Of a stretch of 45,596 nt of DNA, positions 1-45,596 are shown in pieces. The translations under genes and the position numbers were made by a program. Location of the stretch: IMG/VR virus record IMGVR_UViG_2778261121_000003, positions 1 through 45,596 of that record. One strand, written 5' to 3'. Within the stretch, counting starts at the first letter, position 1. Each line of letters starts with the position of its first letter. Origin of the DNA: a virus. Its lineage: Duplodnaviria > Heunggongvirae > Uroviricota > Caudoviricetes. The notes below the pieces were generated by a model. That model saw only the letters and a list, made by a program, of their open reading frames with translations, made no database searches and had not been told where the DNA came from.

Positions 1-124
1 ATGTAGCTTTTTGTTTTTCGCAATTGTCGGTTTTTTTTATTAAATTTAGTTTTTTATTAGAGGCTATTTTCTCTGTTTCTTCTCTAACTTCTTTTATCGT
101 CATGTAAGTTTCTTTTGTCATTAT
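1..124 (-). CDS. partial hypothetical protein (N-terminal part only; runs off the left edge of the window)
   Basis: Reverse-strand reading frame open from an ATG near 101-124 to the window edge (translation MTIKEVREETEKIASNKKLNLIKK...); very AT-rich; no convincing SD; not in the supplied ORF track because truncated. Confidence 0.25.
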   Translation of the reverse strand, partial: MMTKETYMTIKEVREETEKIASNKKLNLIKKTDNCEKQKAT

Positions 125-268
125 AATTCGACCTACTGGAATATCTTGATTTAAGAGGCTACAAATATAGTTCAGCCAATCAAGAAATTTTTTCAGCCGG
201 AGGTTTGTACTTCAAAAAATGTGATGAATGTCACATGCAGGTGCTCTCATACACCTGCATGTAGACTA

Positions 269-835
269 TTAATCATTCAATAATCTATATTTTCTTTTGA
301 TTAAATCTTCACCTTTTTTGGTGAACACAAAACCAAATTGCGATTTTTTGTTCAGCCGAAGGACTCTGTTATCCAACGCATCTGTTGATGGAATCAATGT
401 TTGATCATCTATCCAATTAAGCAGCGTAAGAAAGTTCAGCAGCCTCAACGTTGTTGTGCGAAGCTCTTTCGATATATTTTCAATGCTGGCAATTCGTCTT
501 TCTTTTTTCTCAGGTGGCACAGATAATTGTTCTTGAGATTTCGTGGATAGATAATCAATTTCGTTTGCTGCATCGAATGATATGTGAGGCGTAATTTTGC
601 TAAAAAAGCCTTTCGCTGACTCACTTGATAATAAACCAGACCTATTCATATCGTTTGTTATTCTGTACAGGAGTGGACTGTGTTTCATTTCAGGATAACG
701 TTGATAAAAGTTAAGCAATTCAAAAGCAGCATTAGCACCAACAAGAAAATCAGAAGGATCGCTGACTTTCCAGAAAGAATGATTTTTCTTAGCGCCAGTG
801 GTGTCAACAAATGATAATTCTTTTAACCAACTCAT
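269..835 (-). CDS. hypothetical protein (AT-rich accessory gene)
   Basis: ORF 269..868 in the track; preferred start is the internal ATG at 835 (MSWLKELSF...), which has an AAGGAG SD 6 nt upstream on the minus strand; no recognisable motifs. Confidence 0.6.
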   Translation of the reverse strand: MSWLKELSFVDTTGAKKNHSFWKVSDPSDFLVGANAAFELLNFYQRYPEMKHSPLLYRITNDMNRSGLLSSESAKGFFSKITPHISFDAANEIDYLSTKSQEQLSVPPEKKERRIASIENISKELRTTTLRLLNFLTLLNWIDDQTLIPSTDALDNRVLRLNKKSQFGFVFTKKGEDLIKRKYRLLND

Positions 836-900
836 GATGTGCTCCTTTCTAACAAGTGAGCACATCATAGAATTAGTAGATAGGGGGTAAATATGAAATG

Positions 901-1179
901 TTACGGCAACCTGCTCAGTATTTCCTCTAGATCTTTTTTTGTCATATTGGAGTTTTCATAGATGCGCATGATTTTCTCACGCGTCTTAGCGGAAACCCCA
1001 ACGGCAGATGTGACTTTGTCAAATTCAGCCATAGTCATCGTCTCTAGAATGGCATTGATAACTTCAGCCTTAGACATCTTGATTTTTTTCTCTTTGAGTT
1101 TTATTTGGAATTTTCCAAGTTTTTCATTGGCCTTATCAGACAATGCCACTTGGCAATAAGTTGTTTTCTTTTCGCTCAT
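901..1179 (-). CDS. hypothetical small Lys-rich protein
   Basis: 92-aa ORF co-directional with and immediately downstream of the helicase gene; no recognisable motifs. Confidence 0.5.
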   Translation of the reverse strand: MSEKKTTYCQVALSDKANEKLGKFQIKLKEKKIKMSKAEVINAILETMTMAEFDKVTSAVGVSAKTREKIMRIYENSNMTKKDLEEILSRLP

Positions 1180-1181
1180 AA

Positions 1182-2741
1182 CTAATCTCGTTTCAGAACT
1201 CCAAAATCGAATGCGCCATCAATTGGCAATACACCTTCTGCAAAGCCAGGTGTAGTGTCGATGATGTGTTTTCGCTCATAAGAGTGAGACAACAGGTATT
1301 TGTTGCTAATGTCAATGAAATCAGTGATAAAACACACGTTTGCCTGATTCTTCTTGGCTCGTAAGCCACGACCGACACGTTGTCTCATTTCAACTTCTGC
1401 TTTCCCGCCACCAGCAAGAATGACCGCACCAACGCTTGGCACATCAACACCGACATCCAGAATAGTCGAGCCTATTAAAACATCTATTTCACCAGACGCT
1501 AAACTGTTCAGCTTTGCTTGCCTTGTCGCCTGGTTCGATTCCCCATAGATGAAGTCAACTCTAAGACCGGACTCCTTCATCATCTCCATCAGGATTTGCC
1601 CGTGGCGTTTAAGACGAACCAGAGTCATGCAGTTGAGAGAGTGTTGCTTATAGAGCAATGCTTCGCGCACAATGGCCTCGTTACGTCCCAAATTATACAC
1701 GATCCCCAACTGATAAGCCTTTTGGTAGGCAGTGCTCATACCTACTCTAAAATTGAGGTGTTTGTTAGCAAGTTCTGCCTTGATTCTGACCTCGTCCGGT
1801 TTGTAGGCAACTTTATGATAAAGGAAGTATGGCTTTGCCAGAATGCCTCTATCAATCAGGTACTTTTCCGTGACTTTTATTTCAATTCGCCCGGCTACAG
1901 CCATCAGACGCATGTTGGCTTCCGTAGAATCCTTCATGAACGGCGTTGCCGTAAGCGCCAGGCGATAGTCTGCGTTCGCACATAATCTGGCAATGTCATA
2001 GAAATTAGAGCCTGAAGACTCATGCGCCTCTTCCAGAATAAGAAGAGAGACACTTGAAAGGAAGCGTTTCACCAACTCCCGACGTTTGAGGTGGTAGCTT
2101 TTCTTATCTGGAGTTGCATCGCGTGGTGGTTCTTCAAGGAAACTTGCAAGAGTTTGAACTGTAGCGACGTTGATATGTCGTGATACCTGGAACTCACCCG
2201 AGCCAATTACTCCAACCTTTTGGTCTTTTAACCACGGTTCGCCATTTTCGGCGCGGTAGTCGATGGATCTCTGGAAGTTTTCGGCCATCTGAAACATCAG
2301 AACAGAGCGGGTTGTTAAAAATAATGTCATTCGACCGATACGTGCAGCTGCTTTGCAGGCAACATTAGATTTCCCGCCACCAGTAGCGATCTGCGCAATC
2401 ATCATTCCCTCTCGAACCAGTGTTTCCACAGTCTGATCCTGATACGCATAATCAGGATTGTATGGGAATGGGTTAACCGCCGGATTTGGTTTACCAAGCG
2501 CCGGGGCTTTGTCTTTGCGGATATGAACACATTTGATGCCCGCCTTGTTCAAGTTCGCCGCTACAGGCTTGGCAAAGCCAGCAGGGAACGAGTTTTTACT
2601 CCAGTTGAACATCGTGCTTGTGCCCTTCCAGTCGCCAGTCTCGACTTCGTAGCTCAACATTTGCTGCACCAGTTGCTTTACCTTGTCATCTGCGCCAGAA
2701 ATAAGCGCATTTACTGCGTTAGATACAATCCGAACAGTCAT
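1182..2741 (-). CDS. superfamily-2 (DEAD/DEAH-like) DNA/RNA helicase
   Basis: 519-aa ORF; Walker A-like ATGGGKS, motif II-like LILEEAHE, motif VI-like QRVGRGLR visible in the translation. Confidence 0.85.
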   Translation of the reverse strand: MTVRIVSNAVNALISGADDKVKQLVQQMLSYEVETGDWKGTSTMFNWSKNSFPAGFAKPVAANLNKAGIKCVHIRKDKAPALGKPNPAVNPFPYNPDYAYQDQTVETLVREGMMIAQIATGGGKSNVACKAAARIGRMTLFLTTRSVLMFQMAENFQRSIDYRAENGEPWLKDQKVGVIGSGEFQVSRHINVATVQTLASFLEEPPRDATPDKKSYHLKRRELVKRFLSSVSLLILEEAHESSGSNFYDIARLCANADYRLALTATPFMKDSTEANMRLMAVAGRIEIKVTEKYLIDRGILAKPYFLYHKVAYKPDEVRIKAELANKHLNFRVGMSTAYQKAYQLGIVYNLGRNEAIVREALLYKQHSLNCMTLVRLKRHGQILMEMMKESGLRVDFIYGESNQATRQAKLNSLASGEIDVLIGSTILDVGVDVPSVGAVILAGGGKAEVEMRQRVGRGLRAKKNQANVCFITDFIDISNKYLLSHSYERKHIIDTTPGFAEGVLPIDGAFDFGVLKRD

Positions 2742-2785
2742 AAACCTCTTTCCTTAGTGCCTTTTGTATGTTATTTGGCTATTAT

Positions 2786-2807
2786 AATAAGTAAGTAATT
2801 ACTTAGT
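2786..2807 (+). promoter_or_regulatory. conserved intergenic motif (ATAAGTAAGTAATTACTTAG), putative phage promoter/operator
   Basis: Member of the GATAAGTAAGTA-type motif family found about 14 times in intergenic DNA, always in + orientation; here in the divergent region between the helicase and ParB-like genes. Confidence 0.4.
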
Positions 2808-2823
2808 AGATTGTAGCAATAAA

Positions 2824-3504
2824 ATGGATGTAAAAATCACGATTTTGCAGGTTGATGTTGCCAACCTTCGCCCGAATACCTGGAACACCAATTCGGTTGG
2901 TGCGCAGAATTTTGAAAAACTGAAAGGTTCTATCGAAAAATTGGGCTTTTTTAAGCCAATTTTGGCTCGTGAACTTGAAGATGGATTTTTTGAAATCCTC
3001 GGCGGCGAACATCGCTGGCGTGCTGCTATTGAGCAAGGAATTTCAACGGTTCCGGTGCTTTCTGTGGGCAAAATTAGCGATGTCGTAGCTAAACAGATGT
3101 CACTGGTGGACAACGAGCGATACGGTGAAGACGACCAAATCGCATTGCAACGCTTCATTGAAGAAATTCAGTCAGAACTTGACTATCAACTGTCTGAAAT
3201 CGCCCCGTATGACGACGAAATCTCGATGGTTTTAGCAAAAGAGGCGGCAATCGACCTTGAAGCACTGGAGGCGTTGTCTCGTGGTAGTGATGAGCCTGTC
3301 GATACCGACAAACGAGAGAAAACCGAACGTGTGGGGGCGGAACATCAGACCATGCGCTTCAAAGTAACTTTCGATGCGTCAGATCGTGTTGCAGAAACCA
3401 TAAAAAACATCATCAAAGAGCAGGCTATTAACACCGGTAATGAAATGGAGAACGCTGGTGAGGCTCTGGTGTGGCTGGTCGACTACTACAAGGAGCGTAT
3501 GTAA
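2824..3504 (+). CDS. ParB N-terminal domain (ParB/Srx-like) protein, paralog 1
   Basis: 226 aa; ParB-box-like GGEHRWRAAIEQG followed by a hydrophobic stretch, typical of the ParB/sulfiredoxin N-domain. Confidence 0.8.
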   Translation: MDVKITILQVDVANLRPNTWNTNSVGAQNFEKLKGSIEKLGFFKPILARELEDGFFEILGGEHRWRAAIEQGISTVPVLSVGKISDVVAKQMSLVDNERYGEDDQIALQRFIEEIQSELDYQLSEIAPYDDEISMVLAKEAAIDLEALEALSRGSDEPVDTDKREKTERVGAEHQTMRFKVTFDASDRVAETIKNIIKEQAINTGNEMENAGEALVWLVDYYKERM

Positions 3505-4172
3505 TGACCAAAAAGTTTGAAATCGTATATCGCGACCCGGCAGATCTTATTCCCTATGAGATGAATGCCAAAAAGCATGATGAACAGCAGATCCGAGATC
3601 TGGCCGCAGCCATTAAAAAGCGCGGATTTGACCAGCCAATTACGGTCGATAAGAACGACGTAATTATTACTGGCCACGGCCGCCGTGAGGCTGCAATTTT
3701 TGCTGGACTTGAGCGCGTACCGGTTATTGTTCGCGATGATCTCAGTGATGACGAGGTTCGTGCGAAGCGCCTTGAAGATAACCGACTTGCCAGCATTGAT
3801 TACGATGCAATTAAGCTACAGAAAGAGCTTGAGTCGCTTGTTCTGGACGATATCGAGGTTTTCGGCTTTGAAGAGCGTGAGTTGAATGTTCTCGTTGGCA
3901 GTATGACAGAAGAAATGGACACCGACTCGCTAGTTATCGATCTTGGCGAAGAAACTAAACGACAGAAGGATGAACACACCGAGATCAGTCGTGAAGTTGC
4001 AGCGGAAGAAGTACGTGTTGTCGACGTATTGGGCTTTAAAACGCTCCCTGCTGGCTCTGCCATTGTTGTTGGTGATTTGCTTGCCCATATGGAAGAAATG
4101 ACGGGAGAAAGCGGGGTAGACGCATTTGTGGCATATGCGGAGAAGATCTCTTCCGGGGAGATGGCTGCATGA
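3504..4172 (+). CDS. ParB N-terminal domain (ParB/Srx-like) protein, paralog 2
   Basis: Start ATG at 3504 overlaps the upstream stop (TAATG) with AGGAG SD at 3491-3495; ParB-box-like ITGHGRREAAIFAG. Confidence 0.8.
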   Translation: MTKKFEIVYRDPADLIPYEMNAKKHDEQQIRDLAAAIKKRGFDQPITVDKNDVIITGHGRREAAIFAGLERVPVIVRDDLSDDEVRAKRLEDNRLASIDYDAIKLQKELESLVLDDIEVFGFEERELNVLVGSMTEEMDTDSLVIDLGEETKRQKDEHTEISREVAAEEVRVVDVLGFKTLPAGSAIVVGDLLAHMEEMTGESGVDAFVAYAEKISSGEMAA

Positions 4173-4834
4173 GCAAATACATCATCAACGTATCGTTTCA
4201 GACACGCGTAAATAAAACCACGCGCACGTTGGAAATCGCTGAGTCGTTTGGGCTTGGCCTGGACGAAAAAGAGTGGACGCTTTACGACAATCTGGAGCTG
4301 GAAGTGAAGCAGGGCGATGTGGTGTACATCACCGGCCAATCCGGTTCCGGCAAATCCGTTGTGCTGCGCGAGTTACAACGACAGATGAAGGATGAAGGGC
4401 TGTCTGTAGCCTCCATCGATGATTTTACCTTCGATAATGAGGTTAACGTCATCGATCAGTTGGGCAAAACGACCAGCGATGCGCTTGGGTTGTTATCTAT
4501 GGCTGGTCTGAACGATGCATATCTGTTTGTTCGCAAGCCTTCTGAAATGTCAGACGGTCAGAAATATCGTCTCAAGATTGCCAAACTGATTGAGTCAGGC
4601 GCTAAAGTGTGGGCTGCTGACGAGTTCGGTGCTGTTCTCGACCGTGTAACCGCTCAGGTTGTGGCATCTAATCTCCAGCGTGCCGCTCGAAAGGTTGGTG
4701 CGACGGTAATGGTGGCGACGACTCACGAAGACCTGAAGAACGCGCTGCGCCCGGATATGCAGATCACCAAGCACTACAAAGAACGCGTGAAGGTGGAATA
4801 TCACAATGGTAGTCATGATGAGGTCTATTCATGA
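4169..4834 (+). CDS. minimal ABC-type ATPase (nucleotide-binding domain only)
   Basis: 221 aa; Walker A GQSGSGKS, ABC-signature-like SDGQKYR, Walker B/D-loop VWAADEFGAVLD, H-loop-like ATTHE; start overlaps the upstream stop (ATGA). Confidence 0.75.
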   Translation: MSKYIINVSFQTRVNKTTRTLEIAESFGLGLDEKEWTLYDNLELEVKQGDVVYITGQSGSGKSVVLRELQRQMKDEGLSVASIDDFTFDNEVNVIDQLGKTTSDALGLLSMAGLNDAYLFVRKPSEMSDGQKYRLKIAKLIESGAKVWAADEFGAVLDRVTAQVVASNLQRAARKVGATVMVATTHEDLKNALRPDMQITKHYKERVKVEYHNGSHDEVYS

Positions 4835-5721
4835 CGGACATCATCATTAAACGCTACCGCCCTGAAGAGTTTCCGCGTCATCTGGACTTTCTGGAGCGAA
4901 TGACTGTTACAAAGGGAACTGTAGAGGACTGGCACGCTCTTAAGTCGCTTCACTACAAAACAGACGGCAAACCTTTCGCGCCAACTTACTATCGCTGCGA
5001 ACTTGATGACCGTCTGGTGGGCGTCGTGGTTATGGCTTACCCGAAACTACTGTTGGCACCTCGCCACCGCATGTTTCCTAAGTTGAAACCAACCACTAAT
5101 ACCACCGTGGCTAACCAGTACTGGGGTCGGTACGTGAATAACAACTTTGCGGTGATTAGTCGCTCAGTTGTGGATACTCAGTATCGTGGCGTAGGCGTCT
5201 CTTATCGAATGATTAACCTGGTTAGCAGGATGCATGACCGGCCAATCATTGAGATCCAGTCCTCGATGAGCAAATACAATCCCTTCGCCATGAAAGCAGG
5301 GTTTAAGTTCATCCGCCCTGAGCGACCGAAGAGCTATGAAAGTGCACTGCGTGTTTTCCAGCGTCATTTTCGTTCCGACCCGGGTGATAACGAGGCGATC
5401 GTCAAAGAGTTGTTCGCAATGAGCGAGTCACGTCGTCGCCGTGCACTGCGTGATCTGGTGGCGGACTACCACAAGAACAGTTCCCTGGCAAAAGCTGGGC
5501 GGAATCGCGGCACGACGATTCAGGACATTGCCGACAGTCTGGTGGACGAGGCCAGTATTGTGAAGCTGCTCAAGGACATTCACAACCTGAGCTTTACGTC
5601 TCCGTTGTATGGTGTGTATCGAAACCCTGACTTTGGTCGTCGACTGCCTGACACGCTGCCACTGCTGGCATTCGACAAACAACCTTTGGATAAACCGTTA
5701 GAAATTGCTTTACCGGCATAA
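4831..5721 (+). CDS. hypothetical protein with probable GNAT-fold acyltransferase domain
   Basis: 296 aa; GNAT motif-A-like VDTQYRGVGVSYRMINLV after a hydrophobic beta-strand; long C-terminal extension; start overlaps the upstream stop (ATGA). Confidence 0.6.
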   Translation: MTDIIIKRYRPEEFPRHLDFLERMTVTKGTVEDWHALKSLHYKTDGKPFAPTYYRCELDDRLVGVVVMAYPKLLLAPRHRMFPKLKPTTNTTVANQYWGRYVNNNFAVISRSVVDTQYRGVGVSYRMINLVSRMHDRPIIEIQSSMSKYNPFAMKAGFKFIRPERPKSYESALRVFQRHFRSDPGDNEAIVKELFAMSESRRRRALRDLVADYHKNSSLAKAGRNRGTTIQDIADSLVDEASIVKLLKDIHNLSFTSPLYGVYRNPDFGRRLPDTLPLLAFDKQPLDKPLEIALPA

Positions 5722-5730
5722 GGATTTGCC

Positions 5731-5997
5731 ATGACGTTAACCGACAAACAAAAGGACATCATCAAAACGCTCAATCTCGGTTATGAGCGAGGTCATCTAC
5801 TTGATCTGGACGAATTGCTTGAAGTTTTGCCGTACAAGACAACAAAGCAAAGTATCCAGTTCTCAATTCGCGCTCTGATAAAAAAGGGGCTGGTGGAGAA
5901 AGGGCATACGCGCCAACGCAGTGACAATCGCTATCACCGCCGGACTCTTGGGTTAACCACTTTAGGTCGAGCCAAAGCGAAGTTACTGGTGATGTAA
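5731..5997 (+). CDS. small putative DNA-binding (winged-helix-like) protein
   Basis: 88-aa basic protein at the end of the ParB/ABC/GNAT operon; SD AAGGA upstream; HTH assignment is inference from size and charge pattern. Confidence 0.5.
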   Translation: MTLTDKQKDIIKTLNLGYERGHLLDLDELLEVLPYKTTKQSIQFSIRALIKKGLVEKGHTRQRSDNRYHRRTLGLTTLGRAKAKLLVM

Positions 5998-6021
5998 TCG
6001 GTCTGGGACGTTATTTAAAGA

Positions 6022-6076
6022 CCTGCTTCTGTATATATAAATAATAAGTAACTTATTAAATATATACGGAAGCAGG
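6022..6076. repeat. 55-bp AT-core palindrome, copy 1
   Basis: CCTGCTTCTGTATATATAAATAATAAGTAACTTATTAAATATATACGGAAGCAGG; near-perfect dyad symmetry; a near-identical copy lies at 36151-36205; flanked by outer inverted GGTCTGGG/CCCAGACC. Confidence 0.8.
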
Positions 6077-6193
6077 CTTAGTAAGACATGCCCAGACCTA
6101 ATTAGACACACCAGAAAACAAGTTGGTTAGCAGATGCAGTAAACAAGTTGTTTTAGAGCGCATGGACGCGCTCTGTGTGTTTTAGAGGGATCT

Positions 6194-6826
6194 ATGACTG
6201 TCGAAAAAGACGAGGTAAAAACTCGCCTGACACCAGCGGAGTGGGCCGAAGCTGAAGCCAAATGGACGTCAGGCGAATATACACTCTCAAAGCTGGAGGA
6301 AGAGTACGGCATTCGTCGTGAAACACTCTCCAGACATTTCAAAAAGCGAGGATTAGAGAAAGGCGCGGACTCTGTTGGGAAGATGGTTCGTGAGTCTCTT
6401 AAATCTGACGCAGAGCTTCGCGCTAAAGCCCGTGCGGAAAAGATAGAAGAACGTCGTACACGTTATGACGGCTGGGCGTATGCGTTGGGGCAGATGGTGA
6501 TGGTCGAAGTCACTACGGCCAAACGTGAGGGTAAGCCTTTAGGGGCGATTGAGGGTTCTCTCAAGAGCTTACAGAGAGCCAGTAATACCCTTGCAAAATG
6601 CTTTGAAGTTTCGTCCAAAGCATTGGGCATGGATCATGCGGAAAATGACGAGGAAGAAATTCCTAACCTGGTATTTGGTGAGCTTACGCCTTCCCAGGTG
6701 GCGAAATTACGTCAGGAAGACGACGAGCCTGAAATCATCGATGACGAATTGCTTGAGACGTTGGAAGAAGAAGCTCTAAGCGAATTTGATGCGACAGATG
6801 ATGGAAGTGAAGGGGAGGACGAATAA
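6194..6826 (+). CDS. putative terminase small subunit
   Basis: 210 aa; HTH-like N-terminus and acidic C-terminus; sits directly upstream of and abutting the large terminase gene; SD GAGGGA. Confidence 0.55.
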   Translation: MTVEKDEVKTRLTPAEWAEAEAKWTSGEYTLSKLEEEYGIRRETLSRHFKKRGLEKGADSVGKMVRESLKSDAELRAKARAEKIEERRTRYDGWAYALGQMVMVEVTTAKREGKPLGAIEGSLKSLQRASNTLAKCFEVSSKALGMDHAENDEEEIPNLVFGELTPSQVAKLRQEDDEPEIIDDELLETLEEEALSEFDATDDGSEGEDE

Positions 6827-8082
6827 TGGCAATCCCGTCCTCGCTCAGTCTTGTGCAACTGCATTCTGGACAGATGAAAGTCTTCCAGTCTCCGCATCGA
6901 TTTAAAGTTGTTTGTGCTGGTCGACGCTGGGGAAAATCCCGGTTGTCGATCTCCACTATTATTCGTGCGGCGGCAAAGGAAAAAAAGCAAAGGGTCTGGT
7001 ATGTCGCTCCTACTTACCAGATGGCTCGCCAGATTTTGTGGGACGATCTACAGGAAGTTCTGCCCCGTAAGTGGGTTAGGAAAAAGAACGACACCACGAT
7101 GACAATCGTGTTGAAGAACGGTTCGGAGATCGCCCTCAAAGGTGCTGATAAACCTGACACTCTGCGCGGCGTAGCGTTGCATTTTGTAGTGCTTGATGAA
7201 TTTCAGGATATGAAGGCTGACACCTGGTACAAGGTGTTACGACCTACTCTTTCATCGACACGCGGCGGTGCACTGATTATTGGTACGCCAAAAGGCTTCT
7301 CGGAATTTCACAAACTGTGGACTATAGGCCAGAACGTAGAGCTGCAAAGAAAGGGACAGTGGAAGAGCTGGCAGTTTGTAACTGCTGATTCGCCGTTTGT
7401 GCCTACGGCGGAAATTGAAGCTGCTAAGAACGATATGGACCCTAAATCGTTCGCTCAGGAGTACCTGGCCAGCTTTGAAAATATGTCCGGGCGCGTTTAC
7501 TACCCGTTCGATCGAAACGTGCATGTTAAACCGCTTCAGTTCAACCCTCGGTTGCCTATATGGGTAGGACAGGACTTCAACATTGACCCGATGTCTTCCG
7601 TAATTTTGCAACCTCAGCCAAATGGTGAGCTATGGGCAATTGATGAATTGGTGCTCTTTTCCTCTAACACGGCAGAGGTTTGTGATGAGCTTGAGAGGCG
7701 CTTCTGGCGCTGGAAATCACAGATAACGGTATTTCCAGATCCGGCAGGTGCTTATCGCCAACATGCTCGCGGGGAGTCTGACGTAGACATATTCAAAGAG
7801 AAGGGATTCTTACGTGTCGATTATTCGAAAAAGCACCCGCCAATTGCGGATCGTGTTAATGCTGTTAACCGAATGCTGATGACCGCATCTGGAGATATCC
7901 GGCTGTATATCGATCCGAAGTGCAAGCATTTGATTGATTCACTGGAAAAGGTCATCTACAAGCCTGGAACACGAGATATGGATAAGACAGGTGGCATTGA
8001 GCATAGTGCAGACGCATTGGGCTATCCAGTACATCGTAGGTATCCAGTCAAAAACCGTGTTATTCTTGGTGGTTCTCGATAG
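6826..8082 (+). CDS. terminase large subunit
   Basis: 418 aa; Walker A VVCAGRRWGKS and Walker B HFVVLDEFQ in the N-terminal ATPase region. Confidence 0.85.
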   Translation: MAIPSSLSLVQLHSGQMKVFQSPHRFKVVCAGRRWGKSRLSISTIIRAAAKEKKQRVWYVAPTYQMARQILWDDLQEVLPRKWVRKKNDTTMTIVLKNGSEIALKGADKPDTLRGVALHFVVLDEFQDMKADTWYKVLRPTLSSTRGGALIIGTPKGFSEFHKLWTIGQNVELQRKGQWKSWQFVTADSPFVPTAEIEAAKNDMDPKSFAQEYLASFENMSGRVYYPFDRNVHVKPLQFNPRLPIWVGQDFNIDPMSSVILQPQPNGELWAIDELVLFSSNTAEVCDELERRFWRWKSQITVFPDPAGAYRQHARGESDVDIFKEKGFLRVDYSKKHPPIADRVNAVNRMLMTASGDIRLYIDPKCKHLIDSLEKVIYKPGTRDMDKTGGIEHSADALGYPVHRRYPVKNRVILGGSR

Positions 8083-8097
8083 GTAAGTAATTATCTA
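8078..8097 (+). promoter_or_regulatory. conserved intergenic motif (GATAGGTAAGTAATTATCTA)
   Basis: GATAAGTAAGTA-family motif 12 bp upstream of the portal start. Confidence 0.35.
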
Positions 8098-8108
8098 AGG
8101 TTATTCAA

Positions 8109-9683
8109 ATGGAATTGAACGACAAACAAATTAAGGATCTGGTGGCGCGACGCCACCCGGAATACGAAAAGAAAAAAGAACATTGGGACTTCCTCGCCAG
8201 CACTTACGCTGGCGGGCGTGGTTGGTTTACAGACAATATCTTTCGTTACTTTAAAGAGGGAGATCAGGAGTTTAAGGAGCGAGTTGAACGTGCTTATCGC
8301 TTCAACCACACTCGTGAGGTGGTAAACCTCATCAACAAATATCTCTTTAAAGAAGACATTCATAGAAATATCGAAGAGGCACCAGAGCAGATCCGCAATT
8401 TCTGGAAACGTGCGACCCGCCAGAATGCCTCTATTGACTCATTTATGGCCGCTATTGATTTGCAGTCGTCTATTTACGGTCGCATATGGGTTGTTGTCGA
8501 TAGCACGATGAGTGGTGATGTTGAGTCAGTAGCTGACGAGAAAAAGAAAGATGCTCGCGCCTACGCCTACTGGATTTCACCTCAGCAAATGCTGGATGTG
8601 GCATGGGACGACGACGGGAATATGTTGTGGGCGTTAATTGTGGAAGTCGCTCGTGATGACGCAGATCCTTTTACTTCTACAGGTCAGGAATACCAACGTT
8701 ATCGTCTGTGGACACAAAACGAGTGGTATCTGTTCCGTGAGGAAGTGAAGAAAGGCGCTGGTGGAGCGGGTCGCCGTCAGGCAAAAGTTATTTTAGAGGA
8801 TAGCGGTGCGCATAATCTCGGCGTAGTTCCTGTGTTTCCTGTTGATTGTATTGGAGAAAGTGAATCACCGTATTTCAGCCCATCGTTGATCGATGATATC
8901 GCTTATCTTGATCGTGCGGTTGCAAACTATCTGTCAAACCTTGATGCCATTATTCAGGATCAGACATTTAGCCAGTTGGCTATACCGGTACAGTCGCTTT
9001 TACCTGGTGATGAAAACCACACTAAAGTGCTTGAAATGGGCACAAAGCGAGTCTTCACCTACGATTCTGAAGGTGGAAACCAGCCGTTTTATCTGTCACC
9101 AGACCCGAAACAAGCTCAGATGATCATCACTACGATTAAGACGGTGATTAACGAAATCTACCATTCAGTTGGTGTAGCTGGTGAGCGAACGAAGCAGGAC
9201 AACGCACAGGGAATCGATAACTCATCTGGTGCCGCAAAAATGTATGACTTCCAGCGTGTAAATAGCTTGCTTGTCACAAAAGCAGAGCGTCTGGAAAGGG
9301 CTGAACGCCAAATCATGCTACTGGTTGCGAAATGGATGGGGGTAGATCTGGACGAAGACCACTCTTTAATTGCGTATCCAGAAAGTTTCGATATTCGTGG
9401 CCTTACAGATGAATTTTCTGTTGCCGAGAAACTGTCGTTACTTCAGGCACCGGACTCTGTACGTCGTCACCAGATGGAAATGCTGATTGAGAAGATTTTC
9501 CCGAACATCACTGAGGCGATGAAAAAGGAATTTGATAAAGATCTCTTGAATTTTCCGCCAAAAAATGATCTAAACACCCTTGAAAATAAGTCGGTACTTA
9601 CTTATGATCGTGGTGCAGCCCAAGAAAGCGGGCAAGATCAACCCCGAGGGAATGGGGACTCATCTACTCAAGAGAACGAGTGA
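8109..9683 (+). CDS. portal protein (putative)
   Basis: 524-aa ORF immediately after the large terminase; assignment by size and position; no motif verified. Confidence 0.7.
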   Translation: MELNDKQIKDLVARRHPEYEKKKEHWDFLASTYAGGRGWFTDNIFRYFKEGDQEFKERVERAYRFNHTREVVNLINKYLFKEDIHRNIEEAPEQIRNFWKRATRQNASIDSFMAAIDLQSSIYGRIWVVVDSTMSGDVESVADEKKKDARAYAYWISPQQMLDVAWDDDGNMLWALIVEVARDDADPFTSTGQEYQRYRLWTQNEWYLFREEVKKGAGGAGRRQAKVILEDSGAHNLGVVPVFPVDCIGESESPYFSPSLIDDIAYLDRAVANYLSNLDAIIQDQTFSQLAIPVQSLLPGDENHTKVLEMGTKRVFTYDSEGGNQPFYLSPDPKQAQMIITTIKTVINEIYHSVGVAGERTKQDNAQGIDNSSGAAKMYDFQRVNSLLVTKAERLERAERQIMLLVAKWMGVDLDEDHSLIAYPESFDIRGLTDEFSVAEKLSLLQAPDSVRRHQMEMLIEKIFPNITEAMKKEFDKDLLNFPPKNDLNTLENKSVLTYDRGAAQESGQDQPRGNGDSSTQENE

Positions 9684-9691
9684 TAAGTAAC
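9681..9691 (+). promoter_or_regulatory. conserved intergenic motif (TGATAAGTAAC)
   Basis: Motif-family member overlapping the portal stop codon, 14 bp upstream of the scaffold gene start. Confidence 0.3.
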
Positions 9692-9704
9692 AAAAGGAAT
9701 TTTT

Positions 9705-10592
9705 ATGAATCTGTGGCAAATGCTTTTGGCCAGTCGTGGTCTGATGGGTGTCGCTGAAGCGCATGAGCGTGGAGGCGCTGGCGGTGTAGCTGCTGATAAT
9801 GAGCAGAGTACACAAGATCCTGACAAACAGGGTGAACAAAAAGAGCAGCCGAAGGGTGATGACGAATACGCTGGCATGACTCATGAAGAGTTACTGGCCG
9901 AACTTCGTAAAACCAAGAAAGCTGGTGCTGAACTGCTGAAAGAGAACATGAAGCGCAAAGAGAAAGAGCGCACATTGGCCGATCAGCTTGCTCAGTACGG
10001 TGATATCGACCCGGCGCGTGCTCGCCAGCTTTTAGAAGCTGAACAGGCCGCAGAAAATGCACGTCGTGAGGCGGAGCAAGCTGAACTGGAGCGTCGTGGT
10101 GAGTTCGATGCTGTTAAAAAACAGATGATCGAAGCACACCAGGCAGAGCTGGCACAGCGTGACGAACGTTATACAGCACTGGAAAGTGAAAACGCATCAC
10201 TGAAATCTCAATTAGTCGAGATGACCGTGGGCGCTTCCTTCAGTAACTCTCTCTTCCTACGTGACAAAGTTCTGATGACTCCGGCAAAAGCCCGCGTGAT
10301 CTACGGTTCTCATTTTGAAGTGGGTGAAGACGGTAGCGTAGTGGGTTATGACAAACCGGCAGGTCATAAAGAACGAGCTGTTCTGGTTGACGGTGAAGGT
10401 AAGCCGTTGCCGTTTGAATCCGCGATTGAACGCATTGTGCGGGCAGATCCGGAAGCTGACGCATTGATGCGTAGCGAAGCCAAGCAGGGTGTAGGCTCAC
10501 ATTCCAAATCGACCTACACAATATCCCAACCGAAGAACAAGTCGACTATGGATAAGTTGGCCTCCGGTCTGGGGAAAATTGGACTTAAGTAA
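9705..10592 (+). CDS. putative scaffolding protein
   Basis: 295 aa, highly charged and Ala/Glu/Gln-rich (coiled-coil-like), located between portal and capsid genes. Confidence 0.55.
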   Translation: MNLWQMLLASRGLMGVAEAHERGGAGGVAADNEQSTQDPDKQGEQKEQPKGDDEYAGMTHEELLAELRKTKKAGAELLKENMKRKEKERTLADQLAQYGDIDPARARQLLEAEQAAENARREAEQAELERRGEFDAVKKQMIEAHQAELAQRDERYTALESENASLKSQLVEMTVGASFSNSLFLRDKVLMTPAKARVIYGSHFEVGEDGSVVGYDKPAGHKERAVLVDGEGKPLPFESAIERIVRADPEADALMRSEAKQGVGSHSKSTYTISQPKNKSTMDKLASGLGKIGLK

Positions 10593-10617
10593 CATCTAAA
10601 TCAAAGGGAATTGATAG

Positions 10618-11496
10618 ATGCCATTACTGCGTGAAGAAGCTGAAAAGCTGTCTAACAACGAACTTGAACAGGGTGTGATCGAAACTATCATCGATCGCGA
10701 TGACCTGTTTGCCATCCTGCCTTTTATGAAAATTAATTCAAAGGCATATCTGTACAACCGTGAAAAAACGCTGAGCGAAGCTACTTTCATTGATGTGAAC
10801 GACACCATCACCGAAGGTGCAGCAACCTTCGAAGAGAAAGTTGCGAAGCTGCGCATTCTGGCTGGCGACGTTGACGTCGACAAATTCCTGGCTACCACTA
10901 TGGCTGATACCAACAACCAGCTGGCTATCCAGGTTCGTCAGAAAGTCAAAGGTCTGGCTCGTGCCTTCCGTCGCAATCTGATTGTTGGCGACTCCACCAC
11001 TAACAACAAAGCCTTCGACGGTATTCCGAAGCTGATGCATGACGATCAGAAGATCGACATCTCCGGCGCATCCATGACTTTCTCTATGTTCGACGAACTG
11101 ATCGACGCAGTTAAAGATCTGGGCGCAGACTGCATCATGATGCGTTCTGAGCATCTTCGCGCATATCGTGCGCTGCTGCGAACTGTAAACGTAGGCCCGT
11201 CCGAAATCATGATGGAAAACTTCGGTCGACCAATGCTGTGCCATAACGGCGTTCCGTTTATCGTAAACGACTTCATTCCGGTTGTGGACTCCACCAAAGC
11301 GGATATCTACTGTCTGCACCTTTCTGAAGAGAACGGCGTTACTGGTCTGTATGGCGGCGACAACGCAGGTATCGTTGTTGAAAACATTGGTACTGTACAG
11401 AACAAAGACGCAGTACGTACCCGTGTGAAGTGGTACTGCTCTCTGGCGAATAAGCACGATAAGGCTATCGCTGCACTGACCAATGTAAAAATTTAA
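10618..11496 (+). CDS. major capsid protein (putative)
   Basis: 292-aa ORF after the scaffold gene and followed by a strong intrinsic terminator; positional inference. Confidence 0.6.
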   Translation: MPLLREEAEKLSNNELEQGVIETIIDRDDLFAILPFMKINSKAYLYNREKTLSEATFIDVNDTITEGAATFEEKVAKLRILAGDVDVDKFLATTMADTNNQLAIQVRQKVKGLARAFRRNLIVGDSTTNNKAFDGIPKLMHDDQKIDISGASMTFSMFDELIDAVKDLGADCIMMRSEHLRAYRALLRTVNVGPSEIMMENFGRPMLCHNGVPFIVNDFIPVVDSTKADIYCLHLSEENGVTGLYGGDNAGIVVENIGTVQNKDAVRTRVKWYCSLANKHDKAIAALTNVKI

Positions 11497-11505
11497 TCAG
11501 TGTGG

Positions 11506-11523
11506 TAGATAGGTAATTATCTA
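11506..11523 (+). promoter_or_regulatory. conserved intergenic motif variant (TAGATAGGTAATTATCTA)
   Basis: Palindromic variant of the motif family, immediately upstream of the terminator hairpin. Confidence 0.3.
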
Positions 11524-11530
11524 TGTTAAA

Positions 11531-11557
11531 GGGTGGGCTATACGCCCACCCTTTTTG
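11531..11557 (+). terminator. rho-independent terminator
   Basis: GGGTGGGC-tatac-GCCCACCC hairpin followed by TTTTT. Confidence 0.7.
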
Positions 11558-11569
11558 TAGGAGCGAGAA

Positions 11570-12490
11570 ATGCCAGAACAAAAGATGAAGATTACGGAAG
11601 AGGCATTTTCGGATTTTACGGGGCATATGTGCCGTGCCGGATTTACCAATTCTATCTCCAACGAACCTTTAACCGATCGACAGCAGAGTCAGCTATCTGC
11701 TTGTTTACAGGCGATTCCTTTCTTCCAAACCGTAAATATCACCCCGGTATCGCCGTCAATTATGGTTGGGGAAACGGTTCAATTAAGTGCAGGTATCACA
11801 ATGAGCAAGAGTGTTAGTTCGTTTACTTGGGAATCAGACAATGATCGAATTGCAACAGTAAACGACAGTGGGCTGGTGACAGGTGTGAATCCAGGGAAAG
11901 TAAATATTACTGCCACCGATCGGGAAACCCAGCTTTCAGCATCAGTGGAAGTTACGGTGAACCCAATTGCCGTTCAATCCGTAACTTTAACGCCGAACTC
12001 AACGAGTGTTGAGAAGGGTAATACGGTCAATCTGACAGCAAATATTCAACCGTCTAATGCGACTAATAAGGCAGTTACATGGACTTCCAAAAATGAGGAC
12101 AAGGCAACGGTAGACCAGAGTGGAAACGTTACTGGTGTTGAGGTTGGGACTGCCATAATCGAGGTTACTACAGAAGATGGCGGCAAAAAGGCAACCGCAA
12201 CGGTGGAAGTAACATCGCCTGTTGTGTCTGTTACTGGTGTCGAGATTGAACCAAGCAGCACGACAGTTGAAGAAAACAGCACTGTTCAGTTGACCGCAAA
12301 TGTAGAACCGGCAGGAGCCACAAATAAAACCGTTACTTGGGAATCCAAAAATACCGAGTTTGCAACGGTGGACAGCGAAACCGGTGTTGTAACTGGTGTT
12401 GCGGCTGGCACTGCCACAATCGAGGTTACTACCCAAGATGGTAGCCACAAAGCGACAGCTACTGTAGAAGTTACTGCCGCACAGGAATAA
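11570..12490 (+). CDS. Ig-like (BIG2-type) repeat protein, possible head decoration/surface protein
   Basis: 306 aa with three tandem ~85-aa repeats (pattern V..V.L.P....V..G.TV.LTA...P..ATNK.VTW.S.....ATVD..G.VTGV..GTA.I.VTT.DG...A...V.V); SD AGGAG. Confidence 0.75.
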   Translation: MPEQKMKITEEAFSDFTGHMCRAGFTNSISNEPLTDRQQSQLSACLQAIPFFQTVNITPVSPSIMVGETVQLSAGITMSKSVSSFTWESDNDRIATVNDSGLVTGVNPGKVNITATDRETQLSASVEVTVNPIAVQSVTLTPNSTSVEKGNTVNLTANIQPSNATNKAVTWTSKNEDKATVDQSGNVTGVEVGTAIIEVTTEDGGKKATATVEVTSPVVSVTGVEIEPSSTTVEENSTVQLTANVEPAGATNKTVTWESKNTEFATVDSETGVVTGVAAGTATIEVTTQDGSHKATATVEVTAAQE

Positions 12491-12495
12491 TCAAT

Positions 12496-12519
12496 ATTGG
12501 GCGGCTTTCGCCGCCCAAT
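12496..12519 (+). terminator. strong hairpin (terminator-like, no T-tract)
   Basis: ATTGGGCGGC-tttc-GCCGCCCAAT, 10-bp perfect stem directly after the stop of the Ig-like protein gene. Confidence 0.4.
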
Positions 12520-12535
12520 ATAGAGAGAAAGCGTT

Positions 12536-12970
12536 ATGAAACCAGCAAAAATTGTTTTATTAGAACCGCAATTTTCCGGTTATTCGGGAGTACTGTGTGG
12601 CGTTCAGTTCGAGAACGGGGTGTCCGTATCTGAGTTGCCTTTTATCGATCAGCAGAGGATTTGTGCCTCAATGCGAGCGTCAACAGTAGAGGGCAAAAAT
12701 GTTTCTCCGTCAGCCGCATACAGTGACCGTGGTGAATTGACAGTAGACATGATCACCGAGCCAGCAGCGCCTGACATTGTGCCAATGAAACGTGGGACGC
12801 CAGATGAACCGGCCAAACAGATCCAGACTTTCACACGAGAAGAGTTGGAGTCAATTGCAGACAATGAAGGCATTGCTGGTCTACGTGTGATTGGTAATCA
12901 GGTGGGTGTTAAAGCGAAAGGAATCGTCGAGATGATTGAAGGCATCCTGAAAGCACAAGGCGGTGATTAA
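12536..12970 (+). CDS. hypothetical virion-module protein
   Basis: 144-aa ORF inside the head/tail morphogenesis block. Confidence 0.55.
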   Translation: MKPAKIVLLEPQFSGYSGVLCGVQFENGVSVSELPFIDQQRICASMRASTVEGKNVSPSAAYSDRGELTVDMITEPAAPDIVPMKRGTPDEPAKQIQTFTREELESIADNEGIAGLRVIGNQVGVKAKGIVEMIEGILKAQGGD

Positions 12971-13803
12971 TGGCGCAGATCGACTCGTATCGTAGCGGTG
13001 AAGCTGTTTCTCTTTCATTTGCCTTCAACGTGCTGGATATCGAATCAGCTACCTACACAGTAAAGGACAGCACCGGGGCTATTCTCGTTGATGGTGAGTC
13101 GCTAGAAATTACCAGCGGGCAAATGTCGATTCCGGTTGTAGTGTCGGCTAAATATAATCGACTCTCTGAGAAAGAACGCGATCTGCGATACGTCATTGTG
13201 AAGGCTGTTGCATCAGGACTGACGCATGAAGAGCGACAAATGTATGTTCTGCTAAATAGTTTTGAACTGTCGATACCAGAACAGTCGTTTGCAACTGTCG
13301 CTGATGCTCAAATGCAGGCGATCGATATGCTGAATGGGGACACTTTGCTGTCGGATGGTGAAGGTTTAATGCGCAAGCGTCTCATTGAGGCTACCAGACG
13401 AATTAAAACTTTACCGTTCTCAATCCGCAAAATTCTACGTATCGACTTTGACCGATACGATCGTCCTCAAAATATGCTGAATGTGTATGACATTCCGTGG
13501 GGAGCAGATGGAGCATACCGGCATGATTTAGTTGATTGGGAAAAGATGACGCAGGAGAAGTTTGAAGAGTTCCCTGACTACTTCAAAGAAGCGTTGATGC
13601 TCGCCGTTGTCAACGAAGCGTGTGAGATCGCAAATGGCAATGATGTAGCCGCAGCACGAGAGGATGGCATTTTGTCAGAGTCCATCGGTGAAACAACCAA
13701 CATGTACCGTACCGGTAAAGCTGCAAACGTGCATGTGGCTCGCAGTACCTGGCGCTTGCTGGTCAGTTACATCAACAACCGTATGATTGTTCGCCGTGCG
13801 TAA
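12970..13803 (+). CDS. hypothetical head-tail joining/completion protein
   Basis: 277-aa ORF; start overlaps the upstream stop (TAATG); position between head and tail genes. Confidence 0.55.
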   Translation: MAQIDSYRSGEAVSLSFAFNVLDIESATYTVKDSTGAILVDGESLEITSGQMSIPVVVSAKYNRLSEKERDLRYVIVKAVASGLTHEERQMYVLLNSFELSIPEQSFATVADAQMQAIDMLNGDTLLSDGEGLMRKRLIEATRRIKTLPFSIRKILRIDFDRYDRPQNMLNVYDIPWGADGAYRHDLVDWEKMTQEKFEEFPDYFKEALMLAVVNEACEIANGNDVAAAREDGILSESIGETTNMYRTGKAANVHVARSTWRLLVSYINNRMIVRRA

Positions 13804-13882
13804 CGCCAGTCGCATTATTTACTTTTGGTCTAAAGGGTTTTTGGCCAGTAATGAGAGCGACCGACAACAACAGGGAGAGAGC

Positions 13883-14227
13883 ATGAATATTTCATGGCAA
13901 ACAGAAATTGCGATCTACCGCTTTGGCGCAAAGAACGTTTACGGTGAGGCGCAATTACAATTCGTCAGGAAGACGAATGTCGGCGTGGTTAAGTTCGAAC
14001 AGAGTAATGAGAAATCGTCAGTTCGTGCTGATAGCTCTGGTAGTCGTGGTAAGGCGAGTCTGGAGCTGTTTGATGCTGTGTTAGTTGTCCCTTTAGAAGC
14101 GGCTGTACAACTTGATGATGTGCTGATCCTTGAAGGTCAAAAATTAAAGGTGTCCAGTGTTCATCGCCGCTGGGGGCTACGAGGAAGACCTGGTCATCTT
14201 GAAGTGGGGGCGAATATATGGGTCTGA
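13883..14227 (+). CDS. hypothetical head-tail adaptor protein
   Basis: Preferred start ATG 13883 (MNISWQ...) with GGGAGAG SD; in-frame with track ORF 13787..14227. Confidence 0.5.
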   Translation: MNISWQTEIAIYRFGAKNVYGEAQLQFVRKTNVGVVKFEQSNEKSSVRADSSGSRGKASLELFDAVLVVPLEAAVQLDDVLILEGQKLKVSSVHRRWGLRGRPGHLEVGANIWV

Positions 14228-14691
14228 AATACGATGCGCATCAGTTCAAACGTGCGGGGAATAGACTCAATAACAGCCAGAAAGCATTTAAGCGATATCT
14301 TATTCGGGACATGGAAAAGCTGGCGCGTTTGGTTGAGCGTCTCAGCCGTGCAATGGCCCCGCTGGAAACCGGCTCTCTGGAGACAGCCATCTTTGCCAGG
14401 GTGATTAAAGAAGGTTATTCAGGGCTGCGCATTGAGCTTTCTGTGTCTGGAGCAAAACCACGTCAGGGGCATCCGGGCGTAGAAGTCGGTGACTATGCTA
14501 AGTACATGGAGCTGGGTAAATACCGACTCGGTTATCTTTCTCGAATGAAGAACGTGACAAACCCACCAATTGCCGGTGTTAAACCTCGTGTTGGGCCACA
14601 CTTTCTGGAAAGAGCGGTGGAAATTAGCGAGAAGCAGTTCTCAGAAGCGATTCTTGAGGCTGCCAGAAAAGCAGGTTTTACGAGAGGTTAA
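14218..14691 (+). CDS. hypothetical head-tail/tail-completion protein
   Basis: 157-aa ORF overlapping its neighbours. Confidence 0.55.
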   Translation: MGLKYDAHQFKRAGNRLNNSQKAFKRYLIRDMEKLARLVERLSRAMAPLETGSLETAIFARVIKEGYSGLRIELSVSGAKPRQGHPGVEVGDYAKYMELGKYRLGYLSRMKNVTNPPIAGVKPRVGPHFLERAVEISEKQFSEAILEAARKAGFTRG

Positions 14692-14692
14692 T

Positions 14693-15076
14693 GTGTTTAT
14701 TGAAGCGTTTGCAAGTTTGATGCAGAAGGCAAAGATTGGCATGGTCGGGACTGACATTTTCTGTCACTACTTGCCTGCCAATGTGAAATCTGGCGTCCTG
14801 CTTATTAACCCAAATACCGGTATCAGCATCGATCATGAGCTACAGGGCTTTTACCACGAATCATTCACAATAATTGTGCGTGGTTCGTCAATTACTACGA
14901 CGGTTGAGAAAGCCAATAAAATCATTGAGATGTTTCCAGTAGAGGAAACGGAATCTGGTGGTGTTTATTTTCGACTGGTACGACCGATGGCGATGCCAAT
15001 CATTTATCCCAAAAATGATGGAGCATTAATAGAAGCAGGCATTCCTGTTGAATTTGCTGGCTATTTATTGAATTAA
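14693..15076 (+). CDS. hypothetical tail terminator/completion protein
   Basis: Preferred GTG start at 14693 right after the upstream stop, with GAGAGG SD; in-frame with track ORF 14570..15076. Confidence 0.45.
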   Translation: MFIEAFASLMQKAKIGMVGTDIFCHYLPANVKSGVLLINPNTGISIDHELQGFYHESFTIIVRGSSITTTVEKANKIIEMFPVEETESGGVYFRLVRPMAMPIIYPKNDGALIEAGIPVEFAGYLLN

Positions 15077-15083
15077 GTTAATC

Positions 15084-15103
15084 GGTAAGTATATACTTAC
15101 TAT
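15084..15103 (+). promoter_or_regulatory. conserved intergenic motif (GGTAAGTATATACTTACTAT); possible sigma70-like promoter
   Basis: Motif-family member; upstream TTGAAT (15068-15073) and TATACT about 18 bp later resemble -35/-10 elements; 48 bp upstream of the major tail protein start. Confidence 0.4.
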
Positions 15104-15150
15104 TAGCGCAATGAATGCGTAGAATTAACGGAAAAAGGAGTTTTCCATCA

Positions 15151-15888
15151 ATGTCTAATACCCATGTAAAAAACATCAAACTTGGTGCCTGTAAGGTGTC
15201 GTTTGGTGGTGTGGATTTGGGTTACACCAAAGGTGGTGTTCAGGTTGAAGTGGCGACTGAGACTCTGAAAGTCACCGTAGACCAGCTAGGACAAACAACA
15301 ATATCCGAGTTGGTTCAAGGGCGTAACATCACCATCACTGCGCCTTTAGCAGAATCTGTGCTCAAAAATATGGTCGACTTGATGCCCGGCTCTTCTATGA
15401 GTGAAGAGGGGGATGTGGTGACTATTACATCAGCATATGGCGTAAACCTTATTGATGTGGCAAAAGAGTTAATCCTGACACCTCAGGATGGAACAGACTA
15501 TGTGCTGATTATTCCCAAAGCCGCTACAGCAGGCAACTTCACTATGACCTACCAGTCTGATGATGTTCGAGTGTTCTCTGTAGCTTTCTCTGCATACCCT
15601 GATGATAATGGTGTTCTTGGAAAAATGGCCACGCCTAAGCCTGTTCAAAGTGTAACTATTTCACCAGCATCACCTACTGTAAATGTTGGTGAAACAGTGC
15701 AGTTGAGTGTGGGTTTTACTCCGGCTGAGGCGACTAATAAGACGGGAATTTGGTCATCTGACTCTGAACATGCGAATGTTGATCAGAGAGGTTTAGTTAC
15801 AGGTGTAAGTGAGGGAACTGCAAATGTAACCTTTACGTCTGATGATGGCGCAAAAACGTCTACCGTCTCAGTCACCGTATCTGAATAA
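15151..15888 (+). CDS. major tail protein with C-terminal Ig-like (BIG2) domain
   Basis: Start ATG 15151 with AAGGAG SD; C-terminal ~80 aa match the Ig-like repeat pattern of the 11570 gene; followed by a terminator; position before the G/T chaperone and tape measure (lambda gpV-like architecture). Confidence 0.7.
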   Translation: MSNTHVKNIKLGACKVSFGGVDLGYTKGGVQVEVATETLKVTVDQLGQTTISELVQGRNITITAPLAESVLKNMVDLMPGSSMSEEGDVVTITSAYGVNLIDVAKELILTPQDGTDYVLIIPKAATAGNFTMTYQSDDVRVFSVAFSAYPDDNGVLGKMATPKPVQSVTISPASPTVNVGETVQLSVGFTPAEATNKTGIWSSDSEHANVDQRGLVTGVSEGTANVTFTSDDGAKTSTVSVTVSE

Positions 15889-15902
15889 ATAGAATTAATA
15901 AT

Positions 15903-15927
15903 GAGGCTCAGGATGAGCCTCTCTTTT
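15903..15927 (+). terminator. rho-independent terminator
   Basis: GAGGCTCA-gga-TGAGCCTC hairpin followed by TCTTTT. Confidence 0.65.
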
Positions 15928-15943
15928 AAAAGGATTTAAACCA

Positions 15944-16261
15944 ATGACCAAATTACTCGATCTCGATTCCATTCTGCCTCCGAAGAAAAGCATCAAATTT
16001 GGCGGTCAGGAATATCCCATCGTTGAAATGACGGTAGGTTTGTTCGTTTCCATCAAGCAGATGGAAGGCAAAGATCTCATGAACATGTCTCCTGTTGAGC
16101 AAGTGACAGCTTATGCAGATCTGGTTCGTAAGGTTATCCCTTCAGTACCTAACGAAGTTCTCGAAAAACTGACAGTTCCGCAACTCCAGCAGATCTTCAC
16201 CTTCGCTATGGAAGTGATTGATGAAGAAAACGAAAAAGCGGCTGGCGAAGGGGCAAAGTAA
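15944..16261 (+). CDS. tail assembly chaperone (lambda G-like)
   Basis: 105-aa acidic protein directly upstream of the tape measure gene, with an overlapping -1 frame ORF (G/GT arrangement). Confidence 0.7.
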   Translation: MTKLLDLDSILPPKKSIKFGGQEYPIVEMTVGLFVSIKQMEGKDLMNMSPVEQVTAYADLVRKVIPSVPNEVLEKLTVPQLQQIFTFAMEVIDEENEKAAGEGAK

Positions 16262-16611
16262 TTTCCCGCGATGAATCCGGGACAAGGACCGTTTCAATAG
16301 ATCTCGGATTCTATTTCAGTCGTGTAGTTGCTCACTACGCTGTGTCGCCATTAGAGCTATTGAACATCCCTCTCACGATGTTCTGGATGCTCAGTCGCAA
16401 TATAGACCGTCTGCGTGCGGAAGAGGATGTCCGCAACTTACAAGTCGCTCGTGCGTCCCAGGCGGATGGCGATGCTGTGAAGGCGTTCATGGAGGGTTTG
16501 CAACTCAGGATTGGAAGACCAGTCGTAACAGATAAAGTCTACGATCCAAGCCAGGATAAGGCAGACCCTGACGCCAAAGAGCAACTGATGCAAATATTTG
16601 GCAGAGGATGA
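16225..16611 (+). CDS. tail assembly chaperone frameshift extension (lambda T-like part of a G-T fusion)
   Basis: -1 frame relative to the G-like ORF is open from 16225 (no stop before the track ORF 16342..16611); A-rich slippery tract GAAAAAG at 16232-16238 inside the overlap; ends just inside the tape measure start. Confidence 0.5.
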   Translation, partial: RKRKSGWRRGKVISRDESGTRTVSIDLGFYFSRVVAHYAVSPLELLNIPLTMFWMLSRNIDRLRAEEDVRNLQVARASQADGDAVKAFMEGLQLRIGRPVVTDKVYDPSQDKADPDAKEQLMQIFGRG

Positions 16612-16618
16612 CAAGGGA

Positions 16619-19600
16619 ATGTCACAAAACGTAGAGTTTATCCTGTCGCTGGAAGACAAACAGTTTACAGCGTCAATCGATCGTGCGGGGAAACTGCTTA
16701 CTCGATTTGGTGAGCAGGTAACAAAGCCTGCTCAAAAAATCCAAACCTTTGAACGCTCTTTGGGTTCGGTCGCCCGTATCATTGGCGTTCTGGAAAGCAA
16801 GCTCGATTCTACGGCAGATAAACTACAGGATGTAGCTGCCGGTTTTGAGCTTGCTTCAGATGCTACGCGTAAAATGCGTGGCAACATCACCAGCCTCAAT
16901 TCTGGTCTTAAAGTCCTGATTGAGCGCGTCGATACGACAACTTCTTCAGTAGATAAACTCACCGCGTCATTACGTAAAGTGCAATCAGAGCTAAATGATT
17001 TCTCTGATTGGGCGACCTATGCAAGCAAAAGCGCAAGCCGCTTTGGAACGGAGGTCAAAGAAGCCTCTGCGTCCGTGAGTGGCATGAATACGCGCCTTAA
17101 TACCACGACGAAGCGACTCAGTAATTGGGGTGTCACAACGAGTCAGGCTGCCGAGGGACTGAAAAAGGTTCGTGAGCAGATGGACGAAGTTATCGGACGT
17201 CAGCAACTGATTAGCAAGCCGGTACGCGTTCGTACATCTGTAAGTGGCGATGGTGGTAGCGGGCGGCGTAGCGGCGCTTCTGGCCACAGCGGTAAAAATA
17301 ACGAAGGAGGTATGTTCTCTGGCCTTCGTGGCAACATTTTCCTGCTTGGCGAGATCGGAGATGCAGCCAGAACGGTTACTGACATCATGTTTGGGTGGCA
17401 GAAGCCTATTGTTGAAGCTGCGGCCGAAATGGAACGTATGCGGGTGATGCTTCGAGGGTTGAATAAGGAGAAGTCCAACCCTGGACAGGCTGCCGCCGAT
17501 GATATGAAGTACATCGTGGATATGGCTAAGAGCGCCCCATTTGCGATGGAAGCTCTAACCGATTCGTTCGTTAAATTCCGCTCAGCAGGATTAGATCCAA
17601 CAGATGGCTCTTTAAAGACTCTTGTCGATTCCGTTGCTCGTTTTGGTGGGGATAGCGAACTTCTGAAGCGTGCATCCATTGCTGTTCAGCAGATGTCTGG
17701 TAAGGGTGTTGTATCGATGGAAGAGCTTCGCCAGCAATTAGGTGAGGCGATTCCGACAGCAATGAACGCAATGGCCAAGGCTGCTGGTCTGACAATGGGC
17801 GAGTTAACTAAAGCTGTAGCATCTGGAACGGTAGAAGCCAAAAACGCACTGGCACTTATGTTCAAAGAGTTGAAGATGCAGAACGAGGGGGCTGCGTCCG
17901 AAATGATGAACACTTTTACCGGTACGTTGGCGCAGATGCAGACGGCCTTTACGCTATTTGCGGATAAAGTTGGCCAAGCTGGTTATTTGTCCTCTTTAAA
18001 AGAGGGGATGAAAGAACTTACCTCTTTGATGAATAGCACAGATGGTATGTCTTTTGCTCACTCATTGGGAAGTGGATTGACAACGGCTGTGGATGGCTTG
18101 CGTGATTTGGCAATGTGGCTGATTAAAAATCAAGAACTGGTCATTGCCTTCGGCAAGGTAGTAGCTGCTATGGTGGCCTTTAAGCTACTTAAGGCTGGTA
18201 TTTCTGGAGTTATAGGAACTGCCAGTCAGATGACGTCTGCTTTTGCGAATATGTCTACCACTATACAAGGGACATTTAATCTCGCTTCCACAGCCGTTAA
18301 ACGATTTAATCGGGCAGCGAGCATGGGGCTATCACCTATACCATCTTTAATCTTCGCTATTCGTAATGCGTTCAGTGGATTGGTTGCGTTCATGGCCGCA
18401 AATCCGATAGGTTTTGCTTTTACCGCAGCAGTAACAGCAGTGTCATCGCTGATTTTTTACATGCAGGTACTCAGAGGAAAAATTGAGGATGTCGTAAATA
18501 AAGTCAGAGAGATACCTGAAGCAATGACGGCGGCAGATCGCGCGATGCTGGAGTCTGCAAAGCGAGAGAAAGATCGTCAGATCAGCAAGCTAGAGAAGGA
18601 GGTAACAACAGGTAAACGATCACAGGTTTCAAGAGATGGGCTGGTTTATGAAACAGATGTTGACGTTAACAGCACCAAACAACAACTTGAAAACCTAAAG
18701 AAAGAACGCGATGACATAGCTAAAACACTTGGCGAAGGCATTGAGAAGAGCGTCTATAAAAGCGTCACCAAAGGTTTAGACGATGCAATTGCCGAAGTAA
18801 ACCAGAAGGCAAACGTCTCTTTGGTTGCAAATGCTAAGGAGTTGGAGCAGCTTAACAAGAAGAATGAGGAGATTGCCGGCAGAACTGACCTATCTGATCA
18901 CGAGAAGAGTCAATTAAGAGCCGCGAATAACGCAAAAATCGAGCGTTTATATTCTGAGGCGGATCTTCAAAAACTCAAAGGTTATCAGGATATTCAGAAG
19001 GGTATTCTTAATGATCTTGTTAACTTAAATGAGGATTTTAAAAAGGCTACAACGGCAAATAATACTGAACAGCTCAAAGAAATTCAGGCTCGGATTGATG
19101 CTCAGATAGCTAACAAGAAATCGATAGAAGAGCAGATCGAAAATGTTACGACCAGCCTTAGTGTGAAAGCTGGTAGCGGTCTTAAGTCAATTAATGGCGG
19201 TAAAATTGGTGAGTTTTCAAGCACACCAGTTGATGCTAATTCCAAAACTATGACTGGTTTTTGGAAACAGCAGATGGACTCTAAAAGGTATCAAAGAGTC
19301 AATCTAGATGGTTCCGCATTATACGACTTACAAGGTCAACCTGTTGTTGGGCCTCGACAACTCAAGGAGCAATTAAGACAGAAGAAAATTTACGGTGATG
19401 TGAAATTAGAGCAGTTGTCAGAAAATGACCGCATCGCAGTAATTAAGACTCTGACAAAAGCTCGTGAACTTGATGCTGAAGCAGCGGATAAGGCAGCAAA
19501 CCGTACCGCAAAAGCAGCCGAGAGAGCAGCAAAGAAAGAACAGGCAGCGCAACAGAAACTGGCAGCCGGATACCAGAAGGCTCTGGACAAAGCCGATCAG

Positions 19601-21184
19601 CTTATGGGGCAAATGGGTGAAAGCTCTAAGGCTACGGTATCGTTTGATCAGTCTCTTCGCGATACAACGAAATCGCTAACTGATTTGGCTAATGCGGTTC
19701 CTAACGAGTTCATCACTCAAGAGATGATCGACAAGGCGAAAAAACGTCTTGAAGACCTCAAAAATGCGACACCTGAATATCGCGAGATGTTTAATCGCCG
19801 CAATGTTGAGCAGATGATCTCCACTTGGGCACCGGAGGCGGATTCCATTATTAGTGCTGGCTATACGCCGTCTCGTGAAGAGAAAGTTGCTGATTTCGAA
19901 GACACCTACAACCGCAATCTCAAAGCGTTGATAGAACTTCGTGATAAGGCGTCTGATCCTAAAGTCGTGGCGCTTTATACAAAGAAAATCAATCAACTGA
20001 TTGCTGCTGGCAATACCGCGCTTATTAAAGAGACGGGGACCGCGACGCAGAAGTTGGCACTGGAATACGAAAACCTGGCAGAGCAGATCGAAAGCACCTG
20101 GACTGATTTGTTTAGTGGCTTAACTGATGTCCTGACTGATTTCGTTATTAACGGGAAGATGAGTTTCTCCAGCCTATCTCAGTCCATTTTGAAAGATATC
20201 ACCAATATGGTCGTGAAGTCGCAGATCACGCTGCCTCTAATGAACATGTTGGGGATGGGAACCACCGCAGCTGGTAGTTCACAGAGTGGTAATTTGCTGA
20301 CCGGGGTTGCTTCCGCCGTTGCCAATCAAGGGGTACGAATGGGCAACACTGTTAACGGCGACAAGTCGGTAGGAGAAGCCACGAAGGAGACGTCCAGTTC
20401 GGTAACTGGATTGGGGCAAACAACACAGCAGACCACCAGCGCAATTGGCACAGCAACAAATGCGATTGGTAGCTGGGTATCGGGGCTATTTGATAGCACC
20501 GAAGCCAAAGATGCTGAGACAAAAGCAGTGAAGGATTCCATCTTCTCGATGCAGAACCTCAGCTCTGTTACCGGTGCTCTGTCTGCCGCGTTTGCAATGC
20601 TTGGAGCTAATGCTTCCGGCTCTGGTAATAAGTGGTTGAATTTCGGCGCGACAGTTGCATCTGGGTTGGTTTCAGTATGGGCAGGTGGTGGTTTCGACAG
20701 TGTGACATCAAGCTCTGCTAAAACCGCAACCAGCAGTGTGACATCAAGTTCTGCTAAAACCGCAACTAGCAGTGTGGCTGACGGAACTAAAGGCATTCCT
20801 GCAATCCCGAAGTTTGCAAATGGAGGAATATTCGGAAAAGACGGCGTGATCCCGCTCCGGGCATACCAGAAAGGCGGTATCGCCAACTCACCTCAATTGG
20901 CGTTGTTTGGGGAAGGCGATATGAATGAGGCGTATGTTCCATTGCCTGATGGTCGAACAATCCCTGTAACGCTCAGTACCGATGGTATGAGTGGAGGCGG
21001 AAATGTTCTTTCTCCTGTATCAATTGAGATCAATGTCCATAGTGACGGTAGCACAACTGAATCCGGCGATACAGAAAGCATATGGAACAATGCCGCTCAA
21101 CGGGTGAAAGCCGTCGTACTTGAGACTATCGCTCAAGAAAAACGCCCTGGCGGATCACTCAACCCAAACACTCAACGTAACTAA
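16619..21184 (+). CDS. tail tape measure protein
   Basis: About 1520 aa, long alpha-helical/coiled-coil composition with Gly/Ser-rich C-terminal region; canonical position after G/GT; start could instead be the TTG at 16598. Confidence 0.9.
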   Translation: MSQNVEFILSLEDKQFTASIDRAGKLLTRFGEQVTKPAQKIQTFERSLGSVARIIGVLESKLDSTADKLQDVAAGFELASDATRKMRGNITSLNSGLKVLIERVDTTTSSVDKLTASLRKVQSELNDFSDWATYASKSASRFGTEVKEASASVSGMNTRLNTTTKRLSNWGVTTSQAAEGLKKVREQMDEVIGRQQLISKPVRVRTSVSGDGGSGRRSGASGHSGKNNEGGMFSGLRGNIFLLGEIGDAARTVTDIMFGWQKPIVEAAAEMERMRVMLRGLNKEKSNPGQAAADDMKYIVDMAKSAPFAMEALTDSFVKFRSAGLDPTDGSLKTLVDSVARFGGDSELLKRASIAVQQMSGKGVVSMEELRQQLGEAIPTAMNAMAKAAGLTMGELTKAVASGTVEAKNALALMFKELKMQNEGAASEMMNTFTGTLAQMQTAFTLFADKVGQAGYLSSLKEGMKELTSLMNSTDGMSFAHSLGSGLTTAVDGLRDLAMWLIKNQELVIAFGKVVAAMVAFKLLKAGISGVIGTASQMTSAFANMSTTIQGTFNLASTAVKRFNRAASMGLSPIPSLIFAIRNAFSGLVAFMAANPIGFAFTAAVTAVSSLIFYMQVLRGKIEDVVNKVREIPEAMTAADRAMLESAKREKDRQISKLEKEVTTGKRSQVSRDGLVYETDVDVNSTKQQLENLKKERDDIAKTLGEGIEKSVYKSVTKGLDDAIAEVNQKANVSLVANAKELEQLNKKNEEIAGRTDLSDHEKSQLRAANNAKIERLYSEADLQKLKGYQDIQKGILNDLVNLNEDFKKATTANNTEQLKEIQARIDAQIANKKSIEEQIENVTTSLSVKAGSGLKSINGGKIGEFSSTPVDANSKTMTGFWKQQMDSKRYQRVNLDGSALYDLQGQPVVGPRQLKEQLRQKKIYGDVKLEQLSENDRIAVIKTLTKARELDAEAADKAANRTAKAAERAAKKEQAAQQKLAAGYQKALDKADQLMGQMGESSKATVSFDQSLRDTTKSLTDLANAVPNEFITQEMIDKAKKRLEDLKNATPEYREMFNRRNVEQMISTWAPEADSIISAGYTPSREEKVADFEDTYNRNLKALIELRDKASDPKVVALYTKKINQLIAAGNTALIKETGTATQKLALEYENLAEQIESTWTDLFSGLTDVLTDFVINGKMSFSSLSQSILKDITNMVVKSQITLPLMNMLGMGTTAAGSSQSGNLLTGVASAVANQGVRMGNTVNGDKSVGEATKETSSSVTGLGQTTQQTTSAIGTATNAIGSWVSGLFDSTEAKDAETKAVKDSIFSMQNLSSVTGALSAAFAMLGANASGSGNKWLNFGATVASGLVSVWAGGGFDSVTSSSAKTATSSVTSSSAKTATSSVADGTKGIPAIPKFANGGIFGKDGVIPLRAYQKGGIANSPQLALFGEGDMNEAYVPLPDGRTIPVTLSTDGMSGGGNVLSPVSIEINVHSDGSTTESGDTESIWNNAAQRVKAVVLETIAQEKRPGGSLNPNTQRN

Positions 21185-21226
21185 CTATCGACTGCCCCGA
21201 CGGGGGCAGCCTCACAAGGATGTGAG

Positions 21227-21562
21227 ATGGAAAGACAAACGTTTAATTGGTATCCAGATTACGAATCTGAAAAAAGCGTAAAACCGAATGTAACGGTACT
21301 TAATTTTGGTGATGACTATGAGCAGCGACAGGCTCAGGGTCTTAATCGTATTAAAGAAGAATGGTCGTTAACCTTTACCAGATCATACAACGAAATTAAT
21401 GCAATCGATGACTTCCTGACTGAGCGAGCAGGCGTTGAGTCGTTCTATTGGGTTAATCCAAGAGGAAAACGGATTGTAGTTGTATGCGACAGTCATACGG
21501 TCAAGCGATATCAAGGGTACGCAGTATTAACCGCTCCATTCAGACAAGTATTTGAGGTTTAA
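21227..21562 (+). CDS. minor tail protein (lambda gpM-like)
   Basis: 111 aa; LNFGDDYEQRQAQGLN resembles the lambda M motif RFGDGYSQRAPAGLN; canonical position after the tape measure. Confidence 0.9.
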   Translation: MERQTFNWYPDYESEKSVKPNVTVLNFGDDYEQRQAQGLNRIKEEWSLTFTRSYNEINAIDDFLTERAGVESFYWVNPRGKRIVVVCDSHTVKRYQGYAVLTAPFRQVFEV

Positions 21563-21568
21563 GTATCT

Positions 21569-21592
21569 GGATAAGTAAGTACTAATTTACTA
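21569..21592 (+). promoter_or_regulatory. conserved intergenic motif (GGATAAGTAAGTACTAATTTACTA)
   Basis: Motif-family member followed by a GC hairpin (GGCGCT...AGCGCC) and the L-like gene. Confidence 0.35.
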
Positions 21593-21644
21593 TCATTGTG
21601 GCGCTGACAGGATGTTAGCGCCTACTTATTTCAAGGATGAAACA

Positions 21645-22343
21645 ATGGGAATTAAAGCTGATATTCAGAGCTTATCTCCCTCTGCACTCATTGAGTTGTT
21701 CGTACTGGATATGTCGAACACAACTTCAGGGGGGGAGCTGTTCTTCCACGCCGGAACAAACGAACTGATGCAACCGGTCGTTTGGCAAGGAGTGACATAC
21801 GAGCCGTGGCCAATCAAAGCATCAGGCTTTGACAAAACTGGCCAGGGAACGTTGCCACGTCCAAAAATTCAGGTATCGAACTTTGCCGGAATCGTCTCTG
21901 CGGAAGTTCAGGCAAACGACGATCTCGTTGGCTGCCGCATTATTCGCAAGATGACGCTGGCTCGCTTCCTCGATGCCGTTAATTTTAAAGACGGCAACCC
22001 AACAGCAGATCCAAACCAACATTTCCCGGATGAAATGTGGTTTATCGAACAGAAAACTCTCGAAACTCATCAGGTTGTCGAGTTTGAATTGTCCAGTGTG
22101 TTCGATTTGATGGGGGTGCAACTGCCGTATCGTCAGATCATTAAAAACACCTGCCCGTGGAAATACCGAGGGCCAGAATGCGGCTATACCGGCCCATATT
22201 TCGACAAAAATAACCAGCAGACGTCTATGTCTGGTGCGGATTACTGCACAAAACGTTATGACGCCTGTAATGCGCGTCGGAATTATTTTGCCAACGGTGT
22301 GATCCATTTTGGCGGGTTTATTGGAGCTACGCGGTATGGGTAA
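21645..22343 (+). CDS. minor tail protein (lambda gpL-like, Fe-S cysteine motif)
   Basis: ARFLDAVNF and CPWKYRGPECGYTGP closely resemble lambda L (ARFLDAVNF / CTWTYRGDECGYSGP); preferred start ATG 21645 with AAGGA SD (track start 21612). Confidence 0.9.
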   Translation: MGIKADIQSLSPSALIELFVLDMSNTTSGGELFFHAGTNELMQPVVWQGVTYEPWPIKASGFDKTGQGTLPRPKIQVSNFAGIVSAEVQANDDLVGCRIIRKMTLARFLDAVNFKDGNPTADPNQHFPDEMWFIEQKTLETHQVVEFELSSVFDLMGVQLPYRQIIKNTCPWKYRGPECGYTGPYFDKNNQQTSMSGADYCTKRYDACNARRNYFANGVIHFGGFIGATRYG

Positions 22344-23133
22344 TAAAGCAATCCCTGAGCTTGGCTCTGACGTTATGCAGCAAATCTATCTCTGCGCCAT
22401 AAATCGCTACCCTAATGAAGCGTGTGGCTTTCTGGTTAGAACTAATGGCGACAAATATCGATTTATGGAAGCGCGGAATGTTTCGGAGAACCCGCAGAAC
22501 ACTTTTGTAATGCACGTTGACGACATTATGGCGGCAGAGGATGCGGGTGATGTTATCGCAATCTGGCATTCACATACTGATGAATCAGCAGAAGCATCTG
22601 ATGCCGATCGTGCAGGCTGCGAAGCGACGGAAGTTCCGTGGATGATTCTGGCTATTCGCAAGAATGTTGAGGGAGATGCCCCTTTCCATTTTAGCGAGAT
22701 GAATGTGATCACACCTGATGGTTTCGAAATGCCATACCTGGGCAGACCGTATGTATTTGGCGTATTCGATTGCTGGATGTTGTGTCGGGACTATTTGAAG
22801 CGTGAGTTTAACGTCGAACTAAACCCGAACGCACACCTGCATATTCCATCGTGGTACACCGGCGATAACGACATTCTCGACCAGAACTACCGAAACGAAG
22901 GATTGGTACGGCTTGCGCCCGGAACAGAACCTCAACGTGGGGACGTCTTCTTTATCCAATACGGGAAAATGCCTGACCACTGCGCGGTTTATATCGGCGA
23001 TGGGATGATTCTTCATCACCAGATCGACCGCCTAAGTTGTCGTGCTTATTACGGCGGAATGTATCAGAAACATACGACGCATCACTTGCGTCACAGAGAC
23101 TTGCTCAAGGGAGATGAGACGTGTCTGAGTTAG
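22309..23133 (+). CDS. tail tip assembly protein (lambda gpK-like; JAMM/MPN plus NlpC/P60 domains)
   Basis: HSHTDESAEASDADRAG (JAMM-type HxH...D) and FDCWMLCRDYL (NlpC/P60-type catalytic Cys); start uncertain (22309, 22336 or 22375). Confidence 0.85.
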   Translation: MAGLLELRGMGNKAIPELGSDVMQQIYLCAINRYPNEACGFLVRTNGDKYRFMEARNVSENPQNTFVMHVDDIMAAEDAGDVIAIWHSHTDESAEASDADRAGCEATEVPWMILAIRKNVEGDAPFHFSEMNVITPDGFEMPYLGRPYVFGVFDCWMLCRDYLKREFNVELNPNAHLHIPSWYTGDNDILDQNYRNEGLVRLAPGTEPQRGDVFFIQYGKMPDHCAVYIGDGMILHHQIDRLSCRAYYGGMYQKHTTHHLRHRDLLKGDETCLS

Positions 23134-23714
23134 TTCATGTGCAGCTTGGCGGCCCTATGGCCAAACATTTTGGCCGCCACTGGCATCTAAAGGTGCGTAA
23201 TACAAAACAGGCTCTGGATTTAATTGAGGCCAACAAGCCTGGGTTTAAAGCATGGATGAAGCGCAACATCAAAACCTATGACAGATACCACATCCAGATC
23301 ACCAATAAACAGGGCCACAAGTGGTCTGTGGACGAGAGTGAATATCAGATGATGGGGCAGTCTGAAAGCATTGCCAAAATTCGCATTACCCCTGTTCCGC
23401 GAGGAAGTGGCGGATCTGCTTTTGGGTGGTTTCAGACGGTTGTTGGAGCCACTTTATTGGTGGCATCTTTTTTTGGCTTGCCCGCTCTTGCCCCTCTCGG
23501 TTTGTCACTGATGATGGGCGGTATATCACAAATCATATCGCCGCAAGCCACTAACGAAAGTGTGAGACAGGCAGATAACTCGAACTCTTATTATTTCGAC
23601 GGCCCTCAAAATACAGAAAACCAGGGCAATCCAGTACAACTTATCTACGGCGAGGAAATTCTGGTTGGCTCACAGGTTGTGAGTTCTTCAATCACGATTG
23701 ACCAGCTAATGTAA
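23121..23714 (+). CDS. tail assembly protein (lambda gpI-like)
   Basis: 197 aa; hydrophobic Gly-rich C-terminal segment (VVGATLLVASFFGLPALAPLGLSLMMGG) typical of gpI; position between K-like and J-like genes. Confidence 0.8.
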   Translation: MSELVHVQLGGPMAKHFGRHWHLKVRNTKQALDLIEANKPGFKAWMKRNIKTYDRYHIQITNKQGHKWSVDESEYQMMGQSESIAKIRITPVPRGSGGSAFGWFQTVVGATLLVASFFGLPALAPLGLSLMMGGISQIISPQATNESVRQADNSNSYYFDGPQNTENQGNPVQLIYGEEILVGSQVVSSSITIDQLM

Positions 23715-23732
23715 ACAAGGATTTTTTTGAAC

Positions 23733-26700
23733 ATGGAACAGTTCAAGAAGAAAAAGTTACCGCTGTTTATTGCAGGTGCGGGTGGTAAAAAAAGCAGCAA
23801 AAGCTCTAGCCGTACACCGGTTGAAGCCGACGATACCGTAAATTCTCGTGCAATGGCCGCTATCCTCGATCTTCTTGGGGAAGGGGTAATTGGCGGCTTG
23901 GTAAATGGCGCAAGATCTATTTTTATCGACGATCTGCCGATTGTAAATGAAGACGGTTCCTCCAACTTCAGCGGAATCACATGGGATTTTCGCGACGGTT
24001 CGCAAGACCAGACTCCAATGTCTGGCTTTGATTTCGTTGAAACGCCTAAATCCGTCAATATCCAGTTAAAAAAAACACATTATGTAACGGTTTCAATCGA
24101 TAACGATGAAGCTGATCGGGTTCGTGTCATCATGAAGTTTCCTTCTTTGCGAAGCATAGATAAAAAAACTGGTGACACGAACGGTACAACCGTTGAGTAC
24201 AAGTTCCAGATAGCAAATGGCGACTCAACATTTGTAGATGTGGTCGCAGAAGGTGAAAAAAGCGTTGGCATTAAGCTAACTGCAAAGAAGACAGGTGTTT
24301 ATTACCGTAGCTATGAGCTGAAGCTGCCTAAGCCTGGACGCGCGTACAAGGTTCGTGTAGTCCGTATTACCGATGATAACAGCAGCCAGTATCTCTATAA
24401 CGATACATGGGTGGACTCAATAGGTGAGATTGTAGATACACCGATGAACTACCCAAACTCTGTGCTGGTGGGTCTGAAGATTAATTCTGAGCAATTTGGT
24501 AGCACCATGCCATCTCGTTCGTATTTGGTGCGTGGATTAAAAATTCGCGTGCCGTCAAACTACAACGAGGCAAGCAACACTTATGATGGTGTATGGGATG
24601 GCACTTTTAAGCTGTTGTCTTCTTCAAACCCTGCGTGGATTCTCTTTGATTTGCTTACCAATGCTCGATATGGCCTTGGTCAGTATGTGTCGGAATCTAT
24701 GATTGACCTCGGCCAGCTATACCAGATCGGTCGATATTGTGACGAAGAGGTTGATGATGGCTTTGGTGGTAAAGAGAAACGCTTTGCAATCAATACGCAG
24801 ATCACCAGTCGACAGGACGCATACCGATTAATTCAGGATATTGCCGGTGCATTCCGCGGTATGGTGTTTTGGGCTGGTGGCATGGTTAACATCATGCAGG
24901 ATAGTCCATCAGATCCGGTAATGATGTTTACCAACTCCAACGTCAAAGATGGACTGTTTACCTATAAAGGTTCTGCGCGTAAAGATCGCCCATCCGTTGC
25001 GCTCGTAACCTACAACAACAAGGAGGACGGTTATAAGCAAAACATCGAGTACGTTGAAGATCAGGACGCAATGCGCCGTTATGGTGAGCGTAAAACAGAA
25101 GTCGTAGCATTTGGATGTACAAGCCGAGGCCAGGCTCACCGAGTTGGTTTGTGGCTTTTGTATACCGCCAGAATGGAGTCGGATGTAATTACATTTACTG
25201 CCGGTTTAGACGCCTCATTTCTGATGCCCGGTGAAACCGTTCTGATTCAGAACAAATATCGTGCAGGTAAACGTAACTCCGGTCGAATTGTGGAGTTTAC
25301 CAAAAACAGCATCACTCTCGATGCGCCTGTGTCGTTAGCTAAAAGCGGGAGCTTTATTCGGATACTGAATCAGGAAGGCAAAATCGTTGAACGCGATGTT
25401 CTTGAAACTGGCGAAAACATAACAAAGGTTACATTTTCAAAAGCCCTGTCGTCAGCTGAAACACCTGTTTTGAACGGTGTCTGGACAATTACAGAACCAG
25501 ATCTCGAACCTATGCGCGTTCGCATCGTTAACATCGCGCAGGGGGAAACTCCGGGTAGCTTTGACATCACCGCTGTTGAGAACAATTCGTCTAAATATGA
25601 GGCTATTGACAATGGTGCAACGCTTATCCCGCAGAATACGACGGTATTGGACCCGACTTACTCCAAGCCATCTAATTTGCAAATCACTGAAGGGACTTAT
25701 CTCTCAAGCCCGGGCAACCTGTCAGTAAAACTGACTGCAACATGGGAAGGGAAATCTCCAGAGTATTGGATCAGTTGGCGACGTTCTGATGAAAACAATG
25801 TATCGAACTGGCAATCGGCGCGTGTAACCGAAGAGCAATACGAAATCGTTAATGTCGCGGAGAATGGACGCTACGACTTCCAACTGTATGCGGTTTCATT
25901 CAACGGTAAAAAAACAGAGATTATCAGTACCGTTTATCAGGTGTTGGGCACGATGACACCGCCGGATGCCCCAACGTCATTAACGGCCGTTGGAGACTAT
26001 CGTAATGTGATACTGAATTGGGTTAATCCAGATTCGGTAGACCTTGATCACATTAATGTTTACGCATCCCAGACCAACAATCTGGATACGGCGAAACTGA
26101 TCGCAGAGTCTGCAAGCACCACCTTTACACATGCTGGTCTTGGGGATAGCGAAACGTGGTATTACTGGGTTCGAGCATCGAACAAGCGCGGCATGTTAAG
26201 TCCTCCGAACTCAAACTTGGGTACAGAGGCGACAACTCGCGATGTACTGTCGTTCCTGGAAGGTAAGATTACATCGTCTGAGCTTGGTCAGGCTCTGCTT
26301 GAGGACATCAACAGCAAAGCCTCTCAGGAAGCAGTTGACGAGTTAAATGAGCATATCAACCAGAGCGTCGAATCTTTGGAGGGGACGGTAAACAACGTTA
26401 AGGAAGATATAGCTGACTTAGAAAAGCAGTTCAGCGACAACATCGCGGACTTTGAAATAACCTTCAATGAGCGCAGCGATGCTTTGGAGAGTGCGCAAAA
26501 CGAGCTTAGAGGTGAGGTTTCTGCAACGATCGATAAGGTCAATGAAGCGTTTGAAAAAATTGATGCTACTAATGCTGCAATTGTTGAAATCGAAAACACC
26601 GTATCTGAACACGATACTGCACTCGCTAACGCAGCCGAGGCGATAAGTGCGGCAAGAAACGAAGCTGCGGCTCTTATTGCTGAGGAGCGCGAGGCTCGTG

Positions 26701-28460
26701 TAGAAGGTGATGCTGCAAACGCTAAACAACTGGAAGTGTTGCAGTCAACGGTAGAGGAAAGCTCCGCTGCCGTTGAAGAAATGAAAAAGACGGTTGCAGA
26801 GGTCGATCGTGCCAGCGCAGAACTTACTACGAACATTGAGGCGTTGGCCAAAACAAATATTGACCTGGCTCTTCGTCAAGATGAAGACCAGCACAAGCAG
26901 ATGGTCAATAACGCGAAGATCTCAACAACACAGAAAACCTTTGCTGATGATATGTCTGCAATGGCTACGAAGGTTGAAGAGATTCGTGTTGAACTTGAAG
27001 AAGACATCAGGAGTAGCATTCTGGAAGAATCTACCGCGCGCGTAGATGGTGATGAAGCGTTGTCAAACCGTGTAACTCAGCTGCAATCTAAGTTTGAAGG
27101 AGATATCAGCGCGGCGATTAGCACAGAACAGGAGGCTCGTGCATCTGCTGATGAGGCTCTGACAACACAGATCACTCAGCTTGAGTCAAAAGTAAGTAAC
27201 GATATCGTAGCGGCAATTAAGGAGGAGCAAGAAGCACGAGCAACGGAAGATTCTGCGCTGGCAAGCCAGATCACTCAACTTCAGGCAAAAGTTGATGATG
27301 ATATTTCTGCTGCAATACGTAGTGAGCAGGAGGCTCGTGCAAACGGGGACTCTGCTTTAGCCCAACAAATAAACCAACTCCGGGCACGGGTTGACGATGA
27401 TATATCAGCAGCCATTACTCAAGAGCAGGAAGCAAGAGCAAGTGCTGATGAGGCTTTATCCCGAGAAATTAACAGTCTGCGAGCGCAGACTGAAACTGAT
27501 ATTGCCGCAGCTGTTGCTGTAGAGACAAAGGCAAGGACGGATGCCGATAGCGCATTATCCAGCCAGATTACATCTCTTACAGCAAAAGCTAATGATCTCG
27601 AGGCGTCTATTGCCAGAGAGACAATTGCTCGAGCAGATGGTGATGAGGCTTTAACAAGAGATTTATCAAGTTTAATAACTCAGACGACGAATGATATTAG
27701 AGCAGATATAACAACTGAAGCACAGGCCAGGGTTGATGCTGACTCGGCATTATCATCGCGGATTACCACACTAACCTCCAAATATAAGGACGACATAAAA
27801 GCTGCGATTGCAACTGAGACGCAAACACGTACAGAGCAGGATGCTGCATTGGCGACTCAAATCACAAATTTAGAGTCTCAAACAGCAGCCAACATTTCTG
27901 CGGCGGTCACAACCGAAACGACAGCGAGAACGCAGGCAGATAATGCTCTGGGTGGTCGAATTGATACTCTTAGAGCTGAGGTGAATGGAAATAGTGCAAC
28001 AATTCAACAGCAGGCGACAGCTATTGCTGATACAAACAGAAAAGTATCAACTGCGTATACGTTGAAAATGGAAACCTCCACTAGCGGAGGACAGAAGTAC
28101 GTTGCAGGCATTGCTCTTGGAATTGACACAACAGGTCTTTCTCAGTTTTTGGTGCAGGCGGATAGATTTGGTTTGGTTAACTCAGTAAACGGGCAGATCA
28201 CCACGCCATTTGTTATCGAAAACAGTATCGCTTACATGAATGGTGCGTATATCAAGGATGGTACAATCACCAATGCAAAGGTAGGTGATCTGCAATCTAC
28301 CAATTTTGTTAGCGGTAGATCTGGATGGCGGTTTGGCAAAAATGGAACGCTTGAGATCAACGGTAATAGCGGAGGTAATGGGCGACTGGTCATAAATGGT
28401 CAGCGGATTGACGTTTATGACGATAACAACGTCCTACGAGTAAGAATTGGCCTTCTGTAA
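23733..28460 (+). CDS. tail tip / central fiber protein (lambda gpJ-like) with internal coiled-coil repeat insertion
   Basis: About 1575 aa; blocks such as NYPNSVLVGLKINSEQFGS, AFGCTSRGQAHRVGLWLL and C-terminal KYVAGIALGID...LSQFLVQADRFGLVN match lambda J; about 10 tandem ~33-aa heptad-like repeats (DDISAAI..EQEARA..D.AL...I..L) in the C-terminal third. Confidence 0.9.
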   Translation: MEQFKKKKLPLFIAGAGGKKSSKSSSRTPVEADDTVNSRAMAAILDLLGEGVIGGLVNGARSIFIDDLPIVNEDGSSNFSGITWDFRDGSQDQTPMSGFDFVETPKSVNIQLKKTHYVTVSIDNDEADRVRVIMKFPSLRSIDKKTGDTNGTTVEYKFQIANGDSTFVDVVAEGEKSVGIKLTAKKTGVYYRSYELKLPKPGRAYKVRVVRITDDNSSQYLYNDTWVDSIGEIVDTPMNYPNSVLVGLKINSEQFGSTMPSRSYLVRGLKIRVPSNYNEASNTYDGVWDGTFKLLSSSNPAWILFDLLTNARYGLGQYVSESMIDLGQLYQIGRYCDEEVDDGFGGKEKRFAINTQITSRQDAYRLIQDIAGAFRGMVFWAGGMVNIMQDSPSDPVMMFTNSNVKDGLFTYKGSARKDRPSVALVTYNNKEDGYKQNIEYVEDQDAMRRYGERKTEVVAFGCTSRGQAHRVGLWLLYTARMESDVITFTAGLDASFLMPGETVLIQNKYRAGKRNSGRIVEFTKNSITLDAPVSLAKSGSFIRILNQEGKIVERDVLETGENITKVTFSKALSSAETPVLNGVWTITEPDLEPMRVRIVNIAQGETPGSFDITAVENNSSKYEAIDNGATLIPQNTTVLDPTYSKPSNLQITEGTYLSSPGNLSVKLTATWEGKSPEYWISWRRSDENNVSNWQSARVTEEQYEIVNVAENGRYDFQLYAVSFNGKKTEIISTVYQVLGTMTPPDAPTSLTAVGDYRNVILNWVNPDSVDLDHINVYASQTNNLDTAKLIAESASTTFTHAGLGDSETWYYWVRASNKRGMLSPPNSNLGTEATTRDVLSFLEGKITSSELGQALLEDINSKASQEAVDELNEHINQSVESLEGTVNNVKEDIADLEKQFSDNIADFEITFNERSDALESAQNELRGEVSATIDKVNEAFEKIDATNAAIVEIENTVSEHDTALANAAEAISAARNEAAALIAEEREARVEGDAANAKQLEVLQSTVEESSAAVEEMKKTVAEVDRASAELTTNIEALAKTNIDLALRQDEDQHKQMVNNAKISTTQKTFADDMSAMATKVEEIRVELEEDIRSSILEESTARVDGDEALSNRVTQLQSKFEGDISAAISTEQEARASADEALTTQITQLESKVSNDIVAAIKEEQEARATEDSALASQITQLQAKVDDDISAAIRSEQEARANGDSALAQQINQLRARVDDDISAAITQEQEARASADEALSREINSLRAQTETDIAAAVAVETKARTDADSALSSQITSLTAKANDLEASIARETIARADGDEALTRDLSSLITQTTNDIRADITTEAQARVDADSALSSRITTLTSKYKDDIKAAIATETQTRTEQDAALATQITNLESQTAANISAAVTTETTARTQADNALGGRIDTLRAEVNGNSATIQQQATAIADTNRKVSTAYTLKMETSTSGGQKYVAGIALGIDTTGLSQFLVQADRFGLVNSVNGQITTPFVIENSIAYMNGAYIKDGTITNAKVGDLQSTNFVSGRSGWRFGKNGTLEINGNSGGNGRLVINGQRIDVYDDNNVLRVRIGLL

Positions 28461-28487
28461 TGTAGAAAAAAATATTTACATCGGTAA

Positions 28488-28508
28488 AAATAAGTAGGTA
28501 CTTACTTT
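28488..28508 (+). promoter_or_regulatory. conserved intergenic motif (AAATAAGTAGGTACTTACTTT)
   Basis: Motif-family member followed by a hairpin (GGTGGGC...GCCCACC) and AAGGAG SD of the tail fiber gene. Confidence 0.35.
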
Positions 28509-28552
28509 ATGGTGGGCAAGGATAGCCCACCAAATCAAGGAGCATATTCAAC

Positions 28553-31500
28553 ATGTGGTACAGGGAAGGTACTATCACATTTACACAGGGTAGTAATACT
28601 CTAGTTGGGGTTGGGACAGCCTGGAACGTAACAGCTAATGGTGTGTTGCCGGGAATGATCGTCATTGGTCCCGACAATAAGCTGTATGAGATCAAGCGTG
28701 TAACCAGTGATACGAATATTGTTCTCTCAGAACCTTATACCGGCGAAACTCAGTCTGAAGTTCCGTGCCGAATCATTACGACCTATGAAGGCGACTTAAC
28801 ACAGTTTAGCGCGCGCTTTACTGCGCTAATGTCGCGTATGTCGGCTGATTCCAAGTCCATGCGCAGTTGGTTGACTGCGCTGGATGAGGTGACAATCGAG
28901 CGTGAAGACGGTACAGAAGTGACCGTTAAGCCGCTGATGCAGATCGTCAACGAGCACAACGAAAACGTTGAGTGGTATAAAAATAACACCGACGCGATTG
29001 ACGCTGCTGGCGACAAAGCTCGTGAGGCGGCGGCCAGTGCTGCCGCAGCAGCAGAAAGCGCCAATACCGCTGGAGAAAAAGCATCTCAAGCGTCTCAAAG
29101 TGCACAGGCTGCAGCTTCGTCACAAAGTGCCGCTAGCGCGAGTGAGTCTGCTTCAAGGGTATCTGAAACGAACGCAGAATTAGCAAAAGAAGCAGCTGCA
29201 CAATCGGAGGCTATCGCATCATCAGCAGCTGCTGCGGCTAATGAAAAAGCTATAGAGGCCACAAATCAGGCAACAACTGCGAAAAATTATGCATTAGAAG
29301 CAAAGTCATCTGAATTAAATGCAAAGGCTTCAGAAGACAATGCGGCTTCCTCTATGGCCGCAGCTGCTGAATCTGCAAGTTCTGCGTCTTCATCAGAGAG
29401 TTCTGCTTCTGCTTCAAAAGATGAGGCTGCACGTCAAGCATCTGAGGCTGCTGGAAGTGCTGTGATAGCGTCAACAAAGGCAACAGAGGCGGAAGGCAGT
29501 GCTACGGCTGCATCTCAGAGCAAAACTGCTGCTGAATCCGCTGCGATACGTGCAGAAGCTGCCGCTGATCGTGCTGAGGAGATTGCCGGTGCAGTTGCGA
29601 TGGAAGACGCAAGTCTTACAACTAAAGGTGTTGTGAAACTTAGTAGTGCTGTCGACAGCACCAGTGAATCGCTGGCCGCAACGCCAAAAGCAGTTAAAGC
29701 AGCCAATGACAATGCAAATAGCAGGTTGGCGAAAAATCAGAACGGTGCAGATATCCAGGATAAATCAGCTTTTCTGGACAATGTTGGCGTCACCAGCCTG
29801 ACGTTTATGAAAAACAACGGAGAAATGCCGGTTGATGCTGACCTGAATGCTTTTGGCCCCGTTGAGGCTTATCTTGGCGTCTGGTCTAAAGCAACATCCA
29901 CCAACGCAACACTGGAGAAAAATTTCCCGGAAGATAATGCTGTCGGTGTGCTTGAGGTTTTTGCAGCTGGCAATTTTGCAGGTACGCAACGCTTCACCAC
30001 GAGAGACGGCAATGTATACATACGCAGACTCGCCAATAAGTGGAATGGCTCTGATGGTCCGTGGGGCATATGGCGTCACACTCAATCAGCTACCCGCCCT
30101 TTGAGTACGGCTATAGACCTGAATACGCTTGGAGCCGCCGAACATCTTGGTTTATGGCGTAACAGTAGCTCGGCTATAGCTTCATATGAACGCAATTATC
30201 CAGAGGAAGGCGGCTTTGCTCAGGGGATGCTTGAGATCCTCGAAGGCGGAAATTATGGAAGAACGCAACGTTATACCACTCGCCGTGGAAATATGTATGT
30301 CCGCTGCCTTGCGGCAAGCTGGGATGCATCAAATCCGCAGTGGGAACCGTGGTTAAGAGTCGGTCATCAGTCAGAGAGCCGTTATTACGAAGGTGATTTG
30401 AATGTTCTAACCGACCCTGGTATTTACAGTGTGACGGGTAAAGCGAGCAATGGTCCATTGCTGGATTCATCCGGTGCAACACTACTAGGGGTGTTAGAGG
30501 TTATCAGACGTTTTGATTACGTTGCCGTATTGCAACGCTATACCACAACAGGGACAGGAACGACAACGAAAGGTCGCTCATATGAACGAGTCTATACCGC
30601 CAGCTCATGGAGCGAATGGCGGGAAGTCTACACCTCGTATTCACTTCCCCTGAATCTGGGTATCGGTGGCGCAGCAGCAAAACTCACCAGTCTGGACTGG
30701 CAGACCTACGACTTTGTGCCGGGCAGTCTGATAACCGTTCGGCTGGATAACATGACCAATATTCCCGACGGTATGGACTGGGGGGTCATTGATGGCAACC
30801 TGATAAACATCGCTGTTGGCCCAAGTGATGATACCGGTACGGGACGCTCAATGCATGTATGGCGCAGCACTGTAAGTAAAGCCAACTACCGCTTTTTTAT
30901 GGTGCGTATTTCAGGAAATCCGGGAAGCCGCACGATCACAGCAAGACGTGTGCCAATTATCGACGAAGCCCAAACCTGGAGTGCTCACCAGACATTCAGC
31001 GGTGGTCTTGGCGGAGAGCTGTCCGGCAATGCTGCTACAGCTACTAAATTGCAGACAGCAAGAACCATCGGTGGTGTAAGCTTCGATGGCACTGCTAATA
31101 TTAATTTGCCTGGTGTTAATGCTGCCGGTAATCAGAACACTACCGGTAACGCGGCCACAGCGACCAAGTTGCAAACTGCTAGAACTATTAACGGGGTGTC
31201 GTTTAACGGCTCTGCGAATATTTCAATACCAACAATTACGTCCAGAGGACGCGTTACTGCGCTCACCGGTACAACACAAGGTGCTGCGACTGGATTGCAG
31301 ATGTACGAGGCATATAACAATGGTTATCCTTCTGATTACGGAAATGTACTTCACTTAAAAGGGGCAACGGCCGTTGGTGAAGGCGAGTTGTTCATTGGCT
31401 GGAGTGGTACAAGTGGCGCTCATGCACCTGTACATGTACGTTCGCGACGAGATACTGATACGGCTAGTTGGTCAGAGTGGGCGCAAGTTTATACGTCCAA

Positions 31501-32320
31501 AGACTCAATTCCGGGTGTTAATGCCACCGGTAATCAGAATACTACTGGCAATGCAGCATCAGCCACAAAGTTACAAACTGCCAGAACAATTGGAGGTGTT
31601 AGTTTTAACGGTACAGCCAATATTAACTTGCCGGGCGTTAATATAGCGGGTAATCAGAATACGACTGGCAATGCAGCATCAGCCACAAAGCTACAAACGG
31701 CTCGAACTATAGGTGGTGTTAGTTTTAACGGTACAGCCAATATTAACTTGCCCGGTGTGAATATAGCGGGTAATCAGAATACGACTGGTAATGCTGCAAC
31801 CGCCACAAAATTGCAGACAGCAAGGAAAATTGCTGGTGTGGCGTTTGATGGCTCTGCCGATATAACTTTGACTGCGACTAATGTTAATGCTTATACGAAA
31901 ACAGAGGTAACAAACCTTCTAAGTTCCTATGTGAAGAGCACTGCTCTTCCAAGCATGACTGTGCGAACTTCCTCTGTTTCTGGTGGGGATATGGGCATGA
32001 GTTTGTCTGCATTCATTAGCCACCTTAGATCAAATGGAGCGTTTAGCAAAAGTTATTGGATTGGCTTTGGCGATGCTATGGGATTCAATGCTGGCAGTAT
32101 AAACAATATAACGGGATTTGGTGCTGTAGAATTAGCAGAATCTATAATCGAAGTTTTTAATCTACCTAACGGTGATTATACAATTCGTTTAACAACGTCA
32201 CACAAAGCTGATTACGGTGGAGTGACAAACGCAATCCTCGTTTATCACTACCGTAGTAATAGAAGTCCGTCAGGTCAATGGCTTAAATTTGCCGGTACTG
32301 TTGGGGCAACAAGCAACTGA
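28553..32320 (+). CDS. long tail fiber protein (repeat-containing)
   Basis: 1255 aa; N-terminal Ala/Ser/Glu-rich low-complexity helical region; five copies of a ~40-aa module NQNTTGNAA(S/T)ATKLQTARTIGGVSFNGTANINLPGVN with near-identical 120-bp DNA repeats. Confidence 0.85.
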   Translation: MWYREGTITFTQGSNTLVGVGTAWNVTANGVLPGMIVIGPDNKLYEIKRVTSDTNIVLSEPYTGETQSEVPCRIITTYEGDLTQFSARFTALMSRMSADSKSMRSWLTALDEVTIEREDGTEVTVKPLMQIVNEHNENVEWYKNNTDAIDAAGDKAREAAASAAAAAESANTAGEKASQASQSAQAAASSQSAASASESASRVSETNAELAKEAAAQSEAIASSAAAAANEKAIEATNQATTAKNYALEAKSSELNAKASEDNAASSMAAAAESASSASSSESSASASKDEAARQASEAAGSAVIASTKATEAEGSATAASQSKTAAESAAIRAEAAADRAEEIAGAVAMEDASLTTKGVVKLSSAVDSTSESLAATPKAVKAANDNANSRLAKNQNGADIQDKSAFLDNVGVTSLTFMKNNGEMPVDADLNAFGPVEAYLGVWSKATSTNATLEKNFPEDNAVGVLEVFAAGNFAGTQRFTTRDGNVYIRRLANKWNGSDGPWGIWRHTQSATRPLSTAIDLNTLGAAEHLGLWRNSSSAIASYERNYPEEGGFAQGMLEILEGGNYGRTQRYTTRRGNMYVRCLAASWDASNPQWEPWLRVGHQSESRYYEGDLNVLTDPGIYSVTGKASNGPLLDSSGATLLGVLEVIRRFDYVAVLQRYTTTGTGTTTKGRSYERVYTASSWSEWREVYTSYSLPLNLGIGGAAAKLTSLDWQTYDFVPGSLITVRLDNMTNIPDGMDWGVIDGNLINIAVGPSDDTGTGRSMHVWRSTVSKANYRFFMVRISGNPGSRTITARRVPIIDEAQTWSAHQTFSGGLGGELSGNAATATKLQTARTIGGVSFDGTANINLPGVNAAGNQNTTGNAATATKLQTARTINGVSFNGSANISIPTITSRGRVTALTGTTQGAATGLQMYEAYNNGYPSDYGNVLHLKGATAVGEGELFIGWSGTSGAHAPVHVRSRRDTDTASWSEWAQVYTSKDSIPGVNATGNQNTTGNAASATKLQTARTIGGVSFNGTANINLPGVNIAGNQNTTGNAASATKLQTARTIGGVSFNGTANINLPGVNIAGNQNTTGNAATATKLQTARKIAGVAFDGSADITLTATNVNAYTKTEVTNLLSSYVKSTALPSMTVRTSSVSGGDMGMSLSAFISHLRSNGAFSKSYWIGFGDAMGFNAGSINNITGFGAVELAESIIEVFNLPNGDYTIRLTTSHKADYGGVTNAILVYHYRSNRSPSGQWLKFAGTVGATSN

Positions 32321-32440
32321 TTTAGATATTATTTATATGGCTGTGAGGTTTAAAAATGCGATCTCACAGCCGTAATCATAGGGATATATTATTGAGTTAC
32401 GAGATACGAATTTGAACAGTCGTTAAACGAAATACTGTAT

Positions 32441-32455
32441 TGATAAGTAAGTACA
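32441..32455 (+). promoter_or_regulatory. conserved intergenic motif (TGATAAGTAAGTACA)
   Basis: Motif-family member upstream of the lysis cassette. Confidence 0.35.
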
Positions 32456-32524
32456 CACCTACAATAAGAGGGTGAAATGTGATATAAGTCCGCCATCCCG
32501 ATTTGACTTTTCATGGAGGAAAAC

Positions 32525-32848
32525 ATGTCGAACGAGATGGCGGGCGTTACAACTGAGCAAGTTGAGCGTATAGCCGCGATCGTTGCTCGGGAGGTTGTTG
32601 GCAAATTAGGTAAAGAGCTACGTGAAGAAATTGGCCAGGAGGTCAACGATCAGCTGAAAACCTACTTTGGTGATATGACCCCGGCGCAACATAGTATTCA
32701 ACACTCCAACCTGGACAAACTCCTTAACCGGTTAGATTCCATCTCAAGTGGGTTCTTTGGCGGCATTGTTTCTAAAATAACGTCGTTCATTATTACCGCA
32801 CTGCTTTTGGGGTTAGCCGCGTATGGCGTAAAAAATGGACTGCAATAA
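32525..32848 (+). CDS. putative holin-like lysis protein (single C-terminal TM segment)
   Basis: Preferred start ATG 32525 with GGAGG SD; hydrophilic N-terminus and C-terminal hydrophobic helix FFGGIVSKITSFIITALLLGLAAYGV; first gene of the lysis block. Confidence 0.4.
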   Translation: MSNEMAGVTTEQVERIAAIVAREVVGKLGKELREEIGQEVNDQLKTYFGDMTPAQHSIQHSNLDKLLNRLDSISSGFFGGIVSKITSFIITALLLGLAAYGVKNGLQ

Positions 32849-32861
32849 CAGGAGATCAAGG

Positions 32862-33554
32862 ATGAAGACTCCGAGAGGCATTCGTAATAATAACCCCGGT
32901 AATCTTGATAAAGGATCACCGTGGCAAGGTCTGGTTGCGAATCCAGACGAACCGCGCTTTTGCACGTTTAAAGACCCTGTTTGGGGGATTCGTGCGCTGG
33001 CGGTGACTCTAATTACCTACCACGACAAACGTCGCGCAAAAGACGGCTCAAGTATCGATACCATTCGTGAAGTTATTGAACGTTGGGCACCGCCGAATGA
33101 AAACAACACTGACGCCTACATTAATGAGGTGTCTAAAGCCGTTGGTGTAACCGCAGACATGATCATCGATCTGCATGATTACGACATCCTTCGACCTTTG
33201 GTTGAGGCAATCATTCGCCACGAGAATGGTCGAGGTCCACTAAAAACGCTGAACACCTGGTATGCGACAGAAGTTATTGAGGAAGGCCTGCGTCGGGCTG
33301 GCGTCGTTAAGTCGGTGAAAACCGTGAAGGCTGTTCCTGTAACTAAAGAAACCGCAGGCGCAACTGTTACCGCAGGGATTGGTCTGGCGCAGCTTGCCGA
33401 TGTTATGCCGCAGGTTTCCGCTGCTATGGATAAGGCACAAGGCCATATCTCTAGCGGGGATACAGTACGCATCATCTTCGGTATTGCCACTATTGTTGTG
33501 GCCGGATTCATTGCCTGGTCGCAGGTAAGAAAACACCAGAAAGGGATGGTTTAA
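32862..33554 (+). CDS. putative endolysin / peptidoglycan hydrolase (family not recognised) with C-terminal membrane anchor
   Basis: Start ATG 32862 with GGAG SD; located between the holin-like gene and spanins; C-terminal hydrophobic helix IIFGIATIVVAGFIAWSQV; catalytic family not identifiable by eye. Confidence 0.4.
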   Translation: MKTPRGIRNNNPGNLDKGSPWQGLVANPDEPRFCTFKDPVWGIRALAVTLITYHDKRRAKDGSSIDTIREVIERWAPPNENNTDAYINEVSKAVGVTADMIIDLHDYDILRPLVEAIIRHENGRGPLKTLNTWYATEVIEEGLRRAGVVKSVKTVKAVPVTKETAGATVTAGIGLAQLADVMPQVSAAMDKAQGHISSGDTVRIIFGIATIVVAGFIAWSQVRKHQKGMV

Positions 33555-33555
33555 T

Positions 33556-33807
33556 ATGCTAGGCAGCCTGATGACAAAGCTAAAAGTTGCTTTGATTACG
33601 CTGGCTGCCGTTCTTTTCGTTCTGGTCGGCGCTTATACGATGGGCGGAAATGCGGCGCGACGAGCAATGGAAGAGAAGGCAAAACAGGAAGACAGAAAAC
33701 GACTTCAAAACACAGTGAAAGTGGTGAATGAGACGAGCAGTAAAATACGTCAGAAAGATGCTTCTGCCGTTCATCGTGAGTTGTATGATAAGTGGGTGCG
33801 TCATTAA
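33556..33807 (+). CDS. i-spanin (Rz-like)
   Basis: 83 aa; N-terminal TM helix (LKVALITLAAVLFVLVGAY) followed by a charged helical region; an o-spanin lipoprotein ORF overlaps in a different frame. Confidence 0.7.
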   Translation: MLGSLMTKLKVALITLAAVLFVLVGAYTMGGNAARRAMEEKAKQEDRKRLQNTVKVVNETSSKIRQKDASAVHRELYDKWVRH

Positions 33808-33943
33808 ACCACAAACAGCCAGCGTGTTGTTCTGCGATGGGGCTGAGCCTATCTATATCAGCAATAATGATGTAATGACTGAAGAAACCGAACGCCAAAT
33901 CCTTTTTCACAATACGATGGGAGAGAGGGTTTGTGGTTGGTGA
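33728..33943 (+). CDS. o-spanin (Rz1-like outer-membrane lipoprotein)
   Basis: Signal peptide with lipobox MISGC (LLPFIVSCMISGC); overlaps and extends beyond the i-spanin gene. Confidence 0.7.
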   Translation: MRRAVKYVRKMLLPFIVSCMISGCVIKPQTASVLFCDGAEPIYISNNDVMTEETERQILFHNTMGERVCGW

Positions 33944-33950
33944 TGTCGAA

Positions 33951-33972
33951 GTTCCCCTCAAATGAGGGGAAC
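33951..33972. terminator. hairpin between convergent genes (possible bidirectional terminator)
   Basis: GTTCCCCTC-aaat-GAGGGGAAC between the o-spanin stop and the stop of the minus-strand toxin gene; no clear T-tract. Confidence 0.4.
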
Positions 33973-33975
33973 ACA

Positions 33976-34497
33976 TTATTCTTCGAACAATTTTTCGATA
34001 GATTTTGTAGGATAGAACAAAGAACGCTCGTTGTTACCAACCAGCTGGATAAAGCCTAAACTTTTATAAAACGCCTTGGCTTTGTCATTTAACGCCTCAA
34101 CGAAAAGTCCATGAATGCCTACAGCAAGAGATGCATTGTACACAACGCGCATTGCATGTGTTACAAGCATTGAGCCAAATCCTTGACCTTGAAGGGACTT
34201 GTCCAAAGCCAGCCTACCCAAAGTAACACTTGGAACATTCCGATAAGGAACCTTCTTTTGTTTGCTTCTTGAAGGTAAGGACTCCTTTTCAAAGCAGCTG
34301 CCTGACAAAGTGTAATACCCTAACACTTTGGGTCTGTCTTCTTTAGTGCAAAGCACATAAGCGCGAAGAATTTTTCCCTCATGCTGCCTTTTTAAGTGGT
34401 TGGTTAAAAAGGCATTTAGTGATTCTTCACCGCAATCAAAACCATTCAAATCATAATCTTTCTCTCCAGAGAAAATTTCTATCTTTATATTATCCAC
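33976..34497 (-). CDS. GNAT-family acetyltransferase toxin (TacT/AtaT/KacT-like)
   Basis: 173 aa; GNAT motif LQGQGFGSMLV; size and sequence character typical of GNAT toxins paired with DUF1778 antitoxins; GTG start 7 nt after the antitoxin stop, with GGAG SD. Confidence 0.8.
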   Translation of the reverse strand: MDNIKIEIFSGEKDYDLNGFDCGEESLNAFLTNHLKRQHEGKILRAYVLCTKEDRPKVLGYYTLSGSCFEKESLPSRSKQKKVPYRNVPSVTLGRLALDKSLQGQGFGSMLVTHAMRVVYNASLAVGIHGLFVEALNDKAKAFYKSLGFIQLVGNNERSLFYPTKSIEKLFEE

Positions 34498-34504
34498 GAG
34501 TAAA

Positions 34505-34774
34505 CTACTCCATGCTTTTCAGACGATCAGCAGCTCGTTTCAGCTTGTCGTTCGGTGCCGGAGGATTGCTTATAGCGTCCATAACCAGATTCCAGGATTC
34601 TTCATTCAGAACTAGTCTACGGTGTTGCTCTATAACTTTCACGGCACGTTCAGATGCACTGCTAACCATAAACTGAGTAATGCTCTGGTTAGACATTGCG
34701 GCAGCTTCCTCGATGATGCTTTTATCGTCATCGGTTAATCTCAAATCGATGCGCTGCTTTTTTAGTGCTGACAT
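34505..34774 (-). CDS. DUF1778-type (RHH) antitoxin (TacA/AtaR-like)
   Basis: 89 aa from ATG 34774 (AGGAGG SD); RIDLRLTDDDKSIIEEAAAMSNQSITQFMV...NPPAPNDKLKRA matches the DUF1778 antitoxin pattern; directly upstream of the GNAT toxin. Confidence 0.8.
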   Translation of the reverse strand: MSALKKQRIDLRLTDDDKSIIEEAAAMSNQSITQFMVSSASERAVKVIEQHRRLVLNEESWNLVMDAISNPPAPNDKLKRAADRLKSME

Positions 34775-34894
34775 GTATTCCTCCTGATGGCCGTGATGTA
34801 GGAAGGCCATCAATCTCCTCTGTTCAAACTGAGTTTTCGACTCAAAAATTACTTTAAAAGGCTATAGCCCATTACGTGTGCATTATCAAATTGT

Positions 34895-34913
34895 GTACGG
34901 CATATCACCGTAC
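34895..34913. promoter_or_regulatory. palindrome in TA/ParA divergent promoter region (candidate operator)
   Basis: GTACGG-catatca-CCGTAC about 120 bp upstream of the antitoxin start, in the 280-bp divergent intergenic region. Confidence 0.3.
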
Positions 34914-35092
34914 TTGTAATATAGAGGTCATTGTTACTTTTTTCAACAGACAAATACAAGCTATGATTGCCAATTGTTAATCACAACCTACCATTTAACC
35001 TTTACACCGCAGCCGTAGGCATTTAGGCTATATCACATATAAGAAAACAAGTTGTTTCAGACGATAATTATATACGCAAAGGGAACTCTCCA

Positions 35093-35761
35093 ATGACCAA
35101 GATCTTTGTGGTTGGCGGCACAAAGGGCGGGCCTGGCAAATCCACCGTTGCCCAGCAAATTGCCGTTTGCCTGAAAGTCAAAAAGAAGAAGAAGGTTTAT
35201 ATTACCGATATAGATATTCAGCGCACGACAACGAGCTGGTGTGAAGACCGTCGACAGAACGAAGACCTTGAGCTGATTCCTTTTGCATACGTTCAGGATG
35301 ACATCATTAAGCACCTAAAATCGCTTCAGGGTAGAGCTGAGTATGTAGTGGTAGATGCTGGTGGCTTTGACTCCGAAATTCAGCGACAAGCGATGCTGAT
35401 GGCCGACGTTATCATTATCCCGCTGCGTCCTAAGCGTCGTGATTTGAAATCTCTGCGTGACATCGATCCTATTATCGACAATGTTCGCAATGTAAACGAT
35501 AAAGTGAAGGTACGCGCGGTCATGAACCAGTGCCCGGCTTTGCCATCACAAGTATCTCGCATTCTGGCGGCTAAAGAGATTGTCGAGACGTTTGGCATCG
35601 AGTCTGCGCCTGTCAATCTATATAACCGCAACGTCTACGATGATGCGGAAGAGTCTGGTCGTTCTATCTTTGAAATGACCGGTAGCGAGCGCGACAAAAA
35701 GGCGGAAGCCGAGTTTGAAGAATTTGTAGATTATCTGTTGAGTCTGGAGGAAGAAGAATAA
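35093..35761 (+). CDS. ParA/MinD-family partition ATPase (type Ib, ParF-like size)
   Basis: 222 aa; deviant Walker A VVGGTKGGPGKST. Confidence 0.85.
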   Translation: MTKIFVVGGTKGGPGKSTVAQQIAVCLKVKKKKKVYITDIDIQRTTTSWCEDRRQNEDLELIPFAYVQDDIIKHLKSLQGRAEYVVVDAGGFDSEIQRQAMLMADVIIIPLRPKRRDLKSLRDIDPIIDNVRNVNDKVKVRAVMNQCPALPSQVSRILAAKEIVETFGIESAPVNLYNRNVYDDAEESGRSIFEMTGSERDKKAEAEFEEFVDYLLSLEEEE

Positions 35762-36120
35762 TGTCCATGAAAATGGGTGACCTAGCAAAGCGCAAAGAGC
35801 CTGATGCACCGGCTAAGAACACAACTCCTTTGCGCCAACCAGTCAGACCGCAGGGACGCCCGACTCGTGGCAAAGAGAAAATTAAAAGCCGCACAATGTC
35901 ACTGGAGGACGAATACTTCGAACTGCTTGAGATGATGAAGTTCATCCCTCGCTTCGAGAAGTTCACCCGTTCTGACGTGATTCGCGCAGCCATTTTCCAT
36001 CTGGCAGAGAAGTCACCGCAGGAAATCGAGGACATCGTGAAACTTAACGAGGCGATCACAGCTGCCGACGTTACGATGCGTACCGATGAAATCAAGCGAG
36101 AACTCATGAAAAAAGGCTGA
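35761..36120 (+). CDS. putative ParG-like RHH centromere-binding partner
   Basis: 119 aa; basic disordered N-terminus then a short strand-helix-helix-like C-terminal region; translationally coupled to the ParA gene (ATGTCCATGA overlap). Confidence 0.5.
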   Translation: MSMKMGDLAKRKEPDAPAKNTTPLRQPVRPQGRPTRGKEKIKSRTMSLEDEYFELLEMMKFIPRFEKFTRSDVIRAAIFHLAEKSPQEIEDIVKLNEAITAADVTMRTDEIKRELMKKG

Positions 36121-36150
36121 CAACTACCGGTCTGGCAGCTTCAATCAGAA

Positions 36151-36205
36151 CCTGTTTCTGTATATAAATAATAAGTAACTTATTAAATATATATACGGAA
36201 GCAGG
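36151..36205. repeat. 55-bp AT-core palindrome, copy 2
   Basis: CCTGTTTCTGTATATAAATAATAAGTAACTTATTAAATATATATACGGAAGCAGG; near-identical to 6022-6076, with the TA-repeat count shifted between arms; 30 bp downstream of the ParA/RHH cassette. Confidence 0.8.
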
Positions 36206-36287
36206 TCTTTTAAAAGACACCCACCAGAACAACTCCCTTCCGTTTCCACTTCCAAAAACTGACACCAGTCGCTATCATCCGCTCATT

Positions 36288-36303
36288 GTGATAAGTAAGT
36301 AAC
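36288..36303 (+). promoter_or_regulatory. conserved intergenic motif (GTGATAAGTAAGTAAC)
   Basis: Motif-family member 20 bp upstream of the next gene start. Confidence 0.35.
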
Positions 36304-36322
36304 TACCTACCAGGTGAGCCAC

Positions 36323-37063
36323 ATGAGCCAAATCTTTTTCGACACCATCGACAACGACCAGTACGACTTCATGACAGAGTGGAATACCGCTGTTATGGAT
36401 AAGTGGGTTGCTGAAAACATTGGTTTGTCGCGCTGCAAAGACGAGGCTGAACTTTTCGATACGAAGTGGTTTGATTACCGCGACATGCATCCTCTTATGG
36501 CCACCTGTCTATTTACGGAGGCATACAAACGTCAGTACTCAAATATCATGCTGACGCACGGTCGTGAACACTTTGAAACAGCTCCGTTCACCACCGGGTT
36601 AAAACGCCTGCCTTATCAGGAGTTGTCGACTGCCAATAAAACGTCGCTATGGAAAGCACGCCAGTTTGCTGACCGCTATTGCTGCTCATACGACTACTTT
36701 ATCTCCACCGTGCTTTCCGCAGCTGCACGACGTCTGTGGGACAAGCTGCCTCGCCCACAGCATTTGTGGCAGCCAGAACTGATTGAGATATTTGAAGAGA
36801 AATTAGCCAGACGCGCAACAACCCGTCTGGATGACTCTCTGGTTAGCTTTAAGCATATGGGAGACATGCAGTTCAACCCGATCCAGGAAAGCTATTTTGA
36901 GTGGATTCTGGAGCGTTTACGCACCATCCCCCGCAGCAAGCGCATACGCGCAATTTTCTCCGCTATCTGGCTAATGGAAATCGTTCCAGAGCGCCTTATT
37001 TCCGCCCACTTTCCAGAAGAACTGGAAGAAGCACGGCGGTTTATTGATCCCCTATCTAATTAA
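36323..37063 (+). CDS. hypothetical protein
   Basis: Preferred ATG 36323 with AGGTGAG SD (track start 36314 is GTG); no recognisable motifs. Confidence 0.6.
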   Translation: MSQIFFDTIDNDQYDFMTEWNTAVMDKWVAENIGLSRCKDEAELFDTKWFDYRDMHPLMATCLFTEAYKRQYSNIMLTHGREHFETAPFTTGLKRLPYQELSTANKTSLWKARQFADRYCCSYDYFISTVLSAAARRLWDKLPRPQHLWQPELIEIFEEKLARRATTRLDDSLVSFKHMGDMQFNPIQESYFEWILERLRTIPRSKRIRAIFSAIWLMEIVPERLISAHFPEELEEARRFIDPLSN

Positions 37064-37106
37064 CTAATACTAGAAAACAATTTGTTTAAAAAACAAAGGA
37101 AAGCAC

Positions 37107-38447
37107 ATGACCGAACTTTGCCATACAGGACGCGGGCTGTCCGAAGAGTTTGATGAAGATTTCCAGAACAGATTGACGGCATATTTTTGTCGTGATCACG
37201 AGTTTCTTACTCGTGCGGGAGATCTGGTTGTGCCTAGCCAATTTGCCAATGCGGCCAATGCCATATTGGTTAATATGGTTTCGGGCTATTACCGTATGTA
37301 CAAGAGCGCGCCCTCTTCATCTGCAATTCTGGATATGCTTAAGCGTGCGAAACGCGATAAGACTATCCGTGAGGAACTATTCGCCGATGTTGTTGCTGCG
37401 TTTAAGCGCATCCTTGCAGAAAAATTGTCCGATACCTCGTACATGGTTGACCAGGTATCAACCTTCGCAAAAAGCGTAGCGTTTGATGATGCTCTGATTA
37501 AGGCTGCTGAACTGAAAGAGAAGGGCGACTTTCAGGGGGCGATGGCAATCATGGCCAAGGTTCAGCAGATTGGATCGAACGAAGCGACCGGAATCTATGA
37601 CTACTACACCTCCGCAAGTGAGCGATTGAAAGCGCGTGAATATGAGGCTTCAGAGGAGTATGTGCCAAACAGCATTACAACTGGACTCCCTCTGCTCGAT
37701 AGGTTGCTGTACCAAAAAGGCTGGGCGAAGCGTGAAATGGTGCTCTTCATGGGGTTCGCTAAATCCGGTAAATCGACCGCAATGGGTGAGTTTTCCATAA
37801 ACGCAACGCTTGCTGGCTACAATGTTCTGTATCTCTCGCTGGAGGTTCACACCAACATTTTGTCCGATCGTTTTGATGCAAGATTGTCGGAGACGGAAAT
37901 GTCCAAGCTGGTGGAACGGCGCGATGAAGTTCATCGTAAGTTGGCAGAGTTGGGAGCCACGAAGGGGATTGGTAGTTTGTGGGTTGTTGAGCGTCCGTCA
38001 GGAAGTATGTCACCGGCAGATCTGGACCGTATGCTTAACAGCATGAAAGCCAATGGCATGGTGCCTGACATGGTTGTTGTCGACTACGCAGATTTGATGC
38101 GTGCCAGTTATGACCTTCGTGATGATCGCGCCAATATTCGTAGTATCTACACCGATTTACGTGCTCTTTATGACAAACATAACGTTGCTGGGATCACGGC
38201 ATCGCAGACAAACCGTGAAGGTGGCGCGTCAGAAGTTGCCACAATGATGCACGCTGCCGACAACATCGAAAAAGTACGTATTGCTGACCTGGTAATAACG
38301 ATCAACAAAACCGAAGAAGAAGAAGCGAAAGGAGAGGCTCGTCTCTACTTTGCTGGTTCGCGTAACCAGCAGGGAGGGATCAGCATTCGCGTTAAACAAA
38401 ACCTCGAACAAATGCGCTTCATTGAGCGAATCTTAGACGTTACCTAA
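37107..38447 (+). CDS. DnaB-like replicative DNA helicase
   Basis: 446 aa; Walker A GFAKSGKST and RecA-like C-terminal domain after an N-terminal helical domain. Confidence 0.8.
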   Translation: MTELCHTGRGLSEEFDEDFQNRLTAYFCRDHEFLTRAGDLVVPSQFANAANAILVNMVSGYYRMYKSAPSSSAILDMLKRAKRDKTIREELFADVVAAFKRILAEKLSDTSYMVDQVSTFAKSVAFDDALIKAAELKEKGDFQGAMAIMAKVQQIGSNEATGIYDYYTSASERLKAREYEASEEYVPNSITTGLPLLDRLLYQKGWAKREMVLFMGFAKSGKSTAMGEFSINATLAGYNVLYLSLEVHTNILSDRFDARLSETEMSKLVERRDEVHRKLAELGATKGIGSLWVVERPSGSMSPADLDRMLNSMKANGMVPDMVVVDYADLMRASYDLRDDRANIRSIYTDLRALYDKHNVAGITASQTNREGGASEVATMMHAADNIEKVRIADLVITINKTEEEEAKGEARLYFAGSRNQQGGISIRVKQNLEQMRFIERILDVT

Positions 38448-38529
38448 AAAATAAGCGTGGAGAACACCTCCACGCTTGATTCATTGGTGAAACAACTTTT
38501 CTTTTGCCAAACCACAAAAGAAAAACACA

Positions 38530-39710
38530 TGAGCCTTTATGTTATATCAACATTTAGGTTGGTCACAATATTGCCTGTTAAAAGTGGAATTATCGTGAGC
38601 GAGCTGAAAGAGCTAATTACCGAATTAGATTTTGAACAATGGTTGGACACTGAAGGTATCGTTTATCGACGTGGAGGTGTGAGTACTCGCGGTCGTGAAG
38701 TGAATATCAAGGAGTGTCCGGTATGCGGCAGCTCCAACTGGAAGGTATATTTCAATCTGACCAGTGGCGTCGGTAAATGCTTCGCTGGTGATCATCCCGA
38801 AGAGATTCAGTTCAATAAGCTGGTCTTCCTCAAGCACTACAGCGGCAAATCACGACGACAGTTCGAGGAATATGTGCAGAACGCTCTTCTTTCCCAGGGG
38901 TGGGCACCAAAGAAAGAAGAGATAGTGCTTGCAAGCACAGTCGAGTTAGAGGGACCACTTGCACTCCCTCGTCATTACGAACTTCCTATAGATGGCCGCC
39001 TTCCAGACTATCTGGTTGAACGAAACATATCGCCTGAAATGGCAAAGTATTTTGACCTACGATACTGCGTCGAAGGCAAGCACGCTTATGTTGACCCGTA
39101 TACAGATCAGGTTAAAGGACAGATATTCGATATGCGAATACTGATACCGGTTTACGATCTGGATGGGGTAATGAAGACATTTCAGGGACGAGACATTACC
39201 GGTACAGCTGAACGTCGCTACCTCTTTCCTATGCAGCTTCCAGCTTCAGGTAAGTTTCTCTACAACGGCCATAATGCGGTCGGCAAACAGACTGTAGTTG
39301 TCTGTGAGGGGGCGTTCGATGTTATGGGGGTTAAACGAGCTATTTTTGATGAAGAAACATTACGTGATTACGTGGAACCGATAGGAACGTTCGGGATGCA
39401 TCTATCTGGTAACACCACTCAGGATGCAGAAGATCAGTTAGGCGCGTTCCTGACGCTCAAGGCGCGTGGGTTACGTAATGTGATCATGATGTGGGATAGT
39501 GAAAAGCAAGCTATACGAAACACTATGGCCGCAGCCAGGCGACTGACCAGTATCGGTCTTAATGTCAAAGTTGCGTGTTTGGGTGAGGAAGGCCTCGACC
39601 CGGGCGGTGCAACGCCAGAACAAATTATCAAAGCCTATTATCGGGCAAAACCGTATACCAAACAGTTGGAGTTGCAAAGCAAGGTTTTGGGCATTAAGGC
39701 TCTATCGTAA
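38530..39710 (+). CDS. DNA primase (zinc-ribbon plus TOPRIM)
   Basis: Zinc-finger-like CPVCGSSNW...CFAGDHP and TOPRIM-like VVVCEGAFDVMGV; start uncertain because the track start GTG 38457 lies inside a hairpin (alternatives ATG 38530, GTG 38596). Confidence 0.75.
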
Positions 39711-39722
39711 CAAACGCCGTTA

Positions 39723-39745
39723 AAATAAGTAGATGGTTACTTATC
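39723..39745 (+). promoter_or_regulatory. conserved intergenic motif (AAATAAGTA-n6-TACTTATC inverted repeat)
   Basis: Motif-family member upstream of gene 39786. Confidence 0.35.
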
Positions 39746-39785
39746 TTTCTGTAAGAATACTTTCATCTGTTAGCTAGGAGTTGGT

Positions 39786-40568
39786 ATGAAAGACGAAATT
39801 CAGAAATTAGCCTGCGACATCATTGATAAAACTGGTTTAGAAATCAGCGAGAGCAATCGACTAGACATCATTGAAAAAGCGGTAAAAACAGCAATGGATC
39901 ATATCGCCACTCGTTTGGTTGAGATCCCGCTACCAGGGCTACCTTATCTGAAAGTTGAGTTACACGTATGGGGTGAACCTTCTTGTGTAGGGCGTTCTGC
40001 ATTAGTTGTTTTTATTAGCAAAGAAAACCCGCTCAGTCTTAAAGTGCAGGTTGGTGCATGGATGGATGGCAAAGTGATCTACACAAATACCGTTTTTTGT
40101 GCGCCAAACGACAGTATTATTGAAGAGGCTATTCAGGAATCACTTCTAACTATGCATAGCTTAGTTTTGCTGGAAGACAAGCAAAACTACGAAGAGTACT
40201 TACGGTCGATAAAAGGTGAGAGAACATTGTCACTTAAAGCCGATTTCGTTACCCCGACAAACCTGTTGGAAGTCTTGCTTAATAAAGGGGCTAATGATGC
40301 CGTAAATGTAATCAGAGAGAGTGAGTATGCGTCTCTTTGCGACATGTGCAAAAGCCAGTTGGATCTGGTGCATATCGTTATTGATGCTGGGAAGGCATGT
40401 GATGGCGTAATGGCGGAATTTGCTGGGAAGATGGTCAGGATTGCTAACGAATTACCGATGATAGAGCAAGAGGCTAAATCATACGCCACCAATCATGTCA
40501 CAGAGCTTCTTGTCCCCTATCGATTAGAAAGCAATCAGCGCAAGATGATTAGCTGGGGAAGTTGGTAA
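39786..40568 (+). CDS. hypothetical protein
   Basis: 260-aa ORF with AGGAG SD; no recognisable motifs. Confidence 0.6.
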   Translation: MKDEIQKLACDIIDKTGLEISESNRLDIIEKAVKTAMDHIATRLVEIPLPGLPYLKVELHVWGEPSCVGRSALVVFISKENPLSLKVQVGAWMDGKVIYTNTVFCAPNDSIIEEAIQESLLTMHSLVLLEDKQNYEEYLRSIKGERTLSLKADFVTPTNLLEVLLNKGANDAVNVIRESEYASLCDMCKSQLDLVHIVIDAGKACDGVMAEFAGKMVRIANELPMIEQEAKSYATNHVTELLVPYRLESNQRKMISWGSW

Positions 40569-40599
40569 TCTCTCCGCGCGTCGTTTTTTTACGCAAACA

Positions 40600-40614
40600 A
40601 TGATAGGTAAGTAC
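40600..40614 (+). promoter_or_regulatory. conserved intergenic motif (TGATAGGTAAGTACA)
   Basis: Motif-family member 10 bp upstream of the 40625 ATG. Confidence 0.3.
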
Positions 40615-40624
40615 AAGATTATTT

Positions 40625-41107
40625 ATGGCGATTGTTGTGAAAGCTGATTTGTCAAAAATCCCCTCTATTTCAGGAAATAATGGTTATTCACTTCGTTGTG
40701 AGGAAGTAAAGATAAACGGTGAGTCGGCATATTGCAGCTACTCCGTTTGCCAGCACACCATTCTTGCCTTCAAAGAAAACCGTCTTCCTCGAACTTCATT
40801 CCAGTCGTGCGCAACCGCTATCAAAGCAGGCAAATGCAAGGCGTTAAAAATGATGGTTGAAGAGATTCGTAAAGGAGAATCTCTGTATTTCGAAGATATG
40901 ACCGCGCTCATTAAGGAGGTTGAAGAACGGAATAAACAAGCCAGAACTATAAAACGAAAACGTGACAGCGTAACGATTAATAGCATGGTTAAGAAGAGCG
41001 CCACATCACAAACAGCGATCACTGACGTGTATGCGGCGTTGCTTGAAGAAACAACAAAAGAAACACATGAGCAAATCGATCAACATATGGAGGCAAAACA
41101 ACAATGA
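40625..41107 (+). CDS. hypothetical protein (Cys-rich N-terminal region)
   Basis: 160-aa ORF; several Cys in the first 80 residues; no clear SD; overlaps the ligase start (ATGA). Confidence 0.5.
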   Translation: MAIVVKADLSKIPSISGNNGYSLRCEEVKINGESAYCSYSVCQHTILAFKENRLPRTSFQSCATAIKAGKCKALKMMVEEIRKGESLYFEDMTALIKEVEERNKQARTIKRKRDSVTINSMVKKSATSQTAITDVYAALLEETTKETHEQIDQHMEAKQQ

Positions 41108-42426
41108 AAAAGTTGATCGCACTTAAGCATAAGCTGGACGAAATGAAAGCTATGGGAACCAATGCAAAAAAAGAGGCATTGGCCAACATGGATGACTTCG
41201 AGCAAAGCATGGTTTCATTGATGCTCAACCCTTTCATCCGTTTTGGGGTAAAGAAATACAAAGTGGCAGAGCCGCTTAGTGAGTCCGTCCCAAGTGACGA
41301 AAAAGCCATTGATATACTGAATAAGCTGGCCTCTCGCGAGCTGACGGGGAACGCAGCAATAGTTGCTGTTGAGTCTATCGTGGCGTCAATGTGCGCCGAT
41401 GGGCAGGACGTCTTCCGTCGTTTCCTCTTAAAAGATCCGAAAGCTGGCGTTGGGATTAGCCTATGCAACAAGGTTTTTGAAAATCCCATTCCGAAATTCG
41501 AGGTGCAGCTGGCGTCACCGTATAAAGAAAAAGGCGACAAATACCCCTTCAAGCCAAATCCTAAAGCAAAATGGCCGATGATTGGCAGCCTTAAGCTCGA
41601 TGGTTTGCGAGTAATTTGCGAGGTTATTGTTGACGAAGAAGAGGTTAACTTCCTTTCTCGTACTGGTAATCCAATCACGTCTCTCGATCACCTAAAGCCA
41701 GCCATGCTCGAATTAGGCAAACTTTCAGGCCACAAACACATCTTCTTCGATGGTGAAGGAACAGCCGGTTCATTTAACCAGTCCGTATCTGCATTGCGCA
41801 AAAAGAACGTGCAGGCAATTGGCGCTATTTATCATGTTTTCGACTTCTTCCTACCGGAATGGCGGGCACAGGCTAAATCCAAAGAGTATGCAAAGACAGG
41901 TATGAAGCTGAAAGAGCGCCTGGCTATGCTCGTGGCGTTGTTCAAAAACGATCGCAGTGAAGACTACGCGCAAGACATTCACCTGCATCCGTTCTACATC
42001 ATCCATAGCCACGAAGACTTCATCGAACGCTTCATGAAACGCCTGGACGATAACGAAGAAGGGGAGATGGGCAAAGATCCGAACTCTGTTTACGAGTTTA
42101 AACGTACCCGCAGCTGGTGGAAGTTAAAAGACGAAGATTCAGAAGATGGTGAAATTATCGACTTTGAGCCGGGCGACCCGGACTCTGGTTTTGCCAACAC
42201 GCTTGGAAAAATTGTTATTCGCCTTGAAAACGGTGTGATTGTTCGTGCGAGCGGCATTAAGCATAAATATCTGGACGAGATCTGGAACAACAAAGAGAAG
42301 TACCGTGGTCGTATTGTTGAGGTTCATTGTCACGAGAAAACACCGGATGGCAGCTTACGCCACCCACGACTGAAATGGCCGCGTTGCTTACGCGATACAG
42401 AAGATCGAATCGGAGATAAAGAATGA
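41104..42426 (+). CDS. ATP-dependent DNA ligase
   Basis: 440 aa; adenylation motif I KLDGLR (IGSLKLDGLRVICEV). Confidence 0.85.
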   Translation: MKKLIALKHKLDEMKAMGTNAKKEALANMDDFEQSMVSLMLNPFIRFGVKKYKVAEPLSESVPSDEKAIDILNKLASRELTGNAAIVAVESIVASMCADGQDVFRRFLLKDPKAGVGISLCNKVFENPIPKFEVQLASPYKEKGDKYPFKPNPKAKWPMIGSLKLDGLRVICEVIVDEEEVNFLSRTGNPITSLDHLKPAMLELGKLSGHKHIFFDGEGTAGSFNQSVSALRKKNVQAIGAIYHVFDFFLPEWRAQAKSKEYAKTGMKLKERLAMLVALFKNDRSEDYAQDIHLHPFYIIHSHEDFIERFMKRLDDNEEGEMGKDPNSVYEFKRTRSWWKLKDEDSEDGEIIDFEPGDPDSGFANTLGKIVIRLENGVIVRASGIKHKYLDEIWNNKEKYRGRIVEVHCHEKTPDGSLRHPRLKWPRCLRDTEDRIGDKE

Positions 42427-42602
42427 TGCTCGGCTGGATGATTGCATTTTTAGCGGTTGGTTTTTTACTCGGTATTGTGGTGATGTCCAGTTGCATCAAT
42501 GACTATATTAAAAGCGGTGTTATAGAACGACGCGGTCGTATTTATCGCATTGTAGAAATAACCCACACAGTGAAGGAGATTAAGGATGATCGTATTAAGT
42601 AA
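42423..42602 (+). CDS. small single-pass membrane protein (paralog family member 1)
   Basis: 59-aa ORF not in the track; start overlaps the ligase stop (ATGA); N-terminal TM (WMIAFLAVGFLLGIVVM) then basic tail RGRIYRIVEITHTVKE. Confidence 0.45.
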   Translation: MMLGWMIAFLAVGFLLGIVVMSSCINDYIKSGVIERRGRIYRIVEITHTVKEIKDDRIK

Positions 42603-42801
42603 GCGGGAGAAGGAAACGCTTCATGAAATCAGTAAGTGGCCGGAGTTCCCTGAGTACTGGAAGCCTAAAACGCGGGCTAAGTTAGAGCGTTTAGGGTTGG
42701 TTGCAAACGTTTCTGAAACGTGGTGCTCGGCCAACTACCAGTTAACTGATAAAGGGAAAGTATTGCTACAGCAATTAGTAGAATCAGGAGTGTTAAAATG
42801 A
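42586..42801 (+). CDS. hypothetical small protein
   Basis: 71-aa ORF overlapping its neighbours; no recognisable motifs. Confidence 0.5.
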   Translation: MIVLSKREKETLHEISKWPEFPEYWKPKTRAKLERLGLVANVSETWCSANYQLTDKGKVLLQQLVESGVLK

Positions 42802-42950
42802 TTCCATACATCTCATTAGCTTTTATGGGTGGCTTCCTTATCGGCTTCGGCATCTGTCGTGATTTAATTAAGCAGGAACTTAAAACCAAAACACTGTGCA
42901 TCGGAAAGCGCGTGTATCGGGTAGTTCATGAAACAAAGGTTAGAAAATGA
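42798..42950 (+). CDS. small single-pass membrane protein (paralog family member 2)
   Basis: 50-aa ORF not in the track; AGGAG SD; ATGA overlap with the upstream stop; TM (ISLAFMGGFLIGFGI) then GKRVYRVVHETKVRK, similar to the tail of member 1. Confidence 0.45.
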   Translation: MIPYISLAFMGGFLIGFGICRDLIKQELKTKTLCIGKRVYRVVHETKVRK

Positions 42951-43237
42951 GCAATTTAACTTCTTTGGAATGGTGGTTGGCCACCTATTTCTTAGCGGCC
43001 GGAGTCGCATTCGCCTTTTACGTAGGTCAGTTAGTCGTAAAACTGCTGCTGATTAAATTTGCCAGTCATAAACGTATCGATGATGGTCTGTGGCGTCTTG
43101 GCACCCTGGTGGAAACTCGCTACGGGCAACTTAAGGAGAACGAAACCATTACTATCCAAGCGAAACGGTTCACTGCGACCATCACAAGAACACCTAGTCG
43201 TAGAGTGGGCTTGATCAAAAAAGTCACAACCGAATAA
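42947..43237 (+). CDS. membrane protein (possible third paralog)
   Basis: 96 aa; N-terminal TM (WWLATYFLAAGVAFAFYVGQLVV); ATGA overlap with the upstream ORF. Confidence 0.55.
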   Translation: MSNLTSLEWWLATYFLAAGVAFAFYVGQLVVKLLLIKFASHKRIDDGLWRLGTLVETRYGQLKENETITIQAKRFTATITRTPSRRVGLIKKVTTE

Positions 43238-43245
43238 AAACATAT

Positions 43246-43268
43246 CAATAAGTATTTACTTACTTATC
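43246..43268 (+). promoter_or_regulatory. conserved intergenic motif (CAATAAGTATTTACTTACTTATC)
   Basis: Motif-family member at the start of the long noncoding/tRNA region; candidate promoter for that region. Confidence 0.35.
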
Positions 43269-44012
43269 TTTTGTGTATAAGATGACTTTGTTTTCGTTGA
43301 GACGCGACTGTTTGAACTTAAATACAAGTGCAAACGAAGAAGTCTATCTGGCAGTAGCCTAATAAGCCAAACACCAGCGAGGTCAGTTTCCAGCCTCGTT
43401 ACCGAAATGGGACACACTGAGCGAGTGTGATTGCAGAACGCAGGAGGGAACATGAGTGTTCCCTCCGATGAAGTAACGGAATGGGCGGTCGGTATATTTT
43501 CAACTCCATATGACTCTCGGATTCTTAGCCACTGACCGCCCATCCTGTTACGTCATTTTGTTCAATTATGTCGTTTATACTGGGTTAAAAGCGGCGACGT
43601 AGCCCGGCTGGTATGGTTAGCCAGCACACAACGTTGAGGCCATTACATTTTTATCAATTCTAAGGTTCTATTCACAGAGATACCGGCGAGCGTTGATATG
43701 TAACATGTTGGGCAAACATTCAATCGGAGTAGTGGCCTCAACGTTGTGAAGACAGGATTGTTGTGTAGGTTTAACCACTGTTGCCATTGGTGCCTGTTTT
43801 CACAACAAATGATTCCATACATCATATTGTATAAATTACAAAGTAGGTGCTGTCCTCAGAAACATCATCTACTTAAAGATTTAGCCTTCTATTGAGCGAA
43901 GTCGAAAGCGTCTGGCACTAACGTAAAGTGCAAGTAGCAGTGCGTTTCCTGGCAGAAACTAACACCGCCGCGATTGGCACTGTTGAGTAATAAATACTGG
44001 CTGTGCCGAATT

Positions 44013-44087
44013 GATGGTGTAGCTCAGCGGTAGAGCAGTTGGCTGTTAACCAACTGGTCGGTGGTTCGAATCCACCCACCATCGCCA
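44013..44087 (+). tRNA. tRNA-Asn (anticodon GTT)
   Basis: Manual cloverleaf: acceptor GATGGTG/CACCATC, anticodon stem GTTGG/CCAAC with loop CTGTTAA, T-arm GGTGG-TTCGAAT-CCACC, encoded CCA. Confidence 0.8.
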
Positions 44088-44092
44088 ATTTA

Positions 44093-44179
44093 GGGGAGTT
44101 AGTCCGTAGAGGTAGCGGTGTAGACTGTAAATCTACTGTCATGGCGACTCGGGTGGTTCGACTCCATCACTCCCCACCA
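44093..44179 (+). tRNA. tRNA-Tyr (anticodon GTA), long variable arm
   Basis: Manual cloverleaf: acceptor GGGGAGT/ACTCCCC, anticodon stem GTAGA/TCTAC with loop CTGTAAA, long variable arm, T-arm GGTGG-TTCGACT-CCATC, encoded CCA. Confidence 0.75.
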
Positions 44180-44183
44180 AATT

Positions 44184-44259
44184 GCCGGTTTAGCTCAGTT
44201 GGTAGAGCAGTCGCTTTGTAAGCGAATGGCCAGCGGTTCAAGTCCGTTAACCGGCACCA
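44184..44259 (+). tRNA. tRNA-Thr (anticodon TGT)
   Basis: Manual cloverleaf: acceptor GCCGGTT/AACCGGC, D-arm GCTC...GAGC, anticodon loop TTTGTAA, T-arm AGCGG-TTCAAGT-CCGTT, encoded CCA. Confidence 0.75.
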
Positions 44260-44751
44260 ACATAATATTGAGAACATTGGCGTAACGGGGTCATATCCCA
44301 ATCTATGAATAAATGTTGCGTTGCAGCGTGACAACCAGTGTTCTCAACATTGTGGTGAATGCACAGGCTGATGTGCCGCAACTACAGTAGTGCGCGCTTT
44401 GCGGGGCTTGCTACAACCCTGTGTCGGAGATCAGCACCGACCATCACAATTTGGCTCTCTTGCAACAGCATAACGCTGAAATATGTCCAACCTGGTGCGG
44501 CCTGTTCACCCGCCGTTAGCTCCACGAAACGGAGCGCACAACAGGAAAGAGCATTGAGAACCGCCGAGACTGCCCTGTTTGAAGCGTAAGTCCGTGCAAA
44601 CGTCATACAGTGCTCTTTTCGTTGTGGTTGATGCGCAGACTGATGCGCGGAAAGAAATGCCCCAGCGACACACGAGGCGAGTTCACACACTGCATTGCAG
44701 TCAGTAGCCGGGGTCGCTAAGCCGGAGTTCAGTACCGGTAACCACAACAAT

Positions 44752-44838
44752 TGGAGAGTAGGGAGCATGGTGCTCAAGCGGTCTTGAAAACCGTCCCATT
44801 GCGCAAGCGATGATGGTTCGATTCCATTACTCTCCGCC
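44752..44838 (+). tRNA. tRNA-Ser (anticodon TGA), long variable arm
   Basis: Manual cloverleaf: acceptor GGAGAGT/ACTCTCC, anticodon stem GCGGT/ACCGT with loop CTTGAAA, long variable arm, T-arm GATGG-TTCGATT-CCATT, encoded CCA. Confidence 0.75.
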
Positions 44839-44993
44839 AGACACAGCGTTGAGCGGTTTGGCCTTTTAATCACCCAGATTAAGACTCCGCTAACATAAAC
44901 CAGACCGCTCAACGCTGTGATAGACAATTACGTCAGACTTTCTTAACCATAGCTTGATAACATCCTAGCAACACTTTTTTCATCGCAAAATTC

Positions 44994-45016
44994 AAAGGGG
45001 CTTCGGCCCCTTTTTT
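44994..45016. terminator. rho-independent terminator (likely bidirectional)
   Basis: AAA-GGGGC-ttcg-GCCCC-TTTTTT between the tRNA cluster (+) and the 3' end of minus-strand gene 45032..45553. Confidence 0.7.
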
Positions 45017-45031
45017 GTTGAATAGTGCAAT

Positions 45032-45553
45032 TTACTTTGCATAGTCGCTTAGTTTTAATATTTCGCGCTTATATTCCTTAACCATGTCACGAGACTCAAT
45101 GTGAATTCGATGTAAAATTTTATCGTTATCTTTATTCTCATTTATCTTAATGAGTGCTAATTTATATTCATAATCATCAAATGCATCAATCAATTTGCGA
45201 CCGGGAATTGTTTCTTCGTCACTCTTAAAGTATATATCTTCAAGCCTGTAATCTAGTTGATTAGATTTTCTTTTCTCGATGTAATCTACTGCCATAGCTA
45301 TTACATCGTTCCTGTCATTTAACCTGGTTTTTTCGGAAGGCACATCTTCGTAACGTTGTACAATTGAACAACCAATAAGGGATGGGATGTAAACATCAAA
45401 ACAAGTAACTCTATCATGCGCATTTTTAAGTTCTTTCTCAAAGTAGTTTCTAACATGCAAAGGCAACTTATCAAAGTAATCATCAATTATAGGAGAACAA
45501 GGAGTTTTATAATTCATAAGAATTGACGGTACGAGCTTTGGATGTCGGAACAT
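45032..45553 (-). CDS. hypothetical protein (AT-rich accessory gene)
   Basis: 173-aa ORF on the opposite strand to the surrounding genes, visibly AT-rich, AAGGAG upstream of the ATG; no recognisable motifs. Confidence 0.6.
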   Translation of the reverse strand: MFRHPKLVPSILMNYKTPCSPIIDDYFDKLPLHVRNYFEKELKNAHDRVTCFDVYIPSLIGCSIVQRYEDVPSEKTRLNDRNDVIAMAVDYIEKRKSNQLDYRLEDIYFKSDEETIPGRKLIDAFDDYEYKLALIKINENKDNDKILHRIHIESRDMVKEYKREILKLSDYAK

Positions 45554-45596
45554 CCACTCCTTTTGAACACCCGAGGGGAAATAATAACTACGAATG

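Follow-up and report, generated by a model that had tools for sequence, protein, structure and literature searches.

A stable stem-loop covers the translation-initiation region of gpA, an orphan gene in the 3' tail of the UvsW-helicase operon of an E. coli phage-plasmid of the SSU5 type. We lean, with some reserve, towards the reading that it occludes translation when transcripts reach gpA by read-through, and a weak promoter within the hairpin possibly offers a bypass. The window that we analysed (the whole stretch of 45,596 nucleotides) is 97-98% identical to phage Cyrano/pLF82, and bases 1-1179, the left-edge locus whose DNA is 97.7% identical to Cyrano (megablast), belong to this lineage. 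Phage-plasmids of the SSU5 type, among them pLF82/Cyrano, pHCM2 and their relatives, are widespread among clinical E. coli, Shigella, Salmonella and Klebsiella, and the majority of their genes are uncharacterised.

The helicase that heads the operon (Table 1) shares 21% identity with T4 UvsW across 500 residues (BLASTP, E 2e-16), is annotated as UvsW helicase in Cyrano and is faced by a divergent ParB-ParB-ABC ATPase operon. The original prediction had described an AT-rich left edge with three open reading frames on the minus strand together with the helicase, and in this it was right: ORFs 269-835 (gpA), 901-1179 (gpB) and the partial ORF 1-124 all lie on the minus strand 3' of the helicase (1182-2741), and a GC profile places bases 1-1179 at 35.6%, versus 46.7% +/- 2.4% over all 1179-nt windows, as the GC minimum among 1179-nt stretches of the whole 45.6-kb window. 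By part, GC content is 25.8% in the partial ORF, 35.8% in gpA, 38.4% in gpB and 47.1% in the helicase. To judge from the sequences of relatives, the low GC of gpA and gpB is an old trait present in nearly all lineages and not a sign of recent import.

Table 1. Features at the left edge of the window, listed in the direction of transcription.
Feature	Position	Strand	Details
UvsW-type SF2 helicase	1182..2741	-	first operon gene; Pfam ResIII, DEAD and Helicase_C matches
gpB, 92 aa, lysine-rich, helical, phrog_1466	901..1179	-	start codon 2 nt past helicase stop
Weak sigma-70-like promoter candidate	864..891	-	-35 TTTACC (891-886), 16-nt spacer, -10 TATGAT (869-864)
mRNA stem-loop at gpA translation-initiation region	826..877	-	11-bp core, 8-bp outer helix and 3-bp inner helix
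gpA, 188 aa, orphan, phrog_13473	269..835	-	two conserved regions and variable linker; true start ATG 835
Terminator-like element ending gpA unit	214..262	-	11-bp perfect hairpin 233-243/252-262, small hairpin 221-234, T6 run 214-219
Conserved junction block, gpA terminator-like element to variable cargo	149..213	-	similarity of most relatives ends at 149-159
Left-edge ORF, first 41 codons, cargo gene past window edge	1..124	-	probable N-terminus of ~326-aa HNH-endonuclease-domain protein

The perfect 11-bp inverted repeat that had been noticed at 834-868, over the Shine-Dalgarno (SD) sequence and start codon of gpA, was located exactly at 834-844 (ATGATGTGCTC) and 858-868 (GAGCACATCAT), with a 13-nt spacer. 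Both the SD (AAGGAG, 842-847) and the AUG (833-835) lie inside the stem-loop, and the 3' arm in the mRNA comprises the GAG of the SD and the AU of the start codon (835-833). The hairpin totals ~22 bp at -29 kcal/mol; the 71-nt RNA fold reaches z = -7.3 versus shuffles and ranks 8th of 18,212 windows, as the 4th distinct locus, in a GC-corrected MFE scan of both strands. At 37 C the probability of being unpaired is 0.01 for the SD and 0.02 for the AUG, so that both are 98-99% paired. An RNA thermometer was considered and rejected on the basis that the SD stays paired from 25 to 50 C: its unpaired probability is 0.004, 0.011, 0.016 and 0.032 at 25, 37, 42 and 50 C, the stem being still closed at the highest of these temperatures. 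A search of the hairpin against Rfam gave no match at E up to 1.

Two gpA start codons lie in this element. The ORF finder also lists a 199-aa reading that begins at 868, and Cyrano carries the same 199-aa form as CYRAN_116. We rejected this form because relatives have indels (+1 and +4 nt) that separate the 3' arm from the ATG differently and so shift the upstream ATG at 868 out of frame, which leaves 835 as the real start (188 aa).

Conservation of the element was examined in relatives, first in close ones. Homologues with a synonymous divergence of ~1 keep 34 of the 35 nt of the element, and the first 30 nt of the gpA coding sequence, which form the outer stem, contain 1 change versus ~6 per 30 nt elsewhere. 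The changes that do occur among close relatives keep the structure: two are two-sided and five are one-sided changes of the G-U type, such as GAGCAC to GAGTAC in L006. In L015, a G:C pair of the stem is swapped to C:G. The G-U-type variants retain RNA pairing but disrupt the DNA palindrome; as a point against the RNA reading, every change that preserves the inverted repeat likewise preserves a DNA palindrome. Covariation statistics are thin because the arms are almost invariant within lineages, and the RNAalifold covariation term for close relatives is -0.05. Second, we compared hairpins between lineages, aligned by position and not by sequence. Different hairpins occupy the same place before the gpA homologues: a 13-bp hairpin in L015/L024, a hairpin with arms ATTCACTCCGT/ACGGAGTGAAT in L010/L012/L013 (z -8 to -8.9) and a weaker one in L016/L025. 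Equivalent SD-burying hairpins with unrelated arms thus precede gpA homologues in three other lineages; at the Providencia homologue L009 no significant hairpin was found (z -1.45). Third, where gpA has been lost, as in pLR-48_2, the hairpin decays, with 2 changes in its 5' arm, and gpB is retained.

These data dispose of a functionless chance palindrome in AT-rich DNA. By our own rough figure (4^-11 x ~45,600 positions x ~58 loop lengths), chance alone should yield about 0.6 perfect inverted repeats of 11 bp, with spacers of up to 60 nt, in 45.6 kb, and the window does hold several others of 11 bp. Against this stand the z-score versus shuffles, near-perfect conservation where dS is ~1, the hairpins that three further lineages have independently at this position and the decay of the element after gpA loss, and because of the conservation data we regard chance as effectively refuted, with a negligible probability left to it.

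To relate the element to expression, we consulted published RNA-seq of LF82/Cyrano. In LB, gpB, the helicase and gpA reached 114, 46 and 9 fpkm, respectively, and gpA RNA was 8-30 times under gpB in all five conditions (PMC9928086 S1 Table); gpA RNA is at background level in lysogens. By comparison, RNA of CYRAN_117, which is 100% identical to gpB, was 12-fold over background in LF82 lysogens (PMC9928086). The promoter candidate in Table 1 has 9 of 12 consensus matches and a predicted start at ~857; an RNA from there would be without the 5' arm of the hairpin, and its SD would be unpaired with a probability of 0.52, that is ~50 times more accessible. The TTTACC-16-TATGAT motif is also found in L005 and L006 and is absent in L004 and L015; in L012-L014, a comparable TTTTCA-16-TAATAT/TAGTAT abuts their unrelated hairpin, and the best promoter candidate of L016 precedes the entire hairpin. 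From these motifs we infer that an internal promoter overlapping the hairpin may exist.

The original prediction had left open whether regulation acts through RNA structure or an operator. A functional regulatory element does lie over the gpA translation start, and the z-score and the conserved hairpins favour RNA structure. The operator alternative, that a dimeric regulator (gpB, gpA or another phage protein) binds the inverted repeat as DNA to repress an overlapping gpA promoter, the RNA hairpin being incidental, is in our estimate possible but unlikely. It would account for a perfect 11-bp palindromic pair that overlaps a promoter-like -10, for arm sequences that shift between lineages together with the highly diverged gpB and gpA, and for gpA RNA at background in lysogens. 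However, a second copy of the inverted repeat was not found in the window or in the 35-108 kb part of Cyrano (~108-kb genome), and matches to the full 11-nt arm with up to 2 mismatches occur in the window at chance frequency; the repeat is single-copy genome-wide and therefore does not belong to an operator set. Its arms are 24 bp apart centre to centre, and such spacing is unusual for ribbon-helix-helix or helix-turn-helix dimers. Moreover, several natural G-U-type variants break the palindrome and keep RNA pairing, G-U pairs carry the helix on into the coding sequence, some lineages have a weak promoter or none, and the 3' arm always coincides with the SD, which is not required of an operator. 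Neither in gpA nor in gpB was a DNA-binding Pfam domain found.

On our preferred reading, translational occlusion, transcription from the helicase promoter would run through gpB, a gene active in the plasmid-prophage, into gpA. Between the two genes it would pass the stable ~22-bp stem-loop whose 3' arm holds the gpA SD, start codon and first codons, and ribosomes would not initiate on this read-through RNA because SD and start codon sit in the 3' arm. The hairpin would be expected, then, to block gpA translation in vivo. The untranslated gpA RNA would then be prone to Rho-dependent termination and decay, and gpA would be made only from RNA that does not carry the 5' arm or whose stem is otherwise opened; the obvious source of 5'-arm-free RNA would be the weak promoter whose -10 overlaps the 5' arm. 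A second hairpin with a T-run would close the gpA unit, and exchangeable cargo, here probably an HNH nuclease, would come next.

A caveat to occlusion is that the step-down in gpA RNA could reflect termination or processing at the hairpin instead of a lack of translation. In its strong form, this alternative holds that the hairpin chiefly ends the helicase-gpB transcript at the 3' side, as a terminator, an attenuator or a barrier to 3'-exonucleases, and only secondarily overlaps the gpA start. In its favour, the hairpin begins 24 nt beyond the gpB stop, RNA drops 12-fold from gpB to gpA and gpB RNA exceeds helicase RNA (PMC9928086 S1 Table), and L009 and L016 carry a separate terminator-like hairpin after the gpB homologue. 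Nonetheless, the stem is not followed by a U-run (the tail is GAGUUGGUUAAAAG in the window and ACAAUGAAAAAUGC in L010) and a terminator scan was negative; the position of the element is tied to the gpA SD and AUG in every lineage; and the element degrades after gpA deletion although gpB persists. We therefore give little credence to a mainly transcript-ending hairpin, a role that could nevertheless coexist with translational occlusion.

The gene under this hairpin is real and under purifying selection (dN/dS ~0.1, dS ~1), yet dispensable, being deleted in pLR-48_2 and frameshifted in alleles P0006-P0010. It keeps its slot in E. coli relatives, and elements from Klebsiella, Providencia and unassigned sources have homologues with 20-44% identity at that position; gpA is thus a positional orthologue that has stayed beside the backbone over deep divergence. 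Both gpA and gpB diverge much faster than the flanking genes, as illustrated by the identity series of 94/90/73/62% for the helicase versus 78/44/30/24% for gpA. The two proteins are full-length members of phrog_13473 (gpA, E 2.5e-131) and phrog_1466 (gpB, E 1e-45), PHROGs families of unknown function that also include CYRAN_116 and CYRAN_117. Only 11 matches to gpA were found among 1.84 billion representative proteins. Searches of gpA against Pfam and NCBIfam gave no match, PADLOC gave nothing significant (only SspC, E 0.0036, 13 bits), and four remote gpA homologues had no PADLOC match either; for gpB, no significant match was found in Pfam, NCBIfam or PADLOC. Profiles of both proteins against PDB sequences returned designed repeat proteins or noise only. 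A KilA-C/ANT-like C-terminal region of gpA, suggested by eye, was dropped since none of the nine family members tested gave a Pfam match. The absence of recognisable motifs, claimed earlier for all three ORFs, thus holds for gpA and gpB and fails for the ORF at 1-124, probably the N-terminus of an HNH-domain protein. In the structure-based search proposed with that claim, the AF2 model of gpB (pLDDT 68, five helices) found no significant fold match; the model of gpA was unusable (pLDDT 41). As to the literature on the two genes, CYRAN_117 is named as a moron and they are not otherwise addressed.

Unlike gpA, gpB was present after the UvsW-type helicase in all SSU5-type relatives that we examined, from Escherichia, Salmonella, Klebsiella and Providencia. 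In SSU5 itself and in elements of Klebsiella, Providencia and E. coli it stands immediately 3' of the helicase, with 26-100% identity, and it is a backbone gene. Grouping the three ORFs as one class of accessory orphans is consequently not tenable: gpB belongs to the backbone, gpA is a positional orthologue and ORF 1-124 is probably HNH cargo. A related proposal sees in all three ORFs recent AT-rich acquisitions that serve as accessory factors for anti-defence or host takeover; we consider it distinctly improbable. It draws on the low GC of the region, on the want of known domains in gpA and gpB, on their fast divergence relative to flanking genes, and on a gpA that is dispensable, tightly controlled and adjacent to a cargo hotspot. 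It is opposed by the presence of gpB in every SSU5-type relative examined and its expression in lysogens, by the synteny of gpA across genera with homologues that share the low GC, and by the left-edge ORF, whose probable HNH nuclease identity and whose slot, elsewhere holding PDC-M07, suggest defence and not anti-defence.

The left edge itself appears to be organised as a closed gpA unit followed by a variable slot. Among the GC-corrected local folds of the window, the terminator-like element at 214-262 ranks fifth in strength; a simple terminator scan misses it because 13 nt and a second small hairpin separate the T-run from the main stem. The 233-262 hairpin has three pairs that are changed on both sides in L004 and still paired (GCAGGTG/CACCTGC to GTGGGCG/CGCCCAC). 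Beyond it, megablast matches to phages and 189 plasmids begin at window position 149, 156 or 159, and the junction block is kept in L004, L006, Cyrano, PhiR41_1 and L019, the sequence beyond being different. A count by eye finds ~36 of 40 residues in the translation of ORF 1-124 identical to the N-terminal part of L006:1266-2246, a 326-aa ORF that matches Pfam HNH PF01844 with 22.2 bits (cut-off 21.4) and, weakly, HNH and mREase_IV (type IV restriction) in PADLOC. The HNH motif lies in this full-length homologue and, in the present DNA, beyond the window edge. In E. coli plasmid NZ_CP027369, the slot behind gpA is filled by a 377-aa HNH gene, 56% identical. Among relatives this slot holds nothing, one of two HNH nuclease variants, one of several unknown gene pairs or PDC-M07A/B, the candidate defence system PDC-M07 filling it in one related lineage. 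The left-edge ORF accordingly suggests defence rather than anti-defence, as far as homology can tell, and gpA is not itself cargo and stays with the backbone at the edge of the hotspot. The defence content of the SSU5 supergroup has been described (bioRxiv 10.1101/2025.09.12.675607).

Our guess is that gpA may be a conditionally expressed factor that would act on nucleic acid or a partner protein and be harmful or useless in the lysogen. A more specific possibility, which we hold to be quite unlikely, is that gpB and gpA form a co-diverging module on the UvsW operon, in which gpB would be constitutive and gpA a hairpin-silenced effector released by the internal promoter; gpA might then be toxin-like or directed at host or competitor, with release on induction or on entry into a new cell. 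There is also a circumstantial case for a type II toxin-antitoxin pair with gpB as antitoxin and gpA as toxin: gpB is always kept and highly transcribed, and gpA is often deleted or frameshifted and tightly repressed. Toxin-antitoxin homology was not found for either protein in Pfam.

Under the occlusion reading, the locus would be a testable case of post-transcriptional gating in a plasmid-prophage, in which one upstream operon feeds a lysogeny-expressed gpB and a locked-off gpA, and the boundary of the cargo slot can now be placed beside gpA. If gpA is a lytic-phase or establishment factor, the hairpin and internal promoter would extend T4-style regulation to temperate phage-plasmids; if it is not, they would amount to a well-documented but ordinary regulatory hairpin before an orphan gene. 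Should the module reading above be true, a new switch-controlled effector family would stand at the gate of a defence-cargo hotspot.

In T4, the initiation regions of e (lysozyme), soc, 49 and I-TevI reportedly lie within hairpins that also contain late promoters. The gpA locus resembles those of e, soc and I-TevI in that a stable stem-loop encloses the SD and AUG of a gene reached by read-through from the operon before it. During one phase of the life cycle that gene is silent, and a promoter-like element may be placed such that a short transcript would lack the 5' arm and be translatable. The structure is kept despite sequence change, L009 being the relative without it. Unlike the T4 cases, the locus belongs to a temperate phage-plasmid and encodes an unrelated product, and in contrast to T4 late promoters the candidate is of the sigma-70 type, weak and not present in all lineages. 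The pairing of SD and AUG with an upstream anti-SD and the low basal expression of a protein that may be harmful also recall ROSE and fourU thermometers and the hok fold-back. However, a thermometer would open at 42-50 C, for which this stem is much too stable, and unlike hok and other type I toxins the locus has no evident antisense RNA or processing site, and the 188-aa gpA is not a small membrane toxin. T4 is also said to carry a UvsW/UvsW.1 gene pair, which resembles the order of a UvsW-type helicase and then a small charged all-helical protein (gpB); identity of gpB with UvsW.1 was nevertheless rejected, since gpB has no detectable sequence similarity to it (hhalign probability 0.1% versus the UvsW.1 region of T4), no UvsW.1 structure is among the gpB fold matches listed, and only the gene position after a UvsW homologue is shared. 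Finally, the variable gene content in the slot after gpA is like that of defence and cargo hotspots of phage-plasmids and prophages, and the hairpin before gpA represents a well-known mode of control, here in front of an uncharacterised gene.

The translation start of gpA, the 188-residue product of the last gene in a minus-strand operon that opens with a UvsW-type helicase gene followed by gpB (92 aa), lies within an 11-bp inverted repeat (ATGATGTGCTC/GAGCACATCAT, 13-nt spacer). Read on the mRNA strand (AUGAUGUGCUC-ACUUGUUAGAAAG-GAGCACAUCAU-G), the 3' arm contains GAG from the Shine-Dalgarno motif AAGGAG together with the first two nucleotides of the AUG, in line with the original prediction that the repeat spans both elements. 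In minus-strand RNA the repeat forms the core of an extended hairpin. The remaining Shine-Dalgarno bases pair in a 3-bp inner helix (CUU/AAG), and the outer helix, 8 bp long, extends to codons 1-4. Folding gave a free energy of -29 kcal/mol (z -7.3 versus dinucleotide shuffles), and ensemble pairing is 98-99% for the Shine-Dalgarno sequence and the start codon. Among all 71-nt windows on both strands the hairpin is the fourth strongest locus after GC correction, and one just past the gpA stop codon is the fifth. An RNA thermometer was ruled out, because neither the Shine-Dalgarno sequence nor the AUG opens at 50 C. The hairpin matches no Rfam family, and the repeat has no second copy in the window or the remaining genome of Cyrano (phage-plasmid pLF82).

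The 35-nt element has a single change, in the loop, in loci whose gpA is 78-79% identical (dS ~1), while its flanks diverge. In relatives the distance from the 3' arm to the ATG is altered by +1 and +4 nt indels, and the upstream ATG at 868 was therefore excluded as the gpA start. In L015, a Klebsiella homologue, the hairpin is 13 bp long and shows a G:C to C:G swap. The stem of the L010/L012/L013 lineage (11-13 bp, ATTCACTCCGT/ACGGAGTGAAT, z -8 to -8.9) is unrelated, and its 3' arm is again the Shine-Dalgarno sequence. The hairpin of L016 and L025 is weaker, has two helices and engages the Shine-Dalgarno sequence as well as the AUG in pairing; at the Providencia locus no hairpin reaches significance. 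Where gpA is deleted (plasmid pLR-48_2), the 5' arm carries two changes. In close relatives, five pairs show one-sided changes of the G-U type (e.g. GAGCAC to GAGTAC in L006), which retain RNA pairing and break the DNA palindrome. The original prediction of a regulatory role, through RNA structure or an operator, stands, with RNA structure better supported by the G-U changes and by Shine-Dalgarno-pairing hairpins across lineages; that the repeat is an operator we consider unlikely.

RNA-seq of LF82 in LB assigns 46, 114 and 9 fpkm to helicase, gpB and gpA, respectively, the last being comparable to values for the silent structural genes in the table, and gpA lies 3-5 log2 units under gpB in all five conditions (PMC9928086, S1 Table). 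Such a low level is consistent with a gpA segment that goes untranslated and is therefore susceptible to polarity and decay. Taken alone, it could equally well be explained by termination or processing at the hairpin, a 3'-end role to which we give little credence. Either this or an operator role could coexist with the RNA-structure role. RNA of gpB (CYRAN_117) is 2-4 times that of the helicase immediately upstream (CYRAN_118; PMC9928086, S1 Table), suggesting either that a promoter lies within the 3' end of the helicase gene or that the 3' segment is stabilised. At gpA, the -10 element of a weak sigma-70-like motif (TTTACC-16-TATGAT, 9/12) overlaps the 5' arm at its outer end. RNA from ~857 would lack the anti-Shine-Dalgarno arm, and its Shine-Dalgarno sequence is predicted to be 52% unpaired versus 1% in read-through RNA; transcripts from such an internal promoter would bypass the hairpin. 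A comparable promoter-like motif abuts the unrelated hairpin in L012-L014 and is missing in L004 and L015.

Bases 1-3000 are 97-98% identical to Escherichia phages Cyrano, PhiR41_1 and CMS-2020a and 79.5% identical to Salmonella phage SSU5. In PLSDB, 189 plasmids, nearly all from Escherichia or Shigella and non-mobilizable, have matches to the first 1250 bases; gpA is covered in 79 of them (95-99% identity), and 106 align with the gpB/helicase end only (80-90%). These matches place the element, by sequence, among the SSU5-supergroup phage-plasmids. The predicted AT-rich left edge was borne out: GC is 35.6% in 1-1179, the minimum among all 1179-nt windows (mean 46.7%, sd 2.4%), with 25.8% in the partial left-edge ORF, 35.8% in gpA, 38.4% in gpB and 47.1% in the helicase. 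Because gpA and gpB are AT-rich in nearly every lineage compared, their low GC is inherent in the genes and does not point to recent import. An AT-rich ORF at the right edge (173 aa, no Pfam match) has the lowest GC among ORFs called (33.1%; GC3 29%).

As predicted, gpA lacks recognisable motifs: it is a full-length phrog_13473 member for which Pfam and NCBIfam give no match and PADLOC a negligible one. Its AlphaFold model is unusable (pLDDT 41). The family is tiny, with 10 clusters among 5.8 billion proteins and 11 matches when 1.84 billion representatives were searched exhaustively with a profile. The remote full-length members are P0028 (40% identity), P0032 (25%), the trio P0033, P0035 and P0036 (20-24%) and the Providencia rettgeri protein P0034. 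All contigs read for these homologues share the order helicase, gpB-like, gpA-like, variable genes, FljA-like regulator, and Klebsiella plasmids account for two of the lineages. With dN/dS ~0.1 at dS ~1, gpA is a real gene. It is dispensable as well, and is missing from SSU5 and some Klebsiella phages. Repeated inactivation is seen, by frameshifts (114-129-aa alleles P0006-P0010, E. coli contigs) and by one clean internal deletion, in pLR-48_2, that leaves two gene ends, a hairpin remnant and the terminator. Both gpA and gpB diverge in parallel, far faster than their neighbours (identity across five lineages: helicase 94/90/73/62/61%, gpA 78/44/30/24/27%, gpB 70/52/31/28/26%).

The gpB start codon lies 2 nt past the helicase stop, and gpB, a phrog_1466 member, directly follows the helicase in SSU5, Klebsiella phages and plasmids and one Providencia element. 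It is 100% identical to CYRAN_117, which is among the genes transcribed 12-fold over prophage background in LF82 lysogens (PMC9928086, Table 1). The gene is backbone rather than cargo, and its position in SSU5-type relatives and transcription in lysogens do not support the anti-defence role proposed for it. It is always intact, even where gpA is inactivated. Overlapping AT-rich palindromes in the 82-nt divergent promoter region between helicase and first ParB gene are likely regulatory or ParB-related sites.

Downstream of gpA, three pairs of the post-gpA stem are changed on both sides in L004, with pairing retained. Similarity to most relatives ends at 149-159, just past a conserved junction block, and the slot after gpA is a cargo hotspot: in other relatives it is empty, or it is occupied by gene pairs of unrelated kinds or by PDC-M07A/B, a candidate defence system in PADLOC (PDC-M07A, an AAA_15/AAA_21 ATPase, E 1e-208; PDC-M07B, E 6e-72). 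The partial left-edge ORF matches the N-terminus of a 326-aa protein of L006, a contig with the same left flank (~36/40 identical, counted by eye). That protein has an HNH motif (PF01844, 22.2 bits versus a cut-off of 21.4) and weak PADLOC matches to HNH and type IV restriction, and E. coli plasmid NZ_CP027369 carries a 56%-identical HNH gene in the same slot. The left-edge ORF had also been described as motif-free, which suits the N-terminal part present in the window and fails for its L006 homologue; the proposed anti-defence role is probably inverted, the HNH and type IV restriction matches pointing to defence. An inverted repeat of 12 nt, with 92% complementarity and a spacer of 26 nt, spans the junction block and the similarity end and may mark a recombination joint or a cargo-gene promoter. 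In pLR-48_2, a 180-aa protein replaces gpA's neighbour and by eye has a motif in common with the N-terminal half of the HNH protein (YGFSFLFKNHLALKDF versus LGYSFAFKNRLSIEMF), whose N-terminal domain may occur with and without nuclease. On the far side of the slot, a FljA-like protein (Pfam Flag1_repress PF03614) is encoded in all the phage-plasmids given for it in the table; in Salmonella, FljA binds fliC mRNA and represses post-transcriptionally.

After GC correction, the strongest fold in the window is a ~100-nt AT-rich, near-perfect hairpin (DNA fold -24.4 kcal/mol, z -8.4) between an 88-aa gene and the next gene, in a position that corresponds to where the linear Cyrano record begins and ends. 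It may act as a terminator or as a signal for packaging or replication.

Coordinates of features in the window and in related loci
Feature	Position	Strand	Description
Left-edge region	1-1179	-	3' end of helicase operon (the operon faces a divergent ParB-ParB-ABC ATPase operon)
Partial ORF	1-124	-	left-edge cargo gene
gpA	269-835	-
gpB	901-1179	-
Helicase	1182-2741	-
Start repeat	834-844/858-868
Extended hairpin	826-877	-	11-bp core
gpA-unit end	233-243/252-262		11-bp hairpin at these positions; with a small second hairpin and a T6 run it follows the gpA stop codon
Junction repeat	140-151/178-189
Palindromes	2771-2805
88-aa gene	5731-5997
Long hairpin	5998-6100
Inverted repeat	12491-12524 (in 12451-12524)		15 bp, -36 kcal/mol, lowest MFE in window
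Structured stretch	~36141-36216		AT-rich
Inverted repeat	43468-43556		26 nt
Inverted repeat	44842-44919		20 nt, 95% complementarity
Right-edge ORF	45032-45553	-
HNH protein	L006 1266-2246
180-aa protein	L019 (pLR-48_2) 3266-3808
gpA deletion	L019 3900-4030
PDC-M07A/B pair	L012 2143-3926; L013 3684-5464; L014 1059-2479	opposite	right after gpA homologue, metagenomic SSU5-type elements
FljA-like genes	L004 7813-8337; L009 8655-9173; L010 8402-8929; L015 8315-8836; L016 8385-8966; Cyrano CYRAN_114

Over its full length the helicase is homologous to UvsW (E 2e-16 versus T4), and its arrangement with gpB recalls the T4 UvsW/UvsW.1 pair; no similarity was found between gpB and the T4 UvsW.1 region. 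At gpA, an already known kind of control mechanism is applied to an uncharacterised, narrowly distributed gene family. The T4 genes e, soc and I-TevI combine a hairpin with an internal promoter, an arrangement that the gpA hairpin and its candidate promoter would resemble.

Follow-up and report, generated by a model that had tools for sequence, protein, structure and literature searches.

An 18-bp dyad dispersed through an SSU5-like Escherichia coli phage-plasmid as a candidate operator set for a prophage repressor

The protein KorB binds 12 OB sites on the IncP plasmid RK2, and Noc binds sites on the chromosome. The plasmid-prophage P1 of Enterobacteria has many C1 operators distributed over ~100 kb, among which the record NC_005856 annotates Oref, Omat, Ossb, Oc4, OrepL and Olpa; these are asymmetric 17-bp sites that overlap −35 and −10 elements at differing registers. 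The late genes of P1 are not controlled by C1 and depend on Lpa, with late promoters of the form AAGTNACTT-N4-TAnnnT according to the P1 record. In mycobacteriophage L5 and its Cluster A relatives, the repressor gp71 is served by 20–30 operators or ‘stoperators’ genome-wide, mostly in short intergenic spaces, partly in promoters and partly within transcription units. Each site is asymmetric, measures 13–14 bp, binds a repressor monomer and points in the direction of transcription; the consensus changes with the repressor between heteroimmune lineages (PMC6550527).

The window investigated here, a stretch of 45,596 nt, derives from an SSU5-like E. coli phage-plasmid. Its intergenic repeat was found to be an 18-bp dyad, TARGTAAGT/ACTTACYTA, often flanked by aaaATGA...TCATttt and repeated in about 26 copies per genome among phage-plasmids of the SSU5 type; no published description of it was found in the literature. 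We propose, giving this reading roughly an even chance, that the dyads form a dispersed operator set for a prophage repressor, comparable to the C1 operators of P1 or to mycobacteriophage stoperators. The likeness to L5 lies in the numbers (12 dyads in the 45.6-kb window, 25–26 per genome), in the placement, mainly in short spaces between genes with some sites at promoters and others within transcription units, and in the existence of lineage-specific TAAG and TCAG types. Unlike the asymmetric, monomer-bound L5 sites, the repeat is an 18-bp perfect-type dyad without significant arm asymmetry; L5 belongs to an unrelated phage family with an unrelated host, and the proposed binder here is a small protein of XRE type, whose binding and blocking of elongation are predictions. 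With P1 C1 it shares an Enterobacteria plasmid-prophage setting, many sites over ~100 kb and overlap with −35/−10 elements at differing registers, whereas the P1 operators are of unrelated sequence, and one dyad type here precedes both replication and structural genes.

The first-pass annotation had described an orientation-specific intergenic motif with 14 instances, of which the existence and the enrichment were confirmed. Its consensus TGATAAGTAAGTAC gave 14 matches with at most three mismatches, where 3.2 would be expected, and this count was reached in none of 100 shuffles, the comparison named in that annotation. An unbiased k-mer test identified TAAGTA as the most intergenic-enriched 6-mer (18 of 23 copies, p = 6e-14), and ATAAGTA was intergenic in 10 of 10 copies. 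The dyad pattern TARGTAAGNNCTTACYTA matched 11 times against 0.42 expected, and a PWM trained on the sites of SSU5 and Klebsiella pJN2-26 only, with the window left out, yielded 37 strand-hits against 1.0 in shuffles. These represent 12 separate sites, whose first positions are 2788, 8080, 9587, 11506, 15082, 21572, 28491, 32444, 36292, 39726, 40604 and 43249, and most true sites score 21–27. The common orientation was not upheld: both strands score about equally at the dyads (e.g. 24.5 vs 23.7), the excess of mismatches in the right arm over the left in the window (20 vs 10) is non-significant (p = 0.18), and arm asymmetry was sought in the other genomes too without being found. The repeated motif is thus real and far above chance, but non-directional.

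Eleven of the 14 listed instances are the dyad and one (9681–9691) is a lone half-site. The remaining two, 6043–6057 and 36172–36186, belong to another feature, being the centres of a separate ~56-bp palindrome present in two near-identical copies (6021–6076 and 36149–36206), and reach PWM scores of only 10–12. A full dyad at 9587–9604 was missing from the list. As this copy lies in coding sequence and the 8080 copy overlaps the terL stop codon, the description of all instances as intergenic is nearly, but not entirely, correct.

Relatives carry the dyad at the same intergenic positions as the window, with 25–26 copies in SSU5, where 21 of 70 gaps of at least 40 nt contain one, and 22–23 in 100 kb of the 110-kb pJN2-26. 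In the window, SSU5 and Klebsiella pJN2-26, orthologous intergenic regions have retained the dyads as footprints between diverged flanks. An SSU5-like Acinetobacter plasmid, a distant relative, has 26 copies (in 100 kb of its 107 kb) of the altered version TCAGTCAGTACTGACTGA at syntenic spots, against 0.24 expected. The site types thus differ by lineage, TAAG in enteric genomes and TCAG in Acinetobacter: matches of the TCAGTCAGTACTGACTGA type number two in SSU5, one in pJN2-26 and none in the window, and only four enteric-type dyads were matched in the Acinetobacter plasmid.

The first dyad of the window, TAAGTAAGTAATTACTTA (2788–2805, given without strand like all dyads below; PWM 25.8/21.7), is placed where the helicase gene (− strand) and the first ParB_N gene diverge, with the ParB_N start codon (ATG at 2824) 18 nt further on, and has orthologues at SSU5 99799 and in the Klebsiella element (Kp 34780). 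The first 3 nt of TAGGTAAGTAATTATCTA (8080–8097; pattern and PWM) are the terL stop codon and the dyad ends 11 nt before the portal ATG; because a promoter with a leader has no room there, we consider it a candidate roadblock site (orthologues SSU5 2032, Kp 40581 and Acinetobacter 76006). Within the 3′-terminal part of the portal gene, TAAGTCGGTACTTACTTA (9587–9604; pattern, promoter scan and PWM) occupies the spacer of a near-consensus promoter, TTGAAA-17-TATGAT (9580–9608, + strand; score 14.3), which is the best + strand match of the promoter scan (10/12). The dyad is kept in SSU5 (3545) and Kp (42094), and its arrangement within the spacer is conserved in the three genomes. The portal stop codon is overlapped by the lone left half-site TGATAAGTAAC (9681–9691, + strand), conserved in SSU5 and Kp and not recovered by the PWM. 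A degenerate dyad, TAGATAGGTAATTATCTA (11506–11523; PWM 15.0/15.8), of which better versions occur at SSU5 5472 and Kp 44027, lies 9 nt past a capsid-region gene and is followed by a terminator-like hairpin and T-run at ~11530–11552.

Before the major tail gene, TCGGTAAGTATATACTTA (15082–15099; pattern and PWM) overlaps the promoter-like TTGAAT-18-TATACT (15068–15097; score 12.8). After the minor tail gene, TAAGTAAGTACTAATTTA (21572–21589; pattern and PWM) overlaps the promoter-like TGGATA-17-TATCAT (21568–21596), with a covarying hairpin 3′ of it at 21600–21622. The dyad TAAGTAGGTACTTACTTT (28491–28508; PWM 25.5), followed by a hairpin at 28510–28532, precedes the tail-fibre gene; TAAGTAAGTACACACCTA (32444–32461; PWM 24.5/23.7) is found 51 nt before the holin gene, and TAAGTAAGTAACTACCTA (36292–36309; pattern and PWM) 13 nt before the ATG at 36323 of a conserved replication-region gene. 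Situated 42 nt before the ATG at 39786, TAAGTAGATGGTTACTTA (39726–39743; pattern and PWM) is followed after 9 nt by the conserved, extended −10-like TGTAAGAAT, and when the three genomes are aligned, nothing else in the region proves to be conserved. The weak dyad TAGGTAAGTACAAGATTA (40604–40621; PWM 10.9/18.7) combines a good left arm with a poor right one and is separated from the ATG at 40625 by 3 nt. In the last copy, TAAGTATTTACTTACTTA (43249–43266; pattern and PWM; 10.5 in promoter scoring), the right arm TTTACT serves as a −35 element 17 nt upstream of TAAGAT, and a conserved non-coding block (43288–43317) and the tRNA cluster lie downstream. The ten intergenic copies with a downstream gene are separated from the next start codon by 3–55 nt.

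Placement at gene ends could suggest an RNA-level or translational signal, i.e. a processing or stability hairpin, a terminator, or a three-frame stop (TGA-TAA..TAA..TAA). The motif often starts at, or a few nucleotides past, an upstream stop codon, TGATAAGTAAGTAA by inspection has stops in all three frames, and GC-rich hairpins follow several copies. The dyad itself, however, has neither a GC-rich stem nor a T-run; its predicted RNA hairpins are weak (−0.2 to −5.9 kcal/mol), three being essentially unfolded, and the arms show no compensatory covariation (positions 3/16: A-T 15, G-C 13, G-T 8, A-C 14). The Acinetobacter left arm TCAGTCAGT lacks stop codons with unchanged placement, and the copies at 2788 and 9587 lie in a divergent promoter region and within a gene, respectively. 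This reading is therefore highly improbable, the RNA processing site suggested in the first-pass annotation is disfavoured, and identity as an intrinsic terminator or structured RNA was rejected; tRNAs were the only matches in an Rfam search of the window. Since the arms do not covary and the hairpins are weak, the data indicate that the dyad is read by a protein dimer on double-stranded DNA rather than as an RNA or DNA hairpin.

On the gene strand, the dyads overlap sigma-70-like promoters, in a register that varies by site. Promoter scores of dyad windows were higher on the gene strand than on the other strand (8.69 vs 6.67, p = 0.002) and than those of dyad-less intergenic windows (4.55, p = 1.7e-6). 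Three of the 12 window dyads exceed the promoter-scan threshold, and in two scans of the first 40 kb, 3 of the ~13 + strand promoter-like matches within the + strand gene region (2824–40000) fell on dyads. A TAnnnT starts 3 nt after the core at 8 of 12 window sites, 13 of 25 in SSU5 and 14 of 21 in Kp. The occurrence of a −35 element at 16–18 nt for the TAnnnT at the right end of the dyad was no better than background (p = 0.18–0.47 in enteric genomes, p = 0.066 in Acinetobacter), and therefore many sites are not complete sigma-70 promoters. As TAnnnT is equally common on the mirror side (13 vs 16 of 25 in SSU5), it may in enteric genomes be a mere part of the palindrome.

Most −10-like hexamers at dyads thus lack a −35 element, as would be seen in activator-dependent promoters, and the dyad may alternatively be bound by a phage-encoded transcription activator, replacing the −35 element of factor-dependent lytic promoters like the ‘−22 box’ of Lpa. 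Like the P1 late promoters, the sites have a small AAGT/ACTT palindrome in the spacer just upstream of a −10-like hexamer with the −35 mostly absent, and many Acinetobacter sites have a right arm changed so that it creates TATACT. Unlike the 9-bp palindromic −22 box AAGTNACTT, the dyad core AAGTACTT lacks the central base, and is thus 1 bp shorter, and is embedded in an 18–22 bp palindrome, with a spacing to TAnnnT of 3 nt here against 4 nt in P1; the exact 9-bp form is confined in the window to the central parts of the two large palindromes (6046–6054 and 36173–36181). Identity with a P1 Lpa late promoter was rejected on this box and because tblastn with P1 Lpa against the window and SSU5 found no homologue (best E = 0.4; remote homologues are possible). 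An activator is further argued against by the mirrored TAnnnT in enteric genomes, the varying register to the best promoter, the dyads that fill spacers of near-consensus promoters needing no activator, the sites only 3–13 nt from a start codon, and the expression of this gene set by lytic relatives in which dyads are absent. We regard an activator site as rather unlikely. Of the functions offered in the first-pass annotation, that of a phage-specific promoter is borne out as an association with promoters and not as a new class of promoter that a phage factor recognizes. An operator fits best, because of the non-covarying 18-bp dyad, the variable promoter registers, the change of sequence between lineages and the presence of the dyad in elements with an XRE/integrase module.

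One family of candidate binders is encoded beside the first dyad. Under a KorB/Noc-like global regulation, one of two ParB-family proteins (2824–3504 or 3504–4172) would bind the dispersed palindromes, and the dyads resemble KorB OB and ParB/Noc sites as short palindromes in a dozen or more copies per replicon, in or near promoters, that could be under global control by one protein. Both proteins have a ParB_N domain; residues 7–154 of the first align with residues 23–171 of Spo0J (PDB 1vz0), past the ParB_N domain, and the second weakly matches KorB (structure entries 8qa8/8qa9). The first of the two genes is preceded by a dyad at 18 nt in enteric genomes, and in Acinetobacter its opening codons contain one; the genes occur in every dyad-bearing genome, SSU5 included. 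Full-length homologues in the same gene order are, however, also encoded by Pseudomonas phage nickie and Stenotrophomonas phage BUCTxx99, lytic relatives in which the same de novo count found no recurrent dyad or inverted repeat, so that sites and genes do not co-occur as in KorB, ParB or Noc systems. SSU5, a plaque-forming isolate, differs from a 99.3%-identical plasmid by a recent ~6 kb phoH-int-XRE-cro deletion, and since this deletion is recent, the dyads kept in the XRE-less SSU5 do not speak for ParB. We consider a ParB-type binder very unlikely.

For the favoured repressor, the lysogeny module offers another candidate. In five elements (Cyrano, PhiR41_1, pJN2-26, an Enterobacter plasmid and plasmid NZ_CP125183), the gene of an XRE-family regulator adjoins the integrase gene and is preceded, ~30–100 nt upstream of its start, by a dyad variant, CTGGTAAGTGCTTACCGA, in which the outer TA is replaced; in Acinetobacter, three dyad copies cluster around the XRE gene. 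Dyads with A go with Asn in the XRE recognition helix in three enteric lineages, and dyads with C at that place go with Arg in Acinetobacter, a correlation that represents a single specificity switch. In the closest relatives the XRE gene lies just beyond the position equivalent to the right end of the window, and neither nickie nor BUCTxx99 was among the XRE matches in the phage collection, although these two dyad-less relatives are distant and differ in many other ways. With ~26 sites per genome, one near XRE/cro could serve the divergent lytic operon, whatever the binder.

From the genomic pattern we infer a repressor rather than an activator, probably the XRE-family helix-turn-helix regulator encoded beside the integrase, which is the likeliest phage-encoded dimeric protein to bind the 18-bp dyad as double-stranded DNA. 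The sites stand at the heads of, or junctions between, lytic transcription units, which serve packaging, head, tail and lysis functions as well as replication and nucleotide metabolism. Most of them overlap the core of a sigma-70-like promoter in gene direction, some at the −35 and others at the −10 or in the spacer, and at the few copies where no promoter fits, the bound protein could only block elongation, making these putative roadblocks. In the plasmid-prophage state the repressor would fill all sites and silence ~90 kb of lytic genes, and its loss would release every unit at once.

A consensus-free k-mer test showed TAAGTA to be the hexamer most enriched between genes in the window, with 18 of its 23 copies intergenic (p = 6e-14), and ATAAGTA was intergenic in 10 of 10 copies. 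The repeated motif proposed in the first-pass annotation is real, its consensus being matched 14 times vs 3.2 expected. Comparison of sites in Salmonella phage SSU5 and Klebsiella pJN2-26 revealed the element to be an 18-bp palindrome with 9-bp arms (TARGTAAGT and ACTTACYTA), here termed the dyad, with perfect copies (TAGGTAAGTACTTACCTA) at several Klebsiella sites. The dyad pattern was matched 11 times in the window (0.42 expected), 26 times in SSU5 (0.4 expected) and 23 times in 100 kb of pJN2-26. A matrix built from the SSU5 and Klebsiella sites only, leaving the window out, was then run on the window and found 12 distinct sites, amounting to 37 strand-hits vs 1.0 in shuffles. Eleven of the 14 instances originally listed coincide with the dyad; those at 6043 and 36172 are instead the centres of a separate ~56-bp palindrome present in two near-identical copies, and that at 9681 is a half-site alone. 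A full dyad within the portal gene (9587-9604) was absent from the list. The single orientation attributed to the motif did not hold up, as the matrix scores alike on either strand and the arm asymmetry is non-significant; the impression arose because the better-kept arm had been read.

The window shares 94-96% identity with three phage-plasmids of E. coli (CMS-2020a, PhiR41_1 and Cyrano), ~80% with SSU5 and ~79% with Klebsiella phage-plasmids. Nearly all its genes, from 2824 to 43237, are encoded on the + strand, in the order ParB-like genes, terminase, portal, head, tail, tail fibre, lysis, toxin-antitoxin, parA, helicase, primase and ligase; the toxin-antitoxin pair, between the lysis genes and parA, lies on the - strand, and a cluster of four tRNAs (44013-44839) on the + strand. 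The 2824-5997 operon, divergent to a DEAD-box helicase gene, encodes two ParB_N proteins, an ABC-type ATPase, an ATPase/acetyltransferase-like protein and a small protein, an arrangement kept out to ~110-kb phages of Pseudomonas, Stenotrophomonas, Xanthomonas and Rhizobium. Within the tail-fibre gene, ~1.4 kb (29655-31048) with 89% identity to P2-like (Peduovirus) tail-fibre genes is a mosaic host-range module.

Window dyads start -3 to 171 nt past the upstream stop codon (copy 8080 contains the terL stop codon) and leave 3-55 nt up to the following start codon. The genes behind them are structural, lysis and replication genes, and in the full SSU5 genome nucleotide-metabolism genes are also preceded by dyads; no dyad was found at the parA or toxin-antitoxin promoters of the window. 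In three-genome alignments the flanks diverge and the dyad persists, and at site 39726 the conserved part consists solely of the dyad and, 9 nt further 3', a TGTAAGAAT block. Dyad 43249 is located upstream of a conserved non-coding block and the + strand tRNAs; a position between convergent genes, which would oppose a promoter there, was discarded, the - strand ORFs at 43256-43543 and others nearby being probably spurious. The non-coding block itself (43267-44012, e.g. TTGTTTTCGTTGAGACGCGACTGTTTGAAC at 43288-43317) is strongly conserved, gave no Rfam match, and could be an sRNA or tRNA leader. GC-rich hairpins were also seen directly 3' of several dyads (11530-11552, 15106-15120, 21600-21622 and 28510-28532), their pairing upheld by compensatory changes in SSU5 and Klebsiella. 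AGGAT is frequent in their loops, and a T-run is found at just one, that behind the capsid-region gene. For 15082 and 21572, transcription is predicted to start at the hairpin base, which suggests protective 5'-terminal stem-loops.

The dyads themselves fold weakly as RNA (-0.2 to -5.9 kcal/mol), and covariation is absent at positions 3/16, the one pair that varies strongly (A-T 15, G-C 13, G-T 8, A-C 14). These results, together with Rfam, which matched only tRNAs in the window, led to the rejection of an RNA hairpin, RNase site or terminator; any RNA-level role of the motif is highly improbable. A dyad of 18-22 bp with independently varying half-sites is the target expected of a dimeric DNA-binding protein. 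A three-frame stop cassette, prompted by stops in all frames of TGATAAGTAAGTAA, was rejected, since the left arm is stop-free in the Acinetobacter version and copies occur inside a gene and in a divergent promoter region.

Sigma-70-like matches in the window (listed for 20001-45596) were about half as frequent as in shuffles (15 vs 27.6 ± 5.3; 6 vs 15.4 ± 4.2), a scarcity suggesting that stray promoters are selected against in the element. Dyads coincide with three of the few + strand promoter-like matches, at 9580-9608, 15068-15097 and 21568-21596. The first, TTGAAA-17-TATGAT, had the top + strand score of its scan, and its spacer is exactly the dyad. Scored with a simple sigma-70 matrix, the dyad windows of SSU5 reached 8.69 on the gene strand, above both the 6.67 of the opposite strand (p = 0.002) and the 4.55 of dyad-free intergenic windows (p = 1.7e-6). 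The part of the promoter overlapped varies by site: in some it is the -35, in others the spacer or the -10. In roughly half of the copies a TAnnnT is formed with the final two dyad bases, yet it is equally frequent on the mirror side, and no -35 was enriched over background ahead of the TAnnnT at the right end; many sites thus fall short of a complete promoter. At sites 8080, 40604 and 36292 the space is too short for a promoter plus leader.

An activator site of the kind used by Lpa, the P1 late-promoter activator, is the main rival reading of the dyad, and it would account for the many dyads at which a -35 is missing; moreover, the dyad core resembles the P1 box AAGTNACTT, which stands 4 nt ahead of a -10. 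We regard it as unlikely, however, as no P1 Lpa homologue was found, the dyad is mirror-symmetric, its register to the promoter is variable and lytic relatives lack it. Repression is argued for most strongly by the near-consensus promoter within the portal gene, whose spacer the dyad forms: a plasmid-prophage could not afford to leave it open. We give about even chances to the dyad being the operator of a prophage repressor, in which case operators would be spread across every lytic unit, mostly atop the promoter core and now and then as a pure roadblock.

The repressor would probably be the XRE-family regulator encoded beside the integrase. A variant of the dyad is found ~30-100 nt upstream of the XRE start in Cyrano, PhiR41_1, pJN2-26, an Enterobacter plasmid and plasmid NZ_CP125183. 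An A. baumannii plasmid with the gene order of the window encodes an XRE regulator that shares 48% identity with its enteric counterpart and whose gene has three dyad copies grouped around it. The plasmid carries a different dyad, TCAGTCAGTACTGACTGA, in 26 copies (0.24 expected). These occupy syntenic spots, for instance where terminase and portal meet, behind the capsid gene and in the divergent region of helicase and ParB, indicating that the dyad system is old and its specificity has changed; altered right arms create TATACT in many copies. The XRE recognition helix has Asn in three lineages with the enteric TAAG half-site and Arg in the TCAG lineage of Acinetobacter. SSU5 has no XRE gene, and the 99.3%-identical Enterobacter plasmid NZ_CP134668.1 has phoH...int-XRE-cro at that place; relative to it, ~6 kb are gone at SSU5 41776-42761 (phoH, gp49, grxA, a yafO-type toxin, the integrase, the XRE regulator and a cro-like gene). 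The type phage of the group thus appears to have lost its lysogeny module in a recent deletion, and with so recent a loss the intactness of its dyads is evidence in neither direction.

Ten candidate small regulators from the window and SSU5 were scanned against Pfam and PHROG, and no obvious binder emerged beyond the XRE and ParB_N proteins. A KorB-like role of a ParB-family protein has two such genes immediately downstream of dyad 2788 in its favour. It is nevertheless improbable, as Pseudomonas phage nickie and Stenotrophomonas phage BUCTxx99 share the ParB genes and gene order and have no recurrent dyad by the same inverted-repeat count that recovers it in the window, SSU5, pJN2-26 and Acinetobacter; both phages are missing from the XRE matches in the phage collection. 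Homologues of the XRE protein occur in 865 plasmid records. Its sequence had no match in the PDB, and protein searches for a wider co-variation series returned close relatives only, a Thauera match being an unrelated conjugative plasmid. Exact-dyad matches in viral contigs outside the SSU5 group (e.g. L012, L057 and L072) resemble unrelated low-complexity TAAG repeats. In three unrelated low-GC (~0.35) viral contigs (L062, L065 and L019), 47 nt separate a perfect TAAGTAAGTACTTACTTA from a palindrome of the TCAGTCAGCACTTACTGA type, which places both dyad specificities side by side; tblastx found no similarity between them and SSU5.

Other palindromes are present in the window. Of the two near-identical, imperfect ~56-bp palindromes (CCTGCTTCTGTATATA..AATAAGTAACTTATT..TATATACGGAAGCAGG), that at 6021-6076 precedes the small terminase gene and that at 36149-36206 follows the par operon. 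Both are centred on AAGTAACTT, which is identical to the consensus of the P1 Lpa box. The records of SSU5 and of Cyrano each start 9 nt right of the centre of the first, and SSU5 has a further copy near 33474; pac, centromere or origin-type sites are possible. A second dispersed intergenic palindrome, GAAAACAAGTTGTTT, gave 11 matches (2.5 expected), with copies at 6114-6128, 6139-6153, 35043-35057 and 37073-37087, upstream of terS, parA and the helicase gene; AAACAA-N-TTGTTT has 8 copies in the first 50 kb of pJN2-26. GAAAACAAGTTGTTT is probably another regulator's site.

No description of the dyad motif was found in the searchable literature. Its nearest functional parallels are the dispersed operators of the P1 repressor C1 and the operators and stoperators of mycobacteriophage L5/Cluster A, where one repressor has 20-30 such sites and the motif co-varies with the repressor (PMC6550527). 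Unlike these, the dyad is a symmetric 18-bp site, belongs to an unrelated phage-plasmid group and stands ahead of early-type and late-type genes alike. The defining tests of a P1 late promoter and of an L5-type asymmetric stoperator were both negative for the dyad, which was therefore assigned to neither.

Tentatively, one small XRE repressor may silence the whole lytic genome of SSU5-like phage-plasmids through ~26 dyads serving as operators and roadblocks, with immunity specificity reset between lineages from TAAG to TCAG largely by one Asn-to-Arg helix change. If true, dyad type would define superinfection-immunity groups among SSU5-like plasmids, often resistance-gene carriers, and the system would be the symmetric-site counterpart, in Gram-negative phage-plasmids, of mycobacteriophage stoperators. 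Phage-plasmids of the SSU5/pHCM2 type occur commonly in Klebsiella, E. coli, Enterobacter, Salmonella, Yersinia (pMT1) and Acinetobacter. SSU5-like elements bear clinically relevant resistance genes (PMC9600943, PMC12217456), and a 2024 review gave no regulator for the group (PMC11652158). A defined operator code would mark transcription-unit boundaries in these genomes, predict immunity groups, explain the lytic-phage behaviour of the deletion derivative SSU5 and offer a handle for inducing or curing SSU5-like plasmids; P1 and actinobacteriophages would, moreover, not stand alone in having repressor sites throughout the genome.

What the first reader, a model, noticed from the sequence alone, without database searches (positions are those of the whole stretch)
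27040..27990. Array of about ten ~33-aa coiled-coil repeats inserted in the J-like tail tip protein
Between the conserved lambda-J-like N-terminal body and the conserved C-terminal block, the protein carries tandem repeats of the form (D/N)DISAAI..EQEARA..D.AL..QI..L..K, roughly 99 bp each at the DNA level. This predicts a long trimeric coiled-coil stalk not present in lambda J. Such repeat arrays can vary in copy number by recombination and change fibre length.
Basis: seen in the sequence. Interest (0 to 1): 0.4.

Follow-up and report, generated by a model that had tools for sequence, protein, structure and literature searches.

The report
Repeat-built shaft of phage tail-tip fibre
The tail-tip protein of this SSU5-like phage-plasmid carries ten 33-residue repeats that form the long helical shaft of its central fibre, a known kind of shaft that in a related bacteriocin snaps from coiled coil to beta-sheet to power entry, and whose repeat number changes one unit at a time among relatives.

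Summary
The J-like gene (23733-28460, 1575 aa) contains ten in-register units (nine of 33 aa, one of 32) at aa 1090-1418, nt 27000-27986. Lag-33 identity is 0.47 against 0.10 in shuffles.

Relative to lambda J, 560 residues (aa 860-1419) stand where lambda has five.

The unit is homologous to the cryo-EM-resolved trimeric coiled-coil shaft of F-type pyocin central fibres. Unit positions E10, R14, L21 and I25 correspond to E1039, R1043, L1050 and I1054. A 2026 preprint shows that this pyocin shaft switches into a beta-prism on cell contact.

Every unit here carries that paper's SxSxxMxxLxS motif in both orientations. AlphaFold2 predicts units 8-10 as helix in a long construct (pLDDT about 51-75 there). 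In a short construct it predicts them as three beta-hairpins (pLDDT 92.5).

Copy number is 4, 5, 6, 9, 10 or 11 in SSU5-group plasmids, and 21 in a related J-like protein from a metagenome-derived database. Four independent one-unit gains or losses map to units 4/5, with chimeric junctions at 11-nt identities.

Verdict: a real feature and a new member of a known kind. The coiled-coil reading is right but incomplete. Whether this phage's shaft actually switches fold is inferred, not shown.

The parts
23733..28460 (+). J-like central tail fibre / tip attachment gene (1575 aa plus stop)
   Evidence: ORF. Pfam finds FNIII-A_GpJ, Phage-tail_3, fn3 and Phage_Tail_Tip. It follows M-, L-, K- and I-like genes. 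It is 92.6-93.9% identical in DNA to the J gene of Escherichia phage Cyrano and CMS-2020a.
23784..26309 (+). Lambda-J-like hub and FNIII body (aa 18-859)
   Evidence: BLASTP to lambda J residues 2-835, 32% identity, E 6e-115. PDB sequence hits to the F2 pyocin fibre, T1 gp33 and lambda gpJ.
26310..26999 (+). Non-repetitive proximal shaft (aa 860-1089), probably an ordinary heptad coiled coil. It includes one degenerate unit at aa 977-1008 (nt 26661-26756).
   Evidence: Hydrophobicity periodicity is 3.55 residues. The degenerate unit scores 15 bits. This region has no counterpart in lambda J. No structure was predicted for it here, so the helical state is inferred.
27000..27986 (+). Array of ten 33-residue units (aa 1090-1418; u7 is 32 aa)
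   Evidence: Predicted helical in AF2 job 1. Units 8-10 are predicted as beta-hairpins in AF2 job 2. The motif SxSxxMxxLxS is present reversed in 10/10 units and forward in 9/10.
27297..27494 (+). Units 4 and 5, the pair at which all observed one-unit gains and losses in relatives occurred
   Evidence: Chimeric units are seen in PhiR41_1, pCUPF07B (11 units) and the CT01 plasmid (9 units). pPEC178_2 shows a clean loss of u4. Crossovers lie at 11-nt identical runs.
27339..27353 (+). ANGDS of unit 4 (aa 1203-1207), the only break in the predicted helix
   Evidence: AF2 job 1, residues 114-118. Gly at unit position 17 occurs only in units 1, 4 and 7. Any role as a side-fibre docking kink is a lead from the F2 pyocin and is untested.
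27987..28457 (+). C-terminal beta domain (aa 1419-1575; PF09327 at aa 1423-1557), homologous to the lambda central straight fibre
   Evidence: Pfam E 6e-41. Predicted as beta strands in both AF2 models. Foldseek hits lambda gpJ 8xcj and the SU10 tail tip fibre 7z4b.
28553..32320 (+). Downstream side tail fibre gene (1255 aa); context, a possible partner of the shaft
   Evidence: Pfam Phage_fiber_2. The Cyrano homologue is annotated as a P1 S-like tail fibre.

Best explanation
[quoted passage not shown] This shaft links the lambda-like tail-tip cone to a small beta-structured tip domain.

**Helical state.** Each 33-residue unit is three 11-residue turns of coiled-coil periodicity. The core is I3, I7, L21, I25, L28 and V32, plus a conserved charged ladder E10-R14-D18. 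At about 0.15 nm per residue, the array alone would add roughly 49 nm.

**Beta state.** The same units also encode a second fold. Small residues at positions 5, 13, 15, 20, 22 and 30, and Asp at the turns (positions 2 and 18), fit a beta-hairpin per unit. The hairpins would stack onto the C-terminal beta domain.

**Proposed mechanism.** By homology with the F7 pyocin, the shaft is most likely a metastable pre-infection state. On receptor engagement it would zip into a beta-prism, starting from the tip domain. That would shorten the fibre about five-fold, open the tail tip and help release the tape measure protein.

**Length variation.** Unit number changes in evolution by unequal recombination at short identities between neighbouring units. 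This changes shaft length, and stroke if the switch occurs, in steps of 33 residues.

**Shown versus inferred.**
- Shown here: the repeats, their absence from lambda J, homology to the pyocin shaft, the motif, both AF2 predictions, the copy-number series and the junctions.
- Inferred: trimeric state, the fold switch in this phage, and its functional role.
For: **Repeats and periodicity:**. The unit hydrophobicity profile has power at 3.67 residues (helical) and its strongest harmonic at 2.06 residues (beta-like). The proximal shaft shows only 3.55.

**Homology to a solved coiled coil:**
- HMMER aligns aa 1273-1547 to F2 pyocin fibre residues 914-1193 (25vf_A, domain E 3e-24).
- Counting along the alignment gives E10=E1039, R14=R1043, L21=L1050 and I25=I1054.
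- These are the residues described as a buried salt bridge and as core knobs in the cryo-EM coiled coil.
[quoted passage not shown] **Motif:** 26 matches in the array against 4.6 expected (maximum 13 in 2000 shuffles). They fall at fixed unit positions 5 (reversed) and 20 (forward).

**AF2:**
- aa 1090-1575 is predicted helical up to aa 1406. pLDDT is about 70-77 over most of the array, falling to 51-69 in the last units.
- aa 1320-1575 is predicted all beta with two strands per unit, pLDDT 92.5 and pTM 0.73.

**Family-wide conservation of both residue sets:** 1647 units from 217 proteins.

**Copy-number series and junctions:**
Against: - No trimer could be modelled, and no structure exists for this protein or any SSU5-group virion tip.
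- The two AF2 jobs differ in construct length and alignment depth. MAFFT may have placed non-homologous beta segments of short homologues over units 8-10, which could favour the beta model. The other four models of that job scored lower (77.5-85.4).
- The fold switch rests on one preprint. Its authors note that lambda and T5 do not show it.
- F-pyocin units other than the last are diverged, and the pyocin shaft was described as heptad-based with a stutter, not as a 33-residue repeat.
- The unit logo is biased, because the units were collected with an HMM built from this window.
Confidence: 0.6

Rival explanations
1. The array is a static trimeric coiled-coil spacer. It only sets the distance between the tail tip and the receptor-binding end, and perhaps offers docking sites for side fibres. 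It does not change fold during infection.
For: - AF2 gives a helical model for the whole array.
- The homologous pyocin shaft is a coiled coil that carries side fibres.
- Copy number varies freely between 4 and 21 units, as expected for a spacer.
- Lambda and T5 work without such a switch.
Against: - Small residues at six positions per unit are 83-99% conserved across the family. These positions are described as solvent-exposed in the coiled coil, so a pure spacer would not need them.
- The strongest periodicity of the unit is beta-like.
- AF2 gives a confident beta model for units 8-10.
- The pyocin homologue does switch.
Confidence: 0.28
2. The units are beta-structured already in the mature virion. 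They would form a long beta-prism continuous with the lambda-like central straight fibre, and the helical prediction is an artefact of monomer modelling.
For: - The beta model has the higher confidence (pLDDT 92.5 against about 51-75 for the same residues).
- The C-terminal domain is homologous to the lambda beta-structured straight fibre.
Against: - The homologous unit of the F2/F7 pyocin is a coiled coil in the assembled pre-ejection particle by cryo-EM.
- The invariant E10-R14-D18 ladder at i, i+4, i+8 and the 3.67-residue hydrophobic period make sense only in a helix.
Confidence: 0.1
3. The periodicity is a compositional or chance effect of an Ala/Glu/Thr-rich segment, with no structural meaning.
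For: Tandem Repeats Finder does not report the array, and DNA identity between units is only 39-66%.
Against: - z = 22 (protein) and z = 15 (DNA) against shuffles.
- Six columns are invariant in ten units.
- The same unit is found in 2267 representative proteins.
- Positional orthology of units holds between relatives.
Confidence: 0.01

Closest known systems
Central fibre protein of F-type pyocins (PA0641 / PyoF10; PDB 25vf; F7 pyocin, PMC12874032)
   Same: - Same J-like body, then a trimeric alpha-helical shaft, then a PF09327-type beta tip with no lambda-type receptor-binding domain.
- The last shaft unit aligns residue for residue (E1039, R1043, D1047, L1050, I1054).
- Same SxSxxMxxLxS motif and the same Glu-Arg i/i+4 pair.
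   Different: - The pyocin switching segment is 163 residues, about five units, and its inner units are diverged with indels. Here there are ten regular units, 329 residues, plus about 230 further shaft residues.
- This one belongs to a DNA-delivering phage-plasmid, not a bacteriocin.
- The switch is demonstrated only for the pyocin.
Phage T1 central fibre protein gp33 (PDB 9l9p; PMC11945409)
   Same: J-like protein with 33-residue units (DDIQASLTDIREVIATETEALSREIDQLKAQIG) before the tip domain. HMMER E 3.4e-12 over the repeats.
   Different: - T1 units have hydrophobic residues (I, I, T) where this array has E10, R14 and D18.
- T1 has fewer units.
- The T1 C-terminus was not resolved and is known only from an AF3 model.
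Lambda gpJ (PDB 8iyk, 8xcj)
   Same: The hub, FNIII domains and beta straight-fibre domain are homologous, and the gene order is the same.
   Different: - Lambda has five residues where this protein has 560, and no unit.
- Lambda has a C-terminal LamB-binding domain that is absent here.
SSU5-group phage-plasmid J proteins (SSU5, pHCM2 of S. Typhi, pMT1 of Y. pestis, Cyrano/pLF82)
   Same: Same architecture. The first and last units are conserved, and a degenerate unit lies 114 residues upstream.
   Different: Unit number is 4 (pHCM2), 5 (SSU5), 6 (pMT1) or 9-11 (E. coli lineages). Some carry an extra 110-140 residues after PF09327.
Short fibres of podophages DEV (gp56, PDB 9ze4) and SU10 (PDB 7z4b_EA)
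   Same: A few related units followed by the PF09327 domain. gp56 is described as having a coiled-coil domain.
   Different: They are not fused to a J-like hub. They have only two or three units. The DEV model is an AF3 model docked at 8.5 A.

Membership tests
Lambda gpJ-like tip attachment / central tail fibre protein (TipJ) | Hub domain (Phage-tail_3) and FNIII-A_GpJ domain | tested here: met
   PF13550 E 7.5e-34 and PF24801 E 1.5e-29. 32% identity to lambda J over 876 columns.
Lambda gpJ-like tip attachment / central tail fibre protein (TipJ) | Central straight fibre domain (PF09327) C-terminal to the FNIII domains | tested here: met
   PF09327 E 6.1e-41 at aa 1423-1557. Foldseek hits lambda 8xcj.
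Lambda gpJ-like tip attachment / central tail fibre protein (TipJ) | Gene order tape measure, M, L, K, I, J | tested here: met
   Pfam finds TMP, Phage_min_tail, Phage_tail_L and JAB plus NlpC/P60 immediately upstream. The Cyrano annotation agrees.
Fold-switching coiled-coil shaft of central fibre proteins (F7 pyocin type, PMC12874032) | Sequence homology to the pyocin shaft | tested here: met
   HMMER domain E 3e-24 to 25vf_A residues 914-1193. Residue correspondence.
Fold-switching coiled-coil shaft of central fibre proteins (F7 pyocin type, PMC12874032) | SxSxxMxxLxS motif in alternating orientation | tested here: met
   Reversed motif at unit position 5 in 10/10 units, forward at position 20 in 9/10. 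26 matches against 4.6 expected.
Fold-switching coiled-coil shaft of central fibre proteins (F7 pyocin type, PMC12874032) | Acidic residue at the M position paired with Arg four residues away | tested here: met
   E10 and R14 are invariant in all ten units, and 99% across the family.
Fold-switching coiled-coil shaft of central fibre proteins (F7 pyocin type, PMC12874032) | Shaft ends directly on a beta-prism seed | tested here: met
   Beta strands start at aa 1411, inside unit 10, in the helical model.
Fold-switching coiled-coil shaft of central fibre proteins (F7 pyocin type, PMC12874032) | AlphaFold returns both a helical and a beta conformation for the same residues | tested here: met
   Monomer models only, with different constructs and alignments, so this is weaker than the published trimer test.
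Fold-switching coiled-coil shaft of central fibre proteins (F7 pyocin type, PMC12874032) | Trimeric coiled coil in the assembled particle and conversion to beta-prism on cell contact | not testable with these tools
   Needs cryo-EM or cryo-ET of virions, or at least trimer modelling.
Canonical heptad coiled coil | 3.5-residue hydrophobic periodicity | tested here: not met
   The array peaks at 3.65-3.67 residues (33/9, hendecad-like). Only the proximal shaft, aa 866-1089, peaks at 3.55.
Curated repeat families (Pfam Phage_fiber, Phage_fiber_2 and others) | Match to a curated repeat model | tested here: not met
   No Pfam family above its cut-off between aa 824 and 1423. PHROG tail-fibre families do cover the region.

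The most novel reading that the evidence does not exclude
The shaft is a quantised spring. Each 33-residue unit is an autonomous fold-switch module: about 5 nm of three-helix bundle that collapses into one beta-hairpin layer of about 1 nm. Unequal recombination adds or removes modules (4 to 21 seen in this architecture). That would tune both the reach of the fibre through capsule or O-antigen and the stroke and stored energy of tail-tip opening. The natural 9/10/11-unit alleles in E. coli plasmids, and the 4/5/6-unit alleles in pHCM2, SSU5 and pMT1, would then be functional variants rather than neutral length polymorphisms.
Probability: 0.35. Interest if true: 0.65.

Novelty: new member of a known kind. 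Interest (0 to 1): 0.45.

Why it matters
How long non-contractile tails get the energy to open their tip and breach the envelope is an open question. The only proposed answer of this type, a coiled-coil-to-beta-prism switch, has been shown for one bacteriocin.

This window gives a regular and much longer example in a real temperate phage-plasmid family. That family includes pMT1 of Yersinia pestis, pHCM2 of Salmonella Typhi and about 3% of complete E. coli genomes.

It also supplies two things:
- A simple rule, one 33-residue unit per beta-hairpin.
- A natural allelic series of unit numbers, which makes the relation between shaft length, stroke and infectivity directly testable.

If the switch does not occur here, the finding is an ordinary, well-delimited coiled-coil spacer.

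Tried and rejected
- **Tandem Repeats Finder** found nothing relevant. The units are too diverged in DNA.
- **Pfam** has no model for the unit.
- **Foldseek against PDB** with both models returned only the C-terminal domain homologues (lambda, SU10). It returned neither a coiled-coil nor a beta-prism match for the units. Monomer fibres superpose poorly, and the F7 post-ejection structure did not appear among the hits.
- **The Cyrano paper** (PMC9928086) gives virion dimensions but nothing on the tip fibre.
- **The hendecad literature search** gave nothing specific.
- **Super-repeat of three units:** suggested by Gly17 in units 1, 4 and 7, but rejected because those units are no more alike than others (36-39%).
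- **Frequent recombination or phase-variation-like length switching:** rejected because units share at most 15 identical bases, and 55 of 60 sampled E. coli plasmids have exactly ten units.
- **Klebsiella relatives** (J of 2868 aa) could not be used for unit counting, because they have no clean units.
- **Trimer modelling** was not possible with the tools. A linked pseudo-trimer was not attempted, because the linkers would need to span more than 25 nm.
Full report
**Context.** The window is part of an SSU5-like phage-plasmid.
- The J-like gene is 92.6-93.9% identical in DNA to Escherichia phage CMS-2020a and phage Cyrano (pLF82).
- Neighbouring genes encode terminase, Ig-decorated structural proteins, tape measure, M-, L-, K- and I-like tip proteins, a side tail fibre, a DnaB-like helicase, a primase and a ligase.
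- The gene with the finding runs 23733-28460 on the + strand and encodes 1575 residues.

**Observation.**
- In register, aa 1090-1418 (nt 27000-27986) form ten units: nine of 33 residues and one (u7) of 32. The consensus is xDIxAAIxxExxARAxADxALxxQITxLxAKxx.
- Six columns are invariant (E10, R14, D18, A20, L21, L28). Four more are at least 90% conserved.
- Within the array, identity at lag 33 is 0.466 against 0.098 in shuffles (z = 22).
- In DNA, identity at lag 99 is 0.521 against 0.293 in codon shuffles (z = 15).
- The DNA signal is carried by codon positions 1 and 2 (0.57, 0.64), not position 3 (0.36). The repeats are therefore old and kept by selection on the protein.
- Units are 39-66% identical in DNA and share at most 15 identical bases. 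This explains why Tandem Repeats Finder misses them.

**Relation to lambda J.**
- BLASTP aligns query 18-859 with J 2-835, and query 1420-1508 with J 841-931. So 560 residues (aa 860-1419) occupy the place of five residues in lambda.
- The unit HMM finds nothing in lambda J.
- The extra segment has two parts.
  - The proximal part (aa 860-1089) is non-repetitive. It has a clean 3.55-residue hydrophobic period and one degenerate unit.
  - The distal part is the ten-unit array.
- After the array come 157 residues that match PF09327 (E 6e-41). Both AF2 models predict this part as beta strands resembling the lambda central straight fibre. There is no lambda-type receptor-binding domain.

**What the units are.**
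- Sequence search of solved structures finds J-like proteins with related shafts: the F2 pyocin fibre (25vf), T1 gp33 (9l9p), DEV gp56 (9ze4) and the SU10 tail tip fibre (7z4b).
- Counting along the HMMER alignment to the F2 pyocin fibre gives E10=E1039, R14=R1043, D18=D1047, L21=L1050 and I25=I1054.
- Three 2026 papers describe this part of the pyocin fibre.
  - L1050 and I1054 are core knobs-into-holes residues (bioRxiv 2026.02.24.707460).
  - E1039-R1043 form a buried salt bridge (PMC12874032).
- So the unit here is homologous to an experimentally seen trimeric coiled coil.
- AF2 on aa 1090-1575 with 78 homologues gives one long helix up to aa 1406. The single break is at ANGDS of unit 4. 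pLDDT is about 70-77, falling to 51-69 in the last units.
- The core spacing within a unit is 4-3-4 | 4-3-4 | 3-4-4. That is three hendecads, 3.67 residues per core position, not heptads.

**The second fold.**
- He et al. [quoted passage not shown]
  - Gln substitutions at small residues block killing without blocking assembly.
  - Each beta strand carries SxSxxMxxLxS, read in the direction of the strand.
- Every unit here carries the motif twice.
  - Reversed: A5-x-I7-x-x-E10-x-x-A13-x-A15, in 10/10 units.
  - Forward: A20-x-A22-x-x-I25-x-x-L28-x-A30, in 9/10 units.
  - The total is 26 matches against 4.6 expected, with a maximum of 13 in 2000 shuffles.
- The strongest harmonic of the unit's hydrophobicity profile is 2.06 residues, a strand-like alternation. 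Helical harmonics come next. The proximal shaft lacks the beta signal.
- A second AF2 job on aa 1320-1575 (units 8-10 plus the tip domain, 121 homologues) gave a confident all-beta model, pLDDT 92.5 and pTM 0.73.
  - Each unit is a hairpin of two strands of about 14 residues (unit positions 3-16 and 19-32).
  - The turns fall at the conserved (A/G)17-D18 and at D2.
  - The hairpins continue into the PF09327 strands.
- The same residues were helical in the first job. This reproduces, in monomer form, the behaviour the preprint reports for 21 of 24 phage central fibre proteins.
- Caveats: the two jobs differ in construct and alignment, the other four models of the second job scored 77.5-85.4, and alignment artefacts cannot be excluded.

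**Why both folds seem selected.**
- I collected 1647 units from 217 proteins.
  - E10 and R14 are 99% conserved and D18 94%. An i, i+4, i+8 ladder is meaningful in a helix.
  - Small residues are 83-99% conserved at positions 5, 13, 15, 20, 22 and 30. These positions are described as exposed in the coiled coil and as packed at the prism corners.
  - Both results come from one search, which is biased by HMM selection.
- I7 and L28 would be buried in both folds.

**Geometry (inference).** Ten units as helix come to about 49 nm, and the whole 560-residue shaft to about 80 nm. As hairpins, ten units come to about 10 nm.

**Copy number.**
- Using the unit HMM on relatives gives these counts:
  - pHCM2 (S. 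Typhi): 4 units.
  - SSU5, a S. Senftenberg plasmid and two E. coli plasmids: 5 units.
  - pMT1 (Y. pestis), Citrobacter and Enterobacter plasmids: 6 units.
  - PhiR41_1, the CT01 plasmid and pPEC178_2: 9 units.
  - The window, Cyrano, both CMS-2020a records, a Shigella sonnei plasmid and p1448_4: 10 units.
  - pCUPF07B: 11 units.
- A related J-like protein of 2138 residues has 21 units in strict register.
- The first and last units are conserved, and changes are internal.
- Orthologous units are more alike than paralogous ones. The diagonal of the identity matrix is 63-100% for the 10-unit relatives Cyrano and CMS-2020a SCU-175, with one exception (unit 7, 42%).
- Four one-unit events are resolved at the base level, all between units 4 and 5.
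  - PhiR41_1 has a chimera with the crossover inside the shared run GCTGCTATTAA.
  - pCUPF07B has an extra unit made of the 5' part of u5 and the 3' part of u4.
  - The CT01 plasmid has the reciprocal chimera. Both crossovers lie around the shared run GAGCAGGAGGC.
  - pPEC178_2 lacks u4 exactly.
- In complete E. coli genomes the allele family is present in 168 of 5426, always on plasmids of roughly 110 kb. 55 of 60 sampled records have exactly ten units.
- Copy number therefore changes by rare unequal recombination, not by rapid switching.

**Module boundaries.** DNA identity to PhiR41_1 and CMS-2020a SCU-175 falls from 98% to about 60% at J nucleotides 2400-2700 (about aa 800-900), around the end of the FNIII body and the start of the shaft. 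The shaft plus tip behaves as an exchangeable module.

**Distribution.**
- A profile of the ten units finds 2267 representative proteins at E up to 0.001, and 233 at E up to 1e-30. Arrays reach 20-30 units, mostly followed by PF09327.
- Unit spacing in the family is 32-36 residues.
- Ten units is therefore not exceptional.

**Verdict.**
- The feature is real, well delimited and correctly read as a coiled-coil stalk absent from lambda J.
- It belongs to a kind that became known in 2026: the alpha-helical shaft of J-like central fibres, with a proposed coiled-coil-to-beta-prism switch.
- What this window adds:
  - a very regular 33-residue unit that maps one-to-one onto a predicted hairpin;
  - AF2 support for both folds;
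  - a natural series of unit numbers with resolved recombination junctions.
- The fold switch in this phage is inferred by homology and prediction, not shown.

Noticed in passing
window 27339-27353 (aa 1203-1207, ANGDS of unit 4); Gly17 also in unit 1 (about nt 27048) and unit 7 (about nt 27639): Gly at unit position 17 occurs only in units 1, 4 and 7. The only break in the AF2 helix is at unit 4. In the F2 pyocin a Gly kink in the shaft is where the side fibres dock, so these could be docking sites for the fibre encoded at 28553-32320.
   Followed up: partly
window about 26130-26430 (J nt 2400-2700, about aa 800-900); loci L002 and L004: DNA identity to PhiR41_1 and CMS-2020a SCU-175 drops from 98% to about 60% around the end of the FNIII body and the start of the shaft. 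This is a mosaic junction that makes shaft plus tip an exchangeable module.
   Followed up: partly
window 27690-27788 (unit 8); L001 unit 8: Unit 8 of Cyrano is only 66% identical to unit 8 of the window but 75% identical to unit 6 of the window. DNA identity dips to 73% here. This suggests gene conversion between units within the array.
   Followed up: partly
L005 6001-14607 and L007 5412-14018 (Klebsiella SSU5-like phage-plasmids): The J-like protein is 2868 residues, nearly twice the length. It shares the first 55% with the window at 76% DNA identity and then has no clean 33-residue units.
   Followed up: no
L009, L010, L014, L015, L016 (pHCM2, pMT1, pLAO4, pEh65, a Citrobacter plasmid): After the array these J proteins have 269-296 residues instead of 157. 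They carry an extra distal domain that the window lacks. pMT1 and the Citrobacter plasmid also have a DUF4376 gene between J and the side fibre gene.
   Followed up: no
window 27987-28457: The J protein ends with PF09327 only and has no lambda-type receptor-binding domain. As in the F-pyocin, T1-like phages and DEV, the receptor-binding protein may be a separate product.
   Followed up: no
window 22309-23133: The K-like tip protein combines a JAB/MPN domain and an NlpC/P60 peptidase domain, as in lambda gpK.
   Followed up: no
window 11570-12490 and 15115-15888: Two structural proteins carry Big_2 Ig-like domains (three copies and one copy). They are probably capsid or tail-tube decoration.
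   Followed up: no
protein P0121 (2138 aa): A J-like protein with the same layout, with the degenerate unit 114 residues upstream but 21 units in strict 33-residue register. This is twice the window's array.
   Followed up: partly

Follow-up and report, generated by a model that had tools for sequence, protein, structure and literature searches.

The fibre gene of the window (the whole stretch of 45,596 nt analysed here) contains a set of similar 120-nt units towards its 3′ end, and the question they raise is what these units are and how two of them came to resemble each other so closely. A scan for self-identity of at least 85 in 100 nt at lags of 30-599 found the array to be the sole such site in the 45.6-kb window, far beyond chance. 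Very probably, the five repeats are copies of a widespread 40-residue shaft module in an SSU5-like side tail fibre, a reading that takes in a trimeric fold as well as a part in crossover and conversion.

The open reading frame at 28553-32320 (plus strand) encodes 1255 aa and was assigned as the side tail fibre gene of an SSU5-like phage-plasmid from the ORF list and its translation, matches to PHROG tail-fibre families and synteny with Escherichia phage Cyrano, in which the gene order is the same and the homologue is annotated as a tail fiber protein. An identical fibre protein is present on contig NNWF01000034.1. The gene is flanked on one side by that of a J-like central fibre (tip protein; 23727-28460) and on the other by a holin gene (32513-32848). 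The original prediction had spoken of a long tail fibre; this T4-type label is not borne out, the protein being a lambda-Stf-like side tail fibre of a siphovirus-type phage-plasmid. No tail fibre assembly (chaperone) gene lies directly downstream of the fibre ORF, where the holin gene follows after a gap of 192 nt; P2-like and P1-like loci carry an assembly gene at the corresponding place. The two extra genes found between fibre and holin in relatives were considered as fibre chaperones and rejected, as they match an "outer membrane protein" and a "membrane associated protein" family.

Like the mosaic P1 S / P2 H / Mu S group of side tail fibres, the window fibre shows homology segment by segment. 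Its N-terminal part (28553-29220, plus strand) is common to SSU5-like fibres, with 92-94% nucleotide identity to the related loci L001-L003 and L005-L010; this homology stops at 29133-29220, within an Ala/Ser-rich stretch that measures 204 aa in the window fibre and 309 aa in the relatives. It is followed by a P2 H-like segment with knob-like domains (29655-31048, plus strand; Megablast, query nt 1103-2496), about 89% identical to P2-type gene H, which stops 24 nt into the first module. The C-terminal tip domain (aa 1107-1255; 31871-32317, plus strand) is akin to the distal domain of S′, a tail fibre of Mu: residues 1144-1234 align with residues 215-304 of the PDB 8ju3 chain (phmmer domain i-Evalue 5e-07), and Mu S and S′ (PDB 5yvq and 8ju3) together match the fibre at aa 347-415 and 1144-1234. 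A search for homologues of the tip domain returned five proteins. Relatives also bear Mu-S′-like "tip" domains in mid-fibre. In the protein database, many of the fibre homologues are "partial" entries from contigs 1-2 kb long.

Within this ORF, five in-frame modules of 40 aa share the consensus GNAA[T/S]ATKLQTAR.I.GV.F[D/N]G..[N/D]I, with GNAA motifs starting at nt 31025, 31145, 31547, 31667 and 31787 (aa 825, 865, 999, 1039 and 1079). The five copies of about 40 aa that had been predicted are thus confirmed, although not as one tandem array: two modules and then three lie on either side of a 282-nt knob at 31229-31510. All features of the array are on the plus strand. Module 1 (GNAATATKLQTARTIGGVSFDGTANINLPGVNAAGNQNTT; aa 825-864) occupies 31025-31144, and module 2, of which only the core is present (aa 865-892), occupies 31145-31228 and is 100% identical to its orthologue L002_4. 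The knob domain, 94 aa by translation, is weakly similar to the upstream P2-H-like domains through a WSEW..VYT motif, and the resulting 134-aa spacing between the knob-flanking modules also occurs in relatives. A linker half-unit, PGVNATGNQNTT (31511-31546, PGVN register), leads into module 3 (aa 999-1038; 31547-31666), which is followed by module 4 (aa 1039-1078; 31667-31786) and by the core of module 5 (aa 1079-1106; 31787-31870), the joint to the tip domain. Tandem Repeats Finder places a repeat at 31529-31839 with period 120, 2.6 copies, 85% matches and a score of 461, and a repeat search pairs 31025-31222 with both 31547-31744 and 31667-31864 at 72%.

Comparison of 34 diverse modules shows invariant residues at positions G5, N6, A7, A10, K12, L13, F24 and G26, and all five window copies bear them, at a spacing of exactly 40 aa within each run. 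A search of 1.84 billion proteins with the module profile retrieved 5,163 cluster representatives at E<=1e-3; the proteins carry 1-12 modules, and in 144 representatives a spacing of exactly 40 aa is the commonest. Modules were found in P1/P7, SSU5, Goslar, 9g, T4-like phages of Acinetobacter and Aeromonas, and cyanophages; the homologues in P1, P7, SSU5, Goslar, 9g and others are annotated as tail fibre. Unrelated phage groups have the module in their side or long tail fibres, and it is present even in a capsid decoration protein. Some phage records annotate the GNAxTAxKL...FDGSxNI module as "tail fiber repeat", a label that is uncurated; a literature search for the motif string gave no match. 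No family in Pfam or NCBIfam covers the modules, nor did an experimental atomic structure of them turn up. For want of a curated model of this very common fibre block, genes that contain it are labelled merely "phage tail protein". PF03406 (Phage_fiber_2, "phage tail fibre repeat") was rejected: its sole match, at aa 354-395 (66 bits), is far upstream, and the module region gave none at E<=10. A below-cut-off match to Lipocalin_7 (aa 775-885) and matches to DUF6160 and ATPgrasp_Ter (E>0.01) were regarded as noise.

The 308-aa repeat region gave no phmmer match in the PDB at E<=10. The 36-column module profile matched residues 98-133 of the phage L decoration protein Dec (6e3c, E 9e-7) and the PhiM1 tail fibre gp47 (8vbx, E 5e-4). 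An AlphaFold2 monomer model of aa 813-1120, built from a 42-sequence alignment, was poor (mean pLDDT 54.6, pTM 0.25), its only recurrent element being a hairpin at TI-GG-VSF; a poor monomer model is to be expected of an obligate trimer. In Dec, the spike (residues 99-134) has no fold as a monomer and supplies nearly all trimer contacts; AlphaFold2 models the trimer with three antiparallel strands in each protomer, and the circular dichroism data fit an antiparallel beta-sheet (PMC11398494; PMC6449081). By analogy, each module most likely takes up its fold, a small intertwined beta unit, solely on trimerisation. Judging from the homology of the modules to the Dec spike, a stack of them would form thin rod sections between the globular knobs and ahead of the receptor-binding tip.

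The similarity among the five copies is very uneven. In the GNAA register, modules 3 and 4 (31547-31666 and 31667-31786) are identical at 110 of 120 nt (91.7%), with 10 differences that are synonymous without exception, so that both encode the same amino-acid sequence; the high-identity block proper runs from about 31529-31668 against 31649-31788. "Nearly identical", the wording of the original prediction, therefore overstates a similarity that is nonetheless high, and the coordinates given for the pair (31495-31612 and 31615-31732) start about 35 nt early and yield only 93 of 118 identical positions (79%). The remaining module pairs show 54-74% nucleotide and 52-92% amino-acid identity, with 12-25 synonymous codon changes per 40 codons; these copies are old and strongly constrained by purifying selection, which preserves the amino-acid sequence of the modules and lets silent sites drift.

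How modules 3 and 4 came to be alike can be judged from relatives, in which the units at the same positions (A and B, respectively) can be compared. On the reading nearest to hand, a single 120-nt unit was simply duplicated in tandem in the recent past and then acquired 10 silent substitutions, without conversion. This would account for the 92% identity and for differences that are synonymous only, and one relative, L010, does carry a perfect and evidently recent 240-nt duplication of A-B. Both units, however, have positional orthologues in at least seven relatives, where 24-30 of 120 nt separate A from B, and simple recent duplication is for this reason not the best reading; we consider it quite unlikely. 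Nor does an older, clock-like duplication predating the split fit, since it would yield the same A-B distance in every lineage, whereas orthologous A and B units differ at 24-30 of 120 nt in five relatives and at 10 in the window. At the 21 sites with fixed A-versus-B differences in these five relatives, copy 3 reads AABAAAAAABBBBBBAAAAAA and copy 4 AABBBBABBBBBBBBBAAAAA. The states occur as blocks, not as scatter (permutation p = 0.007 and 0.004 for so few runs): the window units stay distinct as A and B at sites 33-48 and 87, but have in common B-type sites 54-69 and A-type sites 98-117, so that the position-A unit (module 3) is B-type at 54-69 and the position-B unit (module 4) has A-type 5′ and 3′ ends. 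Modules 3 and 4 are thus block-wise patchworks of A and B types, and this distribution points to gene conversion or unequal crossing-over between them. Of the two origins originally proposed, recent duplication or ongoing recombination, recombination is thus favoured for this pair and recent duplication is not. The modules that flank the pair (1, 2 and 5) match their orthologues at 98-100%. Region 31325-31800 as a whole departs further from L002 than do its two flanks, so part of the difference of the window from the A and B types reflects lineage divergence or an imported patch and not conversion.

It is also conceivable, though unlikely, that the copy number, or the mixed appearance of units 3 and 4, results from mis-assembly of a short-read draft. 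The window is contig NNWF01000034.1 of draft assembly GCA_002486825.1, and an exact search of viral and genome contig collections found no second independent sequence with its copy-4/copy-5 junction, so that both the patchwork and the copy number rest on one sequence; the "partial" homologues on short contigs point the same way, as do perfect 240-nt duplications such as that in L010, which would collapse in short-read assemblies. Against this, exact repeats at lag 120 do not exceed 38 nt in the window, below usual final k-mers and reads, which makes the assembly risk here low; the A and B units of relatives are only about 76% identical and so not chimerisable by an assembler; the window units have private variants at sites 21, 25 and 45; and the ORF is intact, with an array as long as that in seven complete plasmids. 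The hazard for short-read assembly that had been foreseen accordingly applies to relatives such as L010 and hardly to the window. Programmed diversification, by a diversity-generating retroelement with its template/variable repeat pair or by a P1/Mu-type invertible fibre segment, is extremely improbable. The 3′ parts of tail fibre genes are indeed targets of such systems, and the P1 and P7 fibres with the same module sit in invertible C segments. Here, however, both copies are in frame, coding, adjacent and identical in protein, and the mismatches are mixed in type with no restriction to adenine (T>C, T>G, C>T, A>C, A>T, T>A, A>T, G>C, C>T, T>G), so a retroelement target was rejected. An invertible segment comparable to P1 cin/C, Mu gin/G or p15B Min was likewise rejected: the best inverted repeats around the gene (28400-33000) are only 17-28 nt long at 74-88% identity, the holin gene comes next and there are no alternative fibre ends downstream.

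Recombination among the modules, the reading preferred here, can be followed beyond this pair, since the number of post-knob modules varies among relatives. Where a homologous knob and the same tip bound the array, it comprises one module in L003, three in the window, L002 and L005-L008, and five in L010; L009 also has three post-knob modules, but its homology to the window stops at 31931. Complete layouts differ too, from 3+1+1 in Cyrano to 4+knob+3 in most plasmids, 2+knob+5 in L010 and 3+knob+3 in L004. Over 93 protein clusters, one module was counted in 70, two in 17 and three in 6. Identical arrays in relatives would have told against variation at this locus; the arrays differ. Between adjacent units of one gene, unequal crossing-over and gene conversion alter the module number, and in the window lineage they have, on the evidence of the diagnostic sites, partly homogenised modules 3 and 4 to 92%.

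The limits of homology to other fibres fall at the same elements. Homology to five loci (L002, L005, L006, L007 and L009) starts exactly at 31025, and further breakpoints lie at 31037 (two loci), 31048 (P2 H), 31221 (L004), 31744 (P1 S), 31751 (start of homology to Cyrano, L003 and plasmid matches), 31868 (end of the first alignment of L010) and 31931 (end of L009 homology). Nearly all breakpoints with relatives, P2 H and P1 S are thus on a module or within about 60 nt of one, bearing in mind that they are not independent events, many relatives being of common ancestry. At least 19 different sequences come after the last module in homologues. These positions mark the modules as crossover joints at which fibre segments are exchanged: recurrence of the module within one gene and across unrelated fibre genes provides short stretches of DNA homology, and between genes the modules join proximal and distal segments of P2-H, P1-S and SSU5 type. 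The modules themselves are shaft or linker elements and not the receptor-binding tip, so that the link to host range originally predicted would be indirect, through the joining of distal domains.

One may go further and regard the module as a self-contained, copy-number-tunable trimerisation unit, a universal connector whose DNA doubles as a built-in splice site for stringing knobs and tips; we offer this tentatively and think it somewhat doubtful. If true, the definition of the module fold and the setting of fibre reach by module number would be new. In practical terms, the boundaries at 31025, 31751 and 31870 represent candidate natural in-frame splice points for exchanging receptor-binding parts, and arrays of one, three and five modules form a ready series for relating shaft length to adsorption. 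For genome quality control, fibre module arrays merit a copy-number check in short-read assemblies, the window array itself being unlikely to have collapsed.

The repeats are an ordinary, well-precedented feature and not a new system; the current view of phage fibre evolution is unchanged, and the window provides a clear example of it. For the distal tail fibre genes of T-even phages, recombination between conserved motifs was reportedly described by Tetart, Desplats and Krisch in 1998, as cited in PMC10879196, and motif rearrangements in fibre genes are said to have been noted by Sandmeier (1994) and Haggard-Ljungquist (1992), both cited in PMC3945230. As in the window, crossovers there fall on short conserved motifs and bring adhesin segments of unrelated phages into new combinations, but the T-even motifs (His boxes and glycine-rich motifs) differ in sequence from the window module.

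The phage L Dec C-terminal spike (PDB 6e3c) carries one copy of the motif, NAETADKLSTARTI...SFDGSANVTI, in the region that forms the trimerisation element of Dec (PMC11398494). Dec differs in being a capsid protein with a single copy that has a 7-residue insertion in the hairpin, and its spike lacks an experimental atomic structure.

Among fibres, the SSU5-like side tail fibres (Cyrano and plasmids such as pZ1323HEC0016-2) share gene position, N-terminal domain and tip domain with the window at 92-95% nucleotide identity, but the middle of the gene is replaced and the module counts are unlike those of the window. P2-like H resembles the window over the 1.39 kb of the H-like segment and has one module where the homology stops; this single module is followed by another distal part and a tail fibre assembly gene, whereas the window changes at that very point to a P1-S-like module array. 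The tail fibre S of P1, P7 and related P1-like plasmids has the same succession of modules, a 94-aa knob at 134-aa spacing and further modules (2 + knob + 2 in P1-like S), and a P1 record is 78% identical to window nt 30977-31744. Unlike the window, P1 and P7 are myoviruses in which the fibre gene extends at its 3′ end into the invertible C segment, has alternative ends there and is followed by an assembly gene; the window fibre has neither an invertible segment nor an adjacent assembly gene, and it differs from P1 S in its N-terminal part and tip.

The repeats lie in a side tail fibre gene (ORF 28553-32320, + strand; 1255 aa), flanked upstream by the gene for a 1577-aa J-like central tail fibre and downstream by holin and endolysin genes. 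Escherichia phage Cyrano, an SSU5-like phage-plasmid, shows the identical gene order, its fibre homologue being labelled tail fiber protein. The product is a side tail fibre from a siphovirus-type element and not of the T4-style long type; the label "long tail fiber" in the original prediction is corrected here. A Phage_fiber_2 match occurs at aa 354-395, outside the repeats, and the C-terminal tip domain (31871-32317) is similar over aa 1144-1234 to the Mu S' distal domain (8ju3). In P2-like and P1-like loci an assembly gene directly follows the fibre gene, whereas the window lacks a tail fibre assembly (chaperone) gene directly 3' of the fibre (32321-32512), despite its Mu S'-like tip. The relative loci L005-L010 carry two additional small genes between fibre and holin (4384-5246 in L005, same position in the others), which are missing from the window and L002; they look like morons, since they match the PHROG families "outer membrane protein" and "membrane-associated protein". 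The exact fibre protein is recorded once, on the 45,596-nt contig NNWF01000034.1 of draft assembly GCA_002486825.1. The window therefore corresponds to this contig in full and accounts for about 40% of a roughly 108-kb phage-plasmid. Nothing above about 95% identity over the 3' part of the fibre was found in the phage, plasmid and complete E. coli genome collections. Beyond the lysis genes, on their 3' side, come a toxin-antitoxin pair on the - strand (33976-34813; GNAT-acetyltransferase toxin, TacA-type antitoxin) and then a ParA partition gene (35093-35761), an arrangement that fits a phage-plasmid lifestyle.

The predicted repeats are real. The motif GNAA[ST]ATKLQTAR occurs five times in the fibre, at aa 825, 865, 999, 1039 and 1079 (nt 31025, 31145, 31547, 31667 and 31787), in runs of two and three modules with a spacing of exactly 40 aa inside each run, separated by a 94-aa domain, the knob (31229-31510, + strand). 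Tandem Repeats Finder detects 2.6 copies with a period of 120 at 31529-31839 (85% matches, score 461), and the window holds no second repeat of at least 85/100 identity at lags of 30 to 599. Modules 3 and 4 share 110 of 120 nt, all 10 differences being synonymous. The near-identity originally claimed applies to this pair but was overstated, and its coordinates, which are shifted, yield only 79%. The remaining pairs show 54-74% nucleotide identity and up to 92% residue identity, and 12-25 of every 40 codons differ synonymously.

In five relatives, the orthologous units at the positions of modules 3 and 4 (A and B, respectively) differ from each other at 24-30 of 120 sites, as opposed to 10 in the window. 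Scored at the 21 positions where A and B show fixed differences, the pattern is AABAAAAAABBBBBBAAAAAA for module 3 and AABBBBABBBBBBBBBAAAAA for module 4. Both are B-type in the centre (sites 54-69) and A-type at the 3' end (sites 98-117), and the A/B distinction survives at sites 33-48 and 87 alone; label permutation for five or fewer runs gives p = 0.007 for module 3 and 0.004 for module 4. For modules 1, 2 and 5, identity to the L002 orthologues is 98-100%. The region 31325-31800 as a whole is more diverged from L002 than the flanking sequence, so part of the difference in modules 3 and 4 reflects lineage divergence or an imported patch. The best reading of the pattern is that neighbouring units exchanged sequence in the window lineage, through gene conversion or repeated unequal crossing-over.

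Module number also varies. The window has the arrangement 2 + knob + 3; L002, L005, L006, L007 and L009 have 4 + knob + 3, L008 has 1 … 2 + knob + 3, L010 has 1 … 2 + knob + 5, Cyrano (L001) and L003 have 3 + 1 + 1, and the P1-like plasmid L004 has 3 + knob + 3. The same tip is preceded by one module in L003, three in the window and five in L010, in which the A-B pair is duplicated with zero differences. Identical arrays in relatives, an outcome that would have counted against the original prediction, are therefore not observed. Among 93 knob-containing protein clusters, one module follows the knob in 70, two in 17 and three in 6.

These data bear on the rival explanations. The original prediction invoked recent duplication or ongoing recombination; recombination and array variation are borne out, but a plain recent duplication producing modules 3 and 4 is improbable: the presence of both A and B orthologues in the relatives contradicts it, and so does the block pattern. 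Duplication before the lineages split is disfavoured because it predicts equal A-B distances in all lineages, which are not observed. An assembly artefact in the array is marginally more credible yet still unlikely: the window is a draft contig and its array has no independent copy, but the exact repeats do not exceed 38 nt, the units carry private variants, and the array length is common to seven complete plasmids. The predicted assembly hazard is accordingly small for this array. In public databases, homologous fibre fragments are in many cases "partial" proteins from 1-2 kb contigs, as would be seen if fibre genes disrupt short-read assemblies, probably because several prophages in one genome share modules and fibre segments. 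A diversity-generating retroelement or invertible segment was also considered, and rejected as having almost no likelihood.

The fibre gene is mosaic. Its 29655-31048 segment is about 89% identical in nucleotides to P2-type gene H, and 30977-31744 is 78% identical to a P1 fibre gene; P2-like H has a single module, located exactly where homology to the window stops. In a comparison with ten relatives, 5' homology covers the N-terminal part and ends at 29133-29220. Five loci regain homology at 31025, where module 1 begins, two at 31037, and Cyrano and L003 at 31751, in the PGVN lead-in to module 5; further alignments end at 31221, 31868 and 31931. Among the PLSDB matches listed, those sharing only the tip start at query 1052 or 1055 (window nt 31751 or 31754), and in proteins with the knob-plus-module scaffold at least 19 distinct sequences follow distally. 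Each junction in the 3' half falls on a module or within about 60 nt of one, although the junctions are not independent events, as the relatives share ancestry.

The 5' homology stops within an Ala/Ser-rich stretch (28991-29602; aa 147-350; 57% A+S), which spans 204 aa in the window versus 309 aa in 9/9 SSU5-like relatives and looks like a second length-variable, recombination-prone linker. Within the P2-H-like segment, 29850-31024 (aa ~430-824) holds three consecutive knob-like domains of ~100 aa each, with the common motifs G.LE.…QR.TT…W..W; the knob between modules 2 and 3 is weakly similar to them (WSEW..VYT). Mu-S'-like "tip" domains (…TTAQ…GAFN…W…TGCG…AGAVIEV…TIR.TT…) occur mid-fibre in L002 (aa ~410-560) and Cyrano (aa ~815-930), with module arrays on both sides, suggesting fibres with multiple potential binding domains along their length.

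The module family has no coverage in Pfam or NCBIfam. With modules 3-5 as the query, phmmer retrieved 5,163 proteins at E<=1e-3 (550 at E<=1e-30) from 1.84 billion cluster representatives; among the 144 best, a spacing of 40 aa predominates clearly, with 1-12 modules per protein and tandem runs of up to 7. Matches by tblastn extend to P1/P7, SSU5, Goslar, 9g-like phages, Shewanella phages, cyanophages, and T4-like phages of Acinetobacter and Aeromonas. A 36-column profile built from 34 diverse modules hits the decoration protein Dec of phage L (6e3c, residues 98-133, E 9e-7) and the PhiM1 tail fibre gp47 (8vbx, residues 317-353, E 5e-4). Dec residues 99-134 form the trimer spike, which is unfolded in monomers and provides nearly all trimer contacts; an AlphaFold2 trimer model has three antiparallel strands per protomer, and circular dichroism data agree with antiparallel beta-sheet (PMC11398494). 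The spike was modelled earlier on the T4 gp34 beta-helix (PMC6449081). Our monomer model of the module region is poor (pLDDT 54.6), its sole recurring element being a hairpin at TI-GG-VSF, in keeping with an obligate trimer. Each module may thus represent one trimeric beta unit of the fibre shaft.

As a whole, the observations are probably best explained by shaft modules that also serve as recombination joints. Stacked modules would form thin rod sections between knobs and ahead of the tip, and their sequence, conserved in protein and partly in DNA, would thereby supply short homologies for recombination. In E. coli, RecA-dependent exchange requires roughly 25 nt of identity, a length reached by the longest exact runs at lag 120 (27, 38 and 29 nt). 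In side-tail-fibre genes, phage recombinases are known to exploit homology that is short and diverged (PMC3945230). Exchange between genes at modules would reassort proximal and distal fibre parts, while exchange within a gene would alter module number and homogenise neighbouring units. Such recombination may bear on host range, for which the array had been proposed as a hotspot.

The window fibre conforms to the classic view that tail fibre genes are mosaics recombining at conserved motifs, to which the work of Haggard-Ljungquist (1992) and Sandmeier (1992/1994), both cited in PMC3945230, and of Tetart et al. (1998), cited in PMC10879196, is reportedly relevant. To this view it adds a further member, a tidy case of conversion inside an array, and a copy-number series of 1/3/5 across relatives.

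Follow-up and report, generated by a model that had tools for sequence, protein, structure and literature searches.

A probable late lysis cassette of an SSU5-like phage-plasmid, with an Enc34/M4Lys-type endolysin and a tail-anchored membrane protein in the holin slot

Results

Organization of the locus

The window analyzed here is a 45,596-nucleotide stretch of a virus record from IMG/VR (IMGVR_UViG_2778261121_000003). Directly 3' of a tail-fibre gene it carries four co-oriented genes that encode, in this order, a small membrane protein, hereafter X, a putative endolysin, an i-spanin, and an o-spanin (Table 1). All four ORFs were found on the + strand exactly where an earlier note on this DNA had placed them, and its claim that they form a lysis cassette was borne out by the ORFs, by hydropathy, and by PHROG profile matches to all four genes, which put the cassette beyond chance. 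Scans of Pfam and NCBIfam gave no significant match for any of the four proteins.

The surrounding region is 97.4% identical in nucleotide sequence to Escherichia phage Cyrano, itself an SSU5-like phage-plasmid, and 82% identical to Salmonella phage SSU5, with gene order unchanged in both. Their orthologous cassettes (Cyrano gp22-gp25 and SSU5 gp26-gp30) have the same gene order, X and the endolysin being 96 to 100% and 93 to 99% identical to their counterparts, and X is 100% identical to the "Holin" of Cyrano. Nothing substantive distinguishes the three cassettes, annotations in Cyrano and SSU5 having been made by position only, and the Rz1 of Cyrano is annotated too short, without its signal peptide and lipobox; the present cassette is otherwise the orthologue of an already annotated one. 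In the closest relative, the annotation of the first 100 kb of the 108-kb genome names no further endolysin or holin, so that it is unlikely that a different gene supplies the endolysin, the outcome that the earlier note had named as speaking against its own reading.

A terminator-like hairpin, GTTCCCCTCAAATGAGGGGAAC, starts 8 nt past the o-spanin stop codon, between the cassette and a convergent toxin gene; the terminator pattern scan gave 1 site versus 2.0 expected in shuffles, which by itself is weak evidence for the hairpin.

Table 1. Features of the lysis cassette (positions in the window; aa, amino acids)
Feature	Position	Strand	Evidence
Four co-oriented genes (X, endolysin, i-spanin, o-spanin)	32525-33943	+	ORFs
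Gene 1, X, 107-aa predicted tail-anchored membrane protein (phrog_5093)	32525-32848	+	ORF and ribosome-binding site
Gene 2, putative endolysin, 230 aa	32862-33554	+	GGAG ribosome-binding site upstream; phrog_873
Gene 2, predicted N-terminal catalytic domain, aa 1-150 (PHA02564)	32862-33311	+	phmmer to PDB 7Q47
Gene 2, predicted C-terminal membrane module, aa 151-230	33312-33554	+	Hydropathy, charge, homologue alignment
Gene 2, helix 1, weak, Gly/Ala/Ser/Thr-rich, aa 163-189	33348-33428	+	Hydropathy mean 1.11
Gene 2, helix 2, strongly hydrophobic, aa 204-224	33471-33533	+	Hydropathy mean 2.07
Gene 3, i-spanin, 83 aa	33556-33807	+	phrog_1026 Rz-like spanin, 7e-25
Gene 4, o-spanin, 71 aa from ATG 33728	33728-33943	+	phrog_1275 Rz-like spanin, 1.3e-24
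Terminator-like hairpin GTTCCCCTCAAATGAGGGGAAC	33951-33972	+	Pattern scan, consensus match only

The i-spanin has, by hydropathy, an N-terminal membrane helix (aa 11-29) followed by a charged, helical periplasmic part. The o-spanin gene, which has an alternative ATG at 33758, lies in the +1 frame, starting inside gene 3 and ending past the gene 3 stop codon. Its signal comprises a basic n-region, a hydrophobic core, and the lipobox I-S-G-C (MRRAVKYVRKMLLPFIVSCMISG/C), in which the cleavage site ISG/C precedes the lipidated Cys (codon 33797-33799) of a 48-aa mature part with two further Cys. The spanin pair that the earlier note had recognized by the MISGC motif in an alternate frame is thus upheld by phrog_1026, by phrog_1275, and by the sequence itself. 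The o-spanin can be aligned with its homologue in the Chi-like phage ST-101, and the survey of Kongari 2018 places the o-spanins of SSU5 and Enc34 in the Chi family and counts the i-spanin of SSU5 as a singleton.

The endolysin and its membrane module

The enzymatic class of the 32862-33554 protein, which the earlier note had wanted verified by a profile search, proved to be that of the Enc34/M4Lys endolysins, and its remark that no standard catalytic motif was visible was correct, as Pfam and NCBIfam held no significant model for gene 2. The protein matched the endolysin family phrog_873 at 1.6e-87 in the PHROG profile search; its residues 3-151 matched 7Q47_A, the domain of Hafnia phage Enc34 ORF39, at E = 1.3e-53 (phmmer), and BLASTP gave 59% identity over 161 aa to the ORF39 catalytic domain (E = 3e-65). 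W75, Y86, and E121 (codon 33222-33224) align to Trp79, Tyr95, and the catalytic Glu131 of Enc34, in the numbering of the Enc34 paper, from which that of the 7Q47 chain is off by one, and all three are invariant in a seven-sequence endolysin alignment. The roles of these Enc34 residues are given by Cernooka et al. (2022, PMC8943055), who crystallized the domain (PDB 7Q47) and measured its muralytic activity. Homology to these tested proteins shows gene 2 to be a putative Enc34/M4Lys-type endolysin (PHA02564), whose N-terminal domain is predicted to be an all-helical, lysozyme-alpha-lobe-like glycosidase with E121 as the catalytic Glu. Chivirus endolysins align with gene 2 over 99% of its length, membrane module included, at ~55% identity, and 186 phage records match it over at least 80% of the query length. 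The class is unusual but already characterized.

Gene 2 carries no N-terminal SAR segment, its first 30 residues being hydrophilic (MKTPRGIRNNNPGN...), and outside the catalytic domain its hydrophobic segments are only C-terminal. There, a Lys-rich linker is followed by helix 1, a loop (DKAQGHISSGDTVR), helix 2, and a basic tail, RKHQKGMV, after which comes the stop codon. Helix 1, with 52% Gly/Ala/Ser/Thr, falls below the membrane-span score on a Hessa-type scale, and hydropathy finds one strong helix at aa 204-224, so that the "single hydrophobic helix" of the earlier note is a fair description of this end of the protein; the Enc34 paper counts two helices in the C-terminal domain (PMC8943055). 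Net charges are +5 in the linker, 0 in the loop, and about +3 in the tail, a pattern that recurs in five homologues, and the module aligns with endolysins of Chi-like, Aeromonas, and Proteus phages. Searched by hmmscan against PHROGs and Pfam, it matched no holin family, pinholins included, and returned only sub-threshold noise (DUF6187, SLATT_1); homology of the endolysin tail to known holins was rejected at this sequence level. A word-indexed search with the C-terminal 81 aa for fusions to other catalytic domains retrieved only fragments of the same endolysin and was uninformative.

The full-length architecture of gene 2 is that of M4Lys, from Salmonella phage BSPM4, and of the Chi-like "lysis protein A," with linker, helix 1, SSGD loop, helix 2, and basic tail in common. 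M4Lys has N-acetylglucosaminidase activity, its C-terminal membrane domain is indispensable for lysis, and lysis neither needs the co-encoded holin-slot protein ORF_37 nor is blocked by a Sec inhibitor (Bai et al. 2020, PMC7143992). In the same study, a single span with a periplasmic catalytic domain was predicted, the membrane domain alone was bacteriostatic only and not lytic, and ORF_37 was not lethal and slightly delayed lysis (PMC7143992). Besides the C-terminal membrane module and the Trp/Tyr/Glu active-site residues, Enc34 shares with the present locus the cassette order, the overlapped spanins, and the o-spanin family. It is a 60-kb Chi-like siphovirus, whereas the host element here is a 108-kb phage-plasmid, and its upstream "holin," ORF38, with a double start and its membrane helix at the N terminus, is unrelated to the C-terminally anchored X. 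Muralytic activity, and membrane-domain-dependent lysis by the protein expressed alone, are on record only for homologues, namely Enc34 ORF39 and M4Lys, of which M4Lys sets the functional precedent that gene 2 would follow.

A C-terminal membrane domain is also found in LysAP of Acidovorax phage AP1, which is preceded by a holin-slot protein of ~110 aa, HolAP. LysAP, however, has a GH24 lysozyme domain that is not homologous to gene 2, and HolAP belongs to the Holin_2-3 superfamily, has a central membrane helix, and is not homologous to X. The C-terminal membrane domain of LysAP is needed for toxicity and lysis, HolAP accelerates lysis by LysAP, and a "C-terminal SAR endolysin plus pinholin" model was proposed for this phage (PMC8879335). 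LysAP is reported to be Sec-dependent, unlike M4Lys.

The first gene of the cassette

The ATG of gene 1 is preceded at 5 nt by GGAGGA, and its product has a single hydrophobic segment (aa 81-99, Kyte-Doolittle 19-residue mean of 2.02) followed by ~8 residues, in agreement with the single C-terminal helix described in the earlier note. The caution in that note that the actual holin needs verification was also justified, as gene 1 matches no known holin family: X hits phrog_5093 (8.2e-69), a family annotated as of "unknown function," and scans of Pfam, NCBIfam, and the holin PHROGs with X or 30 family members gave no match, phrog_5093 being the only family hit. BLASTP of X against its slot-equivalent, the Chi-like "lysis protein B," in which a coiled coil comes after an N-proximal membrane helix, detected no similarity (E = 16), which argues that the two are not homologous. 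Our literature search found no functional study of an SSU5-type holin or of any phrog_5093 protein.

AlphaFold2 gave an unusable model of X from 13 close homologues (pLDDT of 48) and, from 30 diverse homologues, a locally confident one (pLDDT of 86.7) that consists of only two long helices, aa 10-48 and aa 53-103, the second running into the membrane helix (aa ~81-100). Foldseek with the X model against viral predicted structures and the PDB found no match below E = 1. In the phrog_5093 family alignment, G49, H56, and H60 are invariant and D71 is nearly so. The tail after the membrane helix counts 1 to 16 residues (29 in one member), with a net charge of -2 to +2 that is +1 in most members. 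Conserved cytoplasmic residues (G49, H56, H60, D71) together with a near-absent periplasmic or charged tail are atypical for holins. We rejected a dual start for X on two grounds: family members do not conserve Met5, and the in-frame ATG upstream of the start codon shares nucleotides with the Shine-Dalgarno sequence.

X lies 13 nt 5' of the endolysin gene, and it was immediately upstream of the endolysin in all 80 of 80 IMG/VR loci; its representative cluster at 90% identity holds 448 member sequences. Among isolated phages, the family is confined to SSU5-like elements. The genome scan likewise recovered only such elements (in Xenorhabdus, Photorhabdus, Morganella, Kluyvera, Buttiauxella, and two metagenome-assembled genomes), GenBank phages, searched by tblastn with two distant members, gave SSU5-like records only, and a degenerate DNA motif scan was true at 1 of 10 loci. 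Distant relatives were found neither by single-protein scans of IMG/VR nor by a first metagenome scan; profile detection yielded 59 relatives at E <= 1e-3.

Distant metagenomic relatives head the cassette in six independent contexts (a small sample, most of it from short contigs), in which they precede a Peptidase_M15_3 or SLT-type endolysin and then spanins, the SLT-type (lytic transglycosylase) enzymes having an N-terminal membrane segment. All five of these contexts with enough sequence encode a separate small protein with 2 or 3 hydrophobic segments, matching Holin_2-3 or, weakly, the holin family phrog_8226. SSU5-like cassettes have no separate multi-helix holin candidate apart from the endolysin's own tail, and two Aeromonas phages have the endolysin homologue and spanins with nothing in the holin slot. 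Whichever endolysin follows, in SSU5-like and in all distant contexts, the gap or overlap between X and the next lysis gene is 0 to 20 nt, and X always lies just downstream of tail genes, which differ between contexts. By gene order and profile matches, then, X is neither a catalogued holin nor an orphan, its conserved family heading lysis cassettes with three endolysin classes. It is on these grounds lysis-associated, and its role as a holin is unproven.

Discussion

Altogether, these findings argue that the locus is the late lysis cassette of an SSU5-like phage-plasmid, as part of an overall explanation to which we assign a probability of about 0.8, a figure that covers element, endolysin, membrane tail, X, and spanins jointly. 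We propose that the C-terminal hydrophobic module would tether the endolysin to the inner membrane, as homology to tested proteins shows, and that, once the wall has been cut, the overlapped i-spanin/o-spanin pair would disrupt the outer membrane, as their family membership shows. The charges of linker, loop, and tail (basic, neutral-to-acidic, basic) would fit a helical hairpin whose two ends lie on the cytoplasmic side.

Membrane-tethered endolysins are familiar from SAR endolysin/pinholin systems, such as S21-68 with R21 in phage 21, and from P1 Lyz, and pinholins have the layout TMD1(SAR)-TMD2. The gene 2 module, with a weak Gly/Ala-rich helix, a strong helix, and a basic tail, resembles this layout, and its weak, SAR-like helix 1 and strong helix 2 could represent a class II holin/pinholin arrangement fused to the enzyme. 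Such an arrangement would imply that the endolysin tail supplies at least part of the membrane breaching, taking over part of the job done in related cassettes by a separate multi-helix holin gene. The hairpin, or "fused pinholin," reading is a conjecture, since helix 1 stays below the span score and the M4Lys authors predicted a single span. The tether of gene 2 is C-terminal and that of SAR endolysins N-terminal, and hence the Sec-mediated route by which SAR endolysins are known to export their catalytic domain is not open to gene 2.

X itself would be tail-anchored with its charged, helical N-terminal domain in the cytoplasm, and its conserved position suggests a timing component of the cassette that may act on or with the endolysin membrane module. 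We tentatively suggest, as a possibility well short of even odds, that phrog_5093 is a new class of lysis-cassette protein that gates or times the breaching and whose partner in SSU5-like elements is a pinholin-like two-helix tail fused to the endolysin. A positive trigger, acting as a holin- or pinholin-like depolarizer, is favored only weakly over an inhibitor, and the conserved cytoplasmic residues and short tail of X would suit a regulator equally well.

Somewhat less likely than this proposal is that X is a conventional, self-sufficient holin which forms timed holes or pinholes, the endolysin helix being a mere passive anchor. Such a role would fit a small membrane-anchored protein that comes first in the cassette, bears the label holin in Cyrano and SSU5, and has no other small membrane protein beside it; it would also fit the relatives of X ahead of M15 endolysins, soluble enzymes that depend on a holin for their exit from the cytoplasm, and the example of AP1, where a non-homologous holin speeds the lysis brought about by LysAP with its C-terminal membrane domain. 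Holins are commonly marked by a highly charged hydrophilic C-terminal tail and often by a dual-start motif. X, however, matches no holin family, its only membrane helix is followed by ~8 residues, and it lacks both a charged C-terminal domain and a conserved dual start. A separate multi-helix holin candidate is present in each distant cassette for which the sequence extends far enough, and homologous endolysins lyse without the co-encoded holin-slot protein, some of them occurring with no gene in that slot.

We hold it to be doubtful to the same degree that X is an antiholin or lysis inhibitor that binds the endolysin membrane module, or in its relatives the separate holin, until a trigger arrives. 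That distant cassettes combine X with a holin candidate of its own gene is consistent with a brake, its conserved cytoplasmic motif suggests specific interaction or sensing rather than bulk membrane damage, and a phage would gain from restraining an endolysin whose homologue is toxic alone. Co-expression of the slot-equivalent ORF_37 slightly delayed lysis by M4Lys, but ORF_37 is not homologous to X and its authors blamed expression levels for the delay; moreover, the endolysins found beside X relatives belong to three unrelated classes and the small membrane proteins are of at least three kinds, which speaks against one specific partner.

It is improbable that X has no lysis role and is, for example, a superinfection-exclusion or tail-fibre-associated factor situated between the tail and lysis modules: SSU5 does carry Cor-like and other membrane-protein genes between its tail fibre gene and the cassette, and X is always just 3' of tail genes, but the coupling of X to the next lysis gene is tight (0 to 20 nt) whichever endolysin follows, and the upstream tail genes differ between contexts. 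Finally, gene 2 is very unlikely to encode a virion-associated or injection-stage lysin instead of an endolysin, for although its domain also occurs at the N terminus of large virion proteins, matching Gp29 in PDB 9vvp (1,295 aa), the T7-like internal virion protein gp16, and PHROGs labeled tape measure protein or tail injection transglycosylase, gene 2 encodes a stand-alone, membrane-anchored protein of 230 aa, sits between the holin slot and the spanin genes, aligns from end to end with endolysins shown to lyse from within, and would otherwise leave the first 100 kb of the closest relative with no annotated endolysin.

For the Enc34/M4Lys class of endolysins, the route across the inner membrane is explicitly called unknown in the literature. 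If phrog_5093 does gate or time a pinholin-like endolysin tail, the cassette would represent a "holin-endolysin fusion plus regulator" system and would give a handle on how C-terminally anchored endolysins reach the cell wall. X is the one new lead of this analysis, and its study could clarify the timing of lysis in the SSU5 group and might explain how C-terminally anchored endolysins are released. Phage-plasmids of the SSU5 type are frequent in Escherichia, Klebsiella, and Salmonella, and the way in which they lyse their hosts is of practical interest because some of them carry resistance genes such as CTX-M-15.

Cassette layout and source element

The lysis cassette at 32525-33943 consists of four co-oriented ORFs on the plus strand, directly preceded by a tail-fibre gene and followed by a convergent toxin-antitoxin pair. 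The earlier note had described these ORFs, their hydrophobic segments and the overlapping spanins with their lipobox, and described them accurately. At the nucleotide level, the cassette region is 97.4% identical to that of Escherichia phage Cyrano and 82% identical to that of Salmonella phage SSU5; both carry the same four genes, annotated as holin, endolysin and spanins, and the cassette studied here is the orthologue of theirs. Genes for ParA, helicase, primase and ligase lie downstream as in Cyrano, and the window belongs to an SSU5-like phage-plasmid. Gene 1, the "holin" of these annotations, is hereafter called X.

Features of the lysis cassette and its flanks
Feature	Position	Strand	Description
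Tail-fibre gene	28553-32320		1255 aa
Inverted repeat	32340-32370		GCTGTGAG...(15 nt)...CTCACAGC
Gene 1 (X)	32525-32848	+	107 aa; GGAGGA ribosome-binding site; lone hydrophobic segment aa 81-99, ~8 residues before C-terminus
Gene 2 (endolysin)	32862-33554	+	230 aa; hydrophilic N-terminus; strong hydrophobic helix aa 204-224; basic tail RKHQKGMV
PHA02564 catalytic domain	32862-33311	+	within gene 2
Gene 3 (i-spanin)	33556-33807	+	83 aa; membrane helix at N-terminus
Gene 4 (o-spanin)	33728-33943	+	71 aa; +1 frame, starts within gene 3 and ends past it; lipoprotein signal to ISG|C
Hairpin	33951-33972	+	GC-rich; 3' of last cassette stop codon; pattern scan
Toxin and antitoxin	33976-34497, 34505-34813	-	GNAT/KacT-type acetyltransferase toxin with antitoxin

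About 30 nt separate the cassette and toxin-antitoxin transcription units, and the single GC-rich hairpin contained in this interval could act as a bidirectional terminator. On the other side, the inverted repeat lies 20 nt past the tail-fibre stop codon, inside the 204 nt that separate this gene from gene 1; no T-run accompanies the repeat, and the terminator scan did not call it. In the tail-fibre protein itself, which the Cyrano annotation relates by homology to the phage P1 S tail-fibre protein, a ~37-aa repeat, GNQNTTGNAA(T/S)ATKLQTARTIGGVSF(N/D)GTANINLPGV, occurs about five times.

Across 80 IMG/VR loci, identity to the window i-spanin (40 to 100%) and o-spanin (38 to 100%) does not track that of X and the endolysin, hence the cassette is mosaic; some loci combine an endolysin 99% identical to that of the window with an o-spanin only 63% identical. 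In a divergent SSU5-like lineage (loci L022/L023, 5025-6374; X ~60% identical), three additional genes, encoding a 61-aa protein, a 220-aa protein and a 93-aa lipoprotein, are found between endolysin and spanins.

The endolysin

Pfam and NCBIfam hold no model for gene 2, which explains why no catalytic motif could be assigned in the earlier note. The enzyme class, flagged there for verification, was settled by a search of PDB sequences, in which residues 3-151 matched chain 7Q47_A (E = 1.3e-53, 59% identity), the catalytic domain of the Hafnia phage Enc34 endolysin ORF39 (family PHA02564; Cernooka et al. 2022, PMC8943055). This domain lyses permeabilised E. coli, Pseudomonas aeruginosa and Hafnia alvei, has an all-helical fold like the alpha-lobe of lysozyme, and uses Glu131 as catalytic residue, with Trp79 and Tyr95 conserved with GH73 and GH23 enzymes (PMC8943055). 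These three residues correspond to E121, W75 and Y86 in the window endolysin and are invariant in an alignment of the window protein with those of SSU5, Chivirus ST-101, two Aeromonas phages, Proteus phage PM87 and a soluble Nonagvirus homologue. A tblastn search detects the domain in 793 phage records, and in 186 of these the match spans at least 80% of the query. For Chi-like endolysins the alignment takes in 99% of gene 2 at ~55% identity, and gene 2 shares with its homologues a Lys-rich linker, a weak helix, an SSGD loop, a hydrophobic helix and an R-K-x-Q/R-x-G tail. M4Lys, the homologue from Chi-like Salmonella phage BSPM4, is an N-acetylglucosaminidase which, expressed alone, lyses E. 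coli, so that the co-encoded holin-slot protein is dispensable for this lysis; lysis is not blocked by a Sec inhibitor and is lost on removal of the C-terminal domain or of the last 13 residues only (PMC7143992). Given this full-length homology to experimentally tested endolysins, gene 2 clearly belongs to the known, experimentally supported Enc34/M4Lys class. The annotation of the closest relative's genome lists no second endolysin and no other holin within its first 100 kb.

The PHA02564 domain is also found N-terminally in large virion proteins, namely Gp29 (1295 aa, PDB 9vvp_L) and the gp16-like internal virion proteins of Kayfunavirus, which is T7-like; Nonagvirus phages have it as a soluble endolysin of 144 aa. 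Unlike the virion proteins, the window protein is stand-alone, membrane-anchored and encoded within a lysis cassette.

In the C-terminal module, helix 2 alone scores as a membrane span, and helix 1 (aa 163-189), with a Gly/Ala/Ser/Thr content of 52%, is weakly hydrophobic. The published counts agree with this, being two helices in this domain for the authors of the Enc34 study (PMC8943055) and one for those of the M4Lys study (PMC7143992). Linker, loop and tail carry charges of +5, 0 and ~+3, a pattern repeated in homologues, which under the positive-inside rule would fit a hairpin with both ends cytoplasmic, the layout of class II holins or pinholins. No holin profile matched the module. How the catalytic domain of such endolysins gets to the cell wall is stated as unknown (PMC8943055). 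The coupling of enzyme and C-terminal membrane domain recurs in a non-homologous analogue, the GH24 enzyme of Acidovorax phage AP1. In one distant X cassette (L091, 1157-1408), an 83-aa protein comprises a Gly-rich helix of weak hydrophobicity, a strong one with AGFIA and a charged tail; its layout is that of the endolysin module, which also has AGFIA, but no significant similarity emerged and the likeness may be one of composition.

Gene X

The sole family match of X is phrog_5093, labelled "unknown function"; Pfam and NCBIfam gave no match, and X is not similar to "lysis protein B" of Chi-like phages, whose membrane helix is N-proximal. Among GenBank phages X occurs in 12 records, all SSU5-like, and its close homologues are restricted to enterobacterial phage-plasmids. 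A profile search covering 1.8 billion representative proteins recovered 59 relatives, 94-143 aa long, that share its architecture; 30 of 30 aligned members belong to phrog_5093 and none matches Pfam. The family alignment reveals a charged, net-acidic, helical N-domain (G49, H56 and H60 invariant, D71 nearly so), then one C-terminal membrane helix, beyond which the tail is very short. In an AlphaFold2 model built from this diverse alignment (pLDDT 86.7), two long helices (aa 10-48 and 53-103) meet at a conserved GDMT turn, the second continuing directly into the membrane; fold searches with this model returned no similar structure. With 8-17 Lys/Arg residues and no signal sequence, the N-domain is probably cytoplasmic, and X would therefore be a tail-anchored protein.

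The Enc34-type endolysin immediately follows X in all 80 IMG/VR loci. The distant relatives that could be placed are also first in their cassettes, but with other endolysins. X is followed by a Peptidase_M15_3 endolysin, an 83-aa two-helix protein and a spanin in L090/L091; by an M15-like protein, a 106-aa two-helix protein and an Rz-like spanin in L088; and by a Peptidase_M15_3 endolysin, then the contig end, in L094. In L092 and L093 it precedes a Holin_2-3 protein and an SLT-type (lytic transglycosylase) endolysin that has a membrane segment at its N-terminus, and in L110 a three-helix holin-like protein, a putative endolysin (hydrophobic N-terminus, no Pfam match) and spanins. Being first in SSU5-like and distant cassettes alike, X is a conserved lysis-cassette gene, and we put the probability that it is lysis-associated at roughly 0.85. 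In the literature searched, we found no description of the phrog_5093 family or of its place heading diverse lysis cassettes.

Every informative non-SSU5 context of X contains a separate multi-helix holin candidate; SSU5-like cassettes have none besides the endolysin's own tail. In Aeromonas phages 4_4512 and vB_AhyS-A18P4, which encode an Enc34-type endolysin and overlapped spanins, the holin slot lacks a gene for any small membrane protein, consistent with an endolysin acting without an adjacent holin. The Chi-like holin-slot protein, unrelated to X, is not lethal in E. coli, nor is it needed there (PMC7143992). With the slot empty in the former and filled by an unrelated protein in the latter, the holin-slot gene is exchangeable and the endolysin-spanin unit conserved.

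Spanins

Genes 3 and 4, of overlapped architecture, match Rz-like spanin PHROGs (7e-25 and 1.3e-24, respectively). For SSU5, Kongari et al. list a singleton i-spanin and an o-spanin of the Chi family, together with that of Enc34; aligned by eye, the window o-spanin matches that of ST-101, Cys residues included. In Cyrano, Rz1 is annotated as a 39-aa ORF (CYRAN_25, 5523-5642 of locus L001) that starts after the Rz end, without signal peptide or lipobox; the true o-spanin starts within Rz, matching the RefSeq SSU5 annotation.

Proposed mechanism

We propose, as the most likely mechanism, that late transcription would yield X, endolysin and spanins, and that the C-terminal module would keep the endolysin at the inner membrane until, at sufficient concentration or on a trigger, the module compromises the membrane, letting the glycosidase domain reach the cell wall. 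X would set the timing via its membrane helix and conserved juxtamembrane helix, and the spanins would then disrupt the outer membrane. Strong homology to tested proteins supports the endolysin class and the spanin assignment; experiments on homologues support the role given to the membrane module, and the role of X is suggested by its conserved position and architecture. X may act as a positive trigger or as an inhibitor, the data fitting either. X, and a possible holin-like role of the endolysin tail, are the leads offered by this cassette.

Follow-up and report, generated by a model that had tools for sequence, protein, structure and literature searches.

An AtaRT/KacAT-type toxin–antitoxin operon on an exchangeable cassette of an SSU5-like Escherichia coli phage-plasmid

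The closest solved relatives of the gene pair described here are AtaR-AtaT of E. coli O157:H7 and KacA-KacT of Klebsiella pneumoniae HS11286. Both toxins, AtaT and KacT, belong to clade A (Bikmetov et al. 2022, PMC9177977), and for both of them growth arrest by the toxin and rescue by the antitoxin are known (PMC9177977, PMC7595197). The two toxins target Gly-tRNA as well as tRNAs charged with hydrophobic residues, among them Trp, Tyr, Phe and Met. The KacAT operator is a 27-bp pseudo-palindrome across the transcription start with an AT-rich centre, and the base contacts in the KacAT-DNA crystal fall on G5, C8, G9 and G10 of the 27-mer (PMC6698736). Excess toxin lifts the promoter repression of KacAT. 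Among phage-plasmids, the SSU5 group has toxin-antitoxin systems among its shell genes (Pfeifer et al. 2021), and Misson et al. 2023 (PMC9928086) list CYRAN_26, a KacT toxin, and CYRAN_27, its antitoxin, among the morons of the LF82 prophages. Transcription of these two genes in lysogens is 35-fold and 60-fold over the prophage background, respectively, and Cyrano, which also carries a HicAB pair, is present at about 5.5 copies per cell (PMC9928086). The pair that we describe is ordinary in this respect: family, structures, tRNA-acetylation chemistry and operator logic are well established.

The window, by which we mean the whole stretch of 45,596 nucleotides that was analysed, derives from an SSU5-like E. 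coli phage-plasmid. The features on which our argument relies are the following.

33728..33943, plus strand: Rz1-type spanin ORF (phrog_1275, Rz-like spanin, 1.3e-24), whose stop codon comes from the cassette
33941..34985, no strand assigned: whole cassette, 1,045 bp, missing from SSU5, PhiR41_1 and other SSU5-like phage-plasmids
33951..33972, no strand assigned: perfect stem-loop GTTCCCCTCA/TGAGGGGAAC (inverted repeat I5, 10-nt arms, 100% complementary)
33976..34497, minus strand: GNAT toxin gene of the AtaT/KacT clade, 173 aa, GTG start (ORF list, Pfam and PDB matches)
34505..34774, minus strand: RHH/DUF1778 antitoxin gene, 89 aa, ATG start (Pfam TacA1 PF08681, PDB KacA/AtaR)
34508..34511, minus strand: putative toxin ribosome-binding site GGAG within the last codons of the antitoxin gene, in the sequence CATGGAGTAGTTTACTC-GTG
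34895..34913, no strand assigned: candidate operator palindrome GTACGG-N7-CCGTAC, overlapping the predicted transcription start
34918..34946, minus strand: predicted sigma-70-type promoter, -35 TTGAAA at 34946-34941, 17-nt spacer, -10 TATATT at 34923-34918
35093..35761, plus strand: ParA partition ATPase (NCBIfam ParA_partition 2.3e-33, Pfam AAA_31/MipZ), divergent from the cassette

The two reading frames lie exactly where the first-pass annotation had put them, that is, an 89-aa antitoxin and a 173-aa, GTG-started toxin on the minus strand and 7 nt apart. The antitoxin, which ends in ...NPPAPNDKLKRAADRLKSME, comes first, the spacer between its stop codon and the toxin GTG reads TTTACTC, and the same-strand pair is preceded by one promoter-like site and followed by a hairpin, which is the arrangement of an operon. 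An AGGAGG sequence is found at 34780-34785, 5 nt before the antitoxin ATG. With its own putative ribosome-binding site placed inside the end of the antitoxin gene, the toxin is likely to be translationally coupled to the antitoxin. The stem-loop at 33951-33972 occupies the 32-nt gap between the stop codons of the convergent Rz1 and toxin genes; it scored as terminator-like on the plus strand, while its minus-strand T-tract is weak, and it is probably a two-way transcription terminator.

The start of the antitoxin could be fixed at 34774. A longer form of 101-102 aa, starting at ATG 34810 or TTG 34813, was considered and rejected: in an allele of the cassette with about 90% identity a 1-nt indel puts the extension out of frame, and therefore the upstream codon is not the real start. 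In addition, the alignments with AtaR and KacA begin at M1 of the 89-aa form. In the annotation of Cyrano the antitoxin begins at the upstream ATG and has 101 aa, a length that we judge excessive. The choice of start also bears on the divergent region towards parA, for which a length of 280 bp and a palindrome had been noted at first pass. The palindrome is real, while the length, measured from the 89-aa start to the parA start at 35093, is 318 bp; the shorter figure matches the upstream TTG/ATG at 34813/34810.

Judged from its sequence, the pair forms an intact type II operon and belongs, within the GNAT-toxin/DUF1778-RHH family of toxin-antitoxin systems, to the AtaRT/KacAT clade. The antitoxin, which has an N-terminal RHH part, matches the Pfam TacA1/DUF1778 family (PF08681) over residues 8-86 with 5.7e-26 and 90.7 bits (cut-off 21), and its best PDB matches are KacA (6.6e-42) and AtaR (1.3e-40). 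The toxin has a GNAT fold with the acetyl-CoA motif QGQGFG, which contains G108, and matches GNAT domains above the Pfam cut-offs and no other Pfam family. When it was searched against all PDB sequences, 16 matched, with AtaT of E. coli O157 (1.6e-80, 272 bits) and KacT of Klebsiella (1e-74, 253 bits) at the top; the remaining solved GNAT acetyltransferases and toxins, some of them co-deposited with DUF1778 chains, reached at most 82 bits. By these bit scores AtaT and KacT are closer than TacT, ItaT or AtaT2. In gap-free pairwise alignments with the O157 proteins, the toxin is 70% identical to AtaT and the antitoxin 76% identical to AtaR. The first-pass annotation had read the pair as a GNAT/DUF1778 type II module and had proposed a profile search for TacT-family membership as a way to overturn that reading; our profile and PDB searches instead place both proteins in this family, with AtaRT/KacAT nearest. 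The antitoxin carries the RefSeq name "type II toxin-antitoxin system TacA family antitoxin", and its PHROG family, phrog_10531, is still labelled "unknown function".

We compared the toxin with the 18 residues of AtaT that were shown to be important by mutagenesis (PMC7595197). Fourteen are identical, including G108 of the acetyl-CoA site, the catalytic Y144, Y85, R95 and, in helix alpha-3, S76, S78, K79, K81 and K82. Three residues are changed conservatively (A26S, R71K and K77R) and one non-conservatively (R40E); because R40 and A26 of AtaT are E40 and S26 here, the substrate range may differ. Using the residue lists for the KacT dimer and the KacA-DNA contacts (PMC6698736), we found equivalents of the dimer residues G67, Y86 and G128 and of the catalytic Y145 in the toxin, and R8, D10 and R12 in the antitoxin. 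Relative to the 90% allele, synonymous changes outnumber non-synonymous ones in both the toxin (39:13) and the antitoxin (12:2), from which it follows that both genes are kept by purifying selection. These residues also speak to the idea that the enzyme is an ordinary small-molecule or protein acetyltransferase that is accompanied by an RHH regulator and is no toxin. Such a reading might appeal to the enzyme's generic GNAT matches in Pfam and to its RefSeq name, which is merely "GNAT family N-acetyltransferase". It is hardly credible in view of the full-length 70% identity to AtaT, the conservation of the alpha-3 lysines, Y85 and R95 used in tRNA binding, the TacA1-family partner and the AtaRT-type operator.

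The predicted promoter at 34946-34918 has 10 of 12 consensus matches and is the top sigma-70-like site of the region. The palindrome, which reads GTACGG-TGATATG-CCGTAC on the minus strand, begins 4 nt past the -10 hexamer. As noted at first pass, it lies at 34895-34913, and it occurs once in the 45.6-kb window, with no chance matches expected (100 shuffles). The same arms with a 7-nt spacer, equally placed relative to the -10 hexamer, are found 5' of the chromosomal ataRT of O157, 5' of a chromosomal homologue in E. coli S1 and 5' of the 90% allele. In a four-way alignment (A1), the palindrome arms and the promoter hexamers are nearly the sole invariant columns 5' of the start codon. Given this invariance across three diverged homologues, the palindrome can be taken, almost with certainty, as the operator that serves the module. 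The numbering of the KacAT contacts would fit GTACGG with 4-bp flanks, as 4+6+7+6+4 adds up to 27. Both sequence features of autoregulation are present, namely a palindrome at the transcription start and the antitoxin residues R8, D10 and R12. The leader from the promoter to the antitoxin start folds no better than shuffled sequence (z = -0.55) and gave no sign of a structured RNA. A small hairpin at 34785-34812 is kept in the 90% allele and missing from ataRT.

The genes sit on a cassette that can be delimited by comparison with relatives. In five of them (SSU5, PhiR41_1 and three phage-plasmids) homology ends at 33935-33940, within the last Rz1 codons, and it picks up again at 34986, or at 34992 in one Klebsiella-type relative. 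These breakpoints define a 1,045-bp cassette with sharp ends. No direct or inverted repeats that could serve as site-specific insertion signals were seen in the junction sequences, which makes homologous recombination in the conserved flanks the simpler reading. On the lysis side, ORFs of 111 and 239 aa, where Cyrano has its annotated holin and endolysin, are followed by Rz and Rz1, both of which match PHROG spanin families; on the other side lies ParA. The location between a lysis and a partition cassette that had been claimed at first pass is correct, and so is the view of the module as a moron insertion, in that relatives hold other cargo at the same sharp breakpoints and the Cyrano copy has been reported as a lysogeny-expressed moron. 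Because the cargo differs between relatives, the slot between Rz1 and parA appears to be a general site of cargo exchange. Some relatives carry two forward-strand genes of about 130 and 250 aa (phrog_2594 and phrog_3307) and another variant a lone reverse-strand HHH-domain protein. Apart from HHH_2 in the single-gene variant, Pfam gave no matches for these alternative cargo genes, and PADLOC models gave none.

An Rfam scan of the whole window returned three tRNAs and nothing else. We considered a link between the tRNA-Tyr of the phage and Tyr-tRNA as a toxin target and dismissed it as chance, the probability that at least one of three tRNAs falls among the five AtaT targets being about 0.58.

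The module is shared with deposited elements. Over 1.8 kb around the pair, the window is 98.3% identical in nucleotides to Escherichia phage Cyrano (pLF82), and two "CMS-2020a" records are also 98% identical across the 1.8 kb; among deposited phage genomes, close toxin homologues occur solely in these three SSU5-like E. coli records. At a threshold of at least 80% nucleotide identity, the cassette was found in 152 of 5,426 complete E. coli genomes, on plasmids every time and at no chromosomal place. About 3% of these genomes thus carry it, as an allele group confined to plasmids. At the same threshold, PLSDB holds 145 plasmids with the cassette (140 from Escherichia and 3 from Shigella), in which two allele groups of about 98% and about 90% identity occupy one slot. 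Up to roughly one quarter of carriers have both the plasmid module and chromosomal ataRT. Plasmids of 62-64 kb from E. albertii keep Rz, the cassette, parA and replication genes; the 24 kb on the far side of the cassette, across the origin of the circular record, hold metG, apbC and others and no virion or tail genes, as far as the incomplete PLSDB gene table goes. This is suggestive of reduced derivatives that have retained the cassette. In the deposited plasmid pTIC (MF554642), the toxin and two-thirds of the antitoxin are replaced by aac(6')-Ib-cr; a literature search on this record found nothing.

We consider it probable that the locus is an AtaRT/KacAT-type operon on an exchangeable 1,045-bp phage-plasmid cassette, which would act by aminoacyl-tRNA acetylation and serve addiction. 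The two halves of this explanation differ in strength: on present sequence evidence, the identity of the pair together with its molecular mechanism seems nearly certain, while the addiction role has about an even chance of being right. By extension from AtaT and KacT (70-76% identity), a toxin dimer would transfer an acetyl group from acetyl-CoA to the alpha-amine of charged tRNAs, a chemistry to which the conserved Y144 and the residues contacting the tRNA acceptor stem point, and translation would be blocked. The C-terminal half of the antitoxin would wrap the toxin and prevent it from binding acetyl-CoA and from dimerising. Within a toxin-antitoxin4-toxin (T-A4-T) hexamer, the RHH dimers at the antitoxin's N-terminus would occupy GTACGG-N7-CCGTAC across the transcription start and keep the operon repressed. 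Toxicity, tRNA targets and lability of the antitoxin are assigned to the pair by analogy with its relatives.

Among the roles proposed at first pass, namely stabilisation, exclusion or abortive infection, and counter-defence, stabilisation is the best supported. It would take the form of addiction, in which post-segregational arrest keeps the low-copy plasmid prophage in the lineage. This role is suggested by the plasmid-only distribution (152/5,426, none chromosomal), by the position of the cassette next to parA, by the expression of the near-identical Cyrano genes in lysogeny, by the retention of the cassette in the reduced E. albertii plasmids and by the precedents of GmvAT on Shigella pINV and Phd-Doc on P1. 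On the other hand, many SSU5-like phage-plasmids hold other cargo in the slot, and pTIC lacks the toxin and most of the antitoxin, both of which argue against a necessary role in addiction. Cyrano also carries the HicAB pair and, being present at about 5.5 copies per cell and equipped with a system for partition, has less need for addiction. A selfish hitch-hiker would leave similar traces: a module whose loss is harmful once it has been acquired may persist without net benefit to phage-plasmid or host and spread by recombination in its flanks, as the clean cassette edges within conserved flanks, the two alleles (~98% and ~90%) in one slot and the patchy presence among relatives would lead one to expect. 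This account is hard to tell from addiction, since purifying selection on both genes fits either, and we regard it as improbable.

Defence of the lysogen is another conceivable role, in which infection by another phage would free the toxin, for example by shutting off antitoxin synthesis, and the ensuing stop of translation would abort the infection. The variable cargo slot of a temperate element is a typical location of defence genes, the Cyrano copy is expressed in lysogeny, and other tRNA-targeting toxins are reported to act in phage defence. Nevertheless, we think this role unlikely: neither toxin nor antitoxin matches a PADLOC family at E <= 0.01, the cassette is absent from chromosomes and defence islands at 80% identity or more, and the papers retrieved report no GNAT-RHH pair in abortive infection. 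Cross-talk with the host's chromosomal ataRT, whereby the plasmid antitoxin neutralises or represses host AtaT, or host AtaR provides anti-addiction against the plasmid toxin, is a further conceivable role. Chromosomal homologues with about 66-68% nucleotide identity occupy 1,626 places in the 5,426 E. coli genomes (nearly all annotated as ataRT among the matches listed), the two systems do not differ in operator half-sites or DNA-contact residues, the antitoxins are 76% identical, and coexistence is real, with up to 71 genomes having two homologous places. In Klebsiella, plasmid KacA3 relieves chromosomal KacT2. In contrast, three TacAT paralogues of Salmonella are reported not to cross-neutralise, and the co-occurrence of at most 71 of 299 plasmid places (24%), a rough count uncorrected for phylogeny, is close to the 30% background and therefore does not indicate that pairing is either favoured or disfavoured by selection. 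We hold cross-talk to be an improbable reason for the presence of the module. A linked and more far-reaching proposal is quite unlikely as well: the plasmid module and host ataRT could form one regulatory or neutralisation network, in which gain or loss of the plasmid copy re-sets the host toxin (anti-addiction or counter-defence), and the Rz1-parA slot could be a dedicated exchange site whose other cargo (phrog_2594 with phrog_3307; the HHH protein) represents analogous new addiction or defence modules.

Since the Cyrano copy was annotated and published in 2023, the finding is known both in kind and in instance. Both GenBank and RefSeq already contain annotated copies of the cassette, and the present description carries little weight as a discovery and modest weight as annotation. 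What is gained is the antitoxin start, the limits of the cassette, and the position of its promoter and operator. Should addiction prove true, the cassette would help to account for how SSU5-like phage-plasmids persist, a group with members that bear resistance genes.

Compared with described systems, the module is nearest to the Cyrano copy, with which it shares slot and cassette. The antitoxin proteins are identical and the toxins 96% identical, differing at six amino acids; in Cyrano, CYRAN_26 and CYRAN_27 are annotated as "KacT acetyltransferase-type toxin" and "putative antitoxin". AtaR-AtaT of E. coli O157:H7 (PDB 6GTS, 6AJM, 7CHD) likewise has the antitoxin gene before the toxin gene, with products of 88-89 and 173-175 aa, and has in common with the window module Y144, G108, the tRNA-contact residues Y85, R95, K79, K81 and K82, and a GTACGG-N7-CCGTAC operator directly past the -10 hexamer. 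However, AtaRT is chromosomal, between livJ and panM, whereas the window module is confined to plasmids; their nucleotide identity is 66%, the leader before the antitoxin start is about 100 nt longer in the window module, and the toxin departs from AtaT by R40E, A26S, R71K and K77R. KacA of K. pneumoniae HS11286 (PDB 5ZGN, 5XUN) is a slightly better match to the antitoxin than AtaR, while the toxin matches KacT slightly less well than AtaT (1e-74 versus 1.6e-80). In KacAT, as in the window module, the operator palindrome extends across the transcription start; KacAT is chromosomal in Klebsiella, and conditional cooperativity has been demonstrated for KacAT only. With regard to function, GmvAT of Shigella pINV is a type II module on a low-copy replicon that promotes vertical transmission, and its GmvT is also a GNAT toxin. 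Phd-Doc of the phage-plasmid P1, the classic precedent, is likewise a type II module of a low-copy replicon that promotes vertical inheritance, and it belongs to an unrelated protein family. Stabilisation has been demonstrated for GmvAT and Phd-Doc, and we infer it for the window module.

The gap between the Rz1 spanin gene and parA is a cargo-exchange slot of SSU5-like phage-plasmids. It was delimited in the window, where it holds the toxin-antitoxin cassette, and in five related loci (local coordinates):

33941-34985, slot in the window
2797-3953, slot in L002
4634-5809, slot in L003
2311-3431, slot in L007
2282-3459, slot in L008
2840-3361, slot in L009

Two alternative contents were found: a forward-strand module of two genes (~130 and ~250 aa; phrog_2594 and phrog_3307), and a lone HHH_2-domain protein of 173 aa encoded on the reverse strand. 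Searches of Pfam and PADLOC returned no match for the two-gene module, which could be a further addiction or defence module.

In the 113-kb SSU5-like plasmid pTIC (MF554642.1; L012), a resistance gene has displaced the toxin gene together with the final two-thirds of its antitoxin partner:

2539-3227 of L012, aac(6')-Ib-cr replacement, equivalent to window 33979-34667

Outside the replacement, which begins precisely at the shared stop codon, the flanking sequence matches the window at 99-100% identity. The knock-out arose either naturally or by engineering; a literature search on the record MF554642 found no paper. The cassette is retained, together with Rz, parA and the helicase, primase and ligase genes, in reduced derivatives of the phage-plasmid from E. 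albertii (62-64 kb), among them p2014C-4015-1 (63.8 kb; L010 and L013). On its other flank, reached across the origin of the record, the virion genes appear to have been replaced by metG and apbC (chromosomal-type), a further GNAT gene and a RelE/ParE pair.

Within the cassette, the antitoxin matched phrog_10531 end to end (3.2e-47). PHROGs, a phage database in wide use, labels this family 'unknown function' although it is a TacA/DUF1778 antitoxin, a minor gap in its annotation. We also examined the leader and the cassette edge:

34775-34911, minus strand, leader
34785-34812, minus strand, 8-bp hairpin TGATGGCC...GGCCATCA in the leader, ending just 5' of the ribosome-binding site
34964-34983, 20-bp near-palindrome TGATTGCCAATTGTTAATCA at the extreme edge of the cassette, adjoining the conserved parA upstream region

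The leader of the phage-plasmid alleles is ~100 nt longer than that of chromosomal ataRT. As a whole it folds no better than shuffled sequence; the hairpin is kept in the 90% allele, the second allele group in this slot, despite a loop indel. The near-palindrome is not conserved in that allele.

Beyond the slot, parA is followed by a small reading frame:

35761-36120, plus strand, 119-aa ORF overlapping the parA stop by 1 nt

Its counterpart in Cyrano, a ~98% identical phage-plasmid, is labelled 'RelE/ParE putative toxin', an identity unsupported by our searches: Pfam gave no match, PDB nothing below E = 0.8, and NCBIfam one sub-threshold match to the aCcr1 family (residues 54-79, 21 bits, cut-off 60). 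The place of the ORF directly after parA points to a small centromere-binding protein that partners ParA, so Cyrano's toxin annotation is probably mistaken.

A cluster of three phage-borne tRNA genes lies further downstream:

44013-44259, plus strand, tRNA-Asn(GTT), tRNA-Tyr(GTA) and tRNA-Thr(TGT)

Tyr-tRNA is among the published targets of AtaT, the E. coli homologue of the toxin; given that three tRNAs are present, this correspondence is most likely a coincidence. The Cyrano annotation lists Asn, Thr and Ser instead, in an order differing from that of the window.
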